Made by a program: the position numbers and the translations under genes
In this document: piece by piece, positions 1-64,000 of the stretch
Numbering within the stretch: the first letter of the stretch is position 1
Layout of the letters: every line of letters begins with the position of its first letter
The notes under the pieces: generated by a model
What the model saw: only the letters and a program-made list of their open reading frames with translations
Database searches by the model: none
Told to the model about the DNA's origin: nothing
DNA from: an uncultured Lentisphaerales bacterium
GTDB lineage: Bacteria; Verrucomicrobiota; Lentisphaeria; JABSQK01; UBA12247
DNA: 64,000 nucleotides
Reading direction: 5' to 3'
Assembly: GCA_943788985.1 (NCBI GenBank)
Contig: CALSSJ010000023.1
Span: 110,984-174,983 of the forward strand

Positions 1-488
1 ATCGTAAAGGCGCCGCGGAAGTGAAACGGCACCATAATCTTGTGCTCGAACAGCCCTTCCTGGACCCAGCCCAGCCAGTCTCCTGCCCGGACCGTATCAC
101 CTTCTACCATCAGCGGCTCAAACGTCCAGGATTTGCTGCCATCAAGCGGCGGCAGCGAAATGCCACGTTTCAGAAAGACACCATGTGCGTCGGCCAGTTT
201 ATTGAGTGGGTTCTGCAGCCCGTCATAGGTCATACCCAGCAAACCTGGGCCCACCTGCACAGACAGCAGTTGACCGGTGAACTCCACGCGATCCCCGCGC
301 TTCAGCCCCGCCGTGTCCTCAAACACCTGCAGCTCTGCTTTATTGCCACGGATGCGGATCACTTCCGCCTTCAGTCGTTCTTCGCCGCGCACAGCGTAGG
401 CGACCTCATTCTGACGGACATAACTGTCGAACAACACGCCGATCAGATTTCCGTTGATCGATTCGATCTTCCCGGTTTGGACTGCCAT
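1..488 (-). CDS. ntpA: V-type (A/V) ATP synthase subunit A, 5' part, running off the window start
   Basis: Manual translation from ATG at 488: MAVQTGKIESINGNLIGVLFDSYVRQNEVAY...LKAEVIRIRGNKAELQVFEDTAGL...LSVQVGPGLLGMTYDGLQNPL. This is the typical V-ATPase A N-terminus. It is absent from the ORF track because no stop occurs inside the window. Confidence 0.93.
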   Translation of the reverse strand, partial: MAVQTGKIESINGNLIGVLFDSYVRQNEVAYAVRGEERLKAEVIRIRGNKAELQVFEDTAGLKRGDRVEFTGQLLSVQVGPGLLGMTYDGLQNPLNKLADAHGVFLKRGISLPPLDGSKSWTFEPLMVEGDTVRAGDWLGWVQEGLFEHKIMVPFHFRGAFT

Positions 489-494
489 TCCGCG

Positions 495-1016
495 TTACTC
501 CCGATTCATGATACCGGCCAGAACCTCGCGGCCACGTTCTACGTCGAACCGTGCCCAGCGTTCCAGCAATTGTAGTTGCAGGCGATAAATCACCACGCCA
601 ATAAGATCAAAACCCGCCTGCCCTGCCTGCAGGTCGTGTAAAAAGCGCCATCGCGCCTTGTCGAGCAAGCGCTCGCCCTCTAGCGGGCTCGGCGCCTCGA
701 CCACGCCAGTCAGCCAGGCATACGACGTATTCGCCATCGGGACAGCCCGATGCGAATCCCGTGCCGGCCAGGAAAGCTTTCTTGCCCGCAGCGCGGCCAG
801 AGAGTTGCGCACGCCCGCATCCCAATCACGCCACCGCGTCAACACAGGGTGCTCCGAAGCACACAGCTCCAGCGTCGCGCTGTCCACCAACGCATAGTCC
901 GCATCACCCAGCTGCGTCCGGCAAGTCGCCAAGAATTCCTCCGAAGCCACAGGGGGCTTTCCCGGAAATTTCAGGCTCGGTAAGCTTGCCAGCAGATAAT
1001 AACAGTCGAGACGCAT
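495..1016 (-). CDS. DUF2764-family protein (V-ATPase subunit C-like, found between subunits E and A)
   Basis: N-terminal YYLLASLPSL, C-terminal E..LD.ARW.FL...FD...V..Y.LQLQLLERW motif, and position between subunits E and A. Confidence 0.8.
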   Translation of the reverse strand: MRLDCYYLLASLPSLKFPGKPPVASEEFLATCRTQLGDADYALVDSATLELCASEHPVLTRWRDWDAGVRNSLAALRARKLSWPARDSHRAVPMANTSYAWLTGVVEAPSPLEGERLLDKARWRFLHDLQAGQAGFDLIGVVIYRLQLQLLERWARFDVERGREVLAGIMNRE

Positions 1017-1018
1017 GC

Positions 1019-1633
1019 TTATTTCTCGCGAATTAGCTCCGCGAGCTTCGAGTTCAGAAACGCTGCCACGATGTCACTCAGTCCTGCGCCAGTGAAATCC
1101 CATTGCACGTTACCTTCCCCGCGGCTGATGCGGAATCCGCTCGTCACTTGTCGGTGGGGCTGAATCGTACAATTCTCCAGCTCTTTCGTCAGCCGGTCGC
1201 CGAAGTGCTTCGCCAGCGCCTCCGCGTCCTGCTCGCCCACCAGCACCTGAAACTCCCCGCCGCCGGACTGCGTCCAAGTCTTCACGCAAGTTTCCAGCAT
1301 CGTCCCGACCTGTGCTGGCGTCAGGGCCGCGGTCAGGTCTTGCCGGATCAAGCGACCCAGGATCGCCTGCAACTCACCTGTCAGGCTGAGAATCAAGTCT
1401 CGGCCCGCCTGTTGAAGTGCCTGATTCGATCGCGTTTCAAGCTGCGCCGCCGCCGCTTCCGCATCGCTCAGCTTCTGCTTTGCTTTTGCATCTGCGTCTA
1501 AAATAGTTTTCCGGGCTATCGCCTCGGCATCTGCGATAATTTGCTCGGCCTGTTTTTTGGCTTCGCCAACACCGTCTTCATTGATCTTCTGAATCAACGC
1601 ATCAAGCTGCACATCCACGGTTGCTCTCTCCAT
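1019..1633 (-). CDS. ntpE: V-type ATP synthase subunit E
   Basis: QLDALIQKINEDGVGEAKKQAEQII helical N-terminus and GFRIS...WDFT..L C-terminus. First gene of an E-DUF2764-A operon. Confidence 0.88.
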   Translation of the reverse strand: MERATVDVQLDALIQKINEDGVGEAKKQAEQIIADAEAIARKTILDADAKAKQKLSDAEAAAAQLETRSNQALQQAGRDLILSLTGELQAILGRLIRQDLTAALTPAQVGTMLETCVKTWTQSGGGEFQVLVGEQDAEALAKHFGDRLTKELENCTIQPHRQVTSGFRISRGEGNVQWDFTGAGLSDIVAAFLNSKLAELIREK

Positions 1634-1787
1634 TTGAGATTTGTGCGCGTGAGAGAAAGCCCGGTACTATCCGGGCGTGCGAGGAGTCCGCAATGGCTGC
1701 ACGGCCCTTTATTCTATAGATTGCGCGCACGCCCCACAGAAGTAGGCCTATAGTTGCCCTGTCGTTCGGCAAACTCCCAGGCAAGAT

Positions 1788-3258
1788 ATGACGCATTCTT
1801 CATCAACAGCTTCACCAACTCTGTTTCAGTGCCAGAGTCGGCTGGGAAATCTAGTTGCGGAGTTCGCAACAGCCGACTGCCCCGTGCGGCGGGTGGTAGC
1901 CGACTCGCGCCAGGTGATGCCGGGGGATCTATTCGTGGCCATCTCCGGTAGCACCGTGGATGGCTGCCGGTTCATCGATGACGCCATAGCCAAAGGGGCA
2001 GCAGGGGTGCTATATGAGGGATCCTCTCGTCTAGTCTCGGTGCCAGCCATCCGGGTTGCCGACAGTTACCGAGCTTGGGGCATTCTTGCGGAGTTCGCAA
2101 ACTCTGATCTAGCCCGCCGCCTCACCTGGCTGGGCGTCACCGGAACCAACGGCAAATCTACCACCGCGCTGCTGTTGCAACATCTCCTGCGGCACGGCGG
2201 CCTGCGTTGCGGCCTGATCAGCACCATTCACTACGACCTCGGCGATGGTGCCGAGCTTGAGGCCGACCGGACCACGCCGATGCCGGAGACCTTTCAGCAA
2301 CTCGCCGCCGAGATGGTGGGTAACGGCTGCACCCACGCCGTCACCGAGGTCTCCAGCCATGCCCTGGCGCAGGGCCGAATGGGCCAGCTGCCATTTGCAG
2401 TAGCGGGGTTTACCAATCTCACCCGCGATCATCTGGACTACCATCTGGACATGGAGCAGTACTTCGCAGCCAAGTCAAGGCTATTCCGGGACCATCTGAG
2501 CGGCTCTGCCGTAATCATGACCGACTGCCCTTGGGGGCAACGCCTTGCGGAGTTCGCAACCCAACCAGTGACCTGCGCCCTGACGCGGGCGGCAGATTGG
2601 CGGCCTACGAACGTAAAGATGCGCGCGCACAGCACGCGCTTTCGCCTTCATGGCCAAGCAGTTGAGACGCCGCTGGTCGGGCCCTTCAACATTGCCAATA
2701 CCGTCCTCGCGATCGCCATGGCTGTCGAGGCCGGGATCCCCATCGCCCAAGTGTGTGCTGCAGTTGCGGCGTTCGCAGGCGTCCCGGGTCGGCTCGAGCA
2801 CATTTCGGGCCCGCCGCCTAGCCCGACGGTCTTGGTCGACTATGCGCATACGGACGACGCACTCACCAATGTGCTGGCTGCAGCCCGTGAGCTGACCGCC
2901 GGTCGACTCATCGTGGTCTTCGGCTGCGGCGGCAACCGCGATCGCGGCAAGCGACCGCGGATGGCACAGGCGGCTGAGCATGGCGCGGACGTCGTCATCG
3001 TCACCAGCGATAATCCGCGCGGCGAAGCGCCCACGCAGATTCTGGCGGACATTCGTGCGGGGTTTGCAAAACCAGCCCTTGTCCAAGAGATCTGCGATCG
3101 GCGCGAAGCAATCGTTGCCGCAATCGCCAAAGCCAGGCCTGACGATGTGGTGTTTGATTGCCGGAAAGGGGCACGAGACCTACCAGGAGGTTTGCGGAAT
3201 TCGCAACCCCTTTGATGATCGGCAGGTGGTAAAGGAAGCGCTAGGCGCAACTTCTTAG
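1788..3258 (+). CDS. murE: UDP-MurNAc-L-Ala-D-Glu:meso-DAP ligase, with an apparent +1 frameshift near 3152 (probable sequencing error)
   Basis: Motifs [54 protein letters not shown] and TSDNPR (DAP-type). The conserved tail [11 protein letters not shown]...FDD continues in another frame to the stop at 3258. Confidence 0.93.
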
Positions 3259-3321
3259 CACATTTGAAGTCTTAGTTGGTCGGCCTAGCGATCTCAGATT
3301 ATACACAGGATACTTTTTCAC

Positions 3322-4000
3322 ATGTTCTACTTGCTCATTATTATGATTCCGGGGCTATTGGCAGCGGCCCTGACCAAATCGACCTTTGCCAAATACTCGC
3401 GCATTGGCGCCCAACGCGGGCTGACCGGTGCAGAAGCTGCGCAGGCAATGCTGCGTCGCGCTGGTGTCTCCGGCTGCCGGATCGAGCCACATCGCGGATT
3501 TCTGAGCGACCACTATGATCCAAGAGCGAAGGCGCTGCGTTTGTCGGAGGGCGTGTTCTACGGGCAGTCGCTGTCTTCTATCGGGGGTGGGCCCCCCTGC
3601 CATGAAGCAGGGCACGCGATTCAGGATGCCGAGAACTACGGCCCCCTTGGACTGCGCTCCGGGTTGGTGCCAGTCACCCAGGTCTGCGGGCAAACCTGGA
3701 TATTCCTGATTATGGCTGGCATGCTCCTGCATGTTCCTGGGCTCTATATGGTGGGCCTGCTGATGCTGGCGGTAAGCGTCCTGTTCGCCATCGTCACGCT
3801 CCCCGGTCGAGTGGGATGCCAGCAGGCGGGCCAAACTGGCCATGGCTGACGCAGGCTTTCTGGTAGGTGAGGAGAACCGTGGCGCCGCAAAGGTGCTGAA
3901 TGCCGCGTTTCTGACCTACCTTGCCGCGGCGGTAACGTCTATGTTCATGCTGCTTTACTACGCGCTCCCGCTGCTTGGCGGCGGAAGAAGTAACGACTAA
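3322..4000 (+). CDS. Membrane zinc metallopeptidase (YugP / Zn_peptidase_2 family), frameshifted near 3803
   Basis: GLTGAEAA, LSDHYDPR.K.LRLS and HEAGHAIQD. Removing one C from ctccccggtc gives TLPVEWDASRRA...KVLNAAFLTYLAAA...GGRSND* (TAA 3998-4000), the family's usual C-terminus. Confidence 0.85.
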
Positions 4001-4042
4001 GATCCCGGCGAGGCCTGGGAACAACTGGGAGAACGCCTCACA

Positions 4043-5429
4043 ATGAGGATGGAGAAAGATGCCCTCGGGCCAGTAGAAGTACCAGATGGCGCCTATTTTG
4101 GTGCGCAGACGCAGCGTGCCTGCGAGAACTTTCAGGTCGGAAACGAGCGCCTTCCGAGCGAGTTCATTCAGGCTCATGCCTTGGTCAAGAAAGCGGCAGC
4201 GATCGTCAATTGTGAGCTGGGTGGCCTAGATGCGGAGATCGCAACTGTCATTCAGGGCCCGCGGCTGATGAGGTGATCGCCGGGAAGTTCGACGCACACT
4301 TCCCGCTGGTGATCTGGCAGAGCGGCAGCGGCACGCAGTCGAACATGAATGTAAACGAAGTCATCGCGAACCGGGCGATTGAGATGATGGGCGGCACGAT
4401 CGGGACCAAGTCTCCGGTGCATCCAAACGACCATGTGAATATGTCACAGTCCACTAATGATACCGTCCCGACATCCATTCATGTGGCCGCGGTCACGGCG
4501 ATCGAGAACGACCTCCTTCCGGCGCTCAAGTCTCTCGCCGAAGTGTTCGAAGATAAGTCTGCGAAGTTCGCAGACATCGTCAAGATTGGGCGGACGCATC
4601 TGCAGGATGCGACGCCGTTGACTTTGGGCCAGGAGTTCTCTGGCTACGCAGCCCAATTGCGTGCTGCTGCCGGTGGTATCCAAGGCGTGCTGCCCCAGCT
4701 GCGTGAGCTGGCCGTGGGTGGCACTGCCGTCGGCACCGGTCTGAACACACGCACGGCCTACGCCACACGCATGGCAGAAGTCATCAGCGAGCTGAGTGGC
4801 CATGCCTTCGTCTCAGCCCCGAACAAATTCGCCGGGCTGGCTGCACATGATGCAGTCGTAGCCTGCTCAGGCTCGCTCAAAACGCTGGCCGCGGCAATGA
4901 TGAAGATCGCAAACGATTTGCGTTGGCTTGGCAGCGGTCCCCGTTGCGGCCTCGGCGAGCTACGCCTGCCCGCCAACGAGCCAGGCAGCTCAATCATGCC
5001 GGGCAAGGTCAATCCCACGCAGTGTGAAATGGTCACTCAGGTAGCCTGCCAGGTCATGGGCAACGATACCACCATTACGATCGCTGGTAGTCAGGGAAAC
5101 TTCGAACTGAACGTGTTCAAGCCACTGCTGGGCCCAACGCACTGCAGCAATCGATTCGGCTGCTTGCCACGGCCTGCGATTCTTTTGAGCGGCACTGCGT
5201 CTGCGGGATCGAGGCCGATCGCAATAAGATCCAGGAGCATCTGACCAATTCATTGATGCTGGTCACCGCACTCAACCGTCATATCGGCTATGACAAGGCT
5301 GCGGAGATTGCACTCAAAGCATGGCGAGAGGAGCTGACGCTCAAGCAAGCTGCGTTAGCGCTCGAGTACCTGACCGACGCGGAGTTCGCAGCATGGGTTC
5401 GCCCTGAAGAAATGGTTTCTCCTACCTGA
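4043..5429 (+). CDS. fumC: Class II fumarate hydratase, with apparent frameshifts near 4257 and 5131 (probable sequencing errors)
   Basis: [70 protein letters not shown] and [15 protein letters not shown]. The C-terminus [21 protein letters not shown]...[11 protein letters not shown] lies in another frame. Confidence 0.93.
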
Positions 5430-5450
5430 GAAACTGTATCGGAACCCTGA

Positions 5451-7481
5451 ATGCCACTTAATCTGTCGTCCTTGAACGCCCCCCAACAGGAGGCGATTCG
5501 GACGATTGATGGTCCTGTGCTGGTGCTTGCCGGAGCCGGCACTGGCAAGACCACCGTGGTGACCTATCGGATTGGCTGGATTCTCCAAAGCGGCGTCCAG
5601 CCTGAGCATATTCTGGCGGTCACGTTTACGAACAAGGCCGCGCGGGAGATGAAGGAGCGTATCGTCAGGCTGTTGCCCAACGAGAAACACTCGGCCCTCA
5701 CAGTCGCCACCTTCCACGCGTTCTGTGGCCGGCTCCTTCGTCGCTACGCCCGCCGGTTCGGCTACACGCCATCGTTTGGAATCGCCGATGATGGGGATCA
5801 GCGCGACTTGATTCGCCAGTCCCTGGTAGAGCTGGGAAATCACAGCGACGAACTGACCGTGCCACGCATGCAGTCCTGGATCAGCGCTGCCAAGAACAAG
5901 CTCTACACCCCGGACGATGTGCGGGACGACCCAAGCCAGGAGTGGGCAGATACGATTGCCACGGTCTATGCGTCCTACAGCAAACGCTTGCACGCGATGA
6001 ATCTGGTGGATTTCGACGACATGATTCTGCTGGTGGCACGCTTGTTACAGCAGGACGAGGAGGCGCGAAATGAGCTGCGAGAGCAGTATCAGTACATTCT
6101 GGTGGACGAGTACCAGGACACCAACATGGCCCAGGCTGAACTGCTGCGACAGCTAGCCGGCGAGCGCCAGAATCTGTGCGTGGTGGGCGATGATGATCAG
6201 TCTATCTATGGCTGGCGCGGAGCTGAAATCGATAATATTCTGCAGTTTCCGCAGCAGTATCCCGGGACTAAGGTGATCAAGCTAGAGCAGAACTACCGGT
6301 CCACAGAAGTCATTCTGAAGACGGCAAACACCGTGATCGGCGGCAATAGACAGCGTCACGCCAAGGAATTGTGGTCTGAGCGCGGGCACGGCGACGTGAT
6401 TCGGCTGCATGAGTTACCGACCGAGCGTGAAGAAGCGTCCTTCGTAGCACGGGTGGTGCAGGAGCTACGGTTTGAGCGTAAACTTGAGCCTAAAGATATC
6501 GCAGTGCTCTATCGCTCTAACGCGCTTTCACGGCTACCGGAAGAAGCGCTGCGGGCCAAAGCGATCCCCTATCGCGTAATCGGGGGCCAATCGTTCTATG
6601 AGCGGCGCGAGATCAAGGACACGCTCGCCTACATGCGGGTGCTGGAGAATGAGCGGGACGAGCAAGCGCTGTTGCGCATCCTCAACGTGCCGCCGCGTGG
6701 AATCGGCACCACCACGATCGAGAAGCTGCGGCTGCGGCGAGAGTTTAGCAGCAGCCCGATGCAGCGAGTCTTGGGCGAAGACCAGTTTCTCAGCGTGATC
6801 CCAGCAGCTACTGCGGAGTCCGCAAGAGGATTCCTGGGCTGTATTCGGCAGGCTCGACGAATCGTAGCGCAGCCCGGCAAGCTGAGCGCGAAGGTGTATC
6901 AATATTTAAAGGATATCGGCTATATCTCAGGGTTGCCCAAAATTTACAAGAAGCGCAGTGAGTATCTGCGTCGGTATGAGAACGTGCAGGAATTCATCCA
7001 TGCGATCCACGAGTATGAGCAGCGGGCGGCAGATCCCTCGCTGCGTGACTTTCTGGAGCGCAACTCGCTATCCGAGGCCGCGGACCAGAAGGAGGAGGAG
7101 AACGAAAATGCGGTCACCTTAATGACCGTCCACGCCGCCAAGGGCCTGGAGTTTTCTTTGGTCGTGGTGGTCGGCATGTCTCATCACACCTTTCCCCATC
7201 ATCGCTCGGTGCTGGAGCGAATGCTGGACGAGGAGCGACGCCTTTTCTACGTCGCCATCACCAGAGCGAAGGACCTGCTGATCTTGACCCGACCGCGCAC
7301 GCGCAATACCCTGCAACATGGCCGCATGGTGGAGAAGAGGTCACTGCCGTCACAGTTCCTGGCAGAAGTACCAAGCGAGTTCCTAACAGTGAACGATAAC
7401 GCACTCTTTGAGAGCGCAGGAACGGATGGAGCCCTGGACCACCTGGCGATGCTCAAGCAGCGCTGGGCGAAAAAGGACTGA
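5451..7481 (+). CDS. ATP-dependent DNA helicase, UvrD/PcrA/Rep family
   Basis: LNAPQQEA, VLAGAGTGKT, AVTFTNKAAREM, LVDEYQDTN, VGDDDQSIYGWRGA, LEQNYRST, LMTVHAAKGLEF and EERRLFYVAITRA. Confidence 0.95.
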   Translation: MPLNLSSLNAPQQEAIRTIDGPVLVLAGAGTGKTTVVTYRIGWILQSGVQPEHILAVTFTNKAAREMKERIVRLLPNEKHSALTVATFHAFCGRLLRRYARRFGYTPSFGIADDGDQRDLIRQSLVELGNHSDELTVPRMQSWISAAKNKLYTPDDVRDDPSQEWADTIATVYASYSKRLHAMNLVDFDDMILLVARLLQQDEEARNELREQYQYILVDEYQDTNMAQAELLRQLAGERQNLCVVGDDDQSIYGWRGAEIDNILQFPQQYPGTKVIKLEQNYRSTEVILKTANTVIGGNRQRHAKELWSERGHGDVIRLHELPTEREEASFVARVVQELRFERKLEPKDIAVLYRSNALSRLPEEALRAKAIPYRVIGGQSFYERREIKDTLAYMRVLENERDEQALLRILNVPPRGIGTTTIEKLRLRREFSSSPMQRVLGEDQFLSVIPAATAESARGFLGCIRQARRIVAQPGKLSAKVYQYLKDIGYISGLPKIYKKRSEYLRRYENVQEFIHAIHEYEQRAADPSLRDFLERNSLSEAADQKEEENENAVTLMTVHAAKGLEFSLVVVVGMSHHTFPHHRSVLERMLDEERRLFYVAITRAKDLLILTRPRTRNTLQHGRMVEKRSLPSQFLAEVPSEFLTVNDNALFESAGTDGALDHLAMLKQRWAKKD

Positions 7482-7492
7482 CCTAGGCCAAC

Positions 7493-8215
7493 GTGTATCT
7501 GCTTCACAACGACAGCGTAGCGTTTCCGCCGCCCCAGCTGGCAGACAGTGATGGTTTTCTCGCCGTCGGCGGCGACCTGTCTGCAGAGCGACTGACAGCG
7601 TCGTATGCCTTGGGGATCTTTCCGTGGTATAACGAACCGCCGATCCTGTGGTTCTCTCCCGCCCCCCGGTTTGTCCTGCCGCCAGAGAAGCTGCGCATCC
7701 AGAGGAGCCTGAAGCGCGTGATTGCGAAGTCCGCATTTACGATCACAATGGACCGGGACTTTTCGGCCGTTTTGCGCGCCTGCCAAGCCGCCCCCAGGAC
7801 CGGCCAGGACGGCTCCTGGCTGAATGATGACCTGATCGCTGCGTTTGAATCAATGCATGCGCTCGGCCGGGCACATTCTGTCGAAAGCTGGTCGGACGGC
7901 GAACTGGTCGGTGGCCTCTACGGAGTCACCCTCGGCAGCGTCTTTTTCGGGGAGTCGATGTTTGCGAACATCGCAAACGCCTCGAAGGTGGCATTCGCCC
8001 ATTTGGTCCGACACCTGACGGACTGCGGCTTCAGCCTGATTGACTGTCAGATGCATACACCGCATCTCGAGCGCTTTGGCGCTGAGTTTTGGTCACGCGA
8101 GCGGTTTCAGGAGCACCTCGCAGCGCATACGGGCCGAAAACCCGCAACCGCGCTAGGCCCAGCCATTCTGGCGGAGGTCAAGGCACCGATTAATCCTGGC
8201 TCGGAGGAGCCTTAA
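7493..8215 (+). CDS. aat: Leucyl/phenylalanyl-tRNA--protein transferase
   Basis: GFLAVGGDLS, Y..GIFPWY, ILWFSP.PR, AHSVESW, LVGGLYGV..G.VFFGESMF, ASKVA and LIDCQM.T.HL. Confidence 0.95.
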   Translation: MYLLHNDSVAFPPPQLADSDGFLAVGGDLSAERLTASYALGIFPWYNEPPILWFSPAPRFVLPPEKLRIQRSLKRVIAKSAFTITMDRDFSAVLRACQAAPRTGQDGSWLNDDLIAAFESMHALGRAHSVESWSDGELVGGLYGVTLGSVFFGESMFANIANASKVAFAHLVRHLTDCGFSLIDCQMHTPHLERFGAEFWSRERFQEHLAAHTGRKPATALGPAILAEVKAPINPGSEEP

Positions 8216-9986
8216 GAAAGCGGATTAGGCGCTCGCGAACAGCTGCGCAGGAATTGTCTTGACCAAGTAGATTGATGGGGACCTTGTGGAGCTGGGCGTA
8301 GGCGCGGAGTGCAAGTGCCGAAGGCCCCGGAGCCGCCCGATTCGGCCTCAAAACGCCGTGCCAGATCGCCAGCTTTTGGGAAGGGGACAGGTCCTCGCGC
8401 CAGCGGCGGCTGATCACCCGGTCTTGCGTCGTAATGGTGATTTGGCCGCGGTCAACGGCGGTCACGGTCCCTTGAGAGGAGGCAGGAAGGTTCGCCCCAA
8501 TCGCGGCATACGTTCCCGCAGGGTCAGCCGCGCAGCGCGAAAGCAGCGCACGCATGAGCTGGCCCTCTGCTTCGTCCAAAGTGACCATGCATGCTACGAG
8601 CTCGCGAGAGGCCCGGGTCTCCAAGTCTAGCGCGTGCGCGTCCGCCAGGCGCCGAAGCGTGCCTTTGTATTGCAGCATGGCTACCTTTAGTCGCTCCAGG
8701 ATGTCGCATTCTAGCCGGTATTGGTCGAGGCGTGCCCGTTGATGACGAGCGCGCTGGTCCGTGCGCTGCTGTATGGCAGTGACGAGCTTTTCTCGCCAGG
8801 CGGTGGTGGCGTCGCGATGGGCACCTACGAGTGGCAGTAGCACTCGAAAGGTGTCCAGCCGCGCGAGTGCAGTGTCGAACTCTTCTGCATGAAACAGAGC
8901 TTCGATCAGAGCAAGCTCATCATCAACCGCAGCCTTAATCTCCTGGCGGGCAGATGCAATCGCCTGCTTCACTAAATCTCTGTCTTCCGCGGTTTTCGCC
9001 GAGGAGATGAGCTCGCTTCCTTCGTCCTCAAAGGCAACGTACTGGCCAGCCTGCGCCAAACGGACGAGATGGAAAGCGCGCTGCTTCAGCACGGCGCCAC
9101 TGCGATCTGTCCGCACAGGCACTGGCGCGATGGTCTTCCGGATGTTCTGGCTGGTTTCCGCAGAGAGCGCCTCTGCCGTCGCTCCCTGCCAACCCTCGGC
9201 ACGAGTAAGGTTGTATACGCGAAGGCCCCCTGCGATGCCTAATACGACCGTACAGGCCAGTGCTAGCCGGAGTACGCGCCCTAGCGATCTCTTCTCCACA
9301 ACAGAGTGCTTGGCCAAGCGCTGATAAATGCGAAGTTCGTGATCAGCGATTGTGCCAGCTTGATGCGCGGCGTTAAGCTCGTCTTCACTGGGCTGCCAGC
9401 TCCCGCTAATGAGCCTGCCATAGAGCCTGCGGAGTGCCTGCTGGCCCTTCTGTGCCGAATCGTCCGGGTAGCGATGGGACCAGGCATCGATGATGCGGAC
9501 AATCTCGCCATGATGTGCCCATGGGCCCCAGATGGTGCCATCCACCGTGACCTCACTCTCGCCAAGATAGATCATCGGCAAGGGGGTCTGATCGTCGATC
9601 GTGCTAAGCGCCTGGCTCAAGCCGGGCAAAAGTGCCGCGAGACGGTTGGCAGAAAACCGCCCGGGGCGAAGAAGTGCCTGCCAGATTGGCTCGCCACGCC
9701 GATGGGGGCGGATCAGATACAGGCCACGGTCACCATCGATCACAGCTGGCGGACGGCCAAGGGGATGACGCATGGTCGTGGCCTCGAGCGCATAGGCATT
9801 GAGCGCTGTGTTGTCACAGGCGAGCCGATCACAGGCCTCTATCTCCACCAACGCGCCGTTCTGACGCCCTAGGAACCAGACTGCCCGCCCCGTCTCATAG
9901 AGGATGCGAATGGTCCGGATATCCCGTGCAGCAAGCTCTTGGCTCGCCACCACTTCGAGATCCGGAGCCTTGACCTCAGTAGCCAT
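8190..9986 (-). CDS. Hypothetical single-pass membrane protein (598 aa)
   Basis: Long ORF starting 5 bp after the kinase stop. One hydrophobic span (VLRLALACTVVLGIAGGL) and a helical C-terminal half. No family recognised with confidence. Confidence 0.7.
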   Translation of the reverse strand: MATEVKAPDLEVVASQELAARDIRTIRILYETGRAVWFLGRQNGALVEIEACDRLACDNTALNAYALEATTMRHPLGRPPAVIDGDRGLYLIRPHRRGEPIWQALLRPGRFSANRLAALLPGLSQALSTIDDQTPLPMIYLGESEVTVDGTIWGPWAHHGEIVRIIDAWSHRYPDDSAQKGQQALRRLYGRLISGSWQPSEDELNAAHQAGTIADHELRIYQRLAKHSVVEKRSLGRVLRLALACTVVLGIAGGLRVYNLTRAEGWQGATAEALSAETSQNIRKTIAPVPVRTDRSGAVLKQRAFHLVRLAQAGQYVAFEDEGSELISSAKTAEDRDLVKQAIASARQEIKAAVDDELALIEALFHAEEFDTALARLDTFRVLLPLVGAHRDATTAWREKLVTAIQQRTDQRARHQRARLDQYRLECDILERLKVAMLQYKGTLRRLADAHALDLETRASRELVACMVTLDEAEGQLMRALLSRCAADPAGTYAAIGANLPASSQGTVTAVDRGQITITTQDRVISRRWREDLSPSQKLAIWHGVLRPNRAAPGPSALALRAYAQLHKVPINLLGQDNSCAAVRERLIRFLKAPPSQD

Positions 9987-9991
9987 GCCCG

Positions 9992-11011
9992 CTACGCGTA
10001 GGTCGCGACTCGTACTTCGACCACTTGGCAGCCGATCAATTGAAACGCCTGAGTGACACGAAGGAGATGCTCGTCATCCGTAAAAGTGCCGACGATGGCG
10101 CCGCCTGAGCCGCACTGCTTCGCATGGCTACCGTTATGCCTAGCCGTCTCGACCATCTCTAGGTTCATCGGCGCGAGGTCGTACACCGAGCGCCTGAGCT
10201 CAAAGTCACGCGTCATCAGAGGCCCAATCGCATCCTTGTCCGCACGCTCGATCACCACTCTGGCTTCTTCTACTAATTCCGCCTTCTGCGCCATGACCCG
10301 GAGGATGGCCTTTTTCTGATCCTCTGGCCGCCTCTGGATATTCCCATGGACTCGCCCCGAGGACTCCGAGAGCCGCTCGTCATAGGCTACGTATAGCCGG
10401 GGTAGGTTCGCCGGGTCAAGACGCTTGTAATCTCCATACAGGTTATAATTCCGCTCAAAGGCGTCGCGCGTAAAGTCCATATAGACGAGGCCGCCGTAGA
10501 TGGATACCACGCGGTCCTGGGGCCCAGCTACGATACCAAGCTCCAGGGTTTCAGCTTCGAGAATTATATTTGCCTGAATTGGAAGCGGAATGTCCGTATC
10601 CGCCAAATCATAGAATTTCATCAGGCAGACCAACGTGGCGCGGGCAATGGCACTGGACCCAGCAAGGCCCACGCGAAACGGGATGTTGGAACTGTAGGCC
10701 AGATGAAAACTGCGCTTTCCGTCGAGTTGGATATTGAGTCGCTGGCAATGCCGATGTAGCCGGACAATGGTGGCCTCGATGATCCGAATCCCGCCATAGT
10801 AGCCAAACTCTCGGCGAAAATGTACCAACTCATCGAGTCCGGCAAACGCGCGCCCATCGTGGTTGGTCCGCTCAATCTCAATCCGCTCCGATTCTGTGAT
10901 GGTGACCTCTGCCTGGAATGCATCAAGCAGCAGGCTGATGGTCCGCCCATGAAAGAGATCAGAAGGGTTCCCAACCAGTCCGGTTCGGGGGTAGGCAACG
11001 GTGCGAATCAT
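9992..11011 (-). CDS. GHMP-family sugar kinase, glucuronokinase-like
   Basis: PRTGLVGNPSD..HGRTIS, GYYGG.R, Y.SNIPFRVGLAGSSA (GHMP PxxxGLxSSA loop), E..ELGIVAG.QDRV...YGGLVYMDF and K.CGSGGA. ATG at 11011 preferred over TTG at 11017. Confidence 0.85.
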   Translation of the reverse strand: MIRTVAYPRTGLVGNPSDLFHGRTISLLLDAFQAEVTITESERIEIERTNHDGRAFAGLDELVHFRREFGYYGGIRIIEATIVRLHRHCQRLNIQLDGKRSFHLAYSSNIPFRVGLAGSSAIARATLVCLMKFYDLADTDIPLPIQANIILEAETLELGIVAGPQDRVVSIYGGLVYMDFTRDAFERNYNLYGDYKRLDPANLPRLYVAYDERLSESSGRVHGNIQRRPEDQKKAILRVMAQKAELVEEARVVIERADKDAIGPLMTRDFELRRSVYDLAPMNLEMVETARHNGSHAKQCGSGGAIVGTFTDDEHLLRVTQAFQLIGCQVVEVRVATYA

Positions 11012-11504
11012 AGTCAACGTCCAGCTTGTAGCAAAGGGAAATAAGCCTCGAAAACTATACCTGCAAGATCGAGAGTTGCGATGTTCGCAAAGTCCATCGC
11101 CAAAGTTACAGCTTTCTCCTAGCCCTTGAGTAAATATCAGTCAATCAGTTTCAGGAGAGATCAATGCTATAACTACACATTCCCTTTGAGGATGCCCTGC
11201 TCGATTTGAAGAGCGGCTGCACGGTGATGGGGCGTTGTGAAGGGGGGAGTCGCGATGTGAGCCCGATTCACTCCGCCCCAAGATTGGGACGGTTGTGCTA
11301 TCAGCAGAAGATCAAGATCTCATGTTTGCCGCCGATGCGTGTCCGCTTGATCTAGCCGCAGAGCTCTTGATCCGGCTATGAGACCTTGAGTCGTTGTGTC
11401 ACGATGCCGGGTCGAACACCAAAACAACAACCGCATTCGCTGACAACGGGACGCGCACCGAGAAAGCCAGATCTTTTTCTGCCGCCCGCGGCAGCAGGTG
11501 CTTC

Positions 11505-12938
11505 TTAGCTGACGTCGCGTACCAGAACCGTGTCACCGCGCACACTGAAGGCGCGAATCTCAGAAATCGCCACAACGCAGTCTCCTGCCTGTAAGTGGCC
11601 CTGCTCCTTGAGATGGCTAATGGCCGTCTCCACATCATTGAGCGGCGCCTCTTCGCAGAATTCAATCAGATGCGGCTGCAACCCCCAATGGAGCGTGAGC
11701 TGCGGTAAGACCTTACGATCATTGGTAAAGCAGTGAATCGGGGTCAGGCTGGGCCGAAACCAAGAGGCGTACCGTGCCATCGTGCCCGTGTGGGTAAACA
11801 CGATGAGTGCGGAAGCCCCGAGTTCACCAGCCATACTGGCGGCTGCTTTCATGATATGAGCGGGGCGTGCATCGACTTGAGCACCGGCGGAAAACCCTGC
11901 CTTCTCTCCCTCTTCGGTGCGCTGGGCGATGCGATCCATCACTTCGACACAGCGAAGCGGGTAGCTGCCAATCGATGTTTCTCCGGAGAGCATGATCGCG
12001 TCAGCCTCCTCGAATACAGCATTCGCGACGTCTGTGATCTCGGCCCGGGTCGGAGACGGTGTTTCAACCATGGACTCGAGCATATGGGTCGCGACAATGA
12101 CGGTGCGGCCGCGCTCGACGCATTGCTTGACTACGCTGCGCTGAATAAGCGGCAGGTCTTCGTACGGGCACTCAATCCCGAGATCGCCGCGGGCGACCAT
12201 GATCCCGTCAGCGACGTCAATGATCTCCTTACAGTTTCGAATGCCCTCTTGGTCCTCGAGCTTGGCAATGATGCGCTGATTTGCCCCGTCGTGATATTCA
12301 AGAATGCCCCGCAGCTTGACCACATCACTGGCTTCACGGACAAAGGACATGGCAAAGAAATCAACTTCCATTTCGATGCCCAAGTTGATATCACGAATAT
12401 CTTTCTTGGTCAGCGCCGGGAGGTTTACCCGAACCCCTGGCAGGTTGATGTGCTTGCGGCTGGCCAGGACGCCGGCAGTAAGTACTTCGCAGTGCAGCTG
12501 ATTGCGGCGCTTCTCAAGGACACGCAGATGGATGTCGCCATTGTCCACGATGACCACATTGCCAATGCCAATGGTGTCGACAAGGTCATCATAGTTCACG
12601 TCTACCGACTGGTGCTCTTCTGAGGTCTCGCCACGCACCGTCAAAACAAGCTTCGCGCCTACAGCGAGCTCCAACGGCTGCTCTACATCGCCTGTCCTAA
12701 TCGCGGGGCCCTGGGTATCCATGAGAATCCCTACGGGAATGTTCAGCTCCGCGCTGATTGTCCGAATGTTGTCGACAATGCTTCGGGCGCTCTCGTGGGT
12801 CGCATGGGACATATTCAATCTCGCTACATTCATGCCTCCTTTAATTAACTCGCGGATCATCTCCGGAGAATCGGTCGCTGGACCGATGGTGGCGAGAATT
12901 TTTACGCGTCGATTGATGTTGCCCATAGATTTTCCCAT
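11505..12938 (-). CDS. pyk: Pyruvate kinase
   Basis: RRVKILATIGPAT, ARLNMSH, MDTQGP.IR, KHINLPG, IIAKLE, DGIMVARGDLGIE, ATHMLESM, PTRAEITDVANA and IMLSGETS.G.YP. The start is probably ATG 12938 or 12926 rather than 13007. Confidence 0.96.
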   Translation of the reverse strand: MGKSMGNINRRVKILATIGPATDSPEMIRELIKGGMNVARLNMSHATHESARSIVDNIRTISAELNIPVGILMDTQGPAIRTGDVEQPLELAVGAKLVLTVRGETSEEHQSVDVNYDDLVDTIGIGNVVIVDNGDIHLRVLEKRRNQLHCEVLTAGVLASRKHINLPGVRVNLPALTKKDIRDINLGIEMEVDFFAMSFVREASDVVKLRGILEYHDGANQRIIAKLEDQEGIRNCKEIIDVADGIMVARGDLGIECPYEDLPLIQRSVVKQCVERGRTVIVATHMLESMVETPSPTRAEITDVANAVFEEADAIMLSGETSIGSYPLRCVEVMDRIAQRTEEGEKAGFSAGAQVDARPAHIMKAAASMAGELGASALIVFTHTGTMARYASWFRPSLTPIHCFTNDRKVLPQLTLHWGLQPHLIEFCEEAPLNDVETAISHLKEQGHLQAGDCVVAISEIRAFSVRGDTVLVRDVS

Positions 12939-12985
12939 AGTTTTGTGTAGCAGAAAGCGCTGGCTTCGGGAGCCCAAGCGCGATG

Positions 12986-13032
12986 TAAAAACACCAACGA
13001 GCACCAATCCTCGCTGGGCGAAGATTGGTGCT
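12986..13032 (-). terminator. Probable intrinsic terminator after the giant gene
   Basis: On the minus strand AGCACCAATCTTCGC-CCA-GCGAGGATTGGTGCT forms a 15-bp stem with one G-U pair, followed by CGTTGGTGTTTTT. It lies about 30 bp past the stop at 13063. Confidence 0.6.
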
Positions 13033-13062
13033 GTTAGCGTTCAGCTCGAAGCTGGGTCGCAA

Positions 13063-16000
13063 CTACTCGAAGTGAATCACACGTTCCTGGTCGCTGTTGA
13101 CCCAGTAGCCCTTCCCGGCCTTGAGCGGCAGCGGATCCGTCAGGTCGAGCGGGCGATAGCTCCCACGCGAGTACTCAGACACCTTACTAGGATCAATCCC
13201 GTCAGGCACTGCCATATCTCGCGTCGGGCCAATCAAGTTCCAGCCTTCCTTGAGCACGATCGTCAGCGGTGCATGATAGCCACCGACCACGATTGTAGCC
13301 GCGATGTCACGTGGGTTAAGGACCCAATAGCCCTCGCCAGCACGAATCTCGGTCGCAGCGATATAGCTGCCGTTGAGGAAGGTCCAGGCGGCGCCACTGA
13401 TAATGCGCCCGGTATTGTTGGCGAAGACCAGGTCTGGATCTGGGTCGTTAGGCGTGATTGGGAAGGAGATCAGGTTCCAGCCCGCATCCAGCGTCAGGCT
13501 AACGGTCCGGCTGCTCTGCGCAATCATCACCCGGAAGACGCGTGTCGTCCGCTCGGTATTCCCCGAGATATCGATGCCGACACGTCGCTCAGCCAACATA
13601 TCCAGCTCCGTACCAGGGATTGGTGCGAAGTCGCTGTCTGGGTCTACTTCTACCCAAGTCAGCGGCAAGTCAGACCGTGGCAGCAGGATTGGGTCCCACT
13701 CGATGCGCACTTCTGTAGGCTGATCCCCAAAGTCAAGGTAGAGATACCAGGTCGCTGCATCGCCAAACGGACGCATGTCAAGGGACAGCGCGGAGTGCCC
13801 TTCGGTGAAGCCTGCAGAGAAGAAGCTTCCGGATGGCACACTGGTGCCGTCCGGTAGTGGGGTCGGTCCGTTGACGTTGCCGAAGAAGGCGGGAATGTTC
13901 AGCGAGGTGGGCAGATCCACATCAAGGTTTTCATCCCAGCCATGGCTTGCGCCAGCCAGCCAGCCAATCCCGACTGTCTGCGTCGGCGCTTCAGAGCCAT
14001 CCCCAAAACGCTTGTCGACGCGCAGGGTCGCAAGCCAGGCCTGCTGCTCAATCTCGACTTCAACACTGAGCGGACTGTCCGCACTTACTTCACCAGCCGG
14101 ATTCCGTGCGAACACAGAGACCGCCCATTCCTGGCCAGCCTGCGTAAAGCGGTGGTCCAGGACACGATCCTCTGTGACCATGACCTGCACGCCGTCCACG
14201 TACCAGCGGTAGAAGAGCTGATGACCGGACAGCACCGTTGCTGGGTCTACGTCGGCGAAGAGATCGTCGGTGACCTGTGCGTTCGTGGGGCGCAGCACAG
14301 GCTGCGCTGGCGAGCTCACGAAGACCCCTGGTACCGGGTTGGCCAAAACCAGGATGCCGTACTCAGAAGCGAGCGTACCAAACTGATGATGCGGGGCAAC
14401 ACGGATGTAGTAGGTGCCTGGGTCCACGACCACTTTGAAGCGGGCAGCCAGATTGAATTCCGGATGCGCGAACGAACGATAGTCATCATTGAAAATGATC
14501 GCACGCTCGAAATCGCCTTCGCTGTATAGCCACATGCGCGTATCAACGCCAAGATCCAGGCGCGTTCCAGTATCTCGGGCCGGATTGCGAATCCGCTGCT
14601 CGATCTCGTCCACGGTACGACCGGTAGCGACTTCGACCTCAGAAGTTTGCAGAACTGTAAACTTCATCCAGTCCTCGTCTTCCAAGAAGAACGAGTGGGC
14701 CTGCCCTTCGAACGTACCTTCCAGCGAAAGAGAATTGCCCTCTTCCTCGGTATTTTCGGTGTCTGAACCGGAATTGTTGTTGCTTTCGTTGGTGTTACCG
14801 GACTCCTCGACGGTGCTGAACCCACCCGACTGATCGCCGCTGTTCTCGTCACCGCCACCGCCGCCGCCGCCGCTACCATTCTCTTGGTCCGTGGAGCTGT
14901 TGAACACATCAAAGCCGTTGACCAAGATCCGACGCGCTTCCTGCGGTGTATCATTGGGCTCGTAGGTCTCGGCATCGATGACCAAGGAACTCGTTCCTTC
15001 TCCGCCACCTCCTCCGCCACCACCTTCGTCATCCTCGTTGGAACCGGGCAAGCCGAAGCCTGGGAAGACGGTGACTGTTTGGGACCGCGCTGGCTCGCTG
15101 CGGTTGCCGAACGTATCCACGGCCTGCACTTCGCAGTAGACCAGAACGCCTTCTAGACGATGATTCTCAGTCGCCAACATGGTGCTGATGATATTGCTGT
15201 CGATCGCAAACTCAACCTGAGCCTGGCCTGCGGTCAGGATGATACTGCCTTCAAGAATATCGCCATCGTCCGGCGCAAGTACGTCGGTACCAGTACCACT
15301 GAGCAAGTCGTCAAGTTCAGTGCCTGTCACGCTCGTGTCGACGAAGCCTGGGAAGCCGATCTCTTTCCGTCCGCCAGTTTCGATCACACCTTCGGTGGTT
15401 GTGCGCGAGCGGCGTTCCAGCTGTTGGTAGGTATTGGTCACACGGTTGAAACCGTACCACTCGAAGAAGTATGACACCACGTCCCCATCGGGATCAACGG
15501 CAGGCAGGGTGAGAACACAACGAATGTCGTCGTCTTCAGCACGAGGCTGAGCCGGCTCGATCGCAATCGCAGGCGGCTCTGGCCGGCTGTTAGTGCCAAC
15601 CCCGCCGCCGTGGACAAAGCTGTTGCTGTAGCTAGGAGCGCTGCGACGCCCGGTGGCGGTGTTGTTTCCGTCTACCTCATCGGTGACGTAAGCCTCCAGT
15701 TTGACCACATCACCGACCCGCAGCTGCGCGTGACCATATGACAGGTCGACCAGCATTAGCGACCAATCCGTGATGGCAATGCCCTGGTTCTTGATCCAGC
15801 GCGTGAAGACATGGACTTGATCGCCGTCGGCGTCTGTAGGTTCGGTCGTCAGCGTGCCGATGTAATGCTCAGCGCGCTCATCCTCGTCCAGATCGGCCTG
15901 GGAGACCACGTACTCGGCTACGGTCGGCGAGCTTTGAGCGGCGTCTACAGTAACTGCTTCACTCCATACCCAAGTACTCGCACCACCGTCTTCATCCACG

Positions 16001-19000
16001 GCACGTACAGAGACGCGGTAGCTGCGGCTCCCGGCCTGTACGGTCCAATGACGTGCGGTTGCATCAGCAATGGGCTCCATGCAGGTCGTGTCGACACAAC
16101 CTGCATCGTCGATGTACCACTGATACTCATAGCTGAACATGTCACCATTCGGATCAAAGGCACCACGCGGGTGCGCGGTCAGCACGCTGTCCACACCAGG
16201 CGACTGCGGGTCAATGTCGACGATTAAGTTCATGACATTCGGCTCATCATTGGCTTGTACCAAGGTAGCCCGGGCATTGGTAGCTGTGGTAAGTTGCAAG
16301 GCATGTACCCAGCGGTCTGTATCGACCAGCGACTGCGACAGCAGGCGCTCGTAAGGCAGCCAGTCGGCATGCCAGACGAAGTCCTGAATGGTTGGTGTCA
16401 CAGGGTTGACAACCCAGTTGCGACCGGAGGTCGGATCAATGTCCACCTTGTAGGCAGCCTCATCGCTGCGATAGATCGCACCGATGTAGGTGGTAGCCAC
16501 AGCGTCTTCCGCGGCCTGGTCAGCGACCGTCAGGACCATTGGACCATCGTCGAACTTCAGGTACAAGCCCAGATTCAGCGGAGTTGCCCAGTCATTCACG
16601 CCTGGGAAGAAGGCATCCTGCAGGGTGACGTAGTCATCCCACATGTCCTCGGTTGCTTCCCAAGTCGCGTTGCTGTTGGTATCGCCAAAGTAGAGGGCTG
16701 CGAGGCTGCCCGGGGCATCCTGAATCAACGTGCCATCATCGCTGGCGACTGTGAAGTCAGGAATAAGGACAACCGCTGCATTCTCGTCCACAGTCACTGT
16801 AGGATCATGAGAGCCCGGCAGGATCACAGTATCGATCACGGTTTCCTCAGTCTCCCCTTCGACGAGAACCGGTTCATCGTAGACGTTGTTACCATTCTGA
16901 TCGATCCAGAGCCCCTCATGTGCGTCGCGAGTCTGGTTCAAGTTTGCGTCAAAGTAGCGTGCCTGAGCCAGCAGTAGTCCCTGTGTACCGGCAGTAGTTT
17001 CCCACAGACCGTCGGTCGACAGCTGCGAGTCAATGCCTGGATCGTAGACGGATTCCTGTGGTACCAGCCCAGAACGGAAGGTATCGAGGTTGCCGAGCAC
17101 AATCTCAACATCGCGGTTATAGGCTTCCTTGATTTCTGCCTCGGTGCGGACGTCACCCCAAATACGCACTTCGTCGAGGTCACCCACGAAGTTGTGTGTC
17201 GAGATGCTGTCGCTTACGTCGTCTACATCTACCGATGCACCGATGCGGATCACGGCAAGCTTGTCGAGATCCTTCGGCTTGGCGCTACCGAAAGCATTGA
17301 TGTTGCGAGCTACTTCCACCCCGTTCACGTAAAGGAACATGGAGTTATTGGCAGCATTGAAGGTACCCAGAATGTGCGTCCAGACGAAGTTTTCGTCAGC
17401 GGATTGGATCGGCGTGCCAGCCTTGACCTTGCGGACAACGGTCGGCGTACTCCAGAGCACGTAAGGCCGCTCATCGGTATCGATACCGAGCTCATAGCTG
17501 ATCACGTCAGCGTCTCCATTCAGGCTCAGGGAGCGTTGAATAATGACCATTCGGCGGTCAGGATCGGCGTGAAGGGTCAGATCCAGCTGTGGACGAACCC
17601 AGGCTTCCACCGTCCAGCTCTCATAGCCGAGGCGCTGTGCGTCCGGATCGTCTTCCACGGCCACATTGGCGTCGGACTGGCCGATGTTCACCAGCGGCAC
17701 GTCGAGGAAGGTCGCACCATCCAGGTTCAAGACCAGGTTCTGCACCCCCTTGTACTTGAGGCTATTCAGCGGATCGCTAAGGAAGCCCAGTTCGGCGTCG
17801 TTGTGCTCGACGATGTCGGCGATGCCGTCATCATCAGTATCAGGCAATTGACGGTCGGTGTTCTGCTGAATTTCGTCGGTGTCAGCCACGTCATCATTAT
17901 CAGTATCGACATCGAAGTTGTCAGCAACCCATGGGTCGGTCCCAGCGAGGTACTCGAGACGGTTGGTACGGCCATCCTCGTCAGGGTCACCGTCAGTTCC
18001 GTGGATGCCGGTGGCATCGAGCGGGTCCAGCGAGACTGCGCTGGAGTTGGTTGAGATAACCTCCCAGCCGTCCGGCAGCAAGTCGCCATCGGTGTCAGGA
18101 TTGCGCGGCTCTGTGCCACGATTCTGCTCACCTGCGTTGTCCAGCGCGTCGTTGTCGGTGTCTTCCTCGCCGTCCAACGTACCGTCACCGTCGGTGTCGT
18201 TGTTGAGCGGATCGAAGGAGTTTGCAACTTCCCAGCCGTCCTTGAGCGAGTCACCATCGGTATCAGCAACAGTTGGCTTGGTGCCAAGCTGCAGTTCGCG
18301 AATGTTGGTCAGGTCGTCTGCATCCGGGTCGCCGTCTGCGCCATTGTCGCCGCTGGCGTCGTTCGGATCCAGGTCATTCTCGACCTCGGCCTTGTCGCCC
18401 ATGGCGTCACCATCGCTGTCAGCGCTGGTTGGGTCAGTAGCATCACCCCAGAGACTGCGGTCAGATGAGCTGATCAGGATGGCTCCAGTGGAGCCCGCGA
18501 AGGCTGCCTGATTGTCAGCACCGAGGAACTCAGAGATGTTGTTCAGACCGTCACCGTCGGCGTCATCAAAGGCATCGTCGGCTTTTGGCAGCAGGCTGAA
18601 AAGGACTTCAAATCCGTCATCCATACCATCTGCATCGGTGTCACGATGCTGTGGATTAGTATCCGCGTCGTATTCCTGCAGGTTCAGCAGGCCATCGTTG
18701 TCCGGATCACCAGTTGCCCCGTTGTCGCCAGTGGCGTCGAATGGATCCAGGCCGTTGGCGTTCTCCCAGAAGTCGGGCATGCCATCATTATCGCTGTCCA
18801 TGTCTGAAAGGTCAGGCACTACCGTATCGAAGGCATAGTCGCCACGGCCCAAAGCGGCCACGGTGAAGTCATTCGGAATCGCGTGATCCTCGGCACCAAA
18901 CTTGTGCTCGTAGGGCGGGTTGCTCGTCCCGTACTCGCCGTCATCCATGCGGAAGTAGCTGCTCAAGCCGTCTTCAGTCGCGGCCAACGTGGAGTCCTTA

Positions 19001-22000
19001 AGCCCATTGATCTGCGCCGTGCTGCGGGCTACGCTCCAAACTCGTACTTCGTCGATCAGACCTTCGAAGCCGCCAGAAGCTGCACCAATGTACAGGTCAC
19101 CTGGCTTCTGATAAGGCTTGAAGCCTGTGAAGTTCACGGACTGCGAGCGACCGTTCACGTAGAGGATTAGACGCCCGGCATCCGGGTCAAGGGTACCAGC
19201 GATATGGGTCCATTCGCCCAGCTCTGCGAGGTCGGTTCCCACAATTTCCTGGTTTTCACCGAGGTTATCTGGCGTGTAGGAGACGTATGGGAAGCCTGCA
19301 CGCAGACCCAGCTCGTAGTTCACAGCGTCAGCGACCAGCTGTACGCGGCTGTTGCTCGGCGCTTCGTTGGCCAGTGTTTCACCGCCAGCCAAGGTAAGGA
19401 CAGTTGGTGTAACTTCCGCAATCTCATAGCTGCCGTTGTTGGACAGCGAGCCTTCCACGGTAATGGTCATACCAGCCGCCATTCCGGCAGTGATGAAGTC
19501 ACCCCCGGCTGTGGTGATCGTGTCTGCGAGCGGATCGTTATTGGCAAACGTCAGGTCGCGACGATCGACACGACCGCTGACCTTGCGAACCACAACGCCG
19601 TCGGCGTTGGCTGCATCTGGGTAGACCCACGCTTCAACCGTGAAGGAATCCAGCTCATGGCGTGCCTGGCCAATGGCCTGCATGTAGCCACCAGCACCAA
19701 GACGCAAGCTGCGACGAACCAGCGGATCGAGTGAGGATGTCGGGCTATCGCCCTGAGCAATCTCGGTCTCGTCATCCAGGCCATCGTCATCGCTGTCTAC
19801 CAGCAGTGGATCACTGCCATAGGTGTTGAGCTCTGCCCCGTCCAACAGGGAGTCGCCATCGGTGTCTGCGACCGTCGGGATGGTGCCGTCGGTATTCTCG
19901 TAGCGACGATCAGTGATTGGACCAGTGATGTTGATCGTGGTGACGTAGTGATCCCCGGTCGTTGGCGTGTCATTCGGCGTCGCAACTGGCTCGACAAAGC
20001 TCCAAGTGCCGTCAAACTTTGCCAGCATGCCAATCTGGCCCTGCCATTCATTCCCGATATTGATCTCGGTCCCGCTCGCGGATGCTTCCACGTAATACCA
20101 GACGCCGATTTGCGGATTGGTTGGGCGAATCGCATCTGCGACCACTTCGTCGTAGACCCATTCGGAGCTGACGTCGTCGTAGACACCGATACCGATCTGC
20201 GGGATGGTGCTGTCGCGGCCGAGGTACTCTTCCATGTTGGTCAGGCCATCACGGTCGATGTCTTCGGCGCCGTCACGAATACCGTCGTTATCAGTATCTG
20301 CATTGTTCGGGTTGAGGTCGACATCAATCTGGCCGATCTGCCCCAAGCCGAAGATCCGGTTCTCACTGTAAAGCATTTCGAACCAGTTCGGTAAACCGTC
20401 ACCGTCGTTATCCAGCTGACCTTCACCGGCGAACGTGTTACCGACAACGCGGGCAGCGTAGCGCCAGTTATAGCCGTCGACGGAGGAAACGTTCAGCCAA
20501 TCTCGCGGATGAGCGAAGTCCTCGACGAACTGTCCACCATCGTTGAAGCTGTAAAACAGGACCGGTTCGATCGTGTCGACCACGATGGTCTCGACCTGTG
20601 TGCCAGTGACGGCTCCGGCGTCGTCCACAATCGTTGTGCTGATTGTATCGAAAATCTCGAAGGCACCGAAGGAGTTTCCTTCACGAGCAAGCAGGTAGAT
20701 CTCCTGCAACTGCGCGGCAGTCAGGATGTCTTCCCAGATCGTGATGTCATCCATCTGGCCGCTGTAGTGCGTGCTGCCAACTGCGGACTGCGTCACACCG
20801 TTGTAGTCCACACCCACGTAGAGGTGGCCGGTCTCGATGACCGGTGTGGAGATCGGCAGGCGCGAGTTGGTGCGCTGGTCGAACGTGTCAGGCCCAGTCG
20901 GGACAAACAGGTCCAACTGCATGTTGTTGTTCGCGATATCCAAGGTAGCTGCGATCATCGCCCACTCGCCGGCACCAATCGTGTCGCGGCTTTCCAGAGT
21001 CACCAGACGGTTGATCAGCTGATTATGATACTCGAAGATCACCGTGCCATCCGGTAGCAAGCGAAGTGCGTAGTTCAGCACGTCGTTGTTGTCGCCACGG
21101 GCGTGCTTCTCCAAGATCGTGTGGCTGCCGTTGAGGTCCGGCTTGACCCACAGCGTAATCATGAACGTCTCGAGGCCAATGGTCTCGTTGTCGTAGGCCA
21201 CGAGGTAGTCATCACCATCGAAGGTACCAACCCGACGAACGCCTGGATCCAGGGAGTTTGCAGCGTCACTGGTCAGCGTGGTCGAGATCGCATTGACCTC
21301 GTCGTTGTCGCCGATGCCATCATCGTCGGTGTCCTTCAACAACGGATGCAAGCCCAGAACCTGTTCTTCCAAGTTCGTCAGGCCATCGCCCAATTGCTGC
21401 TCTTCGCCTGTGTCGTAGACACCATTCGCGATCGAATCCGTCCAGACAGCCAAGCCATTGTTCGCCACCAAGAAGCCCGCGTTCGGCGAACCGGCAGTGC
21501 CAGCGCGGATGATCGCCAAGTCGCGATCCTCTTCACGATCAGGAGTGCCGTTACCGTCACTATCGAAACGCTTCGGATCGAGCTCTGCGAGATACTCGTA
21601 GAAGTCGTTCAGGCTGTCGGAGTCGAAGTCCGTGTAGCCCTGCGGGCCATTCTCATCGAGTCCAACAGACGTCAGATTGCCGAAGTATGCCAGCTCCCAC
21701 GAATCAGGAATTTCGTCGTCGTCGGTGTCGACAGGTACCGCTGGTGTCGGAACAGCTTCCGCTGGCTCCGTCATCGTCGCGCCGTTCGCGAGAACTGCCG
21801 CGTTGGCCCACTCGCTCAGCCAATCGGCCTGGGCAACAGCATCTGCAGCAGTCTCACCACCGTCGTCGAACCGATAGTAGGCAACCAAGCCAGCTTCCGT
21901 GCCGCTAAGAGTCTCGACCATCTGTGCCTGAATCGTGGTCTGATTGCGCACGATAGACCAGATACGAACTTCGTCGATGAAGCCGATGAAGCCTTCACCC

Positions 22001-25000
22001 ATCCGCGTGAAGACTGGTCCCGGACCGTTGAGTACGGGCTTCTTCAGGGTGTTGGTTGTGGTGGAGTCGACGCCATTCAGAATCAAGCTCACGACATTCT
22101 CGGCAGGATCGAAGGTTGCCGCGACGTGCGTCCACTCATCCAGCTGGGCAGTCGCAGTCACAACGGACATCACAGTCACAGGACCGGAGCCATCGCGAGC
22201 ATCGAAGGTGATGGAAAGCTGACCACCTGCATTCACTGACAAGCGATAGGAGTTACCGCCGACGGTGCGCTGCAGGACTGTACCATCGCTGGCTGCTGTT
22301 GGGTAGATCCAGGCTTCAATCGTCCAAGCCGGCAAGGCCAAGCGGCTAGTCAGTGGCAGTGTAGCATAGGATGAGCCGTCGACAGACAGCGCAAGCTCTT
22401 GGACTGGGCTGAACTGGTTGCGTGGGTCGTTGCCGCCAAGTTCCTCGTCACCATCGGAGACGCCGTCATCATCAGTGTCAGCGACCAAAGGCAGGGTCGC
22501 GAGAATGAGTTCGTCGCCGTTTGCGAGTCCGTCACTGTCCGCGTCCGCGTCGAGATCGAGGATGCCATCGACATTTGCATCCGGCAGGGAGACGTGTCCT
22601 GCCCAACTGTAGCTGGGCAGCAGAGGCTGGTTATCGGCTGGATCGTCGTCAGTCTGCGCTGACTCGTCACCACTTTCACGCTCACCGTCAGGCCGGGTCG
22701 CTGTGCTCGGATCATTGGCGACCTGAACGACACCATACCAGTCAGGCACCTGGTCAAGGTCGGCATCATCGAAGACGGTGCGCAGGGCGACCGGCATCCG
22801 GCGTCCACCAAAGCTCAGTGCTGCGGTGTCAATTTCGACAACAGTACCGGTGATGGTATAGCTCTGGCCGATTCTGTCGGCGCGCAAGGGCCTCCGGAAA
22901 TCCTCAATGGTGCTTCCGCCGTCATCGAAGCGGTAATAGGCTTGTAGGTCTTCGTCGCCTTCGAGTACCAGGTGATCGCGCATTGCCTCAACCTGGCCAG
23001 CGGTTCGGGCGATATTCCAGACACGCACCTCGTCTAGCAGGCCGCTGCTGAAATTGCTGGAAGCGTTGCCATTACCACCGAGGTAGACCATCGCATCTTC
23101 GTCAACGGGGACTTCGATTGGGAGGGCATTGCTTTGCGCCTTCCAGAGCAATCCGTCCACATAGAGTGCGATGGTCTGCAGATCACTATCGTAGGCCACA
23201 GCCACGTGATGCCACTCACCAGTCCCGAAGGCGGTAAAATAGTCATCACCTATTCTCACGGTCTGGTTGGTGGTTGTGACGTACTGAGCGTAGGGCTGAC
23301 CAGCGTTCACGCCAATCTCGAGTACCACGCTACCAGCGACCTGCGCCCCCAGTACCACGCCAGTTGTATCACCATCAAGCTGAATCCAGTACTCAGCGGT
23401 CCAGCTGTCAGCCAGTGAGTCGAAGCGCTCTGCATGCGGCAGAGTCGTACCAGTGAAACTGATCGAGCTCAGATCGAGAGCCCGCGCTACGTAGCCACTG
23501 CGGTTTGCCGCGCTTCTCGGGACCTGGCTCATTGAATGTGCAGGGCTCGTAAATTGAGCGGCTTCTACGTCATCGTTCACGCCGTCGTCATCGGTATCTT
23601 CGTTTCGAGGATCCGAGTGGACCTGCTGTTCTTGGAAGTTGGTCAGCGTATCGCCATCCGCATTCTCCAAGTCGTCATCAAGGCCATCACCATCGGTGTC
23701 TTCATTGGTTGGGCTGGTGCCAGCGAGATACTCGTAGAAGTTGGTCAAGCCATCTTCGTCCTCGTCGCCGTCGGCTTCGCCACTCAGGTCACCGAAGACC
23801 TCACGCTCCCACCAGTCTGGCAGACCGTCGTCGTCTTCGTCGGCACGCACAGATGGCGTGCCTGCGGAGAACGCGGCGCCGGTTGCCATGCGGGCTGCAT
23901 GCATCCAGTTGGTCTCCCAGTCGCGAGCGACCGAGTAGTCTTCTACTGTCGTGCCACCATCATTGAAGGAGAAGAGAGCGACCAAGTCGGACTCGTCGCC
24001 GGTCAAGGCTGTGTCGTAGCTACTTTCTACAGCAGCGCTCCAGATCGCGACATCGTCGATCGCCCCCTTGAAGTTGGCGCCGAGTTCGACGTAGGTCTCA
24101 CCGGGGCCACTCGTTGGGGGCAGGTTCACGGCAGTCGTGCTCTCGTCGCTGATTTCCTCGCCACTTTCGTAGTCGTGTACAGTCAGCGTCAGCATTTGAC
24201 CGCTGGCGCTGTAGGAACCGGAGATATGGCTCCAGGTCCCAAGCGCAACCGGATCGTCGGACAACAGCTCGATCGTCTGGATGTAGGACTGGTTGGCCTG
24301 GAAGGCGCGGCGATAGCGATAGGCAACGTAGGCATGCAGGCTGCCATTGACATCACGCAGGCCTATCTCGTAGTTGGTGCCCTCGGCGAGGCCGTTGGTG
24401 ACCTGGACCGGGAAGCTACGCGAGAGGATCACACCATCCCGAAGTTCGGTGGGCTGGACCCAGGCCTCAACCGTCCACTCAGTAAGAGCGTGACGATCCT
24501 GTGGCTGGAGCCAAAGCTTGCCAGAACCATTGAAGCTCATCACGAAGTCGCGAACGCGCTTGGTGGAATCAGCAGGGTCGGACTCGTTGCCGGCATCTGC
24601 CTGATTCTGTGCTTCTTCGTAGTCGTTGCCGGGCTCGTAGCCGTCCCACCAGTTGATCTGGCCGTCTGCCACGCCGGCAGGACCATTGTCGTCGATCTGG
24701 CTGATGACGCCATCGAAGACACCGTTCTCGTCAGCGACATCGGTGAAGTCGTCATCGGTGTCGATCAGCAGCGGATGCGTGCCGCGGAGCTGCTCAATTA
24801 GGTTAACCAAGCCATCCCAGTCAGAATCCTCGTGGGTATCCGGAGTGCCGTTCAGGTTGGTGTCGCCTTCGAGCGGATCCGTGCCAGCCAGGAACTCGTA
24901 GAGGTCGTTCAGACCGTCGGCGTCCGTATCGGTGTAGCCATCGACGTAGGCGTCTTCATTGAACGTGCCAGAGGTTGGTGCAGCTTCGGCAGTGGTGAGG

Positions 25001-28000
25001 TCTGCGAAGTTCTGTAGCTCCCACGCATCAGCAATGCGATCGTCATCGGAGTCTTCGGTGCCGAAGACCGGTACTGGTGCAGCGACCGGTTCTTCGACCA
25101 CGACTGCCAGGCCGTCACGGTCAAGGGCGTAGGCCCAATCGGAAGGCTGGGTGAAATCTTCGATGGTTGCGCCACCATCGTCGAAACGGAAGTAGACGAG
25201 CAAACCAGCGGCATCACCAGGTACGGGACCGTGGCGATTGGCTGCGATTTCGGCTGCCGTGCGCTGTGGGGACCAGACGCGGACTTCGTCCACGAGGTGG
25301 CCAACATCAGCGAAGCCGCTGTCGAGTACCAGTGTGCCGTTGTGCCCTGGGCCAGTGACGGCAGCTTGCGCCCCGTCGACCTGGGTGCCATTCAGATACA
25401 AGCGCAGCGTTGCGGAGTCCGCATCCCAGCTGGCAGCCAAGTGATTCCAACGGCCAGCAGCAAGCGTCGTCTCTAACGTGGCGGTTACGCCGAGTACAGA
25501 GGCAACCGGGCTCCCGTTGTCGAGACCAAAGGAGAACAGGTCATCCTGCGGTCCGAGCAAGGTCAGGATGTCACCGCTTGCGGAATCGTTGGCAGCGTAG
25601 AACCATGCTTCAACGGTCCAGCTGTCGAGGGCGAAACGACTACCTTCGGGCTGCGGAACAACCAAACCAGCGGACTGCAGTGCATAAACCCGCGAAACTG
25701 CTGGATCGAGGCTGACGAGAGGATTGATCTCGTTGCCATCGAGCAGACCGTTGTCATCGGTATCCGGATTGTTCGGATGGGTGCCACGCAGTTGCTCGTT
25801 GAGATTGGACAGGTTGTCGTTGTCTAGATCGCGACGATCATCACGGATGCCGTCGTTGTAGGTGATCTGGTCGGTCGGATCGGTTCCAGCGAGCCACTCG
25901 TAGTAGTCGCTGAGGCTATCGCCGTCGACATCCCCGGAGCCATCGCGGCCCAAGTTGCCGAAGAAGTGGAGTTCCCACCAGTCCGCCATGCCGTCGCCAT
26001 CGCTGTCAAGGTTGACTGCGACTGGATTGTCACCAGAGACGCCATCGTTCGAGCCAGCGAAGGTTGCTGCGTGATGCCAGCCAGACAACCAGTCATTCAC
26101 AGGCATTGCGAAGTCTTGGGCCGTAGTTCCGCTGTCATCGAAGCGATACAGGGCGACGAGAGCATCCGACCCGGTGTGGAATCCCTGACCGGTCAAGTCG
26201 CTTGTGGAGGCGCTACTCCAGATTGCGAGATCGTCCAGCTCGGCCGCCAAGCCTTCACCGACTGCCATGCTGCTCCAGCCAATCACGTCCGCGGCGGGGG
26301 CAATCCCGCTGGTGACGGTGTTTTGCAGCAAGCCATTGACCGTGATACTCAACTCGCCGCTCTCGGCGTCGTACTGAGCTGCTACGTGACTCCAACGTTC
26401 CGCAAGAATCGACGCCCCGGAGGTGGCGATCACGCTGGCGGAGCCGTGGTCTTCATAGCTGCCAGTAAAGCTGGCGTATGGCTGCAGGCTGCTGTTGATG
26501 CCCAGCTCATAGTTGACGGAACGAGCGTCGTCATCGTCATGCGCATCGGCGATGCGGCGCGATACGATGATACCACCATCGGTATCGCTGGTGCTCAGCT
26601 TGATCCAGGTCTCCACGGTCCAGCTTTCAGCAAGGTTGAAGCGGCTCTGGTTTGGTACTGCTAGAGTGGCGCCTTCGGTCGGCAAGGACAGGACGCGAGG
26701 CACATACGGTGACAGCGGCTGGATCGGACTGCTGGTCACAGCATTGGCGAACAGTTCTGCATTGTCTTCAGCGCCGTCGTCATCCGTATCAGCAGCGGCA
26801 TTCCACGGATCTGTGCTCTGGGCAGCCTCTTCGAGGTTGCTCAGGTCATCACTGTCAGGGTTACGCTGCGCATCGGAGGTGCCGTTGGTGGTCGCGTCGA
26901 TCGGGCTGGTACCGGAGCGCCATTCAGCAACTTCGTCCAGGCCGTCGCCATCTTCGTCGTTCTCTTCTGCTGCGGTCGGATTCAGGCCGTAAGCGTGTTC
27001 GAACCAAGTTGGCAGGTTGTCGCCATCGAGGTCGCCGTGAGTCGGGGCAAAGCTGCTGTTGACGACCGAGGCACCTGTCAGCGTGGCTGCGTGGCGGGTA
27101 TGACGCCCGCGCAGTGCCAAGGAGAAGTCCTCGGATTCGGTCAGGTCCTGCACGAAGGCAGAGCCAGCGATGGCTTCGTCAGCATTGAAGTAGGCGATCA
27201 GCCCGGTTGCTTCCACAGTCGCCAGCGCTTCGCCGAGGTTCAGCGTGGCACCCGTGAGAATGCGGCCGTCCAGGCTTGCCAGCGGCGTCGCCGTTTCGAG
27301 CAGGCGTGTCTTGATCTCGAGGAAGGTACGCTTTGGCTGCGCCGAGAGCAGCACAGCAGCAGCACCCGCGACATGTGGTGATGCCATCGAAGTGCCCTGC
27401 AGATTGTGGTAGCCACCGCCAAGGCGAGTGCTGTAGATCTCGACACCAGGAGCAGCGATGTCTACGGTGGTGATGCCATAGTTGCTGAAGCCTGCCATCT
27501 GGCCGTCACGGCTGATCGCTGCGACAGAGATGATGTTCTCTAGGTCGTAGCTTGCCGGGTAGGCTGGATTGGAGTCGTTGTTGCCGGCGTCGTTGCCAGC
27601 AGCAGCGACAAAGAGCTGGCCAACGGCCTGGGCGCGGGCGATCGAGTCGTAAAGGGCTTGCGAGAAACCGCCGCCGCCCCAGCTGTTGTTGGTGAGCGTG
27701 GCGCCCATCTGAACAGCATAGTCGATGGCCGCGATGGCATCTGCTGTGGTCCCAGAGCCATTGTCACCGAGGAAGCGGAGCGCCATAATGCGCACGTTCC
27801 AGGCTACCCCGACGACACCGACATTGTTGTCGCCCACGGCGCCAACGGTGCCAGAGACATGCGTCCCGTGCCCGTCCACATCCATCGGGTCCCCGTCGTC
27901 CTGGGCGAAGTCGTACCCGTAGACATCGTCGATGAAGCCATTGCCATCGTCGTCGATCCCGTTATCCGGGGTTTCGCCTTCGTTCTTCCACATGTTTGCG

Positions 28001-29943
28001 GCCAGATCAGGATGGGTGTAATCAACGCCGGTGTCAATGACCGCGACGATGACTTCGTGAGAACCAGTGTTTACGTCCCACGCTTCGGGTCCGTTGATAT
28101 CCGTGTGCTCGAAGCCCTCGGTGACATTGTTCATGCCCCACAACTTGGCGAAATCTGGGTCGTTCGGCGTCCGAATCGCGGAGACGATGTAATTCGGCTC
28201 TGCGTATTCGATGTCCGCGCGGCCTTGGAACTCGGCAAGGGTTGCTTCCAGGGATTCGCCGTCGGCAATCTGTACCAGCGTGTGACCGGTGTTGAAGCTC
28301 TTGAGCGTGGCTACGCCGACCGTGGCGTTGATCGCGGCATGATCCTTACTTGGCACGCCGTCTGCATAGCGGACGATGATCTCATCGGCAGTGTGCTCTT
28401 GCGCGAGCATTTCAGTGATGGAACGCGGTCCACGGCGCTCGGCGTCGAAACGCTCGATCTTGCCGGTGAAGCCTGGAACCGTGGAGCGGTACAGCGCGCC
28501 GACTTGCTCGGCGTCGCGTGCCTCGGACCAGACCCGGACTTCATCAATCGAACCCAGATAGTTGCCACCGATGGTGGTCTGGGCGCCGACGAAGGTCGTC
28601 CCAGCGACATCTTGGCCATTGCCGATTGTGACAGGTACATCACCAGCAGTCGTGCGGTCGATCCAAGCAACGGGCAGCCCGTCTACATAGAGGACCAGCA
28701 GGTAGGTTTCTTCGTCGAAGCTCGCGGCCAAGTGCGTCCAAGTCCCTGCCTCAATCGAGAGCAGGTTATCGAACGGTACCTCACCATTCTGGGCAGACTC
28801 ACCACCAACCTTCACATTGTGACCGTCGGTGCTGTCAAAGCGAACGTACGGACGAAGGACGCCAGCGGCATCCTCATCCAAACCGAGTGCGAAGTTCGCA
28901 ACGGGAGTGCCGTCCGCAACGCCCACAGCGCGGCGCAGCAGGAGACGATCGCCAGCGGAACCAGCCGATGCTGGGTTGGCCCAGACTTCGATGGTCCATG
29001 AGCTCATAGCCAGCTTCTGGCTATCAGGAACATTCACGACATCGGTGAGATTCAGGAAGTCCAAGCTGCCCAAGCGCGGTGGTGCGGTGTTGGCAAGTGG
29101 CGACAGCGGATCACCGGCCATGCTGACTGCATGCAGTTCGTCATAGTCGTTGATACCATCACCGTCAGTATCGGCGTTGCGTGGATCCGTACCATAGGTC
29201 TGCTCATCCAGGTTGGTGAGCATGTCGCCGTCCTCGTCGGCTCCTGCATCACGCCCATTGTTGAACTGATCGATCGGGTTGGTTCCGCCCAAGAATTCGC
29301 TGATATTGGTCAGGCCGTCTTCATCCTCGTCCTCTTCAGCGTCGTCCACGTCGTACAGACTTTCGAACCAGTCTGGCATGCCATCATCATCACTATCGAC
29401 GTAGCCGTAGAAGGCCTGCGCATTCGCAGGAGCATCCCGGCGGTCAACGATCCAGTCAAGCGTGCCATCGGCGTCTGTGTCCGTCACATCGTCGATCCCG
29501 TCGCCATCCAAATCGGCAGAGATTGCGTCGTCCCAGTCGCCTAGGCCGTGGTCGTCATCATCCGCAAAGTTCTGGATGCTGCTACCGCCATCATCAAAGC
29601 GGAAGTGGCGCCAGAGGTCGTCCCTGTCAGAGACAGCAAATTCGTGAAGGTCCCGCGCGATCTGTTCCGCCTCAAGGTCGCGGTGCCAGATACGGAGTTC
29701 GTCCAGAAGCGCGCCAGTCCACGTACTGTCGCCCAAGGTGACTTCACCAAAGCCGGTCACTGCCTGTTCATCGTCTGCTAGATCACGCACTGCGTGTGAC
29801 GTGCCATTCAGGTACATAGCCACGCGGTCTTCATCAGCAACGACGGCCACATGGGTCCAGCCATTGAGCGGCAGGCTTGCCTCGAGAGTCACGGTATTGC
29901 CATTGACGGTATCGAAGGTCACATAAGGAACGTTGGCCTGCAA
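13063..29943 (-). CDS. C-terminal segment of the giant LamG/TSP3-repeat surface protein: S8 peptidase, Ig-like modules, PPC-like domain and C-terminal GWNL domain
   Basis: 5626-aa ORF with repeated WTVE.W...WxHxA...LYVNG...G.IDEVRIW modules and DSDGDGLPD.WE repeats, plus one subtilisin triad. It begins mid-domain, so it is a frameshift fragment. Confidence 0.9.
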   Translation of the reverse strand: MQANVPYVTFDTVNGNTVTLEASLPLNGWTHVAVVADEDRVAMYLNGTSHAVRDLADDEQAVTGFGEVTLGDSTWTGALLDELRIWHRDLEAEQIARDLHEFAVSDRDDLWRHFRFDDGGSSIQNFADDDDHGLGDWDDAISADLDGDGIDDVTDTDADGTLDWIVDRRDAPANAQAFYGYVDSDDDGMPDWFESLYDVDDAEEDEDEDGLTNISEFLGGTNPIDQFNNGRDAGADEDGDMLTNLDEQTYGTDPRNADTDGDGINDYDELHAVSMAGDPLSPLANTAPPRLGSLDFLNLTDVVNVPDSQKLAMSSWTIEVWANPASAGSAGDRLLLRRAVGVADGTPVANFALGLDEDAAGVLRPYVRFDSTDGHNVKVGGESAQNGEVPFDNLLSIEAGTWTHLAASFDEETYLLVLYVDGLPVAWIDRTTAGDVPVTIGNGQDVAGTTFVGAQTTIGGNYLGSIDEVRVWSEARDAEQVGALYRSTVPGFTGKIERFDAERRGPRSITEMLAQEHTADEIIVRYADGVPSKDHAAINATVGVATLKSFNTGHTLVQIADGESLEATLAEFQGRADIEYAEPNYIVSAIRTPNDPDFAKLWGMNNVTEGFEHTDINGPEAWDVNTGSHEVIVAVIDTGVDYTHPDLAANMWKNEGETPDNGIDDDGNGFIDDVYGYDFAQDDGDPMDVDGHGTHVSGTVGAVGDNNVGVVGVAWNVRIMALRFLGDNGSGTTADAIAAIDYAVQMGATLTNNSWGGGGFSQALYDSIARAQAVGQLFVAAAGNDAGNNDSNPAYPASYDLENIISVAAISRDGQMAGFSNYGITTVDIAAPGVEIYSTRLGGGYHNLQGTSMASPHVAGAAAVLLSAQPKRTFLEIKTRLLETATPLASLDGRILTGATLNLGEALATVEATGLIAYFNADEAIAGSAFVQDLTESEDFSLALRGRHTRHAATLTGASVVNSSFAPTHGDLDGDNLPTWFEHAYGLNPTAAEENDEDGDGLDEVAEWRSGTSPIDATTNGTSDAQRNPDSDDLSNLEEAAQSTDPWNAAADTDDDGAEDNAELFANAVTSSPIQPLSPYVPRVLSLPTEGATLAVPNQSRFNLAESWTVETWIKLSTSDTDGGIIVSRRIADAHDDDDARSVNYELGINSSLQPYASFTGSYEDHGSASVIATSGASILAERWSHVAAQYDAESGELSITVNGLLQNTVTSGIAPAADVIGWSSMAVGEGLAAELDDLAIWSSASTSDLTGQGFHTGSDALVALYRFDDSGTTAQDFAMPVNDWLSGWHHAATFAGSNDGVSGDNPVAVNLDSDGDGMADWWELHFFGNLGRDGSGDVDGDSLSDYYEWLAGTDPTDQITYNDGIRDDRRDLDNDNLSNLNEQLRGTHPNNPDTDDNGLLDGNEINPLVSLDPAVSRVYALQSAGLVVPQPEGSRFALDSWTVEAWFYAANDSASGDILTLLGPQDDLFSFGLDNGSPVASVLGVTATLETTLAAGRWNHLAASWDADSATLRLYLNGTQVDGAQAAVTGPGHNGTLVLDSGFADVGHLVDEVRVWSPQRTAAEIAANRHGPVPGDAAGLLVYFRFDDGGATIEDFTQPSDWAYALDRDGLAVVVEEPVAAPVPVFGTEDSDDDRIADAWELQNFADLTTAEAAPTSGTFNEDAYVDGYTDTDADGLNDLYEFLAGTDPLEGDTNLNGTPDTHEDSDWDGLVNLIEQLRGTHPLLIDTDDDFTDVADENGVFDGVISQIDDNGPAGVADGQINWWDGYEPGNDYEEAQNQADAGNESDPADSTKRVRDFVMSFNGSGKLWLQPQDRHALTEWTVEAWVQPTELRDGVILSRSFPVQVTNGLAEGTNYEIGLRDVNGSLHAYVAYRYRRAFQANQSYIQTIELLSDDPVALGTWSHISGSYSASGQMLTLTVHDYESGEEISDESTTAVNLPPTSGPGETYVELGANFKGAIDDVAIWSAAVESSYDTALTGDESDLVALFSFNDGGTTVEDYSVARDWETNWMHAARMATGAAFSAGTPSVRADEDDDGLPDWWEREVFGDLSGEADGDEDEDGLTNFYEYLAGTSPTNEDTDGDGLDDDLENADGDTLTNFQEQQVHSDPRNEDTDDDGVNDDVEAAQFTSPAHSMSQVPRSAANRSGYVARALDLSSISFTGTTLPHAERFDSLADSWTAEYWIQLDGDTTGVVLGAQVAGSVVLEIGVNAGQPYAQYVTTTNQTVRIGDDYFTAFGTGEWHHVAVAYDSDLQTIALYVDGLLWKAQSNALPIEVPVDEDAMVYLGGNGNASSNFSSGLLDEVRVWNIARTAGQVEAMRDHLVLEGDEDLQAYYRFDDGGSTIEDFRRPLRADRIGQSYTITGTVVEIDTAALSFGGRRMPVALRTVFDDADLDQVPDWYGVVQVANDPSTATRPDGERESGDESAQTDDDPADNQPLLPSYSWAGHVSLPDANVDGILDLDADADSDGLANGDELILATLPLVADTDDDGVSDGDEELGGNDPRNQFSPVQELALSVDGSSYATLPLTSRLALPAWTIEAWIYPTAASDGTVLQRTVGGNSYRLSVNAGGQLSITFDARDGSGPVTVMSVVTATAQLDEWTHVAATFDPAENVVSLILNGVDSTTTNTLKKPVLNGPGPVFTRMGEGFIGFIDEVRIWSIVRNQTTIQAQMVETLSGTEAGLVAYYRFDDGGETAADAVAQADWLSEWANAAVLANGATMTEPAEAVPTPAVPVDTDDDEIPDSWELAYFGNLTSVGLDENGPQGYTDFDSDSLNDFYEYLAELDPKRFDSDGNGTPDREEDRDLAIIRAGTAGSPNAGFLVANNGLAVWTDSIANGVYDTGEEQQLGDGLTNLEEQVLGLHPLLKDTDDDGIGDNDEVNAISTTLTSDAANSLDPGVRRVGTFDGDDYLVAYDNETIGLETFMITLWVKPDLNGSHTILEKHARGDNNDVLNYALRLLPDGTVIFEYHNQLINRLVTLESRDTIGAGEWAMIAATLDIANNNMQLDLFVPTGPDTFDQRTNSRLPISTPVIETGHLYVGVDYNGVTQSAVGSTHYSGQMDDITIWEDILTAAQLQEIYLLAREGNSFGAFEIFDTISTTIVDDAGAVTGTQVETIVVDTIEPVLFYSFNDGGQFVEDFAHPRDWLNVSSVDGYNWRYAARVVGNTFAGEGQLDNDGDGLPNWFEMLYSENRIFGLGQIGQIDVDLNPNNADTDNDGIRDGAEDIDRDGLTNMEEYLGRDSTIPQIGIGVYDDVSSEWVYDEVVADAIRPTNPQIGVWYYVEASASGTEINIGNEWQGQIGMLAKFDGTWSFVEPVATPNDTPTTGDHYVTTINITGPITDRRYENTDGTIPTVADTDGDSLLDGAELNTYGSDPLLVDSDDDGLDDETEIAQGDSPTSSLDPLVRRSLRLGAGGYMQAIGQARHELDSFTVEAWVYPDAANADGVVVRKVSGRVDRRDLTFANNDPLADTITTAGGDFITAGMAAGMTITVEGSLSNNGSYEIAEVTPTVLTLAGGETLANEAPSNSRVQLVADAVNYELGLRAGFPYVSYTPDNLGENQEIVGTDLAELGEWTHIAGTLDPDAGRLILYVNGRSQSVNFTGFKPYQKPGDLYIGAASGGFEGLIDEVRVWSVARSTAQINGLKDSTLAATEDGLSSYFRMDDGEYGTSNPPYEHKFGAEDHAIPNDFTVAALGRGDYAFDTVVPDLSDMDSDNDGMPDFWENANGLDPFDATGDNGATGDPDNDGLLNLQEYDADTNPQHRDTDADGMDDGFEVLFSLLPKADDAFDDADGDGLNNISEFLGADNQAAFAGSTGAILISSSDRSLWGDATDPTSADSDGDAMGDKAEVENDLDPNDASGDNGADGDPDADDLTNIRELQLGTKPTVADTDGDSLKDGWEVANSFDPLNNDTDGDGTLDGEEDTDNDALDNAGEQNRGTEPRNPDTDGDLLPDGWEVISTNSSAVSLDPLDATGIHGTDGDPDEDGRTNRLEYLAGTDPWVADNFDVDTDNDDVADTDEIQQNTDRQLPDTDDDGIADIVEHNDAELGFLSDPLNSLKYKGVQNLVLNLDGATFLDVPLVNIGQSDANVAVEDDPDAQRLGYESWTVEAWVRPQLDLTLHADPDRRMVIIQRSLSLNGDADVISYELGIDTDERPYVLWSTPTVVRKVKAGTPIQSADENFVWTHILGTFNAANNSMFLYVNGVEVARNINAFGSAKPKDLDKLAVIRIGASVDVDDVSDSISTHNFVGDLDEVRIWGDVRTEAEIKEAYNRDVEIVLGNLDTFRSGLVPQESVYDPGIDSQLSTDGLWETTAGTQGLLLAQARYFDANLNQTRDAHEGLWIDQNGNNVYDEPVLVEGETEETVIDTVILPGSHDPTVTVDENAAVVLIPDFTVASDDGTLIQDAPGSLAALYFGDTNSNATWEATEDMWDDYVTLQDAFFPGVNDWATPLNLGLYLKFDDGPMVLTVADQAAEDAVATTYIGAIYRSDEAAYKVDIDPTSGRNWVVNPVTPTIQDFVWHADWLPYERLLSQSLVDTDRWVHALQLTTATNARATLVQANDEPNVMNLIVDIDPQSPGVDSVLTAHPRGAFDPNGDMFSYEYQWYIDDAGCVDTTCMEPIADATARHWTVQAGSRSYRVSVRAVDEDGGASTWVWSEAVTVDAAQSSPTVAEYVVSQADLDEDERAEHYIGTLTTEPTDADGDQVHVFTRWIKNQGIAITDWSLMLVDLSYGHAQLRVGDVVKLEAYVTDEVDGNNTATGRRSAPSYSNSFVHGGGVGTNSRPEPPAIAIEPAQPRAEDDDIRCVLTLPAVDPDGDVVSYFFEWYGFNRVTNTYQQLERRSRTTTEGVIETGGRKEIGFPGFVDTSVTGTELDDLLSGTGTDVLAPDDGDILEGSIILTAGQAQVEFAIDSNIISTMLATENHRLEGVLVYCEVQAVDTFGNRSEPARSQTVTVFPGFGLPGSNEDDEGGGGGGGGEGTSSLVIDAETYEPNDTPQEARRILVNGFDVFNSSTDQENGSGGGGGGGDENSGDQSGGFSTVEESGNTNESNNNSGSDTENTEEEGNSLSLEGTFEGQAHSFFLEDEDWMKFTVLQTSEVEVATGRTVDEIEQRIRNPARDTGTRLDLGVDTRMWLYSEGDFERAIIFNDDYRSFAHPEFNLAARFKVVVDPGTYYIRVAPHHQFGTLASEYGILVLANPVPGVFVSSPAQPVLRPTNAQVTDDLFADVDPATVLSGHQLFYRWYVDGVQVMVTEDRVLDHRFTQAGQEWAVSVFARNPAGEVSADSPLSVEVEIEQQAWLATLRVDKRFGDGSEAPTQTVGIGWLAGASHGWDENLDVDLPTSLNIPAFFGNVNGPTPLPDGTSVPSGSFFSAGFTEGHSALSLDMRPFGDAATWYLYLDFGDQPTEVRIEWDPILLPRSDLPLTWVEVDPDSDFAPIPGTELDMLAERRVGIDISGNTERTTRVFRVMIAQSSRTVSLTLDAGWNLISFPITPNDPDPDLVFANNTGRIISGAAWTFLNGSYIAATEIRAGEGYWVLNPRDIAATIVVGGYHAPLTIVLKEGWNLIGPTRDMAVPDGIDPSKVSEYSRGSYRPLDLTDPLPLKAGKGYWVNSDQERVIHFE
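14330..14970 (-). other. PPC-like (pre-peptidase C-terminal) domain interrupted by a Gly/Ser/Asn/Glu low-complexity tract
   Basis: YEPNDT..EA ... DEDW.KF ... VDT.M.LY ... NDD ... PGTYYIRV pattern. Confidence 0.6.
27225..28430 (-). other. Subtilisin S8 domain 3 with pro-domain
   Basis: IEYAEPNY, PNDPDF..LWGM, VIDTGVDY (about 28034), GHGTHVSG (about 27869), AAAGN and GTSMASPHVAG (about 27389). Confidence 0.92.
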
Positions 29944-32900
29944 GCCAAGCTCGTACTCGGTGGCGCCATTATGTGCACCTTAGTCAGCACTGCGCCGGTC
30001 TGGCTGGCAGCCGAGCCGACTGAAATCCAGAACTCAACGGTCCATTCTCCCGTGCGATCAACGTAGTCCTCTCCGACCTGCGGAATCCGCACACCATCCA
30101 CCACGGCGAGATCGAAGGCACGATCGCGTTGCGGGCTGAGTGAGTGCTTGGCGCTGGATGCCGGAGCCATCCGAATATCAGATGAGACGCTAAAGCCATA
30201 GACGCCATTGCTGGCAGCGGTGAGCACGGTGAGCGGTGTATCGGCACCGTGGTCGTAGTGCGGGCTGTCATTACGATCGATCCAAGCATGCTCGTTGCTG
30301 TCGATCATGCCGTCGCCGTTTGCATCGCCGAAGCGGACGTTCGCCAGGCCAAGGGTCGTGTGCGCTGGGGTCGGCGCATCACCAACCAGCAGGATGTCCG
30401 TCCCATCGGTGTAGACGCCATCGCGATCAATGTCTACCCAGACCGAACGGCCTACGAGATAGCCAGCGCTATGGCCATCGTCGTCTAGAGGGTCAATGGA
30501 AAGCAGCGCATGCGTGTGCTGCTCGATCAGGTCCGTGATGCCGTCGTTGTCGCTGTCGGCATCCCCCGGATGCAGCTCGAGTTCCTGCTCTTGACCGTTG
30601 GTAAGGCCATCGCCGTCTGCATCCTCGTGGGCATCTGCAATGCCATCGAGATCGCTGTCCAGCTGCGTCGGGATCGTACCAGCCAACCACTCGTAGTAGT
30701 TGCTCAGGCCGTCGCCGTCTGCGTCGTCATCCCCATCGGCTTCCAAATCACCGAAGTGGACGAGTTCCCAGCTGTCTGGGAGGCCGTCGTCGTCTGCGTC
30801 AAGCTCACGCTCTTCGACAGGAATGGAAGGAGACATCGTGCCCACGGTTGCGGTGCCATGGAGACGACCGGCGTGCAGCCAGTTCTGCTTCCAATCCATC
30901 GCAAGATCAGCAACATGATCTTCGATGGTCTCGCCGCCATCGTCAAACAGGTACTGTAGAACCAGGCCATTGGCGTCGGCTTCGATCTGGCGATGCATGG
31001 CGGCTCTCATGCCACCGGCAAAGCGCGTGTGTTCCCAAATCCGCACGTTATCAATTGCGCCGCTAAAGCCCTCACCGACGCGGACCCAAGTGGGACCGTA
31101 GCCGTTCTGATGAACTGGGAGATCGGCGACAAGGTCAATCACACGGATGCCATTGACATAGATCGCGAGATTGTTCCCGTCAAAGGTCGCAGCAACATGG
31201 GTCCACACAGATTGCGGTACGGACTCGGCTGCGCTCACGACAAAATCGGCATCGCCGGTTGCGGGGCTGACCGCAACCGTGGGCCGCCCACCATCCAAGT
31301 AGAAATGGTAGTTGTAGAGGCCTTCAGTTACCTGACGGCCGAGAATCGTACCGCTATTCGCTGTCGGGTAGATCCACGCTTCGATGGTAAACTGCTCAAG
31401 CGCCAGACGGTTCGATTCCCATGGCGCCTGCACGTAGCCGCTGCCGTCGAGCAGTAGCGCGTTGGCCTGGACAGGATCGAAGGCAAAGGCTGGGGCTGTG
31501 CCCTGTACGACTTCTGCACCATCCTCAGTCCCATCATCGTCAGTATCGACCAGGCGCGGATCGGTGCCATGGAACTGCTCAACACCATTGTCGAGGTCAT
31601 CGCCATCGCGGTCCTCAAAGGCATCGATGATGGTGTTGCCATCAGTGTCAGAAACGAGAGGGCTCGTGCTGCTGAGGAATTCATACAGGTTGGTCAGACC
31701 GTCGGAATCGAGGTCCTTGGTCGGATCCATGGTCAGGTCCCCGAAGCGCAGCTCGTACCAATCCTCAATCCCATCGTGGTCGCTGTCCGGTGCGCCGTTC
31801 AGCAACGGTGATGGATTGGTGGTCGAGAGCGCGTCAAGGTGGCCGTCGGTAAGGCCAGTGGCGCCAACGATCGAATCCCAGACCGCGTTGGTGCCCAAGT
31901 CAACCTGGGTATCACCGGCGTCATAGAGGCCGTCCTCGTTCACGTCCACAAACGTTTCGTCCTCGTCGTCCAAGTACAGATTGCCATTTACGTCGATGTA
32001 CAGAATGCGCGCGCTGGCGGCATTCTCGATGCGGATATCGAGGCCAGTCAGGTCGGACTCCAAGACATCGGTCGCGTAGTCATCGACAGTTTCGCCACCG
32101 TCATCGAACATGTAGTAAAGAACCATAGCGCCAAAGAGCTCATCGGTGGCTGGAATGGCACGGAAGCGTTGAGCGTCGATCACTTTGTCGCTCAGCGCAG
32201 CGCGCCAGACCCGCACTTCGTCGATCGCCACACCCGTCAACGTGGTGCTGTTGTGTGGACCGTTTAGATGGGCAACACCACCAGGCGTAATATTCAATCC
32301 AGTGATGGACTTGCCGACGCTGACGCCGTTCACATTAATGCGAATCTCGTTTGTCACCCCATTGAAGGTGAAGGCCAGATGGTTCCAGCTGTCACCAGCA
32401 AGCGCATGTTCCATCTCGAGAGTCTCATGGACGCCCGGAGCCAGCATAGTCTGGAAGTACGGCCGATTCTCGTTCAGGCCGACGCTGTAGGCGACAAGCC
32501 CAGACAGATTTGCGTACTGGAACAAGGCACCGGACTGCAGAGCAGCAGTTGGCCGGACCCACATTTCAATGGTGAAGCCCTCGAGGGTGTTGGTACGGCG
32601 CACGAGCTCGGTGCCACTGCCGGATACAGCGCGTCCAGGTGGGTTCATTGCACCGCTCGGCCAGCTGATGTCGGTCACATGCCACCAGGCTTCTTCGTTG
32701 GTGCCATTGCCATCGGTAACGCTCATGGTCGTCGGGCCAAACTCGACTAGCCGCTCGTCCGGCTGACCTTCGTGGACCAGCACGCGAATGGTGCTCTGCG
32801 GATCGCCACCGTTGCTGTAGTTGTTGCTCCAGACCTGATAAACGCCATCTTCAGCAGAGCCGGAAAACACGGTAATGTTCTCAGGGCCAGTGCCGCTAAT

Positions 32901-33932
32901 GTCATCAATGTCGAGATCAGAGCCCGGGATCTGCCCAGCATCAGTGGTCACGCCGTTGAAAACATCTGGGTACCCAGGGCCGAAGGTGGTCCAGCCCATG
33001 TGGCGGAATGTGGGGTCCACCAGCCAGGTATCCAAATCGCCGTTCACATCCCACGTCTGCGTGACGCGAATGTCCGCTTCTGCGACCGTGCTGGTGATGT
33101 TGACCGAGCCATAGCCAAATAGACCAGCACCATCTTCTGCTTCCACGGTGATCTCGTTTTCATTGGCCGCAATCACGATCGTACGGCTGAAGCTCTCGCC
33201 ACCTGGGATCGAATCCGCCAGCAAGTTGTTCACGTAGAAGTTCAGTGCCACGATCGCAGAGGTACTGCTGGCCGTTCCGGTAACAGTCACAAAGCGATCG
33301 TCAATGCTGGCACCAGCGATCGGTGCGGTAATTTCCACCTGTGGGCCCAAGCCAGTCACTTCTTCTTCGACTTCAAGAAACGAGAAGCGCTCGGACAGAG
33401 GCAGCAAGATGCTGGAACCATCTAGGAGCAGGTTACGAGACACGTACGGGGACAACGGCTCAAGCGCGCCGCTATAGACGGCACCCGGGTCAGCGAAGGC
33501 CATTTCCTTGCCGTCAGGCAACCCATCGCCATCCGAATCGGCCAGATCAATGCGTAATCCTGCATTCTGTTCAATGATGTTGGCGATACCGTCGCCATCG
33601 GTGTCTTCTTCGCCATCCTCAATCTGGTTGCCATCACTGTCCGTCAGGGTGGGGTTGAGACCAGCGAGGTATTCGTAGAGGTTAGTAAGTCCGTCAAGAT
33701 CATTGTCTCCATCCGGCGTGGCCGAAAGGTCGCCGAAGTAGGTGACTTCCCATTTGTCGGGCAAGCCGTCCTCATCACGGTCTAGGACAGAGTCCTGGAC
33801 TGGCCCATCGATCGTGGTTACGATCTCGCCGCCGTACAGAGTTGCCGCGTGGCTCCACTCCGCCAGCCAATCGGTCTGCGCTGTCGAATCCTGCGCGAAT
33901 CGACCCACGTCATCGAAGCGGAAGTAGGCCAC
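29919..33932 (-). CDS. Middle segment of the giant protein (LamG, TSP3-like repeats, Ig+YfaP-like unit)
   Basis: 1337-aa ORF that starts inside a LamG tail (AYFRFDD) and ends inside a LamG (WTVEFWI...). It overlaps both neighbouring ORFs. Confidence 0.88.
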   Translation of the reverse strand: MAYFRFDDVGRFAQDSTAQTDWLAEWSHAATLYGGEIVTTIDGPVQDSVLDRDEDGLPDKWEVTYFGDLSATPDGDNDLDGLTNLYEYLAGLNPTLTDSDGNQIEDGEEDTDGDGIANIIEQNAGLRIDLADSDGDGLPDGKEMAFADPGAVYSGALEPLSPYVSRNLLLDGSSILLPLSERFSFLEVEEEVTGLGPQVEITAPIAGASIDDRFVTVTGTASSTSAIVALNFYVNNLLADSIPGGESFSRTIVIAANENEITVEAEDGAGLFGYGSVNITSTVAEADIRVTQTWDVNGDLDTWLVDPTFRHMGWTTFGPGYPDVFNGVTTDAGQIPGSDLDIDDISGTGPENITVFSGSAEDGVYQVWSNNYSNGGDPQSTIRVLVHEGQPDERLVEFGPTTMSVTDGNGTNEEAWWHVTDISWPSGAMNPPGRAVSGSGTELVRRTNTLEGFTIEMWVRPTAALQSGALFQYANLSGLVAYSVGLNENRPYFQTMLAPGVHETLEMEHALAGDSWNHLAFTFNGVTNEIRINVNGVSVGKSITGLNITPGGVAHLNGPHNSTTLTGVAIDEVRVWRAALSDKVIDAQRFRAIPATDELFGAMVLYYMFDDGGETVDDYATDVLESDLTGLDIRIENAASARILYIDVNGNLYLDDEDETFVDVNEDGLYDAGDTQVDLGTNAVWDSIVGATGLTDGHLDALSTTNPSPLLNGAPDSDHDGIEDWYELRFGDLTMDPTKDLDSDGLTNLYEFLSSTSPLVSDTDGNTIIDAFEDRDGDDLDNGVEQFHGTDPRLVDTDDDGTEDGAEVVQGTAPAFAFDPVQANALLLDGSGYVQAPWESNRLALEQFTIEAWIYPTANSGTILGRQVTEGLYNYHFYLDGGRPTVAVSPATGDADFVVSAAESVPQSVWTHVAATFDGNNLAIYVNGIRVIDLVADLPVHQNGYGPTWVRVGEGFSGAIDNVRIWEHTRFAGGMRAAMHRQIEADANGLVLQYLFDDGGETIEDHVADLAMDWKQNWLHAGRLHGTATVGTMSPSIPVEERELDADDDGLPDSWELVHFGDLEADGDDDADGDGLSNYYEWLAGTIPTQLDSDLDGIADAHEDADGDGLTNGQEQELELHPGDADSDNDGITDLIEQHTHALLSIDPLDDDGHSAGYLVGRSVWVDIDRDGVYTDGTDILLVGDAPTPAHTTLGLANVRFGDANGDGMIDSNEHAWIDRNDSPHYDHGADTPLTVLTAASNGVYGFSVSSDIRMAPASSAKHSLSPQRDRAFDLAVVDGVRIPQVGEDYVDRTGEWTVEFWISVGSAASQTGAVLTKVHIMAPPSTSLACRPTFLM
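32630..33350 (-). other. Ig-like plus YfaP/DUF2135-like unit, copy 2
   Basis: PQVEITAP...ENEITVEAEDGAGLFGYG and IRVTQTWDVNGDLDTW.VDP...LDIDDISGTGPENI. Clear paralogue of copy 1. Confidence 0.65.
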
Positions 33933-36900
33933 CAGGTTCGCCTCTCCGAGGTTGAGTGCGGCATCCCTGCGGTCCTAAGATGGTCGCTGGAGTCAGCGCC
34001 CCAGCCCACAAGCGCAACTCGTCAACCAGGCCTTCGTAGGTCTCGCCTGCTCGAATTGAAATCGGACCTGGCCCCGACTGCGGTGAGGGAACGCCGCTGG
34101 TCGTTGTCGCGACGAGTTCGCCGTCCACGACCAGTGACAGGGTTCGGGTGGCGAGATCAAACGATCCAGCCACGTGGGTCCAGGTTTCGCCATCACGGGC
34201 AATCGCACTCAAGGATGTCGCAGAGATTTCGTCACCGCCATCGGCTTTCGTAAAGTAAACGGTGACCGTTCCGTCAACGTTCAGGCGCAGTCCTTTGCTG
34301 ACGACTAATACCGGTTCGGTCCCGATCACACGTTGGAACAGGACACCGTCACTGTCCACATCCGGCCGGACCCACATTTCCAAGGTCCAGCTGGGCAGCG
34401 AATAGTCAGCAGAGTTTGGCAATTCCAGATAACCACGGCCATCCAGGCTCAACGCCTTATAGGCATCTGCGGCCGTAGCCAACGGACGACTGTTGCCATC
34501 TGTCGGGTCTGAGCCAAGCGTAATTTCGACGCCATCGGCGAAGCCGTCATCGTCAGTGTCTCCCAGCAGAGGATGAGTGCCCAGTTCCTGCTCCTGACCA
34601 TCTGTGATTCCATCATCATCGGTATCTTCTTCCGGGTCGCTGATCCCGTCATTATCACTATCTTCATCCCGTGGATTCGATCCTGAGAGGAATTCATAGG
34701 CATTGGAGAACCCATCTGTATCGGTGTTGAGGAAGCCGAAGTTGGGGTCTGGCGGCGTGCGGCCAAGCCGGTCCACCGGCGTCACATCATCAAGGAATGT
34801 GGCAGCACGGCCGTACCAGACAGCTCGGGTGTCATAGTCACTATCATCGCCACGGACAATCACGGGGGTTCCGTCCATGACCAGACCGATCGCAACACTC
34901 ATATTGGCACGTGGCCAGGTGTGCAGCTGCGGTGCCCAAGGCTGAAGAATAGCGCTTGGATCGCCATTGGGAATGATGAGGGTATAGAAACCAGGCGCCG
35001 TGACGAGCATGCTTTGGGTAGAACCGCTAACATCGGCAAGAACTGCATAGATCTGGTTTCGTCCAACCTCGAGGTATTGGGCGATATTGACGGTAAACCT
35101 GCCGGTGCCGACGCTGGTCGCCCCGCCCAGGATCTCCTCGCCGTTGATATACAGCTCGAGAATGTCGGAGTTGACCAGATCAAACTCCAGCGGTGCAGTC
35201 CCAGGAATGCGCGCCAACTCGATGTACTTCAGCAAGGCAAGGAATTTTCCGGAGTCCATCATTACGGCGGACCGTGCGCTCTCGGAGCCAATCGAGCCAT
35301 ACGCGAGGAAGTCGCGGAAGATGTGACCAGGATCGTTTACCATGGGCGCATTCAGATTGAGAACTGTCGAAGTGATGGCACCATTGAGCACTCCAGTGCT
35401 CCAGCCGGTGGTATCTGTGTCCGTGACGAACCCATCCACGTTGAGGTCCTGGCGAAAGATTCCGACGTCGTAGGTCGTGTTGTCAGGGAAGGTACTGAGC
35501 TCGTGCTGATCGACCCACCAGTCAGGCAGGCCGTCGCCGTCCGCGTCATTGGACAGTTCGACCGGTGCGAAGTGGCTATTGGTCTGTACAGCTGACAGCG
35601 CACGATCCAAATCCACCGATCTGAGAGCGTCATTAGCGTAGACACCACCATCGTCGAACTGGAAGTAGGCGAGTAGCGTGTAGGCGGATTCGTAAATGTT
35701 GCGTGTGGCGAAGGTGGCTCCGTCCAGTTCCTGCGCGATCAACTCGGGCTCGAACGGTGCGATATTTGCCACGGAATCAGTCACGATCGCTGTATTCAAG
35801 TCATTGGCAATAGCCAGTTCAGGACGTTCTCCATCCCAGATACGGATGTCATCCATGTAGCCGACACCCACTTCGCCAATTTCAAGCGTCACGGGACCGG
35901 TGATCGAGGTGACCGAGTTTTGTTGTGCGATCAATAAGACTCCGTTTCGAACCAGGCGAATGCTGTTGTCCTCCGGGGCCCAGACGATTGCCAGGTGCTC
36001 CCAACGGCCCGGTACAAGCGGGGCAATATGGTCGCCGCCTGCCTCTGCCAGAACGATGTTGCCTCTGCGTAATGAGCCCTGCGGACGGCCGTCGATCAAA
36101 GAGAGGTAGAGGCTATCGCCACTATCAGACTTCAGGGCAATCAAATCGCCCGTCGGGGTGACGTCGCCCCCTGCGTCCAGCCAAACCACATCATCCGATC
36201 CATTATCGGGCGTGTCGGCTGGATCAACCACAATACTGTGGACCGTATCGGTAAGAACAGCAGCCTCAGCAGGAGCTCCGCTGAGAACAACATCGTCGGC
36301 TTCAACGAATCGGCGATCGCCATTATCCAACCAGACGTGATCATAGGGCGATCCACCATCGTTATCATCGACATAGACGACAAAGCTGAGGCCTATCACA
36401 TCGGTGACTTCCCCAGTGGGGGTTCCAACTAGGATAAGATCAGTGGCATCGAGCCCGTCTGCGAGCCAATCCACCCAAGCTGCGTCATTGGCCGAGTCGA
36501 TTGGATCGTTGTAGTAGCTGACTTGGGAAATTTCCCGCGTCGCGTTTACGGTTGGAGTGCCGAGCAAAAGCACGTCCTGATCGGCGCTGTAGGTCAGGTC
36601 GGACGCACTTGGCAGGTACCAAGTTTCAATCGTCCAGCCATTGTCGCCTAGCAGGATATGGTTCGAGTTCACGGGAGATGCGGCACCGCTCAGGCCAGCG
36701 AGGTTCAAACTACCGCGCTGTGCATTCGGGTGACTCTCCGCTCGAATGGGGCTAAAGCCACCGACTGCTTCTTCAAAGTCATTGTGGCCATCATCGTCTG
36801 AGTCCACAAGAGTCGGGTTCGTACCACGTGTGGCTTCCCGACCATTGGTCAGGCCATCCTCGTCATGGTCTTCCTCACCATCTGGAACTCCATTATTGTT

Positions 36901-39900
36901 GGAATCTGCGGCATTGGGATTCAAGCCCAACAGAAATTCGTGCACGTTAGGGACCCCATCGCCATCAGGATCATCGAGCGGGTTGACACTGCGAATAGTG
37001 CCGCCGATGAGATGTTCCCACCAGTCGGGGATGGTGTCGCCGTCGGCATCATCGATTCCGCTCGCACCAAATGCATTATCGCGCGTCACCCAGTCGGCAT
37101 GTTGATCACCGTCGGCATCCAGAACCGAGAAGTCGGTGCTGTTAAGCTGATAGTCTGTGGCTTCCGGCCTTGGATAAGCAAAGACGAAATCTTCGATTGC
37201 CAAGCCGCCATCGTCGAAACGCCAGTAAGCGACCAAGTCCGTGCTGGTTTGGTGAACATCCGCCTGCACGAGCAGTTGGGTGGTCGTCCGGGCGACGCTC
37301 CAGACACGAATCTCGTCCAATAAGCCGTCGGTCAGGGCATGTGCAGAGCTGCCATCGGAACCGATATACAACGTGCCCACTCCGGAGATCCGATCAAGCA
37401 AGCTGGCCGCACCATAGACGTGGGTGCCGTTAATCACCAATTCGATGCCCTGCGTTGCGGCGCTAACCACCACAGCCAAATGGGTCCATTCATCCTCGAC
37501 TAGGGCTTCCGCAACAGCACCGCCAGCAGTCACCAAGTCTCCTTGGACGGTGGTGAAGCGCGCATAGGGATGGCCGCCTTCTAGGCCCAACTCAACAGTT
37601 GACGCGCCGTCAACCACATATGCCAGGATCGCGCCGTCAAGGTCGGAACCCGGAGCAATTTGCAGCTCGAAGGTCATGTCTGTGCTCGGGCGATGGAAAC
37701 GGCCGGACTCTGGCACAATGAGACCGGTGTCGTTGCCAGCGGCAGAAACTACGGCTAGATCCAGAGACAGTGACGGCGTAAATGCCAGGGAGCCGTCTGC
37801 ATTCAGTGGCGCAGCAGCGTCATAATGCGCCATGCTAAACAGCGGACTGGTAATGAGCGCAAAGCTCTCAGTGCCAGTATCAAGCGGATCGCCTGTGACT
37901 TCCAAACGATCATTGACGCCGTCGTCGTCTGTGTCTGCCAGATCAGGGCGAGTGCTCACAGTCTGCTCGGCAATATTGATCAACCCGTCGTCATCCGGAT
38001 CCTCCATGGGGTCCGTGGTTCCGTCGTTATCGGTGTCGTCCACGGTTGGATTGGTACCAGCAAGATACTCGTAGTTATCCCACAGCCCGTCCGAATCGAA
38101 GTCTGTCGGTATCCCATCCGTGCCAAAACCAGCAACGGTGAGGTCATCGAAGTAGAACAATTCCCACGCGTCGGGGATGCCATCGCCATCGAAATCCTCT
38201 TCGCCTGGTGTCGCAATCGCAGCGGTGATAATCGCAGTCCCGCTGAGACGCGCAGATGCCCGTGCATCCTGACGTGCCGTAAAGTCCTCAGCGCCGAGCA
38301 CATAGGGTGTACCACGGTCACCGGCTGCCGGGTCTCCGACGATCAATTGGTCCTTGTTGGCTTCGTAGATCCCATCACCGTCGTCGAGCCAGAGATCGTC
38401 ACCCACATTGTAGTAAATACCATCTGAGTTGTTCGCCAAGGTGGCAAAGGAAAGGATTCCGCTTGCAGCGGTGTCTTCTGCGATTAGGCCGCGAATCACT
38501 GTGTCATTGGCGGAATTGTAGACTCTGTCGCCATCATCTTCCCAAATCGCGTCCGTGGCATCGTAGCCATCGCCCGTTCCATCCAGATACATCAACGCTC
38601 GCAATGCCTGACCATCGTCGAAACGGAAGTCTGCAGCCAGCTGTGTGGTATCATAGGCGCCTGCCGCCACGGCCTGATCACGATTGCCCGCGATGAAATC
38701 TGCGGTAATGATCATGTTCAGTCCGTTCCAGATACGGACATCATCAAGATGCCCAGCAAAACCCATGCCGATCACAAGGTCACCAGTGCCGGTTGCCGGT
38801 ACGGCAGACGTGGCCTCGGTGATGGTGTTCGTAATGAACGTCCCCTCGAGTTCGCCTTCACCCGGCTGATAAGCGATCAAGGTTAAATCACTCGTCCGGA
38901 CCTCGCCGCCAATGATGCTACCGTTCAGAATTACCGCCAAATGGCTCCATTTCTCTGCTGGCAGCGGATCGCCCCCAAGCGTCATGGAGCGGAGCAGGCC
39001 AGATTCGGTCTGGTACTCCACGTACGCATGATTGTCAGCGTCAATCCCGAGCAGGAAGTTGATGTAGCCATCTGCTTCGCGGCGCTTCGATACAATTTCG
39101 CCAGCGCCGGTGCCCGCAGGCCGTACCCAAGCCTCAATGACGCAGGCCTTCAGATCCAGCTTATCCTGTGTTCTATCCCCGCGAACAATGGCAAAGGAAA
39201 CGGCATCGCCAGGCAATTCAAGGACACGAGCAGCACTTGGATCCGTCGAATCAGTTGGATCTGACGTCCCTACTTCTTCCTCTGCGTCCGTCAAACCATC
39301 GTCGTCCGAGTCTGGTGTGGCGGGATTGAGACCTTTGGCGATCTCGTCGCTGTTCAGGAGGCCGTCACCATCCGAGTCTTCGTTGCCATCCAGAATGCCG
39401 TTGTCGTCTGAATCCTGGTCCAGCGGGGACAAATTCAACAGGTACTCGCTGAGGTTTGAAAGACCATCCTGATCAATATCCCCGTCCGCTCCATGATCAC
39501 CGGTAGCATCGCTGGGCGACAGGCCATATGCAGTTTCCCAGCTGTCCGGCAGTCCGTCGCCATCAGAATCGGCCACTGGGTTCGCGGTCTCGGCCCCTAC
39601 GGCGGTGGCGGCTCCAACTGGAATACCGGCATGGAGATCTGCATTACGCCAGTCCCGGACCACGGCAATATTGGTGGCAAGCGGACGGCTGGTAGGTACC
39701 CAGCCGTTTGTGCCCGCGGCAAAGAACGCGCCAATGTTGATGTAGTGACTACCGGTGCTGAGATCGCGAACGACTCCGCTTTGCTCGGGCAACGCGAAGA
39801 CCGCAGCAACATCAGCAACCTCGGTTACAATTGGGCCGTCATCGAAGCGGTACAGCGCTGCCACTTGAAATGGCAGGCCTCGGCTGGTGTCACGAAGTGT

Positions 39901-42900
39901 CTGGATCTCCGCAGTCGACAGTGAACGTTGGGCGATAAAGATGTCGTCAATCAGTCCCGCAACACCTTCACCCGCGCGCTGAATGGTCGGCCCCGCACCG
40001 TTAGTCGCGCTAGAGGCGGCGCTCTCGGCGAAGTTGACGCGGTCACCGTTTACATAGAGGGTCAGGTGATGCGTGGCCGCATCGTACGTTGCACTCAGAT
40101 GTGTCCAAGTCAGCGAGTCCGCAATCAGTCGGATGCCGTAGAGCTTGACCTCGCCGCCAGCGAGAGAGTCATGGTAGGCAATGAATGGATATACACCGGC
40201 TGCCGCATTAGTCGCTGGATTCGCATCGTCGTAGCCGAGGGCAAAATTATGGCGAGCGCTGCCATCGGCGTTACGCAGATCACGCCGCACCAGATAGCCA
40301 GCTGTGTCGCCTGTATCGGGCCGGACCCAGCCGCCCACGGACCAGGAAGTCAACCGGGCTTCTGCGGAACCAAGGCGACCTTCGGCAGGAACGATAAGGT
40401 AAGAATCAGCTGCGCCATTGGTTCGCAGCGCACGTTGCTCATGCGGAAGATTGGCGTCTTCGCCCTGTCCGTTCTCGCGGATCTCACGGGAATCGGCAAC
40501 GCCATCCCCATCCGTATCGACGCGCGATGGTGAGGTGCCCAAGATGCCAATTACTTCACCGTCGCCATTCAGCGCCAATGTCTGCTCGTCCAGGTTACGC
40601 AGGCCGTCTCCGTCGGAGTCCTCGTCAGCATCCAGGATGCCGTTGTTATTGCTGTCGTTCGAGAGCGGGTCGGTACCGAACAGCAGCTCAAAGTAATTGA
40701 CGAGGCCATCATCATCGGAATCCGCAGCAGGTGCCGCCTGCGCGTCGTTCCGGTTCTCAAGGCCATACAGGAAGCGATGCCAGAGAAAATCGCGGGCGTC
40801 AACCGGCGGCTGAATGGTTTCCTCGCCTACAGCACCGTACACATACCACTCATTGCTTGGCAGACGCTGCTGGGCCAGTTCGCCGAATGTCGAGTGAAAC
40901 TCAATTCCGGACACTTCCGTGATTGGAGCCACATCAGCCCAGCCGGCACCATCAGTTTGATAGACCGAGCAGTCGAAATGCCCAATGCCGTTCGCATTCG
41001 AAATCTCAACAGAGGCCCGGAGCCGCGGCGGGGGCTCGCCCTCGAAATCGAACGGAATCACCGTCATACCGGGACCATTGCCACGGTAGTTTGAGACCTG
41101 TTGGCCATTGCCGCTGCGTCGAACCAAAGACACTGGGCTGTCGATGGGCCAGAACAGGGAGTCCTTGGCCGGTAAACGGGTTCCGTTGATGTAGACATCT
41201 TCAATCGTACCATCATGCACGATGGCGATTTGGAATGTTGAACTGGTACTCACCCAACCGTTGCTGTAGTCGCGAACAAAGAAAGCGTTGTCGGGGCCTT
41301 GGCTCAGAACATGCGTATCAACGCCTTGGCTACCGAACGGCGTGTTGCTCAGGCGCCAGCCCTTGGGATAGGCCTGGTAAGCGCCGAGGAAATGGAATTC
41401 TTCCCACCAGTCCGGCAGTCCGTCAAAGTCAGAGTCGTCGGCCGGAGCCCGGAACTCACCCGCGGAAGGCTCGGATCCAGCGGGTGTACCCAAGATAGTT
41501 GCCGCGTCCAGCGAGAACCAATCCGCCGATCCGTCTCCGTCAGTATCGATCACACCAAAGTCTGCCGCTACAATCGCAACCGCCTGGCTCACGGTTAGCC
41601 CGCGGTTTGGCACGGTGAAGTCCTCAATGCTGAGGCCACCATCATCAAAGCGATAGTGCGCTGCAAGACCGGGGGTGCTCCCTTCCAGCAGTAGCTCGCG
41701 GCTCGTGCCAATAATTTCCCCGAATGTACGCAGCGTTGTCCATAGACGCACGTCATCAATCAGCCCTGAGGTAAGGACACGGTCTCCGTCGTCGGTCCCG
41801 GCGCCACCCAGGTAGGCTGCAGAAAGCGCACCGGTAATGCGTCCATCGGGCATGGCCTGTGCAAATTCATTCAGACCATCGATCAACAGCGTAATGCTTC
41901 CTGCCTGTTCATCATAGGCAGCAGCCAAGTGATGCCACTCGCCCTCTTGAAGGACGCCAGCGACGCCGTCGCCACCGGCTTTGTATTCGGCCATGGTTTC
42001 GGATTCGAATCGAGCGTAGGGCCGCCCGTCCTCAATACCGAGCTCGAGGATGGCGCCGCCCCGGATGTCCAAGACCTTCTGGGAGACGATCGCACCGTCC
42101 GCATCGTTGCCACGGTTGAACCACAGTTCGATGGTGGCAAGCCCCGCAGCGAAACGACCACGACGGGGCAATTCAATGCCGCTCCACTGGCGGTTGAGGC
42201 CGGTCATTCCAGCCGCCGCAACTGATAGGTCCAGGCTTTTGGCCTGGAAATATGGTTGTGCCATCGAATAACGTGGGCTGGTCCGGTGCTGGTGATCATC
42301 ACGAGCATACTCGCCCAGATCGCCGTCTCGATAGCCGTCGTCGTCTGTATCTTTTAGGTCAGGCCGGAGGAGACGGTCCATCTCTTGCCCGTTCGACAGT
42401 CCATCGCCATCCTTATCTTCGTCGGCATCATTGATACCGTCAAAGTCGGTGTCTACATGCAGTGGGCTGGTGCCCGACCAATACTCGTAAGCATTGCTCA
42501 GGCCGTCACCGTCTTCGTCAAGATCCCGGTCCGCAGCAGATGCGGGGCTATAGCCAAAGCGAATTTCCCAGAGATCCACAATGTCGTCCCCGTCTTCATC
42601 CAGCAGTGTGATGCCGGAGCCGTCAATGATGCTGGCGCCATTCAGCAGCGTTCCGGCATGGGACCACTCTGTGAGCCAATCACTGTCAATGGTAAAGTCT
42701 TCGACGCCAGGCAAGCTCTGCGAGCTGCTGTCGTCGGCCCGGAAGTAGGCGACGAGCCCGCCAGCGGACGTGCCAATGGCACCTGGCAGGTTCAGCATCC
42801 CACCAGTGCCTACGCGCCCGTCGAGGGCCGGAAGCGCTACAACACTGCCCAAGAGAGCTGCCTTGACGGCCGCATAACTGCCGCCGGGCCGACGGGCGTA

Positions 42901-45900
42901 GACCATGGCGGCAGCACCCGCAACATGCGGGCTGGCCATAGAGGTACCACTTTTCGTTCCGTACTGATCGCCGGGTTCTGTGCTGTAGATGTCGACACCC
43001 GGGGCACCAAGATCAACCGTGGCTACCCCATAGTTTGAGAAGCCCGCCAGGTTGCCGCTGGCATCGATCGCCGCCACAGAGACGATGTTTTCGACCTCGT
43101 AGTTGGCAGGATAGAACGGATTGGCATCGTTGTCACTTCCATTATTGCCAGCTGCAGCCACGAACAGGCTGTTCGCATCGCGAGCCCGGGTAATGGCATC
43201 CTCCAGCGCTTGGCTAAAGCCGCCACCGCCCCAACTATTGTTCGTCAAGGTTGCGCCGTTATCGGTGGCATAATCGACGGCGAGAATCGCACCGGCAGTG
43301 GACCCGGAGCCGGAAGCCCCCAGAAACTTGAGTGCCATGATCCGCACGTCCCAGTTTACGCCTACGACACCGACACCGTTGTTGCCGACGGCACCAATGG
43401 TACCAGCACAATGGGTACCGTGGCTATGGTCGTCATCAGGATCACCATCATTGTTGACGAAGTCGTAGCCGTGGACATCGTCGATGTAGCCATTGCCATC
43501 ATCGTCGATTCCATTCCCCGCGATTTCGCCGGAATTCACCCACATGTTGGCGGCGAGGTCCTCATGATCCCAGTCCACACCCGTGTCGATGACACCAACG
43601 ATAACAGACCGTGCTCCAGTAGAAATGTCCCACGCTTCGGGAGCATCAATATCGATATCGTCCACACCACCTGTCTGGCCGGTGTTATGCAGACCCCAGA
43701 GGCGGTCGAAAGAAGGATCGTTGGCTTGACGGTTGATCGAAATCACGTAGTTGGGCTCGGCGTAGCGCACGCCTGGCGTGCTGCGATACTGGAAGATCTT
43801 TTCCGCCAGCTCGCTGCCGTCCAGAATTCTTACCTGCTGCATACCCGATTGCGACGTTGCCACCACTTCCACGCCCAGCTGTGCCTGAATATCAGCACGA
43901 ACCTCGGCAGACACCGAATCGTCAAATCCAACCAGCAGTTCGTCGGCGACATGATCATGAGAGAGCATTTCGGCAGCAGCGATTGGCGCAACGTTGCTGA
44001 AGGAACGACGCGGTAGTTCGGACCCGTAGCCCTGCGCAATATCAGTGGCAGTGCGTGCTGCTGCCCAAATGCGTACCTCGTCCATCAAGCCACCAAAATA
44101 GAGGTCGCTGTCGCTCCCGTCCCCAATGCCGTCCAGCGGTCCACCGACACTCACGCCGCTGGCGAGGCCTGCAGCGTGGTTGGCAAGCACGGTCAACCGC
44201 GAACGCTGGGCAACTAGGTCTCCAGCAACATACAGGTTCAATTCCCCTGTCTCTGGCTCAAACGTGGCAGCAACATGAGTCCACGTTTCCAGTGGAATGA
44301 GGAATGAGCTGTCTTTCAACCAGACATGCCAGACACCCAGTGCTGGGTCGTGCGTCGTATTCGCTCCGACCGAGTAGCTGCGGATGCTGCCATCAGTTTC
44401 GCGATTGTCGAAGCGTGCGTATGGCACCAGGGCCCCTGACTCAAGACGCAGACCCAACTCGTAGTTGAGATCGCCGTTGCTCAGTAGATTGGTGATCAAC
44501 ACACCACCATCGTCTTCGCCGACTGCAGGCTTGATCATCGCTTCCACAGTCCACGCACTCAGGATATGGCGTGTCTGGTTGGGCACAGCCATCCGGTCAT
44601 CAGTACCATCGAAGGAGAGGACGCGCTGATAGATCGGGCTTAACGAATCGGTTGGATCGCTGGTGAGGTCCTTGGTGTCCTGCGTCGTGGTTTGCCCATT
44701 GTAGTCGTTCGCGCCGGTTACTTCTTCACCGTCTGTCAGCCCGTCGTCGTCGGTATCGACCACGAGTGGAAGTGTCCCGTGCTCCTGCTCCTGCAGGTTG
44801 GTGAGTCCGTCGTTGTCCAAGTCACGCTGTCCGTCATCGATGCTGATATTATTCGTGCGAACCGCATTGGGATCTAGCTCAGCGAGATACTCATAGCGGT
44901 TGGTCAGCCCATCGTCGTCTGGGTCGCCAGTTCCATCATAGGCTGTGGTGCTGCCAAAATGGGCCAGCTCCCACGCATCGGGCAAGCCGTCGCCATCGCT
45001 ATCGGCGGATGGCAGGCGGACGGGAGCGCCGTCAGTAGTGATGGAGGCGTTAACCAGCGTTGGTGCCCCCTTCCAGCCAGTCTCCCAGCCCGGGCTGTTG
45101 ACACCGCTCATGTCCTCAATCCAGCTGCCACCGTCGTCGAAGCGGAAGTAGGCAACCAGATTGCCCGAGCCTGTGAGTCCGGCGCTGCCCAAGCTTCCGC
45201 CAGGAACGGGAACAATGGCCGTGGACCAGAGGGCGACCTCGTCGATCAAGCCCACAAAGTTCTCGCCGACGCGCTGCACGGGCGCACGACGTACGTCTAC
45301 GGTGTTCGACGTCAGACCGGTTGCAGGCGCAGTCCAGTCAGCAACCCCGTTCACATACACGGTGAGCTCCTTGGTCGTGTGGTTATAAGAGCCAGCTACG
45401 TGCTGCCAGGCGCCAGTAGGCAGAGACAGATTGCTGGTCGCCGACCGGGCTACACCATTGCTGTCTTGAAAGCGGGCGTAGACCTGGAAGTTGTTCAGGC
45501 CCAATTCGTAGTTGGCCTGCCCGGCCGTTGTGTTGTCTGCATCGGCCAGATCGTCGATCAACGTGCGGCGCAACAGCACGGCATTCCCGTCTTCTGCACC
45601 CAACTTGACCCACATTTCAATGGTCCAGCTGTCATCGAGTTGATAGTCGAGTGTTGTAGGCAGGCTCAAATAGCCACCGCCGTCCAGCGAGAGAGCGCGG
45701 TTGGTGAATGGCACCCGTGCATCCAATGGATCCTCATCCGCACCATCCTCAACCCCATCGTCATCGGTGTCAGCCAGATCGGCACGGGTGCCGCGTAGTT
45801 GTTCAGCCAAAGCGCTCAGACCGTCGCCATCACGGTCTCGACCGGCGTCTGAGATATCATCGCCGTCGCTGTCTACCGCTAACGGGCTGGTACGATTGTA

Positions 45901-48900
45901 AAACTCGTGCAAAGCCAGCAGTTGATCACCATCGTCATCTGTGGCTGCGCCTAACCCGGTTGGACTCCCAGAATAGAGGTCCTCGTACCAGTCGGAGATT
46001 CCGTCGCCATCGGCGTCATCCGCTGCGATCGACCACGTGACGGCGTTTGCAAGACCGCCAGAGACATGGAGAGGTGCATTCGCTTCGATCACGTCTCCGC
46101 TCTCAACCGCTACGACATAATCGTAGGGGCTGTAGGCAACAGACTCGCCAGCGACCGTTGGGCTTGGGCGCTGATTTGTAGCCGAACCGGGTACGTGGTA
46201 CAGCTGCCAAGCAAAGTCCTCCACCGTGACACCGCCGTCATCGAACCGGTAGTAGGCGACCAAGTCCTGCTGATTGGCCTGAACATAGCCCAAGCGACCA
46301 GCGTCCAGTTCTTCTTGTGAGCGAGCAACAGCCCAGACACGTACCTCATCAAGGCGGGCATCAAGGGCATCGCTACCCATGCTAGCGCCAAACTCGGCAA
46401 AGGCATCGGGGGCGGTGAAGGGTGCAACACCGGCGAGCAGAGGTGCGTTCGTATTTTCAATTTCTGTCGCGTAGTCGTAGACAGTCACGCCATTGACGGT
46501 GAGCGTCAGCGTCTCGGCATCAGCATCCCAGGCACCGGCCACATGCGACCACGTGCCAGCCACCAAAGGCAGCTGGCTGGTGACGCGGTAGGAGATGAAT
46601 ACCGGCGGATTGCTGTTGAACCAAACGTATGGCTTGCCAGCGGCCAGGCCCAACTCATACTGAACCGCACCATTAATCGTGCTTTGCAGAATGCTGCCGT
46701 CTTCCGTACCCGTGTCGGGTTGGACCCAGGCTTCGAGCGTCCAGCTTCCGGCCAACCGGTCGAACCGATCCGCCAGGGGCAGGGTAACCTCACCGGAAAC
46801 GCTGACATCTAGCGCCCGCCCACGGACGTTGGTACCCGACATGCTGAAGCCGGGGTGGGTAAGATCGTCATCCGTTTCGTTCGCGTCAAATTCTTGGCCG
46901 TCCGGAATGCCGTCATCGTCAGTGTCTGCCAGATCGGTACGCGTCCCAAGGGCGGTTTCCTCGACCTGAGTCAGGCCATCACTATCTTGGTCATTCCGCA
47001 GGGCATCCTCGTCGGAAAGAACCGTGCGCCAGGTACCAGCAACGTGTGGAATTGCTGCGTGCCGCCAGCCTTCGAGGTAGTCAATGGCCTGAGCGCTGTC
47101 TTCAGCTGTCTCACCGCCATCACTCAGTCGGTAGAAACTCGACGAGGCGCCGCCTCCGCCGACCTGGGCCGCGATACGCGCGCTCAGGGTCTCGAAGATT
47201 GCGGAGTAGTCGTCGCTGTTGATGAGTACTTCAAGGCCACCGGTGGCGGCCACCAGTTCGGTCACGTCTGGGTTGGTGGATGGGTTGTGGATTGCGTGCA
47301 GAACCACTCTGTCAGCCTTCATCCGCGCAATCACATCAGCGCGGGATTGAAGCGCGCCGCGGTCGCCGTCTTCCGTGTCCTTAATCGGCGCATCGGTCAC
47401 CAGAATCAGAACCGGCGTGGCATTGGAGCGAAAGCCATTGGTGGTAAACTGATCACCATCCAACGCTACCGTGATGCCACCGAGGCCGTCTTCCGCCCAG
47501 TCGCCACCGCCCTGCAGGGGAAGCGGAGTCAACCAGCCGTCAAGAAATTCTTGGGCCGTGCCGTAGAGGCCTGCACCATCGGGGGCCGTGTCCCTGAACC
47601 CACCACCGGTCAAGGTGTCGCTGTAGCGGATGCCACCGATGAGTACGTCCAAATTGCGCGCTTCCAATTCGGTGACAAATGCTGCCACGTTGGTCTTGAC
47701 CCGGGTGATCGGCCCGCCCATACTGCCGGAAACATCAATCACAAAGACTAGGTCAACCGCGCTGGAGGAGCGCTGCTGGCCTGAATCATACCACGTGTAA
47801 ATCGCGGTATCTTCCATCGCACCCGCGTTAATACGCAACTCACTCATGCGGCCAGCGAACGCTTCGCCTGCGTGGGTTTCAACCGGACCAGCACCGGAGG
47901 TAGCCGGTATATCGGCGGCAACCCCAAGCTCGATGGAGTCAACCATGCGCCCGTTGCGGTACTGCGTCATTAGGCCGGTCTCGCTGTTGAACTGTAGGGC
48001 CACGTGCGTCCACTGATTGAGCGGCAGGGCCTGGGTGTCGGTGGTCCCGTATTCGGCGTTGCTTTCTTCGCCATGCACCAGCGCATATGGAATATCGGCA
48101 GCGTCCACAGCCAATTGGAAGCTGTGACGTCCTGCTCCTACGCTGCGGCGTACAATCGTGGCCGGGCCAGATGCGGTCGGATAGACCCAAACACCAACCG
48201 CGACAGAGTCCGTCACATGGTTTAGGCTGCTGGGAATCTCCAGATAATCACCGGCAGCCAGCTCGAGAACGCCGTTCGCAGGGCGAACCGGGCTGTCCGA
48301 ACTGAGCGGATTGGAGTGGCCAATGACTTCGTTGGAATCGGTCACTTCGTCATCATCCGCATCGCTGGTCCATGGCAAGGTTGCAAAGCGCTGCTTGTCG
48401 AAGTTTGTCATGCCGTCGGCAGCTGCAGCCAACTCGTCTCCGTCAGCCGTACCATCGCCATTTGTGTCGGCTTCCAACGGATTGGTGCCTGCGTAGAATT
48501 CCCACAGGTTTGTGAGCGTGTCGCCGTCGGGATCTTCCTGCCCATCGGAGATCTGGTTGTCATCCGTATCGGCGACAGTTGGATCAAGTCCGAGCAGATG
48601 CTCAAAGTAGTCTGGGAGCAGATCTTGATCGCTGTCATCCACAGAGCCGGCGGCCGGCACAAATGGTGCGAACTCAGTAGAGGTCATGGCACCGGCCGTG
48701 ACCGGGAGAGCCAGATCGTCGTTCGCCACGTTGGCGAAGTCGCTGGCAGCAGTGCCGCCATCATCGAAGCGGTAGTTAAGCAGCAATCCGCTGGTACCAG
48801 CCGCCTGCAGTAGGCCAGCCGCGTCAGCCAGCTCAGCACGGAGGCGTGCCACATTCCAAACCCGAATCTCGTCGACAAAACCAGAGGTCAGCTGATGACC

Positions 48901-51900
48901 AATGCGGAGAGTCCCTAGGCCACTGACTGGTGATACTGTGGCAAAGCCAAAGTCATCACCAATGCGGCTCACAACCTGCGCGTCGACATACAGGTGAAGC
49001 TCCTGTGCGGGGCCATTCCAGGTGGCGACAACTGTGTGCCAGGCGTCGTCACCGATCTGCTGCTCACAGGCCAGTGCCACCATGGTGCCACGCTGCAGGT
49101 CCGTAAAGCGGATCCGTGGGCGACCGTTGATGACTTCGATCGCAAACTGCGTACCATCCACACTGTTATATGAGACCAGCTCGCCAGTTGCTTGCGTGTC
49201 GAGCTTAGCCGACACTTCGACGGTCCAAGCATCACCAAGGGTTGCCAGGCTGGCGTGGCCGTTGAACGCGACCTCTCCAGCTGCCAGACTCAAGCTGCGC
49301 TGTGGCAGTGCGGCATTGGCAGTTCCAACAGCCTGATGCATCGCATGCAAGGGGCTGGTAGGCGGCACACTGTTGACTTCGGTGCCGTCATTCACGCCGT
49401 CGTCGTCGGTATCCGCAACATGCGGCAACGTCGCGTGAATCTCCTCATCGCCGTTCGCCAACCCGTCGTTGTCAAAGTCTTCCAGGGCGTCCCGCAGACC
49501 GTCAAAATTACTGTCGCGCTCATTCGGGTTGTTTCCGGTCAGGAACTCGCCCAGGTTGGTGAGGCCGTCATTGTCAGCGTCGCCGGCGGCATCGTCAACC
49601 AGTGGGTTCAGGCCGTTATCGGTTTCCCAGCTGTCGGGCATCCCGTCACCGTCAGAATCGGGCGCGCGAACGGTCTCGTCGAGTACGATTGCTGCACCAT
49701 TGCGCAGAATACCAGCAGCGCTCCAGTTAGTTAGCCAGTCCTGAGCAACTGTGAAGTCCTCAACGCTGGCTTCCGCGAGGGAGCTGCCATCGTCAGCACG
49801 CATGGACAGCACCAGGCCAGCCGAGCTGTCCGCCACGTCGACGGCGGCAAGCTGGTCGATTGGACGAGCGACATTCCAGATGCGGACATCGTCAATCTGA
49901 CCCGCAAACATCTGCGCACCAGCACCACTAGGAATACCACCAATGGTCACCTGGCCAGCGAGCCCTTGGCTCAGATCCGGACCAGCCGTCACATTGGTCC
50001 GCTCAGCGACAAGCAGACCGTTCACATAGAGAGTCATGGACTCGTTGGCCGGGTCAATCACGGCGGACAAATGCGACCACTGATTGGCGGTCACCAGGCC
50101 ATCGGTCAAAGCGTGCCAGGTGTGGAAAATTCCCAGTGCGGGAATATCCAGCTGGGTGCCGCCTACCTTGTATTCTTTGAGCGTACCGTTTGGCTGCTGA
50201 ACCTGGTATTGAGCGTACGGGGCCAGACTGCTGGACAACGGCTCGAGGCCAAACTCGAAGTTGCTAATCCCATTGCCAATAAGATTGCGGGCCAGAATGG
50301 CACCGTCAAGTTCAACCCCAGGCTTGATCCACATCTCAATGGTCCAAGTGGATAGCAAGTGCCGTGGCTGACGCGGAATAGCGAGATAGTCGTCGCTTCC
50401 GTCGAACCACAGCGAACGGCTGATAGCTGGGCTCAGTGAGTCAGCCGGATTGGTGGCTGCGCCGCCTGGATCAGCTGTGGTGATCACACCATAGATATCG
50501 TTGACGCCAAAGATTTCCTCGGCATCGCTGAGACCATCATCATCCGTATCGATTGATGCGGGTGAGGTTCCTGCAGTTTGCTCTTCCAGAACGGTCAGTC
50601 CATCACTGTCGATATCGCGATCACCATCGTCAAGACCAAGGTTCTCGGTGCGGACACGAGTTGGATCCAAGGCCGCCAGATATTCGTAAAGGTTGGTGAC
50701 TGAATCGCCATCCTGGTCGCCTGAACCGTCTTGGCTGAGATCGCCCAAAAAGGCGAGTTCCCACCAGTCAGGGAGCTGATCGTTATCGGTGTCAAAGGTG
50801 ATTGCGTCTGCAATTGGGGCGCCTGGCTCATCAATCAGGCCACCTTCCCGAATGGGGGACGAAGGCCAGCCAGTAGCCCACTCGCTGGCAGCGGAAGCCG
50901 CGAAGTTCTGAATCAGGAGACCTTCGTCGTCAAAACGATAGTAGGCTGCCAGGCCCGTGGTGGGCACAACAGGGTAGTCAACGGAGGTGCCAGCAAACGG
51001 ATCCACGCTAACTGCTTGCGTCCAGATTCGGACATCGTCCACGCGACCGTTGAGGTCGCCGCCAATGACCTGGGTAATCTGCAGGCTTGCGTCACGCGAT
51101 GGCGGAACGCTCATGGTCTCGCGCCACTCCTCGGTGCCATTGACGTACAGAATCATCGCGTTCAATGCGGGATCGTACACCGCAGCGACATGGAACCAAG
51201 TTTCTGTGATCAGCTGGCGAAAGGCCCAGGTCGTCTGGAGGACGCCCTCTTCGGTGACATACTCAGCGTACAGACGCGAGCTACGAATGCCCATTGCGTA
51301 ATGCGGGGCACCGCCGGAGCTCCGTGCGAACAGCGTCGCGTCCGTTTCACCGGCGTCTAAGCGTACCCACATTTCAATCGACCAGCCATTGCTTGGTTCA
51401 AACGCACTGCTTGGCTCGATGATGACTTGTTGGCCATCGGTCAGAGCGAGTGCGCGATTCACGTGCGGGTCGAGTGAGTTGGTCGGGTTCGGATCATTGC
51501 CGTCATCCAGACCGTCTTCGTCTGTATCGGCGGCATACCCCAGCGTGCCAGCGGTCTGCTCTTCGAGCACGGTCAGCCCATCACTGTCGGGATCTTCGTC
51601 GCCGTCAGCCGTCCCATTGCCGTCGGTATCTGTGAGAGTTGGATTCAGGCCGCTCTGATATTCGTAGAGGGCGGTAATTCCGTCGTTGTCTTCATCGCTA
51701 GTCGAGATGGTGCTGTCTGGGTAGAAGGCCTCGAACCAGTCTGGCAGACCGTTGCCATCGCTGTCGAGCACATGCTCGCCACCAAGAATGCCGTTGCCAA
51801 GTTCATGGTTCGTAAGGTTCATCCCCTGGCCATGAAGCGGAGCAGCTGAGCCCACGTGAGTGACACCCGCCGTGGCAAAGACGTAGTCTAGCGGTGAGTA

Positions 51901-54900
51901 GGAAACCGTCGGTGGGACGATGACCGGCGCCGTCGAAACGGCAGCGATCGCGTCAATATCCGCGCCTGGAACATTGGCCCCGCCTCGGCTTTCACCTGGA
52001 TCGGTCAGGCGCAAGTAGCTAAACTGCGCATCGGACGCCACGAAGGGATCAATATCTACCCCGGAGGTGGCCCCGCTAGTGGAGCCTACAGCCACCCAAG
52101 TCTCACCATCTGCACTGATTTCGACCATGACAGGTTCCACCAGACGGCCGACTTCGAAAACCCAAATATCGACACCGCTGGTCCCGTCGGGGACGAGCAC
52201 ATTGTCAACAAACTGAACCGTCAGACTCCCGCCAATGCCGAGCGACACGGCACCGCGGGCACGGCCAGAATCCAAGAGCTCCGGCGAGCCAAGGGCCTGC
52301 GACGTGTCCGTCTGGGTGTTGGTGCCCGGACTGCCATTCTCGTAGGCAACCACGGCGTCTGCGAAGGAAATGTTCCCGTTTGGAAGAGTCACGCCATCAA
52401 TAACGACTGATGCCGAAACATCGACCACTGTCGAGCCAAGTTCACGACTAGCAAAGGGCGTTGCCGCTGCGCCACGTTGTGGCCAGGCATGGTCTTCTAC
52501 CGTGCCGCCGCCATCATCGAACCGATAATGGGCAAGCAGCTCAGTGAGTCCACCAAGGCCCTGCTCGTTGGTCAGAGCAGCAAGGCTCTTATTCGCATCG
52601 ATCTGCGCAGGAGTGAGGGCGGTCAGCCAGACGCGCACTTCATCTACGCGAGCCGTCATGCCCACACTGCCGAGATAGGCCGCGTGCTCGAACTCGTTGG
52701 CCGTTGGATCAGAGACCGGACGCACGCCGCTGAGGGAAATGTCATTCACATCTGACTCAGTGACATAGTCGCTCACACTGACGCCGTCAACGACCAGAGT
52801 GAGGTTCGGAGTGGCTGCGTTCCAACTAGCTGCAATGTGTGTCCAGCGATCGACCGGTAGCGCGAAGGCACCGTCAACGCGGAAGACGCGCGGCTCTGCG
52901 AGGTTATCCTCGAACAGGACATACGGCGTGCCGCCGTCCAAACCGAGTTCCATCTGGCGAACATGATGCACCGTATGTTGGAACAAGGCACCAGTCTGCC
53001 CAGGAGCCTGAGGATCAACCCACATTTCGATGGTCCAGCTGCCCCCCTGACGGTCGAACCGTGCGGGCATGGGAAGAGTCACGCGGCCTGACAGGCCAAG
53101 GTCCAAGTGACGCGAGCGAATGCGCTTGTCATCGTCAACCGGATCCCAGCCGGAATCGCTGTAAGCAGGGTGCGAGCCCTGGGCAACTTCGTCGCCATCC
53201 GTGATTCCGTCGTCATCGGAGTCGGCTGAATCCCGACGAGTGCCGTAGAAATCTTCCTCAGCGCCGGTCAGCCCGTCACCATCCTGGTCGTAACGCGGCA
53301 GGTCCGCTTCGGCATGGAGCACGCGCCATTCCGGCGCAGTGACGACCGGGATACCAGCGTGACGCCAGCCTTCGGCATTATCGTTCGGGTGCAGGTCGCT
53401 GGCTGCGGTAGTACCACCGTCCTTCAACGCAAAACGGCGGATGGCACTGCCACCGGCGGTGCCATCAAGGTAGGCAGCATAGGCGTCGCTGTCGGTGACA
53501 CCGCTACCGATGCTCAGTTCGATGATTTGACCGGTGAAGCCTTCACCAGCACGCAGGGTGATCGGACCAGGTCCGCTAGTAGCGGCAAGGTCGGCGGGGA
53601 CTGCCAGATCATTCGTAGCCTCAACCCGGCCATTGCGATACAGAGTGAGGGTGGTGCCATCAAATGCGGCACCAATTTGCGTCCATGTGTTTACCGCCAC
53701 AGGGGTCAAGGAGTAGAACTGCTGCACGCTTCCAGTGGTTTCACCAGTATAGCCGACATACGGATGCCCGGTTGCGGTCAAGCCGAGCACAAAGGTCGCG
53801 CGGCCCCCACCAATGGAGCGGTGCAGGATGGTGCTCTCCGCGAGAGTCGTCGGATTGATCCAAGCAGATATGGCAAAGGTCCCGTTGGCCAGCTCCAAGC
53901 TATCTGGAATGGAGAGGTAGTCGGCCGCTGCTAGTTGCAGGGCACCCGCCGGGTACTCCTGGCTGCTGGCGTCAGCCGGATTGGTTGGCGCAGTCGGATC
54001 TGCAGGAAACTGAGTGTCCAGTTCGGCTGCGTCATCGGCTGGGGTAGTCGTGAGATTGGCAATGCTATTGTCATCGTCATTGTTCAGCAACCACGGGTAG
54101 AGGCCGGCCGTCTGCTTGTCGAGATTGGTCATATTCGTGCCTTGCCCTGGGTAGGCTTGCACCGGAAGAGCATCTTCGTTGGCATCGTTGGTGCCGTTGC
54201 CATCGGTATCAGACTCGGTCGGGTTGGTATTAGCGAAGTACTCCCAGCGGGCAGTCAGTAGATCACCATCCGCATCGCTGTTGCCGTCCATCTCTCCGTA
54301 GAGGTCTTCGAACCAATCCGGGAGACCATCACTATCAGAGTCGTGACCACTGGTCACGCCTTGGCCATAGATTGCTACGCCCGGTGCGGTCATCGAACCA
54401 GCAGGCAGTGCGATAGCCATGGATTCATCGGTCGTCGCAGTTGCGGACTGCGCAGACTCGCCAGCGTCGTCAAAATGATACGCCGCCACTAGGCCTGCTT
54501 CGCCTACAGGTAGCAGATACGCCCGGTTCGCGGCAATTTCTGCTTGGTTGCGGGCTACTGACCAGCTGCGAATCGCGTCCAAGCGACCATCGGCCAAATC
54601 GCGGCCAAAGACGAGTGCGCCATTGCCACTGCCAATCACGAGCGGCTCATCACCAAAATCGTCTTCGCTAAAGACCAGTCCGTCGACGTAAGCAGTGAGC
54701 ACGCGATTCGCGCTGTCCCAAACCACGGCGATCGCATGCCAGTCGCTGTCGTTGATCACTGCCCCTGCGAGGGTGTGGTCATTGTACATGACGTCAGTTA
54801 CCGTCACCTGCAGAGCGCCTGCACTGAGGTCGATCTTGTATTGAAAGCCGCCGCCAAAGTCATAGGCAACCAGCTCACCGGTCTTGTCTGCACCCAACTG

Positions 54901-57900
54901 GGCGTAGAACTCAATGGTCCAGTCTCCGCCACCAGCGTTGTGTGCCGCGCCATTAGGCAGAATCACTGGTCCGGAAACACTCAGGTCCAGGCTACGCTCA
55001 ACCTGAGCACGCCCAGCATCCAAGGCATCAGCCAATTGGCTGGAGGCGTAGCGCGGATTCGTGCCAGCGTTGATTTCTGTAGAATCGTCGATGCCGTCGT
55101 CATCCGTGTCAGCCAGATCCGGCCGTGTCCCGTGCAACTGCTCTTCTTTGTTGAGCAGGGCGTCACCGTCGGAGTTCAGGCGACCATCCAAAATAGCGGG
55201 GTTAATGGACGCATTATTGTTTGGATTGGTGCCAGCCCAAAATTCGTAGAGATTATTAAGGTCATCCGCATCAGGGTCTGCTGTCGCATCGGCCGCATCC
55301 GCTGGATCAAGTCCGTTGGCCACTTCCCACCAATTGGGCATGCCGTCACCATCGGTATCGCTGTCGGTAAGCTCGCTGCCAGCCTCATTGGCAAAGTTTG
55401 CAGCACCAACCAGAGTTCCTGCGGTTTGCCAGCCGTTGAACCAAGGCGTGCTATCGCTCAGCAGGCCGTTCTGGGCGCTGATGCCACCATCGTTAAAGCT
55501 GAAGTTTGCGAGCAAGGCCGGATCGGCCTCGTCAACCGTTGCAGCGCCAGCCTGTGCCATTTCGGCATCGCGAACACTCGTCCAGACGCGGAGGTCATCC
55601 ATCTGGCCGGTGACGCCTTCACCGGCGATCACAGTCACAGCACCGGGGGCTTCGGTCAGTAATGCAGCGGCTGTGGTCGTGGCAACCAAGTCACCGTTGA
55701 TGTACAGATTCAGGGTGCCGGTAGCCTCATCGTACGTGGCGCCAAGGTGCGACCAAGCGTGTGGTGCCAGAGCACGACGACCAGGAACGGGCAGAACCAC
55801 TGCGCTACCATCCAACTGGGTGACGGAGACAACTGGGGACCAGCCATTCAAAGACAACGCGACGTTCGCACGCCCAGCGCCGAGGCGACGGGCAAAAATG
55901 ATGCCGTTGACAGCGTCAGGTCGGACCATTGCTTCCACCGTGAAGCTGCTCAGAGCGGTGACAGTCGCGGGTGCAATCGCCAAGTAGCCGGTGGCGGTCG
56001 GTAAAGCGAGTGCGCGAGCATGTTGCGGTGTGGATGCGTCGGTGGCAGAGGTGCCAGCGGCGACTTCGACATCATCATTGTAGCCGTCGTCGTCGGTATC
56101 GATCGCGTCTGGATGGGTGCCCAGGGTCTGTTCCTCAAGATTGGTCAGCGCATCTGTGTCTGCGCTTTCATCGGCATCTGAGAGGCCATCGTAATCAGTA
56201 TCGGCCCGATTGGGATCGGTTCCAGCGAGATATTCATACCAGTTATTCAGACCATCGGAGTCTGCGTCCGTCAGCGCATCCGCGGCGCTGGTCCAATCCA
56301 GGCCGTGCTGGCGTTCCCAGAGATCGGGCATTCCATCGCCGTCATTATCTTGCAACAGCACACCAGTGACATCAGCAAAGGCGACACTACCATGAAGGGT
56401 CGCTGCATTCTCCCAGCCATTCAACCAGTCGCGAGCCACGGTGAAATCTTCGGCTTGGCCTTGCTGTGAGCCAGCTTCGCCATTCACAATATCTCCAGAT
56501 CCCCAAACGCCGTCGGCCCCTGGATTCTGCGAAGTGCCGTCATCAGCGCGCAGATAGGCAACCAAGCCGCGGGCTGGTGCAACCAAGGCATTGCCAACAT
56601 TGAGACGACCGCCAGTGACCATGCGACCATCCAAGGCAGAAACGGCATCGGTGCTGTCCAGCAGCGTCGCCTTCACATCTTCCCAAGTCGCATTTGGATT
56701 TCCGGCGTGAATCAGGGCTGCGGCTCCGGCAACATGCGGTGTCGCCATTGAGGTACCGCTCAGCGTGCCGTAGGTGTTACCCGCCTGCGTACTGAGAATG
56801 GCCACACCCGGCGCAGCAAGATCAACCGTCGTCAGGCCCCAGTTACTAAAGCCTGCAAGGGCATCGCTGGAATTGGTCGCAGCCACTGAAATAATGTTGT
56901 CCAGATCATAGGAGGCTGGATAGGCTGGATTGGCGTCATTATCACTGCCGTCGTTGCCTGCGGCAGCGACAAACAACTGGCCGGCATCGCCAGCGGCTGC
57001 GATCGCATCGACCATAGCCTGCGAGAAGCCACCACCACCCCAGCTGTTACACGTGAGTGTCGCCCCCTGGGCCGTCGCATAGTTTATCGCGGAGATGGCG
57101 TCGCTGAGCAAACCACTGCCATTGGCACCGAGAAAGCGCAGGGCCATCAGCTGGACATTCCAGCTCACGCCAGTTACGCCGACGCCATTGTCACCAACGG
57201 CACCGACCGTACCAGCGACATGGGTCCCGTGATGGACGCCTACGTCTTCGGATACGGGATCATTGTCATTGTCGACCCAATCCCAACCATAAACGTCGTC
57301 TACCAGGCCGTTGCCATCATCGTCTATCCCATTTCCAGGTGTTTCCCCTGGGTTGGTCCACATGTTTGCGGCCAGGTCTTCATGATTATAGTCCACGCCA
57401 GTGTCAATAATGCCGACAATCACGTCGCGTGAGCCGGTGTTTTGGTCCCAGATCTCGGGCCCGTCAATATCGGCATCATCAATGCCACCGGTCTGGCCCG
57501 TATTATGCAGGCCCCAGAGCTCGTCGAAGCGTGGGTCGTTCGGGAATGCAGATGCCGTGAGGATGTAGTTCGGCTCGACATAGCGGACGCCCGGCGTGCC
57601 AGCCAGAGCCGTCATCTTGGCTGCCATATCGTCGCCGTTGGCGACCTCCACCAAGTTGGCGTTAATCGACTCGTGGCGTGAGAGTTTGGTCAGACCAGCG
57701 CTCGCGAGGATCGCTTCACGGGTCTGGGCATCCATGCCGCTGGCGAAGCCGATGTGCAGTTGCTGGGCCTCGTGTGGATGGGCCAGTTGCTGCTCAACGC
57801 TCGCCGCCGGCACTGAGACCTGATCGTCAAGACCGAATTGAAAACCGTTCTGGATTTGCGCTGCGCTAAGGGCAGTACCCCAGATGCGAACGTCGTCAAT

Positions 57901-60900
57901 GTGCCCGTGGAAGGACTGGCCAAGCGTTGCGCCAGGCCCGGGAGCGCCGACGGTCGCAGTCGCACTCTGTCCAGCCAAGGCAGTCGGCTGAACCGTGACG
58001 TTGCTGCGAGTTGCCACAGCCGCGCCATCTATGTACAAGACAAACAAGCCTGCAGCTGGATCGAAGGTTGCCGCAATGTGGGTCCAGCGTTCAGTCTGAA
58101 TGAGAGTATCCGCATCAGCATGCCACTGATGGAAGACGCCAGCCTGCAGATCCTGTGTCACGGAGCCGCCAACTTGAATCAGGCCGAGGGAACCATCCGG
58201 CTGCCCGAACGTAAATTCTGCGTATGGGCGCAAGTCGCCGGCAAGGGCGACATGATAGTTGATCATTGCCTCCGAAGCACCGCGTACAATCGTGCCGCCG
58301 TCTGTTTCACCGGCGTTCAAGCGAATGGACGCTTCAACAGTCCAGGTTGCATTGACCAAGCGCTCACTATTCGGCAAGGAAATGTAGTCGCCGTTACCGT
58401 CGAGCGCGAAAGCGCGCGGGACGACCGGGCTCAGGGAAGATGCCGGGTCGCTGCTGGCGCTGGGTTGTGCAGCTGTGGCCGCGTTGTCGATGCCGCTGAC
58501 TTCCTCACCGTCCAAGAGGCCGTCATCGTCGGTGTCGGCGGTGAGCGGCAGCGTGCTGTTCGCCTGCTCTTCAAGATTGGTCAGGCCGTCGGAGTCGAGA
58601 TCGCTGTTACCATCTGCCACGCCATCATTAAGGCTTACGGGCGAATGAGGATTCAGCCCGGCCAAATATTCGTAGAGGTCAGTCAAGCCGTCGTTATCGC
58701 CATCGAAGGTCCCATCGCGGCTCGTGTCGCCATAGTGCAGACGTTCCCACCAATCAGGCACGCCATCATTGTCGGCATCCAAGCTGAGGTCGGGGCTAGC
58801 GATGCCCTGATCCAGGACAACGGTTCCGTTCACGCTGGTTGGCGCGCTGGCCCAGCCTGTGGTCCAACCAGGTGCGGAGTCCGCAAAATCCTGAATCAGT
58901 TGGCCGCCATCGTTGAAATGATAGAATAGCCGCGTAGCAGAACTGAGGCTGGTCACATCTGCATAAGGACTAACTGCCTGGGCTGAGGAGGCAATAGTAA
59001 TATCGTCAATCAAGCCGGTGAAGCCGGCGCCGATACGGTGCTCAACCATTCGCTCGCTGTCGACACCCATAGTAGCAGTCCCAAATGCGGCAAATTCAGC
59101 CACACCATTGACGAAGACCGTCAGGCGGCCGCTGACTGCATCGTACTGCCCAGCGACATGCTGCCAGATAGACGGCTGAATGACGCGAGCGCCTTCAACG
59201 CTGAGGGTCAAACCGTCACGCGAGACCATGCTGGCGTAGAGCTTATTGTCGGTCGTCAAGCCAAATTCATAGCTGGTCTGGTCGTTCTCGCCTACCTTCA
59301 GGTGAGCCCGGCGTACCAGCACGGCACCGTCGTTTTCAGCTGGATCGGGCTTGATCCACAAGCCAATGGTCCAGCTAGTAGCGTTTAGAGCCGCGTTTGC
59401 AGGCGGTACCAAGTACCCAGTCCCATCCAAAAGCAGGGCTGCGGTCTTCGCTGGCAGCAGTGCGTTCACCGGTGCGAGGTCTGCCCCATCAGGGACGCCA
59501 TCATCGTCGGTGTCGTGGAGATTGGCGTAGCTGCCCAAGGCCTGCTCGTCAGCCAGGGTACGGCCGTCGCTATCGCTATCGTCGAGGCCGTCGGCCTCGC
59601 CGTTCCCATCCGTATCGATTTTGGTCGGGTCGGTATGCCCTAGATACTCGTTCCAAGCGGTAATTCCATCGCCATCGGTGTCCACGTCGGCTGTCGCAGC
59701 TGCTGCGCCATAGAGAGCCTGATACCAGTCGGGCAGACCATCGCCGTTGCTGTCATCGATATAGATGTCTTTGCTGATCGTGTTGGCAGTCTCTTCCACC
59801 GTGCGATTCATGGCTGCTGTGTAGATTGGTGCCATTGCATCAACGGATGTCGGGCGAGTTGCCACGTCAAATACGCCGCCCGCCTGCCAGCTGTAGTCCT
59901 CTGGCTGGTAGGTGATCAAACCGCCAGACAACGAGCGAACGCTCGACAGTAGATTGGCAGTGTTGCGGTATGGCCAGGCGAAGTCCTCAACCGTGCTGCC
60001 ACCATCATCAAAACGGTAGTAGGCCAAGAGAGAGCTGGTGTCGTTCACCATGGTATTGCGTGTCGAGGCAACAGCGCTCAGCGACCGCGCGACATTCCAG
60101 AACCGCACTTCGTCAACCGCGACCTCAAAACTCGCCGCACCCAACAAGGCCTGGTGGGCATCTGCGTCAATGGACGACACGGTGACTGGTGAGACTTGAG
60201 ACAAGGCTTCACCGGGATGTCCTTCGTTTACTGTGGCATAGTCAATCGCAGACTCGCCGTTGATATAAAGGAAGAGATTCTCTGCCGACGCATCCCACAC
60301 CGCGGCGACGTGGCTCCAGCTATCTTCTGGCAGTGCGAATGCACCAGTCAGACTGTATGCACGGCCCTTGCCCAAGACACCACTGTCAAAGCGAACGAAT
60401 GGCGTATTGGCCTGCAAGCCGAGTTCGGTCTGCGCGGTCTCGGAAATCGTATAGCGGAATAAGGAGCCCGTCTCCGTGGCGGTCGTTGGGTAGACCCACA
60501 TTTCAACGGTCCAGCTGGCACCAGCATGATAGAAGCGCTCGGGAGTGGGCAGGGGAACCGCACCGGCTGCGCCAATATTCAAGGCGCGACCTCTCACGCT
60601 CGTGCCTGACATGCTGTAATTGGGGTGGGTCCCGTCAGAAGACGCAGTAAAGGAGTATTCTTCGCCATCGTTGCGTCCGTCGTCATCAGTATCGGCGCGG
60701 TCAGGGCGCGTTCCCAATACATCTTCCTGCGCAAGTGTCAGGCCATCGGCATCTTGGTCATACCGAGGGGCCATATCTGTGCCCGCGGTAAAGTCTGCCA
60801 GGGTGGTGCCGAGAACTTGGCGCCACTCTAGGTCACCAGGAACAACAGGGGTGGTGGATAGGGAGGACACCGGCACACCAGCGTGACGCCAGTCCTCTGC

Positions 60901-63900
60901 ATAATCAGAGGTATGAGCACTGTCGCCAGCCGTGACGCCACCATCGTTGAAGGCGTAAGACAAGATTGCGGGGTCCGCAAGTGTACCGCGATAGAGCGTG
61001 AAGATCTGCTGGGCACTCAATGGTGCATAAAAGGACAGCTGAGAAATAAGCCCGGCATAGCCTTCACCGACGCGAGTGATAACCGGTCCTGCCCCACTAG
61101 CTGCAGGGGAATCAACCGAGACAATTCCCTCAGCGGTCGATAGATCGAGGGACGCAGACAAGCGACCGTTCATGTATAAGGTAAGAATTGCCCCATCGAA
61201 CTGAGCGGTCAGGAAGGTCCACTGATTAGCAGGCGCGTCGTCCTGGCCAGCCAGTTTGTATTCAGTATTTGTCGTCTCGCCATGGAATAGGACGTACGGA
61301 ATTCCGCCGCCATCCAGTGCCAGATTGAAGGTGTAACGGCCGGTGTCGACCGTCCGGCTTACCAATCCACCCGGTGCAGCCGCAGCTGGGTTTACCCACA
61401 AGGAGATGCTAAACGTAGGAGCCGCCAGCTCCAAGACGTCTGGAAGCTCGACATAATCAACATTGGTGAGGTCCAAGGCCCCCACAGTTACGGGGCTAGC
61501 AGGGTCGGCAGGGTCGGAGATGGGAAGCAGGTCGCTCACATCCAACTCGGCTGCGTCGTCGTTCAGACTGGTGCCCAAGTTTGCCAAAGAATTATCATCA
61601 TCCGTATTCTGAGCCCAAGGCAGCAGATTGTACTGTTGCTTCTGGAGGTTGGTAAGACCGTCAGCTGCCGCTGATAGCTCTGCACCATCGGCAAGGCCGT
61701 CTCCGTCCGTATCCTGCTCGAGAGGGTTGTTGCCAGTCAGGAATTCGTAGCGATTGGTGAGTCCGTCAGAATCCGTGTCGGCGGCTGGGTCGGTTTCGCC
61801 ATGGAGGTCTTCGAACCAGTCAGGCAAGCCGTTCGCATCGGCGTCGGGACCAGCGGTGATCGCGGCGCCATAGAAGGCGACACCGGGGGTCGCTGTTGCG
61901 CCAGCGGCCAAAGGTATCGCGAGGTTGGTGTTGCCCAGGGCAACGGCGTCTTCGGCCGAGGTACCATGGTCATCAAAGTGGTAAGCAGCAGCCAAACCAC
62001 CTGTACCAGCTGGGAGAAAGCGATTCCGCGTAGCCGCAATCTCGGACTGCGTGCGGTAGATGTCCCACACACGAACTGCATCCAAATGACCAGCGGTCAG
62101 GTCCTGGCCAAGTGCCAGGATGCCCAGGTCCCCGGCCACGTTAATCGTCGTCGGCCCAAAATCACTTCTCGTGAAGACCAACCCGTCTACCAACAACGTG
62201 AGCCGTTGTGCCCCGCTGTTCCAGGTCAACGCTATATCATGCCAGTTGGTATCGTTGATGTCTGGGCCGACCAACTCGTAGCTCGTGTAGGTGTCGTCGG
62301 TGATGTAGGCCTTGAGCACCCCGGCATCGACAGCAAGGCGGTACTGATGCCCGTTGCCAATGTCATAACCGATCAGATCGCCCGTTGTAGCCGCGGCGTC
62401 TAGCTTGGCGTGCAATTCTACGGTAAAGCCTGAGATAGCTTGGTTGCCTCGAATGACCAGATCGGTGCCGGTGTCTGAGGACTCCACGAGCGTTCCTGGT
62501 GGGGTCATCGTGCCACTCGGCCAGGAAATGGTGGTCACGTCCCAGTTATTTCCTGGTCCGGGCATGTCGAAAGGGCCAAATTGATACAGCGCTTCGTTTG
62601 CCGTGCCTTCGTGGAGCAGGATCCGTACTGTGGAGCTTGGGCTGCTGCCGTTGCTGAAGTTTCGCATGAATACGGTGTAGTCACCGTCAAGCGCCACGGT
62701 CTCCTCAACGGTAATGTTCTCTGGGCCAGTACCCGAAATATCATCGACATCCAAGGAGAATCCTGCGTAAGGAATGCGGTTTGCGTACCAGCATTGAACC
62801 CCATTCGGGTCGAACATATGCGTATCTAGGTCGCCAGCGTTATCCCACGTCTGCGTGACTCGAATCGCCGCTGGCGCGACGGTGGAGGTGATGTTCACAA
62901 AACCGTAGCCGAAAAGCCCGTCAGCATCTTCAGCTTCGACGGCAATTTCCGTGGCCCCCGAGGCAATCACCACGGTTCGGCTGAAGCTGGCTCCGGCTGG
63001 CAACGAGTCCACCAGACGTGCGTTGACATAGAGGTTGATCGCCACGATTGGAGTGGACGAGTTGACCGAGCCAGCAACATCAATAAAACGAGCGTCGGTC
63101 ACCTCGCCAACAGTTGGGGCCGTAATGGTCACTGTCGGACCCGCCACCTGGACCGTAGTACCGGTTGGAATGAAACGGGACGAGTCAGGGATAATGGTAG
63201 TCCCAGCAACGCCGAGGTCCAGGCTCCCTTCCTGATGGGCGCGACCAGCGTGGGCTGGCACAGCAACCTGACTAGCGCTATGACGTGGATTGGTCCCATT
63301 TGCCAGTTCCGTGCCGTCAGCAACCCCGTCATCGTCCGTATCGTCTAGATCAGGGCGCAAACCGTTGGTCTGCTTCTCAAGGTTGGTAAGATCAGCACTG
63401 CCGAGGCTGGGCTCGTGGCCGTCCGCTGTGCCGTTTCCGTCCGTGTCAGCCACAGTCGGATTGGTGCCAGCCCAGGCCTCCGTGATGTTCGTCAGACCGT
63501 CCTCATCGGGATCCTCGTCGGCACCGCCACTCACATTGGCAAAATAGCGAGTCTCCCACAGATCGGGCAGGCCATCGCTGTCACTATCAGTGTTGAAATA
63601 CGTGTAGGTCTCCCGGCCGATGGTAACGGAGTCAACATCCACAACAACAGCACCACTCTGCACAGTCAGCCAAGAAGAGCTATTCGTCAGCAGCCTCGTT
63701 GCGGCTGTGAGGCGGCGCGTCGGCATGTGGTCTTCGATGCGTGTCCCCGCATCGTCAAAACGGAAATAGTTGACCAGATCGCCCGCACCATCAGCGAGGC
63801 GCTGGCCACGGAAGCCGTTGATATCATCGATGGATTGAACCGCGTCCTTGATCCGCACTTCATCAATCAAGCCGATGAAGGAGTCTCCTGAAGGAGAGCC

Positions 63901-64000
63901 AATTGCCAAGAGACCCGCCGCATCTTCCAAGTCGGCTGGCGCCTGTGTGCTGGTCTGAATTACAGTGCCGCGAGCGGTGGAGTAGACCAGGAAGGTCGCT
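33910..64000 (-). CDS. Upstream segment of the giant protein (>10,000 aa; LamG, TSP3-like, 2 S8 peptidases, vWA); start lies beyond the window
   Basis: 10006-aa ORF. The frame stays open from 63930 to the window edge (ATFLVYSTARGTVIQTSTQAPAD-LED), so TTG 63930 is not the real start. Confidence 0.92.
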   Translation of the reverse strand, partial: ATFLVYSTARGTVIQTSTQAPADLEDAAGLLAIGSPSGDSFIGLIDEVRIKDAVQSIDDINGFRGQRLADGAGDLVNYFRFDDAGTRIEDHMPTRRLTAATRLLTNSSSWLTVQSGAVVVDVDSVTIGRETYTYFNTDSDSDGLPDLWETRYFANVSGGADEDPDEDGLTNITEAWAGTNPTVADTDGNGTADGHEPSLGSADLTNLEKQTNGLRPDLDDTDDDGVADGTELANGTNPRHSASQVAVPAHAGRAHQEGSLDLGVAGTTIIPDSSRFIPTGTTVQVAGPTVTITAPTVGEVTDARFIDVAGSVNSSTPIVAINLYVNARLVDSLPAGASFSRTVVIASGATEIAVEAEDADGLFGYGFVNITSTVAPAAIRVTQTWDNAGDLDTHMFDPNGVQCWYANRIPYAGFSLDVDDISGTGPENITVEETVALDGDYTVFMRNFSNGSSPSSTVRILLHEGTANEALYQFGPFDMPGPGNNWDVTTISWPSGTMTPPGTLVESSDTGTDLVIRGNQAISGFTVELHAKLDAAATTGDLIGYDIGNGHQYRLAVDAGVLKAYITDDTYTSYELVGPDINDTNWHDIALTWNSGAQRLTLLVDGLVFTRSDFGPTTINVAGDLGILALGQDLTAGHLDAVRVWDIYRTQSEIAATRNRFLPAGTGGLAAAYHFDDHGTSAEDAVALGNTNLAIPLAAGATATPGVAFYGAAITAGPDADANGLPDWFEDLHGETDPAADTDSDGLTNRYEFLTGNNPLEQDTDGDGLADGAELSAAADGLTNLQKQQYNLLPWAQNTDDDNSLANLGTSLNDDAAELDVSDLLPISDPADPASPVTVGALDLTNVDYVELPDVLELAAPTFSISLWVNPAAAAPGGLVSRTVDTGRYTFNLALDGGGIPYVLFHGETTNTEYKLAGQDDAPANQWTFLTAQFDGAILTLYMNGRLSASLDLSTAEGIVSVDSPAASGAGPVITRVGEGYAGLISQLSFYAPLSAQQIFTLYRGTLADPAILSYAFNDGGVTAGDSAHTSDYAEDWRHAGVPVSSLSTTPVVPGDLEWRQVLGTTLADFTAGTDMAPRYDQDADGLTLAQEDVLGTRPDRADTDDDGRNDGEEYSFTASSDGTHPNYSMSGTSVRGRALNIGAAGAVPLPTPERFYHAGASWTVEMWVYPTTATETGSLFRYTISETAQTELGLQANTPFVRFDSGVLGKGRAYSLTGAFALPEDSWSHVAAVWDASAENLFLYINGESAIDYATVNEGHPGEALSQVSPVTVSSIDADAHQALLGAASFEVAVDEVRFWNVARSLSAVASTRNTMVNDTSSLLAYYRFDDGGSTVEDFAWPYRNTANLLSSVRSLSGGLITYQPEDYSWQAGGVFDVATRPTSVDAMAPIYTAAMNRTVEETANTISKDIYIDDSNGDGLPDWYQALYGAAAATADVDTDGDGITAWNEYLGHTDPTKIDTDGNGEADGLDDSDSDGRTLADEQALGSYANLHDTDDDGVPDGADLAPVNALLPAKTAALLLDGTGYLVPPANAALNATSWTIGLWIKPDPAENDGAVLVRRAHLKVGENDQTSYEFGLTTDNKLYASMVSRDGLTLSVEGARVIQPSIWQHVAGQYDAVSGRLTVFVNGVAEFAAFGTATMGVDSERMVEHRIGAGFTGLIDDITIASSAQAVSPYADVTSLSSATRLFYHFNDGGQLIQDFADSAPGWTTGWASAPTSVNGTVVLDQGIASPDLSLDADNDGVPDWWERLHYGDTSRDGTFDGDNDGLTDLYEYLAGLNPHSPVSLNDGVADGNSDLDSDGLTNLEEQANSTLPLTADTDDDGLLDGEEVSGIDNAATAAQPSASSDPASSLSPVVPRAFALDGNGDYISLPNSERLVNATWTVEASIRLNAGETDGGTIVRGASEAMINYHVALAGDLRPYAEFTFGQPDGSLGLIQVGGSVTQDLQAGVFHQWHADADTLIQTERWTHIAATFDPAAGLFVLYIDGAAVATRSNVTVQPTALAGQSATATVGAPGPGATLGQSFHGHIDDVRIWGTALSAAQIQNGFQFGLDDQVSVPAASVEQQLAHPHEAQQLHIGFASGMDAQTREAILASAGLTKLSRHESINANLVEVANGDDMAAKMTALAGTPGVRYVEPNYILTASAFPNDPRFDELWGLHNTGQTGGIDDADIDGPEIWDQNTGSRDVIVGIIDTGVDYNHEDLAANMWTNPGETPGNGIDDDGNGLVDDVYGWDWVDNDNDPVSEDVGVHHGTHVAGTVGAVGDNGVGVTGVSWNVQLMALRFLGANGSGLLSDAISAINYATAQGATLTCNSWGGGGFSQAMVDAIAAAGDAGQLFVAAAGNDGSDNDANPAYPASYDLDNIISVAATNSSDALAGFSNWGLTTVDLAAPGVAILSTQAGNTYGTLSGTSMATPHVAGAAALIHAGNPNATWEDVKATLLDSTDAVSALDGRMVTGGRLNVGNALVAPARGLVAYLRADDGTSQNPGADGVWGSGDIVNGEAGSQQGQAEDFTVARDWLNGWENAATLHGSVAFADVTGVLLQDNDGDGMPDLWERQHGLDWTSAADALTDADSDGLNNWYEYLAGTDPNRADTDYDGLSDADESADTDALTNLEEQTLGTHPDAIDTDDDGYNDDVEVAAGTSATDASTPQHARALALPTATGYLAIAPATVTALSSFTVEAMVRPDAVNGIIFARRLGAGRANVALSLNGWSPVVSVTQLDGSAVVLPVPGRRALAPHAWSHLGATYDEATGTLNLYINGDLVATTTAAALLTEAPGAVTVIAGEGVTGQMDDLRVWTSVRDAEMAQAGAATVDEADPALLANFSFNDGGISAQNGLLSDSTPWFNGWQTAGTLVGAANFANEAGSELTDSDTDGDGMPNWWEVANGLDPADAADATADPDADDLNNLYEFWAGTNPNNNASINPAILDGRLNSDGDALLNKEEQLHGTRPDLADTDDDGIDDSTEINAGTNPRYASSQLADALDAGRAQVERSLDLSVSGPVILPNGAAHNAGGGDWTIEFYAQLGADKTGELVAYDFGGGFQYKIDLSAGALQVTVTDVMYNDHTLAGAVINDSDWHAIAVVWDSANRVLTAYVDGLVFSEDDFGDEPLVIGSGNGALVFGRDLADGRLDAIRSWSVARNQAEIAANRAYLLPVGEAGLVAAYHFDDAGESAQSATATTDESMAIALPAGSMTAPGVAIYGQGVTSGHDSDSDGLPDWFEDLYGEMDGNSDADGDLLTARWEYFANTNPTESDTDGNGTNDANEDALPVQAYPGQGTNMTNLDKQTAGLYPWLLNNDDDNSIANLTTTPADDAAELDTQFPADPTAPTNPADASSQEYPAGALQLAAADYLSIPDSLELANGTFAISAWINPTTLAESTILHRSIGGGRATFVLGLTATGHPYVGYTGETTGSVQQFYSLTPVAVNTWTQIGAAFDGTTLTLYRNGRVEATNDLAVPADLAATSGPGPITLRAGEGFTGQIIELSIGSGVTDSDAYAAYLDGTAGGSAIRRFALKDGGTTAASDLHPNDNAEGWRHAGIPVVTAPEWRVLHAEADLPRYDQDGDGLTGAEEDFYGTRRDSADSDDDGITDGDEVAQGSHPAYSDSGWDPVDDDKRIRSRHLDLGLSGRVTLPMPARFDRQGGSWTIEMWVDPQAPGQTGALFQHTVHHVRQMELGLDGGTPYVLFEDNLAEPRVFRVDGAFALPVDRWTHIAASWNAATPNLTLVVDGVSVSDYVTESDVNDISLSGVRPVSDPTANEFEHAAYLGSVGMTARVDEVRVWLTALTPAQIDANKSLAALTNEQGLGGLTELLAHYRFDDGGGTVEDHAWPQRGAAATPFASRELGSTVVDVSASVVIDGVTLPNGNISFADAVVAYENGSPGTNTQTDTSQALGSPELLDSGRARGAVSLGIGGSLTVQFVDNVLVPDGTSGVDIWVFEVGRLVEPVMVEISADGETWVAVGSTSGATSGVDIDPFVASDAQFSYLRLTDPGESRGGANVPGADIDAIAAVSTAPVIVPPTVSYSPLDYVFATAGVTHVGSAAPLHGQGMNLTNHELGNGILGGEHVLDSDGNGLPDWFEAFYPDSTISTSDEDNDGITALYEYQSGLNPTLTDTDGNGTADGDEDPDSDGLTVLEEQTAGTLGYAADTDEDGLDDGNDPNPTNSLDPHVNRALALTDGQQVIIEPSSAFEPSNGWSIEMWVRLDAGETDATLFARSSGGAPHYAMGIRSSRLYAEYVTEEGVLQTTWAFRQLITETWFHVAAVYDPALNAMILYVNGTEEWRETMSVPPSRDASLQITQVIGGDLNGRVDDVRIWTQAVSVDPFAGTSVDYPVVPTTGLAAYYRFDDEGLLIQNFAASAASEWATGWPSSPIREGGLIDEPGAPIADAITFDTDNDQLPDWWELAFLGDLSQDGSGDQDGDSVTNLYEYLAALDPTRVRTENLGLDDGDRDIDSDGLTVLEEQTAGTSPASIDTDDDGLSDAEEIFGVNDIYGVITTADPGGAATNPADSLSPAISRSLWFDGSDDYLAIPRQPRHLLSTWTIEMWIKPGVELDGAILARNLIGNGISNFEFGLEPLSSSLAPYAQYQVQQPNGTLKEYKVGGTQLDIPALGIFHTWHALTDGLVTANQWSHLSAVIDPANESMTLYVNGLLVAERTNVTAGPDLSQGLAGQVTIGGIPSGAGAQMFAGQIDDVRIWNVARPIDQLAAVDVADSSAGLVLSMRADDGSSLAEASVEDFTVAQDWLTNWSAAGILRNGAAIVLDETVRAPDSDGDGMPDSWETDNGLNPLVDDAAGDADNDGLTNLGEFLTGNNPNERDSNFDGLRDALEDFDNDGLANGDEEIHATLPHVADTDDDGVNDGTEVNSVPPTSPLHAMHQAVGTANAALPQRSLSLAAGEVAFNGHASLATLGDAWTVEVSAKLDTQATGELVSYNSVDGTQFAIEVINGRPRIRFTDLQRGTMVALACEQQIGDDAWHTVVATWNGPAQELHLYVDAQVVSRIGDDFGFATVSPVSGLGTLRIGHQLTSGFVDEIRVWNVARLRAELADAAGLLQAAGTSGLLLNYRFDDGGTAASDFANVANDDLALPVTAGAMTSTEFAPFVPAAGSVDDSDQDLLPDYFEHLLGLDPTVADTDDNQISDGQEDPDGDTLTNLWEFYAGTNPLEADTNGDGTADGDELAAAADGMTNFDKQRFATLPWTSDADDDEVTDSNEVIGHSNPLSSDSPVRPANGVLELAAGDYLEIPSSLNHVTDSVAVGVWVYPTASGPATIVRRSVGAGRHSFQLAVDAADIPYALVHGEESNAEYGTTDTQALPLNQWTHVALQFNSETGLMTQYRNGRMVDSIELGVAADIPATSGAGPVETHAGEAFAGRMSELRINAGAMEDTAIYTWYDSGQQRSSSAVDLVFVIDVSGSMGGPITRVKTNVAAFVTELEARNLDVLIGGIRYSDTLTGGGFRDTAPDGAGLYGTAQEFLDGWLTPLPLQGGGDWAEDGLGGITVALDGDQFTTNGFRSNATPVLILVTDAPIKDTEDGDRGALQSRADVIARMKADRVVLHAIHNPSTNPDVTELVAATGGLEVLINSDDYSAIFETLSARIAAQVGGGGASSSFYRLSDGGETAEDSAQAIDYLEGWRHAAIPHVAGTWRTVLSDEDALRNDQDSDGLTQVEETALGTRTDLADTDDDGIPDGQEFDANETDDDLTHPGFSMSGTNVRGRALDVSVSGEVTLPLADRFDRLAGSWTLEAWVQPDTGTEDGSILQSTINGAVQYELGLAAGKPYVWFNSNPPVFISYRVTSQLPLVAGTWSHVAGAWDADAETLTLTVNGVTVYDYATEIENTNAPLLAGVAPFTAPDAFAEFGASMGSDALDARLDEVRVWAVARSQEELDAGRLGYVQANQQDLVAYYRFDDGGVTVEDFAWQLYHVPGSATNQRPSPTVAGESVAYSPYDYVVAVESGDVIEANAPLHVSGGLANAVTWSIAADDADGDGISDWYEDLYSGSPTGLGAATDDDGDQLLALHEFYNRTSPLAVDSDGDDISDAGRDRDGDGLSALAEQLRGTRADLADTDDDGVEDGADEDPLDARVPFTNRALSLDGGGYLSLPTTLDYQLDDSWTIEMWVKLGAEDGNAVLLRRTLIDDLADADNTTAGQANYELGLNNFQVYARFQDSNGVARSATSNLSLPTGAWQHVAGSYNHTTKELTVYVNGVADWTAPATGLTSNTVDVRRAPVQRVGENFVGLIDEVALWSTAIVPVPGGSLGSAGLTGSGNLVAYFRFDDGGSWIEDMSGVNSPGWETGWKGAPTLVNASITTDGAPVRLPSADSDGDGLPDAWELAHFGSTTAYDGTGDPDDDGLTNRYEYLAELDPNAVRTNNISIDDGQRDLDNDGLTNLQEQEHGTLPLVVDTDDDGLTDGEEVTGANDYNGQTTTQDTKDLTSDPTDSLSPIYQRVLSFDGTDDRMAVPNQTRHILSAWTVEAMIKPAVGEDDGGVLITNLLSNGDLNYELGLRLESGALVPYARFDNRETDGSIRSYSVGANTTHDPALGVWHVWLKDSSFLIPLETWTHVAATFEPETGELNLYVAGDLVAQRSRLTVLANHAAGLASGVSVGGPLDGIGDGSDSDLYFGGLMDEVRIWAAARTATDIAQGYGSELPRRSFSNVAPIAAAEMLSHDHVADELLVGFDDSVSAEVRADIQAQLGVEVVATSQSGMQQVRILDGSELAEKIFQYRSTPGVRYAEPNYVISINRQANDPSFDRLWGLHNTGQTGGVDDIDIDAPEAWDISTGARSVIVGVIDTGVDWDHEDLAANMWVNSGEIAGNGIDDDGNGYIDDVHGYDFVNNDGDPDDDHSHGTHCAGTIGAVGNNGVGVVGVNWDVRIMALKFLGASGSGSTAGAILAVDYATDNGATLTNNSWGGGGFSQALEDAITRARDANSLFVAAAGNNGSDNDANPFYPANYEVENIVSVAAIDASGNLAGFSNYGVATVDLGAPGVDIYSTEPGDQYGTKSGTSMASPHVAGAAAMVYARRPGGSYAAVKAALLGSVVALPALDGRVGTGGMLNLPGAIGTSAGGLVAYFRADDSSSQSLPGVEDFTIDSDWLTEWSHAGTLLNGASIIDGSGITLLDEDGDDIVDLWEIRFGYSPASAADRDLDEDGDGLSNAYEYWSGTSPLHVDTDFDGINDADEDKDGDGLSNGQEMDRLLRPDLKDTDDDGYRDGDLGEYARDDHQHRTSPRYSMAQPYFQAKSLDLSVAAAGMTGLNRQWSGIELPRRGRFAAGLATIELWFNRGNDADGAIVSQKVLDIRGGAILELGIEDGRPYARFESETMAEYKAGGDGVAGVLQEGEWHHLAAAYDEQAGSITLLIDGLNEFAQAMPDGRITGALSAAYLGGAGTDDGDRVLTSGLIDDVRLWTTLRTFGEIIGTSRELLLEGSTPGLAAHYRFDDGGLSIEDFTVPNRGLTVSQAVAIVAADFGVIDTDGDGSADWFSLDAATILGTPAGSEPSAGEFRAPADDSDFDGLPDWWEEFHFLGAYQAYPKGWRLSNTPFGSQGVDTHVLSQGPDNAFFVRDYSNGWVSTSSTFQIAIVHDGTIEDVYINGTRLPAKDSLFWPIDSPVSLVRRSGNGQQVSNYRGNGPGMTVIPFDFEGEPPPRLRASVEISNANGIGHFDCSVYQTDGAGWADVAPITEVSGIEFHSTFGELAQQRLPSNEWYVYGAVGEETIQPPVDARDFLWHRFLYGLENRNDAQAAPAADSDDDGLVNYFELLFGTDPLSNDSNNNGILDADEDSDGDGLRNLDEQTLALNGDGEVIGILGTSPSRVDTDGDGVADSREIRENGQGEDANLPHEQRALRTNGAADSYLIVPAEGRLGSAEARLTSWSVGGWVRPDTGDTAGYLVRRDLRNADGSARHNFALGYDDANPATNAAAGVYPFIAYHDSLAGGEVKLYGIRLIADSLTWTHLSATYDAATHHLTLYVNGDRVNFAESAASSATNGAGPTIQRAGEGVAGLIDDIFIAQRSLSTAEIQTLRDTSRGLPFQVAALYRFDDGPIVTEVADVAAVFALPEQSGVVRDLSTGSHYINIGAFFAAGTNGWVPTSRPLATNIAVVRDWRNADLHAGIPVGAATAVGAETANPVADSDGDGLPDSWETAYGLSPSDATGDHGADGDIDQDGLSNLSEYLLNLSPLDQDSDDNGILDGNEDSDGDGLLNSDEIAKGLNPATPDSDDDGLTDAEEEVGTSDPTDSTDPSAARVLELPGDAVSFAIVRGDRTQDKLDLKACVIEAWVRPAGTGAGEIVSKRREADGYINFLLGIDADNHAYVEYQTESGLLRSMTLGGDPLPAEKWSHLAVILNGSIIGGEVRTSDLTLIAYQPGEGELEGTFITNTITEATSAVPATGTGDLVIGMGFAGHLDDVRIWNGLNMIITADFIAGNRDQAVAAGAYDTTQLAADFRFDDGQALRALMYLDGTGDGYDATDAIWEDDGDRVYNSANDTVIRGLIAEDTAASGILSFATLANNSDGIYYNVGDDLWLDDGDGIYEANKDQLIVGDPAAGDRGTPYVLGAEDFTARQDARASARLSGTAIITAAIATPGEEDFDGDGIPDAWELFYFDDLTVAGFGTDGIPTDFDSDGLWDNYEYLAGTNPTVDDTDNDGTTDPMEDPDDDGLINIAEQTVSTRPDLADTDDDGVNDRLEVTGDPLDTGTESFALITSPLFSMAHYDAAAPLNADGSLAFTPSLSLDLAVVSAAGNDTGLIVPESGRFHRPSTDMTFELQIAPGSDLDGAILAYVVDGASTVELGLEGGHPYARFTTVQGDLVTAGGAVAEALVEDEWTHLAVVVSAATQGIELVINGTHVYGAASLLDRISGVGTLYIGSDGSSAHALTDGLLDEIRVWSVARTTTQLLVQADVHQTSTDLVAYWRFDDGGLAIEDFVFAYPRPEATDYQLNSTDFSVLDADGDQHADWVTRDNAFGASGIDDADGDTIPDWWEHLIGGTIRSVNPLDDPDGDGVPNVHEFLLGLNPNAADSNNNGVPDGEEDHDEDGLTNGREATRGTNPTLVDSDDDGHNDFEEAVGGFSPIRAESHPNAQRGSLNLAGLSGAASPVNSNHILLGDNGWTIETWYLPSASDLTYSADQDVLLLGTPTVNATREISQVSYYNDPIDSANDAAWVDWLADGLDATDLILVGTPTGEVTDVIGLSFVVYVDDNDGGSPYDHVWLDNGDRRFVEADDVVLSGAPAEAAVLTDTVHSIVVDPADTPDNGSDDVVWLDAGGDVTPTGDLIALKSDSGDSLYLSLIDGRPQGSLRRGNIVLAEAGGDHIAPLVPGRWEHLAIVWAPEDNSIRLVRNGVLLIAQQNSVTSITGPVTLEIGEVGVGYMDDIRIWDGERPELAIANDLNTAIVTDSVANIAPFEPELIAQELDGATFATRNIYESAYTLLAYFQFDDGGVYANDALRSVDLDRALSAVQTNSHFAPVELSNDADGDGLPDWWVDQHELSTFPDNTTYDVGIFRQDLNVDGFVTDTDTTGWSTGVLNGAITSTVLNLNAPMVNDPGHIFRDFLAYGSIGSESARSAVMMDSGKFLALLKYIELARIPGTAPLEFDLVNSDILELYINGEEILGGATSVGTGRFTVNIAQYLEVGRNQIYAVLADVSGSTQSMLVTAPGFYTLIIPNGDPSAILQPWAPQLHTWPRANMSVAIGLVMDGTPVIVRGDDSDYDTRAVWYGRAATFLDDVTPVDRLGRTPPDPNFGFLNTDTDGFSNAYEFLSGSNPRDEDSDNDGISDPEEDTDDDGITDGQEQELGTHPLLGDTDDDGFADGVEITLGSDPTDGNSRPLATAADAYKALSLDGRGYLELPNSADYSLPSWTLEMWVRPDVDSDGVLFQRVIGTEPVLVVSKGLRLNVDGTVTVYFTKADGGDEISATSLSAIARDGETWTHVAGSFDLATRTLSLVVDGELVATTTSGVPSPQSGPGPISIRAGETYEGLVDELRLWAGALTPATILGPQGCRTQPRRGEPGGLLPLR
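42780..43990 (-). other. Subtilisin S8 domain 2 with pro-domain
   Basis: VRYAEPNY, ANDPSF..LWGL, VIDTGVDW (about 43586), SHGTHCAG (about 43421), AAAGN and GTSMASPHVAG (about 42941). Confidence 0.92.
47160..47770 (-). other. von Willebrand factor A domain
   Basis: VDLVFVIDVSGSM (MIDAS DxSxS), GGGDWAEDG, FR..ATPVLILVTDAP and ATGG. Confidence 0.85.
56585..57800 (-). other. Subtilisin S8 domain 1 with N-terminal pro-domain
   Basis: VRYVEPNY, PNDPRF..LWGL, IIDTGVDY (Asp about 57404), HHGTHVAG (His about 57230), AAAGN and GTSMATPHVAG (Ser about 56750). Confidence 0.92.
62490..63145 (-). other. Ig-like plus YfaP/DUF2135-like unit, copy 1
   Basis: PTVTITAP...V.G...LYVN...GATEIAVEAED followed by IRVTQTWD..GDLDTH..DP.G...LDVDDISGTGPENI. 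Confidence 0.65.

Follow-up and report, generated by a model that had tools for sequence, protein, structure and literature searches.

The window (the whole 64,000-nucleotide stretch of DNA analysed here, from a marine Lentisphaeria bacterium) carries on its minus strand, from position 13063 to position 64000, three open reading frames (ORFs) that very likely form a single gene, some 17,000 codons long, coding for a giant protein of lectin and protease character, predicted to be exported and to bind calcium, and split by what is probably an assembly artefact. ORF3 (33910 to 63999 in the ORF listing) codes for 10,029 amino acids and is still open at the end of the window; ORF2 is listed at 29919 to 33932 (1,351 amino acids from stop to stop, up to 33974), and ORF1 at 13063 to 29943 (5,638 amino acids from stop to stop, up to 29979). 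The codon positions confirm the claim of the preliminary description that the two outer ORFs share a frame open to base 64000: the codon tops of ORF1 and ORF3, 29979 and 63999, are both 0 modulo 3, and that of ORF2, 33974, is 2 modulo 3. Base 64000 is also the end of the contig, C23, off which the frame runs, and the N-terminus lies outside the window, as had been noted. The coordinates of the features discussed below are collected in Table 1.

Table 1. Features of the giant gene and of its frameshift sites (positions in the window)
Feature	Position	Strand	Description
Giant gene, portion inside the window	13063..64000	-	Deposited as three ORFs; 5' end cut by the contig end
Pro-subtilase unit 1	56650..57774	-	Fervidolysin-like N-prodomain and Peptidase_S8; DTG / HGTH / GTSMATP
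VWA domain	47203..47754	-	MIDAS-type DxSxS motif, DVSGS
Pro-subtilase unit 2	42802..43968	-	Prodomain and Peptidase_S8; DTG / HGTH / GTSMASP
LamG module ending at junction 1	33979..34440	-	Joined residues 9854-10007; Pfam and own HMM
Frameshift 1	33971..33975	-	One extra base relative to the contigs of 3/3 DNA runs; directly after a LamG module
LamG module across junction 2	29659..30101	-	Joined residues 11301-11449; own-HMM alignment
Frameshift 2	29976..29979	-	Two extra bases relative to the contigs of 3/3 DNA runs; within a LamG module
Pro-subtilase unit 3	27280..28401	-	Prodomain and Peptidase_S8; DTG / HGTH / GTSMASP
C-terminal all-beta domain	13066..13512	-	Two half repeats (GWNLI..P ... 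G.GYWV); without a match in Pfam or NCBIfam

Domain architecture of the giant protein

An HMM made from the LamG (concanavalin-like lectin) modules of the giant itself gave 36 matches, two of which are the halves of one module and one of which is cut at the contig end; the resulting 35 modules agree with the earlier manual count of about 35. Laminin_G_3/LamG (PF13385) scored 139 to 452 bits per protein piece (cut-off, 27.6). In 18 of the 35 segments between LamG modules TSP3_bac (PF18884) was detected at E<=0.01, in several of them above its 25-bit cut-off, and 89 matches to a regular expression for putative, TSP3-type calcium-binding motifs (D.D.DG..D..E) were counted in the giant, which is very acidic and nearly free of Cys (11.4% Asp, 0.7% Lys, 10 Cys residues). 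The three Peptidase_S8 domains (PF00082) reached 195.9, 187.3 and 210.1 bits (cut-off, 21.8), and in all three the motifs of the Asp/His/Ser triad are complete, so that, judged by their motifs, the proteases are apparently active. Each follows a prodomain (PF22148; 42.2, 43.9 and 29.6 bits; cut-off, 21), the match to which stops about 45 residues ahead of the S8 domain. A VWA domain (PF00092) was found at 36.3 bits (cut-off, 23.8). This content (LamG, TSP3, VWA and three S8 units) supports the initial reading of the protein as one that combines adhesion with proteolysis. The Pfam and NCBIfam output for the pieces of the giant contained no RTX/HemolysinCabind match, and we do not class the protein with the RTX adhesins.

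The last 1,000 and the last 1,355 residues of the giant matched no Pfam or NCBIfam family, and none of 20 aligned copies of the C-terminal domain had a Pfam match at E<=0.01. There was likewise no family match to the PEP-CTERM, LPXTG or T9SS CTD tags, and the chain ends in ...GYWVNSDQERVIHFE, without a hydrophobic stretch. With this domain as query, Foldseek returned no match at E<=0.001, the best VIA-align score (Z 4.1, to cupins) was within the noise, and a protein atlas search gave unnamed clusters only. The domain is nevertheless widespread: it closes the giants of three relatives (G002, G012 and G014; see below) as well as some 20 further ORFs of this genome; of 31 related genomes, 19 each have between 4 and 55 proteins that end in it, and public data contain 28,186 representative clusters of it. 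Genomes of seven families carry the domain, and those of four others lack it. The family may mark an exported 'cargo set' of these bacteria.

The two frameshift sites in other samples

The bases at both frameshift sites are those quoted in the preliminary description, which proposed to join the three ORFs by removing a G at about 33974 and adding one at about 29978. We examined the population in Logan contigs of sequencing runs, which reveal the presence of a sequence in a sample but not its absence. Three DNA runs, each from an independent marine metagenome study (X1, X2 and X7), gave contigs that lack one base at 33971, with the reading ...TPATILGRRDAAL..., and two bases at 29976, with the reading ...AVLTKAHNGATEY...; at both positions the depth of the variant equals the total depth. 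On these contigs, confirmation of both indels, one of the refuting outcomes named in the preliminary description, did not come about. The effect of the proposed repair on the frame is identical to that of the natural differences, but these are the loss of one base at 33971 and of two at 29976. With both population variants in place the window reads through without a stop over 16,977 codons; with only one of them, the longest frame has 6,969 or 11,359 codons. The length given before, at least about 16,980 amino acids, holds for the translation joined with an X at each break (16,980 residues), whereas the natural variants give 16,977 codons instead. An uninterrupted frame of more than 10,000 codons is absent from the deposited window and present in the contig form of all three DNA runs. 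On the sequence of these contigs, the natural population of the species encodes the predicted giant in one unbroken frame, at least 16,977 codons long.

Relatives and the 5' end of the gene

Three giants from the same order were compared: that of G014 (contig C162) is a complete ORF of 16,552 codons, that of G002 (contig C3) is complete at 13,069 codons, and that of G012 (contig C10) is unbroken over at least 12,587 codons. They have in common with the present giant the LamG arrays, the TSP3 linkers and the GWNL...GYW C-terminal domain, and are collinear with ORF2 and ORF1 at 37-42% identity; they differ from it in having no or one S8 domain, as against three, and 15-30 LamG modules, as against 35, and their N-terminal regions are dissimilar. 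A further homologue, in G010, is also an open frame. Single BLASTP alignments run straight through junction 1 (G010, 42.8% over 680 columns; G014, 43.4% over 694 columns) and through junction 2 (G014, 35.7% over 403 columns), and thus homologues are not split at the same points. Such giants are common among the relatives, and this gene is unexceptional in size for its lineage.

Smaller proteins of 3,000-8,000 amino acids, annotated as 'S8 family serine peptidase' or 'LamG-like jellyroll fold domain-containing protein' in metagenome-assembled genomes (MAGs) of Lentisphaerae, Kiritimatiellia and Verrucomicrobia, carry the same set of fervidolysin-like prodomain, S8, Laminin_G_3 and TSP3_bac domains. 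They align at 33-45% identity over most of a 1,500-residue query (205 proteins at E<=1e-100); each corresponds roughly to one super-module of the giant, which resembles three such units in one frame. To our knowledge, none of them has been characterized experimentally. Near-identical longer forms were not found for ORF2 among proteins of 2,366-5,000 amino acids, nor near-identical forms of ORF1 among those of 3,100-9,867, size ranges too low to reveal an unbroken orthologue above 10,000 amino acids.

The giant probably continues at the end of another contig of the same genome, C16, with a matrixin domain and LamG modules, and the full product, should C16 adjoin C23, may reach about 20,000 residues. 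For an 821-amino acid ORF of C16, no near-identical longer form was found among proteins of 1,438-4,105 amino acids. Queried with the initial 400 residues of the window frame, JGI metagenome contigs gave no upstream extension but distant relatives only (11 loci; best segment identity, 54%). When the N-terminal regions of the G002 and G014 giants, both of which start with what, judged by eye, are signal-peptide-like segments, were compared by BLAST with this genome, one weak match to C16 (24.8%) was obtained, and otherwise LamG repeats only. Synteny of the flanks gives no real support for a join of C16 and C23, the only common gene with G002:C3 being gyrB, in a different arrangement.

Origin of the breaks

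The breaks at 33971 and 29976 are most likely assembly or consensus errors, because ordinary genes of the same assembly, including its only fumC, are frameshifted too. In the window itself fumC, the sole FumaraseC_C locus of the genome, is spread over three frames and Zn_peptidase_2 over two, and a 1,262-amino acid protein (P0138) present in at least eight other assemblies lies on C23 in two frames, at 98-99% identity. Genome-wide we counted 25 stretches of at least 1.5 kb without a frame of 150 amino acids, a measure too crude to estimate an indel rate.

It is unlikely, in our view, that the frameshifts are real in the assembled strain and leave a pseudogene or truncated pieces, by strain-level inactivation or by on/off variation of a costly surface protein. 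The populations in the three DNA runs carry many substitutions near 33677-33851 and may therefore be another strain, and the window, which differs from them by about 50-63 substitutions in each contig piece over the region near 33.1-36 kb, is a distinct allele. (The patch at 33677-33851 was also considered as an intragenic chimera and rejected, since the genome has no paralogous source for it.) Contigs at least 99% identical to the window came from an RNA run (X16) and lie on parts of 28,298-36,000, missing both frameshift sites; RNA libraries can contain DNA. Each break is also followed by GTG and TTG codons. Against a real break stand the damage to fumC, to the Zn peptidase and to a protein intact in at least eight assemblies, and the form of the downstream ORFs, neither of which opens with a signal peptide. 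Independent starts for them, which the preliminary description had named as an alternative, are not borne out: ORF2 begins directly after a LamG domain and ORF1 inside one that spans junction 2, and hence they are not independent genes.

That the three ORFs are separate neighbouring genes of one paralogous family is refuted by the intact population contigs, the joined frame, the LamG module across a junction and the homologues that read through both break points, and we give this reading next to no credence. It has in its favour that stand-alone LamG/S8 proteins of 3,000-8,000 amino acids are common in PVC bacteria and that the giant holds three super-modules of about 4,600-5,200 amino acids each; the breaks, however, miss the super-module boundaries, one lying inside a LamG module and the other at the end of one, and neither intergenic DNA nor stop-start spacing nor a signal peptide is seen at them. 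Equally improbable is a joining of the ORFs by programmed ribosomal frameshifting or transcriptional slippage: two shifts that cancel, with the outer ORFs in one frame, would suit it, but natural populations encode the same protein unshifted, relatives likewise have no shift there, no slippery run is visible at 33971 or 29976, and frameshifts also affect further ordinary genes of the assembly. The reading of the three ORFs as one giant gene, interrupted most likely by assembly errors, is supported by the contigs of three studies, in which it is intact, and by homologues unbroken at both junctions.

Discussion

The domain content suggests how such a protein might work. Since complete relatives have signal-peptide-like N-termini, the chain would be exported by Sec; binding of calcium could then drive its folding outside the cytoplasm, and the C-terminal domain might hold or sort it, so that a long, multivalent chain with its own proteases aboard would bind glycans or particles. 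Subtilase prodomains are normally removed by autocleavage, and the three prodomain-S8 boundaries are for that reason likely points of self-cleavage; cuts there would divide the chain into as many as four pieces, some 4,600-5,200 residues long, with an active protease at the head of each. We regard it as doubtful, although conceivable, that the giant is a self-processing polyprotein cut into protease-headed LamG arrays, and that its twin-beta C-terminal domain is a tag for sorting or anchoring by an undescribed system present in Lentisphaeria and other lineages.

As in secreted pro-subtilases of the fervidolysin type (PF22148 and PF00082), the prodomain lies directly ahead of the Asp/His/Ser catalytic domain; in contrast to them, the pro-enzyme units of the giant sit thousands of residues inside the chain, in three copies, and their autoprocessing is a prediction from sequence. 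The giant RTX repeat adhesins of Gram-negative bacteria, among them LapA, SiiE and the ice-binding adhesin of Marinomonas, are very long, acidic, Cys-poor extracellular chains of beta-sandwiches stiffened by calcium. The giant is likewise very long, acidic and Cys-poor, and its domains suggest a calcium-stiffened beta-sandwich chain; it differs in lacking an RTX nonapeptide family by Pfam and in having LamG rather than Ig-like modules, and its relatives have N-terminal, Sec-type-like signals whereas RTX adhesins have a C-terminal signal for type I secretion.

Proteins of more than 10,000 amino acids have been published for PVC bacteria and Omnitrophota (West-Roberts et al., 2023, bioRxiv 10.1101/2023.11.21.568195), and 'huge proteins' are described as enriched in Lentisphaerae (PMC11573180); Laminin_G_3 and Glucodextran_B-type domains are listed among those of huge proteins. 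The giant was earlier placed among the larger bacterial proteins; large it is, but unexceptional in a lineage whose giants have 12,587-16,552 codons and in a group with published proteins above 10,000 amino acids. Like the published giants, it is one ORF exceeding 10,000 codons in a PVC bacterium, its length hidden by the fragmentation of metagenome assemblies; the largest Omnitrophota proteins (up to 85,804 amino acids) far exceed it (10.1101/2023.11.21.568195; PMC11573180). The architecture of LamG, TSP3 and three subtilases with this C-terminal domain is not described in the text available from either source, the main text of the former containing no occurrence of 'Lentisphaer', 'LamG' or 'laminin', and our literature search turned up no account of LamG/S8 giants from Lentisphaerae or Kiritimatiellia.

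In draft metagenome genomes, gene calling can miss a protein of some 17,000 residues because of two small, probable assembly errors, and public run contigs together with related genomes suffice to repair such a reading. Current knowledge is not overturned, since giants of similar size have already been reported for PVC bacteria. Among the giant surface proteins of marine PVC bacteria, which have been little studied, the product is a well-mapped addition: a lectin-like, putatively calcium-binding chain into which three apparently active proteases are set.

A single frame of 16,977 codons after two changes

The giant gene at 13063..64000 (minus strand) is present in the window as three ORFs. The preliminary description had read them as one gene of at least about 17,000 codons; the sequences quoted for it were found at both sites, with ORF1 and ORF3 in one frame and ORF2 in another. 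When a script drops two bases at 29976 (junction 2) and one at 33971 (junction 1), 16,977 codons read through as a single frame that enters at the window end and stops at 13063; with only one of the two changes the longest frame has 6,969 or 11,359 codons. The two compensating indels proposed earlier were thus right in their effect on the frame and differ from ours in the exact bases, the junctions reading ...TPATILGRRDAAL... and ...AVLTKAHNGATEY... after both changes. The frame is still open at base 64000, where contig C23 ends; the window covers bases 110984-174983 of this contig of the draft genome G000 (4.58 Mb, 48 contigs, 58% G+C, estimated completeness 83.6%).

Coordinates of the features (window positions, unless a G000 contig is named)
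Feature	Position	Strand	Remarks
ORF3	33910..63999	minus	10,029 aa, open at window end
ORF2	29919..33932; stop-to-stop top 33974	minus	1,351 aa stop to stop
ORF1	13063..29943; stop-to-stop top 29979	minus	5,638 aa stop to stop
LamG module	joined residues 9854-10007	minus	ends at junction 1 (HMM)
LamG module	joined residues 11301-11449	minus	spans junction 2 (HMM)
C-terminal domain	13066-13512	minus	about 135-150 aa, two half repeats (GWNLI..P ... G.GYWV)
Further copies of C-terminal domain	C23:14970-15494; C5:72822-73346; C18:116240-116764; others (loci L032-L047)		
murE	2896-3258	plus	3' end (AGKGHE motif region) apparently resumes in another frame near 3160
Zn_peptidase_2 gene	3289-4000, split near 3790	plus	two frames: domain positions 2-161, 161-215
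Fumarase C gene (fumC)	4001-5429; frames 4001-4276, 4216-5244, 5091-5429	plus	two frameshifts, three frames
L024	C16:40001-54547, about 1,300-14,547 within it	plus	repeated non-LamG domains, TSP3, LamG modules, intact-looking matrixin (Peptidase_M10); many frame changes; runs off contig end

Origin of the two breaks

Marine metagenomes contain the sequence at 29000-35000, the best protein matches being labelled Lentisphaerae, Kiritimatiellia and Verrucomicrobia, and both agree with a marine Lentisphaeria as the source; the stretch was present in 20 of the 23 public runs listed (10 studies), with at least half of the sampled words found in 17. We compared the region 28000-36000 with contigs of the DNA runs X1, X2 and X7, each from a different study, and of one RNA run (X16), all of them assembled contigs and not raw reads. 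Each junction is crossed by one contig in every DNA run (3/3). At 29976 two letters are absent in all three (variant/total depth 13.4/13.4, 7.5/7.5 and 6.94/6.94), and at 33971 one letter is absent in all three (14.6/14.6, 9.69/9.69 and 8.15/8.15). Among the indels listed, those remaining are the compensating pairs 33694/33699 and 33740/33743, within a divergent patch, and indels in a patch at 30828-30838 in one of two X7 contigs. The divergent patch is a 175-base stretch (33677-33851) with about 40 positions unlike all three DNA runs and two compensating indel pairs; a search of the G000 genome for a paralogous source found none, and the patch is either a hypervariable stretch or the allele of a different strain.

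The G000 assembly is error-prone, at least locally. In fumC the domain matches pass from frame to frame, with Lyase_1 positions 2-54, then 56-312, then FumaraseC_C, whose only locus in G000 lies in a 112-codon frame. The adjacent Zn_peptidase_2 gene is split, and murE, to judge from its sequence, has probably lost its 3' end by a frameshift like its neighbours. Outside the window, the protein P0138 occupies two frames on C23:14970-18726 (98.4% and 99.3% identity); of its cluster members in other assemblies, 15 are listed and at least 8 have 1,262 aa. Its break is another frameshift peculiar to the G000 assembly. Because fumC, Zn_peptidase_2 and P0138 are frameshifted in this way, we regard both breaks in the giant gene as most likely assembly errors. 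That they are real and specific to the assembled strain appears improbable. Around 33.1-36 kb the X1, X2 and X7 populations have 50-63 substitutions per contig piece relative to the window; the RNA contigs of X16, near-identical to the window (24 of 29 placed pieces at ≥99%), cover neither junction.

Homologues in related genomes

The first 400 ORF2 residues, searched against G000 and 30 relatives, matched 22 of these 31 genomes. The frames that contain the matches are unbroken and run to 16,552 codons in G014, 13,069 in G002, 12,587 in G012, 8,469 in G017 and 7,477 in G029, and to about 6,300 codons in G011, G015 and G019. The G014 ORF is complete (2070..51725 in a 65,950-bp contig), as is that of G002 within a 112,852-bp contig; the G012 ORF extends off its contig. 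ORF2 residues 6-1163 align with G014 residues 12099-13304 (42% identity) and ORF1 residues 4-1731 with G014 residues 13357-15209 (37%), so that ORF2 and ORF1 are collinear with one continuous G014 stretch. Moreover, when each break is filled with an X, BLASTP gives alignments that span junction 1 in one piece in G010 (42.8%, 680 columns) and G014 (43.4%, 694 columns), and junction 2 in G014 (35.7%, 403 columns). Given these continuous frames and junction-crossing alignments, the homologues are not split at the same points, whereas a split there would have spoken against a single gene; the unsplit homologues, the intact population contigs and the repaired frame all support one gene.

Anatomy of the product

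In the joined product (16,980 positions, with an X per break), an HMM built from modules of this very protein gives 35 LamG modules, in agreement with the earlier manual count of about 35. The 35 segments between or after these modules include 18 with TSP3_bac matches (E<=0.01), three with a fervidolysin-like prodomain followed by Peptidase_S8, two with a Glucodextran_B/Big_7-like domain and one with a VWA domain. The Asp, His and Ser motifs are intact in all three S8 units, and the VWA domain retains its DxSxS MIDAS motif; the giants of relatives have fewer S8 units (one in G014, one in G012 and none in G002, versus three here). Motifs of the D.D.DG..D..E type number 89 (regex). Asp makes up 11.4% of the residues and Lys 0.7%, and the whole chain has 10 Cys. 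The internal repeats are old, 1,000-residue tiles sharing 27-69% identity, and repeat offsets of about 4,600, 5,190 and 9,800-9,950 residues indicate three super-modules. A super-module has about the size and composition of stand-alone proteins of 3,000-8,000 aa in PVC MAGs, named 'S8 family serine peptidase' or 'LamG-like'.

The C-terminal domain

The last 1,355 residues matched no family in Pfam or NCBIfam. By eye they comprise four repeats, which we take to be PKD-like, a glycine/acid-rich linker, a segment with 'EPNDT' and 'GTYYIRV', presumably pre-peptidase-like, and, at the very end, a domain composed of two half repeats, with no matching entry in Pfam, NCBIfam or the PDB. The G002, G012 and G014 giants end with the same domain, as does, in G007 (C4, ~93915-94391, minus strand), another open frame, of 13,986 codons. 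A single-sequence search of G000 gave 22 matches, 20 lying within 80 residues of a stop and 15 within 20, and a profile search gave 34. The domain occurs in 19 of the 31 genomes (4-55 matches each) and was not found in the genomes searched of families f4, f7, f9 and f11. In a set of 1.84 billion representative proteins the domain has 28,186 matches at E<=0.001 and 12,030 at E<=1e-10, the match ending within 20 residues of the C-terminus in 111 of the best 150; 10 clusters inspected were 'hypothetical protein' or nameless. An AlphaFold2 model (20-row alignment) is all-beta and confident (pLDDT 87.9, pTM 0.78), and a search for its structural relatives gave none that was convincing. Of 16 ORFs of G000 that carry the domain, 6 or more have obvious signal-peptide-like starts (crude hydrophobicity scan, by eye). 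The pattern is as expected of a sorting or anchoring tag, and the domain may be one. Incidentally, the same C-terminal-domain sequence stands at the starts of C23 (299-823, minus) and C27 (13-402, plus), on opposite strands, and these contig ends probably overlap.

The missing 5' end

Frames of at least 150 codons running off a contig end were sought at all contig ends; LamG features occur in one only of the 22 listed, on C16. Its last 821 codons encode a LamG tail, Peptidase_M10 (135 bits, with the motif HEFGHSLGLGH), TSP3 repeats and the first part of a LamG module. The phase is compatible, as two bases remain at the C16 end and the window end has one over. Fused across C16 and C23, this LamG module would lack about 40 residues, so that either part of the sequence is absent or the two contigs do not adjoin. 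Upstream, the C16 frame switches repeatedly over 41-52.3 kb, in one place within a LamG module (about 52.1-52.3 kb), resembling the indel-ridden patch at 3.2-5.4 kb of the window. On balance, the chance that C16 adjoins C23 and carries the 5' part of the gene is even or marginally better; if so, the gene would be roughly 20,000-21,000 codons long.

Proposed working and relation to known giants

What is seen directly is the set of domains, catalytic and metal-site motifs that are intact, and a C-terminal domain in common with other proteins; the working that follows is inferred. As the N-termini of complete relatives are signal-like, the chain would be exported by Sec; its TSP3-rich linkers would then fold outside the cell, driven by calcium, and the LamG arrays, together with the VWA domain, could bind glycans or particles multivalently. 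Local cleavage would fall to the three subtilases, and to the matrixin too if C16 is part of the gene. Classical family S8 subtilases remove their own prodomain, so the boundary between prodomain and S8, which lies near joined residues 2165, 6770 and 11955 in the three units, is a candidate self-cleavage site in each; the products would be pieces of about 4,600, 5,200 and 5,000 residues and an N-terminal part.

A literature search, supplements aside, found neither this architecture nor the C-terminal domain in any paper. Proteins of at least 10,000 aa are described as frequent in PVC phyla, with up to 85,804 aa in Omnitrophota (10.1101/2023.11.21.568195), and Lentisphaerae are listed as one of the phyla in which proteins of >5,000 aa are most abundant (PMC11573180). 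In view of these reports, the giant gene is a well-documented addition to an already reported kind of protein.

Follow-up and report, generated by a model that had tools for sequence, protein, structure and literature searches.

Can a giant protein that carries three complete pro-subtilases in its interior cut itself and stay in one piece? The question arises at a gene on the minus strand of the window analyzed here, a 64,000-nucleotide stretch of DNA from an uncultured Lentisphaerales bacterium (GCA_943788985.1 CALSSJ010000023.1:110984-174983). The original prediction was that maturation of the three proteases would divide the chain into large lectin-array subunits, with an active protease at the head of each, for the degradation of particles or prey.

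The gene is at least 16,977 codons long, its 5' end being truncated by the end of the contig; no overlap was found that would join contig C16 to this contig (C23). The encoded protein contains 109 DxDxDG motifs, and its C-terminal domain, which is common to relatives, is a possible export or anchoring signal, although NCBIfam names no family in this region. The assembly splits the chain into three ORFs (63999-33910, 33974-29919, and 29979-13063). A single frame is restored by indels at 33971 (-1 base) and 29976 (-2 bases) in all four public runs, from four studies, as judged from the indel rows listed. A minority allele may carry a genuine frameshift.

13063..63999, minus strand: giant gene, a LamG (PF13385) array alternating with TSP3-like DxDxDG blocks
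13063..13500, minus strand: C-terminal twin GWN[LMI] domain
33971, no strand: assembly frameshift 1, contig one base shorter in 4/4 runs
29976..29977, no strand: assembly frameshift 2, contig two bases shorter in 4/4 runs

Marine metagenomes from at least nine studies contain near-identical DNA (five runs from five studies were compared as DNA). Contigs from RNA libraries span all 30 bins between 44001 and 64000 (two runs, one study), but because these contigs are strandless and come without a silent control, the coverage does not establish transcription.

The three protease cassettes, each an insertion of ~415 amino acids, have all of their motifs in a single minus-strand reading frame. That each S8 domain possesses a full Asp/His/Ser triad and oxyanion Asn, and its own pro-domain ending in Y[AV]EPNY, had been proposed at the outset, and both motifs and Pfam confirm it. 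The pro-domain ends lie at 57582, 43764, and 28206. For cassettes 1, 2, and 3, the E-values are 1.6e-57, 5.5e-55, and 3.2e-62 for Peptidase_S8 and 8e-11, 2.9e-11, and 9.2e-7 for Fervidolysin_NPro-like; all of these Pfam matches exceed the curated cut-offs and are thus not chance. As in S8A zymogens, the triad lies in D[ST]G, HGT, and GTSM (here GTSMA) motifs and is accompanied by the oxyanion Asn (AAAGN), and in three of three cassettes an I9-like pro-domain (PF22148) directly precedes the catalytic domain. Trees left the origin of cassette 3 without a resolved placement.

57550..57774, minus strand: pro-domain 1 (PF22148), predicted scissile bond YILTAS/AFPNDP, P1' at 57549
56569..57549, minus strand: S8A catalytic domain 1, Asp 57405, His 57231, Asn 56955, Ser 56751
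43732..43953, minus strand: pro-domain 2, predicted scissile bond YVISIN/RQANDP, P1' at 43731
42760..43731, minus strand: S8A catalytic domain 2, Asp 43587, His 43422, Asn 43146, Ser 42942
28174..28395, minus strand: pro-domain 3, predicted scissile bond YIVSAI/RTPNDP, P1' at 28173
27205..28173, minus strand: S8A catalytic domain 3, Asp 28035, His 27870, Asn 27594, Ser 27390

Cis-cleavage at the predicted sites 57549, 43731, and 28173 is likely. The register is taken from solved mature enzymes, with the predicted P1' Arg at 28173 superposing on the first residue of thermitase and deseasin in their mature forms; the cut sites first suggested (57545, 43725, and 28170) fall within two codons of it. 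PNY is separated from the mature start by 10 residues in 20 of the 21 cassettes aligned; among the 52 database cassettes, 38 have this spacing, six are longer, and eight were unparsed. This fixed junction, together with a hydrophobic P4 and a mostly small P2, is as expected of a self-cleaved pro-peptide. P2 is Ala in cassettes 1 and 3 and Ile in cassette 2; the S2 preference of subtilases makes Ile less typical than Ala at this position. Structure prediction, which had been suggested for every cassette, was carried out for cassettes 2 and 3, and the two models differ in docking of the pro-domain. The cassette 2 model, over its residues 230-621, aligns with unautoprocessed pro-subtilisin E (3WHI; Z 42.8, rmsd 2.5, 339 residues aligned), with a low-confidence junction (pLDDT below 50 at residues 302-338). 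In the cassette 3 model, by contrast, the pro-domain is undocked relative to the precursor, and the 3WHI alignment is restricted to 305-619.

Where the cuts would fall depends on the surroundings of the cassettes. Each cassette lies between a LamG core and the strands that complete it, and this layout is conserved across the class.

57840..58422, minus strand: host LamG 1, N-terminal part, core ending in DDVRIW (57897) plus helix
56350..56568, minus strand: host LamG 1 completing strands (GLVAYLRADD...), assigned by homology with cassettes 2 and 3
44026..44634, minus strand: host LamG 2, N-terminal part, from Pfam, complex prediction, AlphaFold model, and fold search
42618..42759, minus strand: host LamG 2 completing strands, predicted partner of the segment preceding the pro-domain
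28492..29076, minus strand: host LamG 3, N-terminal part, from Pfam, AlphaFold model, and fold search
27050..27204, minus strand: host LamG 3 completing strands, from motif spacing, AlphaFold model, and fold search
47203..47754, minus strand: VWA domain (PF00092), occupying the LamG loop that the proteases also use

Several lines of evidence point to this arrangement. The core-end motif is followed by a completing LVAY-x-FDD strand after 27-38 amino acids in 15 of 22 motif hits, as compared with 447, 445, and 451 amino acids at the three proteases. The array starts with a core that has no preceding completing segment in all six relatives with an N-terminus, and it finishes with a completing segment in seven of the eight whose array end is available; the exception, G076, finishes in a core, with no completing segment detected. 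Median gaps are 13 amino acids from core to completing segment versus 184.5 from completing segment to next core. The spacing from the last protease strand to the completing strand is 14-17 in 20 of 21 rows.

The AlphaFold models of cassettes 2 and 3 (pLDDT 78.1 and 78.0) both close the LamG sandwich and, with the protease skipped, match whole solved LamG/pentraxin domains from first to last residue. Against PAPP-A (8HGG), cassette 2 gives Z 20.8 and rmsd 2.6 (201 aligned, range 2-672), and cassette 3 gives Z 21.0 and rmsd 2.9 (200 aligned, range 1-675); across PAPP-A, PTX3, and Limulus pentraxin, 179-202 residues align with Z 18.4-21.0, as expected of a complete jelly-roll. Complex prediction for residues 1-208 and 624-672 of cassette 2 scored 0.85, whereas the best of three controls scored 0.01. 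Of 157 solved complexes, 116 attain the mark for this score, as do 2 of 215 mismatched pairs, a rough calibration here because our own alignment was used. Contact agreement among the runs was at least 93%, partner pLDDT was at least 64, and there were ~100 confident contacts. The high score may reflect similarity to LamG folds already solved, and homologous completing segments would pass too, so that the complex test does not fix the register.

Because the cassettes are inserted within LamG, with its last strands after the protease, cleavage would likely nick the chain, and its products are predicted to remain clamped. Cuts between domains that release subunits are not what is predicted: spacing, array ends, folds, and complex prediction all place the predicted cuts inside a LamG loop. 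The VWA domain occupies that loop in this gene and also in G051; as non-zymogen passengers share the site, insertion there need not be selected as a means of holding a nicked chain. A matrixin, too, occupies the same LamG loop in this genome.

At least 17 other genomes of the class encode giant proteins with the same cassette, one per protein; the source names of cassette relatives are Lentisphaerae, Kiritimatiellae, and Verrucomicrobia. The Asp, His, Asn, and Ser are invariant in 23 of 23 aligned rows, and the triad motifs are kept in all 52 further LamG-flanked database cassettes, nine of which have no detected completing strand. Six relatives have signal-peptide-like N-termini. A locus search with the LamG/pro-domain junction returned six weak, unrelated LamG loci.

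We lean toward the view that the gene encodes one LamG/TSP3 scaffold with three nested pro-subtilases, nicked, held together by split LamG domains, and probably exported, which would display the enzymes as tethered proteases. Each pro-subtilase would cut its own pro-domain off in cis. The split LamG sandwich would clamp both chain pieces after the nick, the strands that follow the protease pairing, in the models, with the LamG part that precedes the pro-domain. The pro-domain would dock as in pro-subtilisin and, tethered via its LamG half, may inhibit locally until displaced or degraded. Export would proceed via a Sec signal, and the scaffold may bind and digest marine particles rich in protein; degradation of prey finds no support in this analysis. 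After the nick, the active proteases could also cut other linkers.

Other accounts of the locus differ from this one in what becomes of the cut chain, or in whether there is one chain at all. A self-processing polyprotein, in which cis-cleavage and perhaps linker cuts free large protease-headed subunits (~4,606, 5,184, and 5,036 amino acids plus an N-terminal piece), is in our judgment rather unlikely. It would accord with the intact enzymes and conserved junctions and with the existence of true tandem pro-S8 chains without any host domain (P0009-P0011); S8 autocleavage of giant proteins has been proposed in the available text of bioRxiv 10.1101/2023.11.21.568195, and that the split LamG holds is itself a prediction. 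Yet each cut falls in a LamG loop, and the two halves of that LamG domain are predicted to remain paired over the confident contacts described above, and the array ends and fold searches agree with paired halves. What stands of the polyprotein idea, then, is one ORF with three complete zymogen cassettes and likely cis-cleavage; separate protease-headed subunits do not follow. It is extremely improbable that the three ORFs are separate genes or a decaying pseudogene, with the third protease off the chain. The assembly does hold two frameshifts, and the indel evidence against them is that of the rows listed, but both breaks fall in the middle of a LamG domain, the frame is restored in every run, and the ORFs of relatives are unbroken (10,182-17,083 amino acids). 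Moreover, two frameshifts likewise interrupt fumC, at ~4000-5450 of the window, an indication of assembly error.

The remaining two alternatives accept the nested geometry and differ over its consequence. In one, pulling or shear would unzip the nicked LamG, strip the pro-domain, and shed the activated segment, as in GAIN, SEA, and MAIN domains. The predicted geometry is indeed nick-and-hold, enzyme and pro-domain would finish on opposite chain pieces, and shear release has been proposed for bacterial MAIN domains (bioRxiv 10.64898/2026.05.12.724683, in the text available). We nevertheless regard this as distinctly doubtful for the protein here: the complemented strands may hold too tightly to come apart, and no anchor is apparent, since the window's part of the protein has no clear transmembrane helix (best 19-residue hydropathy, 1.62) and the C-terminal domain is without known function. 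A general design of this kind for bacterial surface proteins, in which load on the particle-bound giant unzips a nicked host sandwich (LamG here; Ig or SdrD-B elsewhere), strips the pro-domain, and sheds an active protease, and which would occur three times in this 17,000-residue chain, is likewise unlikely. It is very improbable that the cassettes escape cleavage or remain permanently latent, with the pro-domain serving for folding only and activation being rare or effected by another protease. A tethered pro-domain cannot diffuse off, CspB retains its bound pro-domain (PMC3567191, available text), and the pro-domain is undocked in one of the two models. Against latency stand the invariant catalytic residues and the fixed junction with its characteristic P4 and P2.

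The preferred reading, a nicked chain held by its split host domains, may also bear on other multi-S8 proteins. Of the 120 best hits in a database search over chains of 1,200-3,400 amino acids, 114 carry two to three pro-S8 cassettes each; the hits were ranked by summed score, which favors multi-copy proteins. Among the later S8 cassettes of multi-S8 database proteins, 47 of 129 have flanks that match the two complementary halves of an Ig or SdrD-B domain, as modeled from intact copies lacking S8; with the flanks shifted by 150 amino acids, none of 129 does. A first host-domain classifier (85 of 125 nested) was set aside as circular, its seeds having been drawn from the flanks; the count of 47 is cleaner and lower, and the totals of 125 and 129 differ because thresholds differ. 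PPC was dropped as a host domain, as no intact S8-free copy was found. By visual inspection, roughly 18 of the 125 later cassettes from other proteins sit between domains.

If the nicked chain is held as we propose, this would explain the internal pro-subtilases within split Ig-type domains of many unrelated secreted proteins, and an internal protease with its pro-domain would not by itself signify a polyprotein. The idea that giant proteins are self-cleaved by S8 domains has already been published; the available text of that preprint, by West-Roberts et al. (bioRxiv 10.1101/2023.11.21.568195), treats whether giants are whole or cut as an open question, with cleavage points unknown. The present gene offers three residue-level predicted cut sites and a reason why a cut chain may stay whole, and the cassette, at ~670 residues, is expressible, which makes the question testable. 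The spread of the family across the class and the near-identical marine DNA suggest that such proteins may matter for the breakdown of particulate protein. The nested layout was not found in titles and abstract openings on nested or tandem pro-subtilases and LamG giants, a body of text mostly outside subscription journals and exclusive of the supplementary domain tables of two Omnitrophota preprints and the MAIN preprint, which could hold such proteins.

Among known systems, the closest solved catalytic domain is deseasin MCP-01 of Pseudoalteromonas sp. SM9913 (S8A, PDB 3VV3; E 2e-115), which aligns with cassette 2 at Z 44.6 (rmsd 2.2, 300 aligned, 58% identity) and with cassette 3 at Z 50.5 (rmsd 1.8, 322 aligned, 52%). 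The available text of PMC11294657 describes MCP-01 as secreted and free, with P and PKD domains at its C-terminus, whereas the enzymes here are internal, nested in LamG, and present in three copies, and are followed by LamG strands and TSP3 rather than by P-proprotein and PKD domains. The giant ORFs of Omnitrophota (Archaeovorin and dockerin types), whose S8 or C39 peptidases are proposed to cleave the precursor, are another relevant case (bioRxiv 10.1101/2023.11.21.568195, available text). One class of these is rich in TSP3, as is the protein here, but there the S8 domain is N-terminal rather than internal and is accompanied by many transmembrane helices and by SecA-like and glycosyltransferase domains. 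In the window's part of our protein, hydropathy gave no clear transmembrane helix, and the 34 pieces searched with Pfam contained no SecA-like, C39, glycosyltransferase, or dockerin domains; the word LamG has no occurrence in the main text of that preprint.

Most internal copies in the multi-S8 database proteins, which are unannotated (e.g. P0001-P0030), likewise sit within split hosts, but those hosts are Ig-type (ASH/BACON-like) or SdrD-B rather than LamG, in shorter chains of the lengths searched. The clostridial CspBA and CspB, as described in the available text of PMC3567191, resemble our cassettes in observed or predicted features, namely fused subtilases, position-dependent autoprocessing, a retained pro-domain, and involvement of a jelly-roll. 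CspB is split from CspA by another protease, and the nesting is inverted: in CspB, the jelly-roll lies inside the protease, whereas here the pro-protease lies inside the jelly-roll. Finally, the GAIN, SEA, MAIN, and SEAL domains are described, in the texts available, as self-cleaved β-structures whose halves are non-covalently joined, in surface proteins with adhesion domains, and our cassettes are predicted to act in a similar nick-and-hold manner. MAIN uses an HXS motif and is cut in a β-turn of its own fold (bioRxiv 10.64898/2026.05.12.724683, available text). Here, in contrast, the nucleophile would be the subtilase Ser, the clamp would be an unrelated LamG/pentraxin host, and the cut would also mature a protease.

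The positions given for the three S8 cassettes in the original prediction hold; all three are minus-strand and share one reading frame. Each has the Asp, His, and Ser of a full triad, the oxyanion Asn, and its own fervidolysin-type pro-domain, and the pro-domain and Peptidase_S8 matches score far above the Pfam cut-offs. The protease cassettes are a real feature. Among solved structures, deseasin MCP-01 (3VV3) is nearest to them, at E 2e-115. In a self-comparison of the giant protein, cassettes 1 and 2 fall within a duplicated block of ~1,800 aa (offset ~4,600, 38–58% identity). The gene and its surroundings contain the following elements.

13063–63999, minus strand: giant gene carrying cassettes 1, 2, and 3
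62500–63150 and 32570–33350, minus strand: two copies of an Ig-like plus unnamed domain (TW-D-x-x-G-D-L-D motif), inserted close to LamG starts
33660–33990 and 31530–31582: short patches with dozens of substitutions relative to most public contigs, divergent alleles within the gene
13063–13500, minus strand: twin GWN[LMI] C-terminal domain, which also ends most relatives' giants and occurs in other large ORFs of the genome, a candidate lineage-specific sorting signal
13000–13032, minus strand: 15-pair terminator-like hairpin directly 3' of the giant gene's stop codon, ahead of pyruvate kinase
4000–5450, plus strand: fumC, spread over three frames and broken twice, most likely by assembly indels

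In the assembly, the giant gene appears as three ORFs of 10,029, 1,351, and 5,638 codons; each of the two breaks interrupts a LamG domain midway. Among the indels listed in the run-contig comparison, all four public runs, from four studies, have one contig 1 base shorter at 33971 and one contig 2 bases shorter at 29976; a second contig of run X4, which is near the window's allele (3 differences), is likewise 1 base shorter over 33662–34016. No indels were seen between 44001–64000 and the public contigs. Because fumC in the same window is also broken twice, such errors appear to be a property of this assembly. After correction, the giant gene is a single frame of 16,978 codons including the stop. 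It reaches past the contig end, and one public contig extends 5.4 kb further. Another contig of this genome, C16, carries a gene with many frameshifts and a signal-peptide-like N-terminus, which extends to the contig end and finishes there in LamG/TSP3 modules (L089:3361–16547; G000:C16:41361–54547, plus strand). The C16 gene probably supplies the missing 5' part of the giant gene, ~4,300 further codons, because only the ends of C16 and of the window's contig, C23, carry such repeats; an overlap of the two that would prove the join was sought and not found.

LamG domains and TSP3-like blocks take turns along the giant chain. In every LamG, a DEVRIW-like motif marks the end of the core, and an LVAY-x-FDD segment comes after it. 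Of the 22 motif matches, 15 have a spacing of 27–38 residues between the two; at the three proteases the spacing is 447, 445, and 451, at a VWA domain it is 236, and the other values are 65, 204, and a spurious 211. This pattern indicates insertion of the cassettes at one fixed site. Four lines of sequence and model evidence agree in suggesting that this site is inside one LamG domain. The arrays of relatives start with a core lacking a preceding segment (6 of 6 that have an N-terminus) and end with a completing segment (7 of the 8 whose array end was seen, the exception being the relative in genome G076); the window's last LamG core likewise has a completing segment after it. Within the 17,083-aa relative in G076, ~15 LamG modules (L063–L067; G076:C1:1538101–1589349) have no detected completing segment.

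Structure prediction, suggested as a check in the original prediction and run with AlphaFold for cassettes 2 and 3, gives in both models a LamG sandwich spanning the protease. The cassette-2 model (pLDDT 78.1, pTM 0.61) matches the PAPP-A LamG (range 2–672; Z 20.8, rmsd 2.6, 201 aligned), PTX3 (range 1–671; Z 19.7, rmsd 3.4, 195/215), and Limulus pentraxin (range 1–672; Z 19.6, rmsd 2.7, 196/217). The cassette-3 model (pLDDT 78.0, pTM 0.53) gives the same result (range 1–675 against PAPP-A; Z 21.0, rmsd 2.9, 200 aligned). Supplied as two chains, cassette-2 residues 1–208 and 624–672 scored 0.85 versus 0.01 for the best control. Of 157 solved complexes, 116 attain the mark for a complex, compared with 2 of 215 mismatches. 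In the predicted complex, strand 627–631 pairs with 187–191, with at least 93% contact agreement between runs and a partner pLDDT of at least 64. Two halves of a known fold may reach such a score through resemblance, so it supports geometry, not affinity.

Residues 230–621 of the cassette-2 model superpose on unautoprocessed pro-subtilisin E (3WHI, Z 42.8). In the cassette-3 model, the pro-domain is not docked in the 3WHI manner, but Arg302 superposes on the first residue of the mature enzymes thermitase and deseasin. Several solved mature chains begin two residues ahead of PND, and 3VV3, by sequence alignment, begins three ahead. From the Arg302 superposition and these starts, P1' residues are predicted at 57549, 43731, and 28173. 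The junction is 10 residues long in 20 of 21 aligned cassettes, and in CspB autoprocessing is set by pro-domain length, not sequence, with the pro-domain remaining bound (PMC3567191). The 3WHI match, the mature-start register, the fixed junction length, and the CspB precedent make cis-cleavage of the cassettes likely.

The original prediction held that these cuts would release separate subunits, each headed by a protease. The predicted cuts fall inside LamG, however, as the array ends, the two models, and the two-chain complex agree; release as free subunits is less probable. We propose instead that the split LamG sandwich would hold the cleaved chain together. The giant protein would be exported first (signal-like N-termini occur in 6 relatives; the window gene's own N-terminus lies outside the window), and each pro-domain would then assist the folding of its enzyme before being cleaved away. 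Upstream of the cut, the chain would terminate in a LamG half and then the pro-domain; the downstream piece would start with the enzyme, followed by the completing strands, and the sandwich would clamp both. The enzyme-to-host spacer is short and fixed (14–17 in 20 of 21 rows), and the pro-domain-to-host spacer is longer and variable. After cleavage, the tethered pro-domain may stay close to the active site and inhibit the enzyme, until the pro-domain is displaced or broken down. Non-protease passengers also occupy the same LamG loop, which weakens the case that nesting was selected for holding the pieces together. Given the deseasin-like enzymes, marine source, and binding-type domains, the likely role is binding and digestion of protein-rich particles; nothing in the analysis points to prey, the other proposed target. 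The same loop holds a matrixin in the C16 gene (L089:14401–15501; M10, PF00413, E 2.3e-39; HEFGHSLGLGH), with ~190 residues upstream that contain a lone Cys; a matrixin occupies the LamG loop in 1 of 351 genomes.

With three candidates per genome scored, 27 of the 351 genomes of the class, this one included, match the cassette at E ≤1e-95. At least 17 other genomes match near end to end and at least 2 more partly, in ORFs of 1,132–17,083 aa. Each of the 10 relatives' giant ORFs examined, several of them truncated, has one S8 domain. A LamG-flanked cassette occurs, once each, in 52 of 95 new database proteins, some of which may duplicate the genome matches; all 52 have the triad motifs, and a completing strand was detected in 43. 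Source names of the relatives suggest Lentisphaerae, Kiritimatiellae, and Verrucomicrobia. Having three copies is peculiar to this genome. A 4,250-aa protein (L024/L081; G012:C48:23926–36675) has two pro-S8 cassettes, each apparently in a split Ig-like domain.

More widely, several internal pro-subtilases per chain are not rare, because 114 of the 120 best longer matches, in a ranking that favors multi-copy proteins, have 2–3 S8 domains, and 115 of 125 later S8 domains have a pro-domain; these sequences are related, not independent events. Complementary halves of one domain flank 47 of 129 later cassettes versus 0 of 129 shifted controls, using host-half models built from intact S8-free copies only (11 Ig, 4 SdrD-B). 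A looser, circular test assigned hosts to 85 of 125; visual inspection suggested a split host for 22 more and a position between domains for 18. The host-fold labels ASH/BACON and SdrD-B come from motif reading and Pfam domain lists. The database proteins P0009–P0011 (~1,475 aa) have three tandem pro-S8 units with short linkers and without a host domain; they belong to the group of 18 and would fit a genuinely self-cutting polyprotein better.

Nicking of a chain whose pieces stay together is known for GAIN and SEA domains. It is known also for SEAL (PMC10556640) and MAIN domains (bioRxiv 10.64898/2026.05.12.724683). S8 autocleavage of giant proteins has already been proposed, in a preprint on Omnitrophota giants (bioRxiv 10.1101/2023.11.21.568195); in the main text of a 2026 Omnitrophota preprint, the strings "cleav" and "subtil" were not found. 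The nested pro-subtilase layout was not found in the literature covered, most subscription journals and bioRxiv supplements lying outside that coverage. The parts are known, and the polyprotein idea is not new; what is new is the nested, predicted self-nicking arrangement. The giant LamG protein is predicted to work like the GAIN, SEA, SEAL, and MAIN domains, yet it is not a member of any of them.
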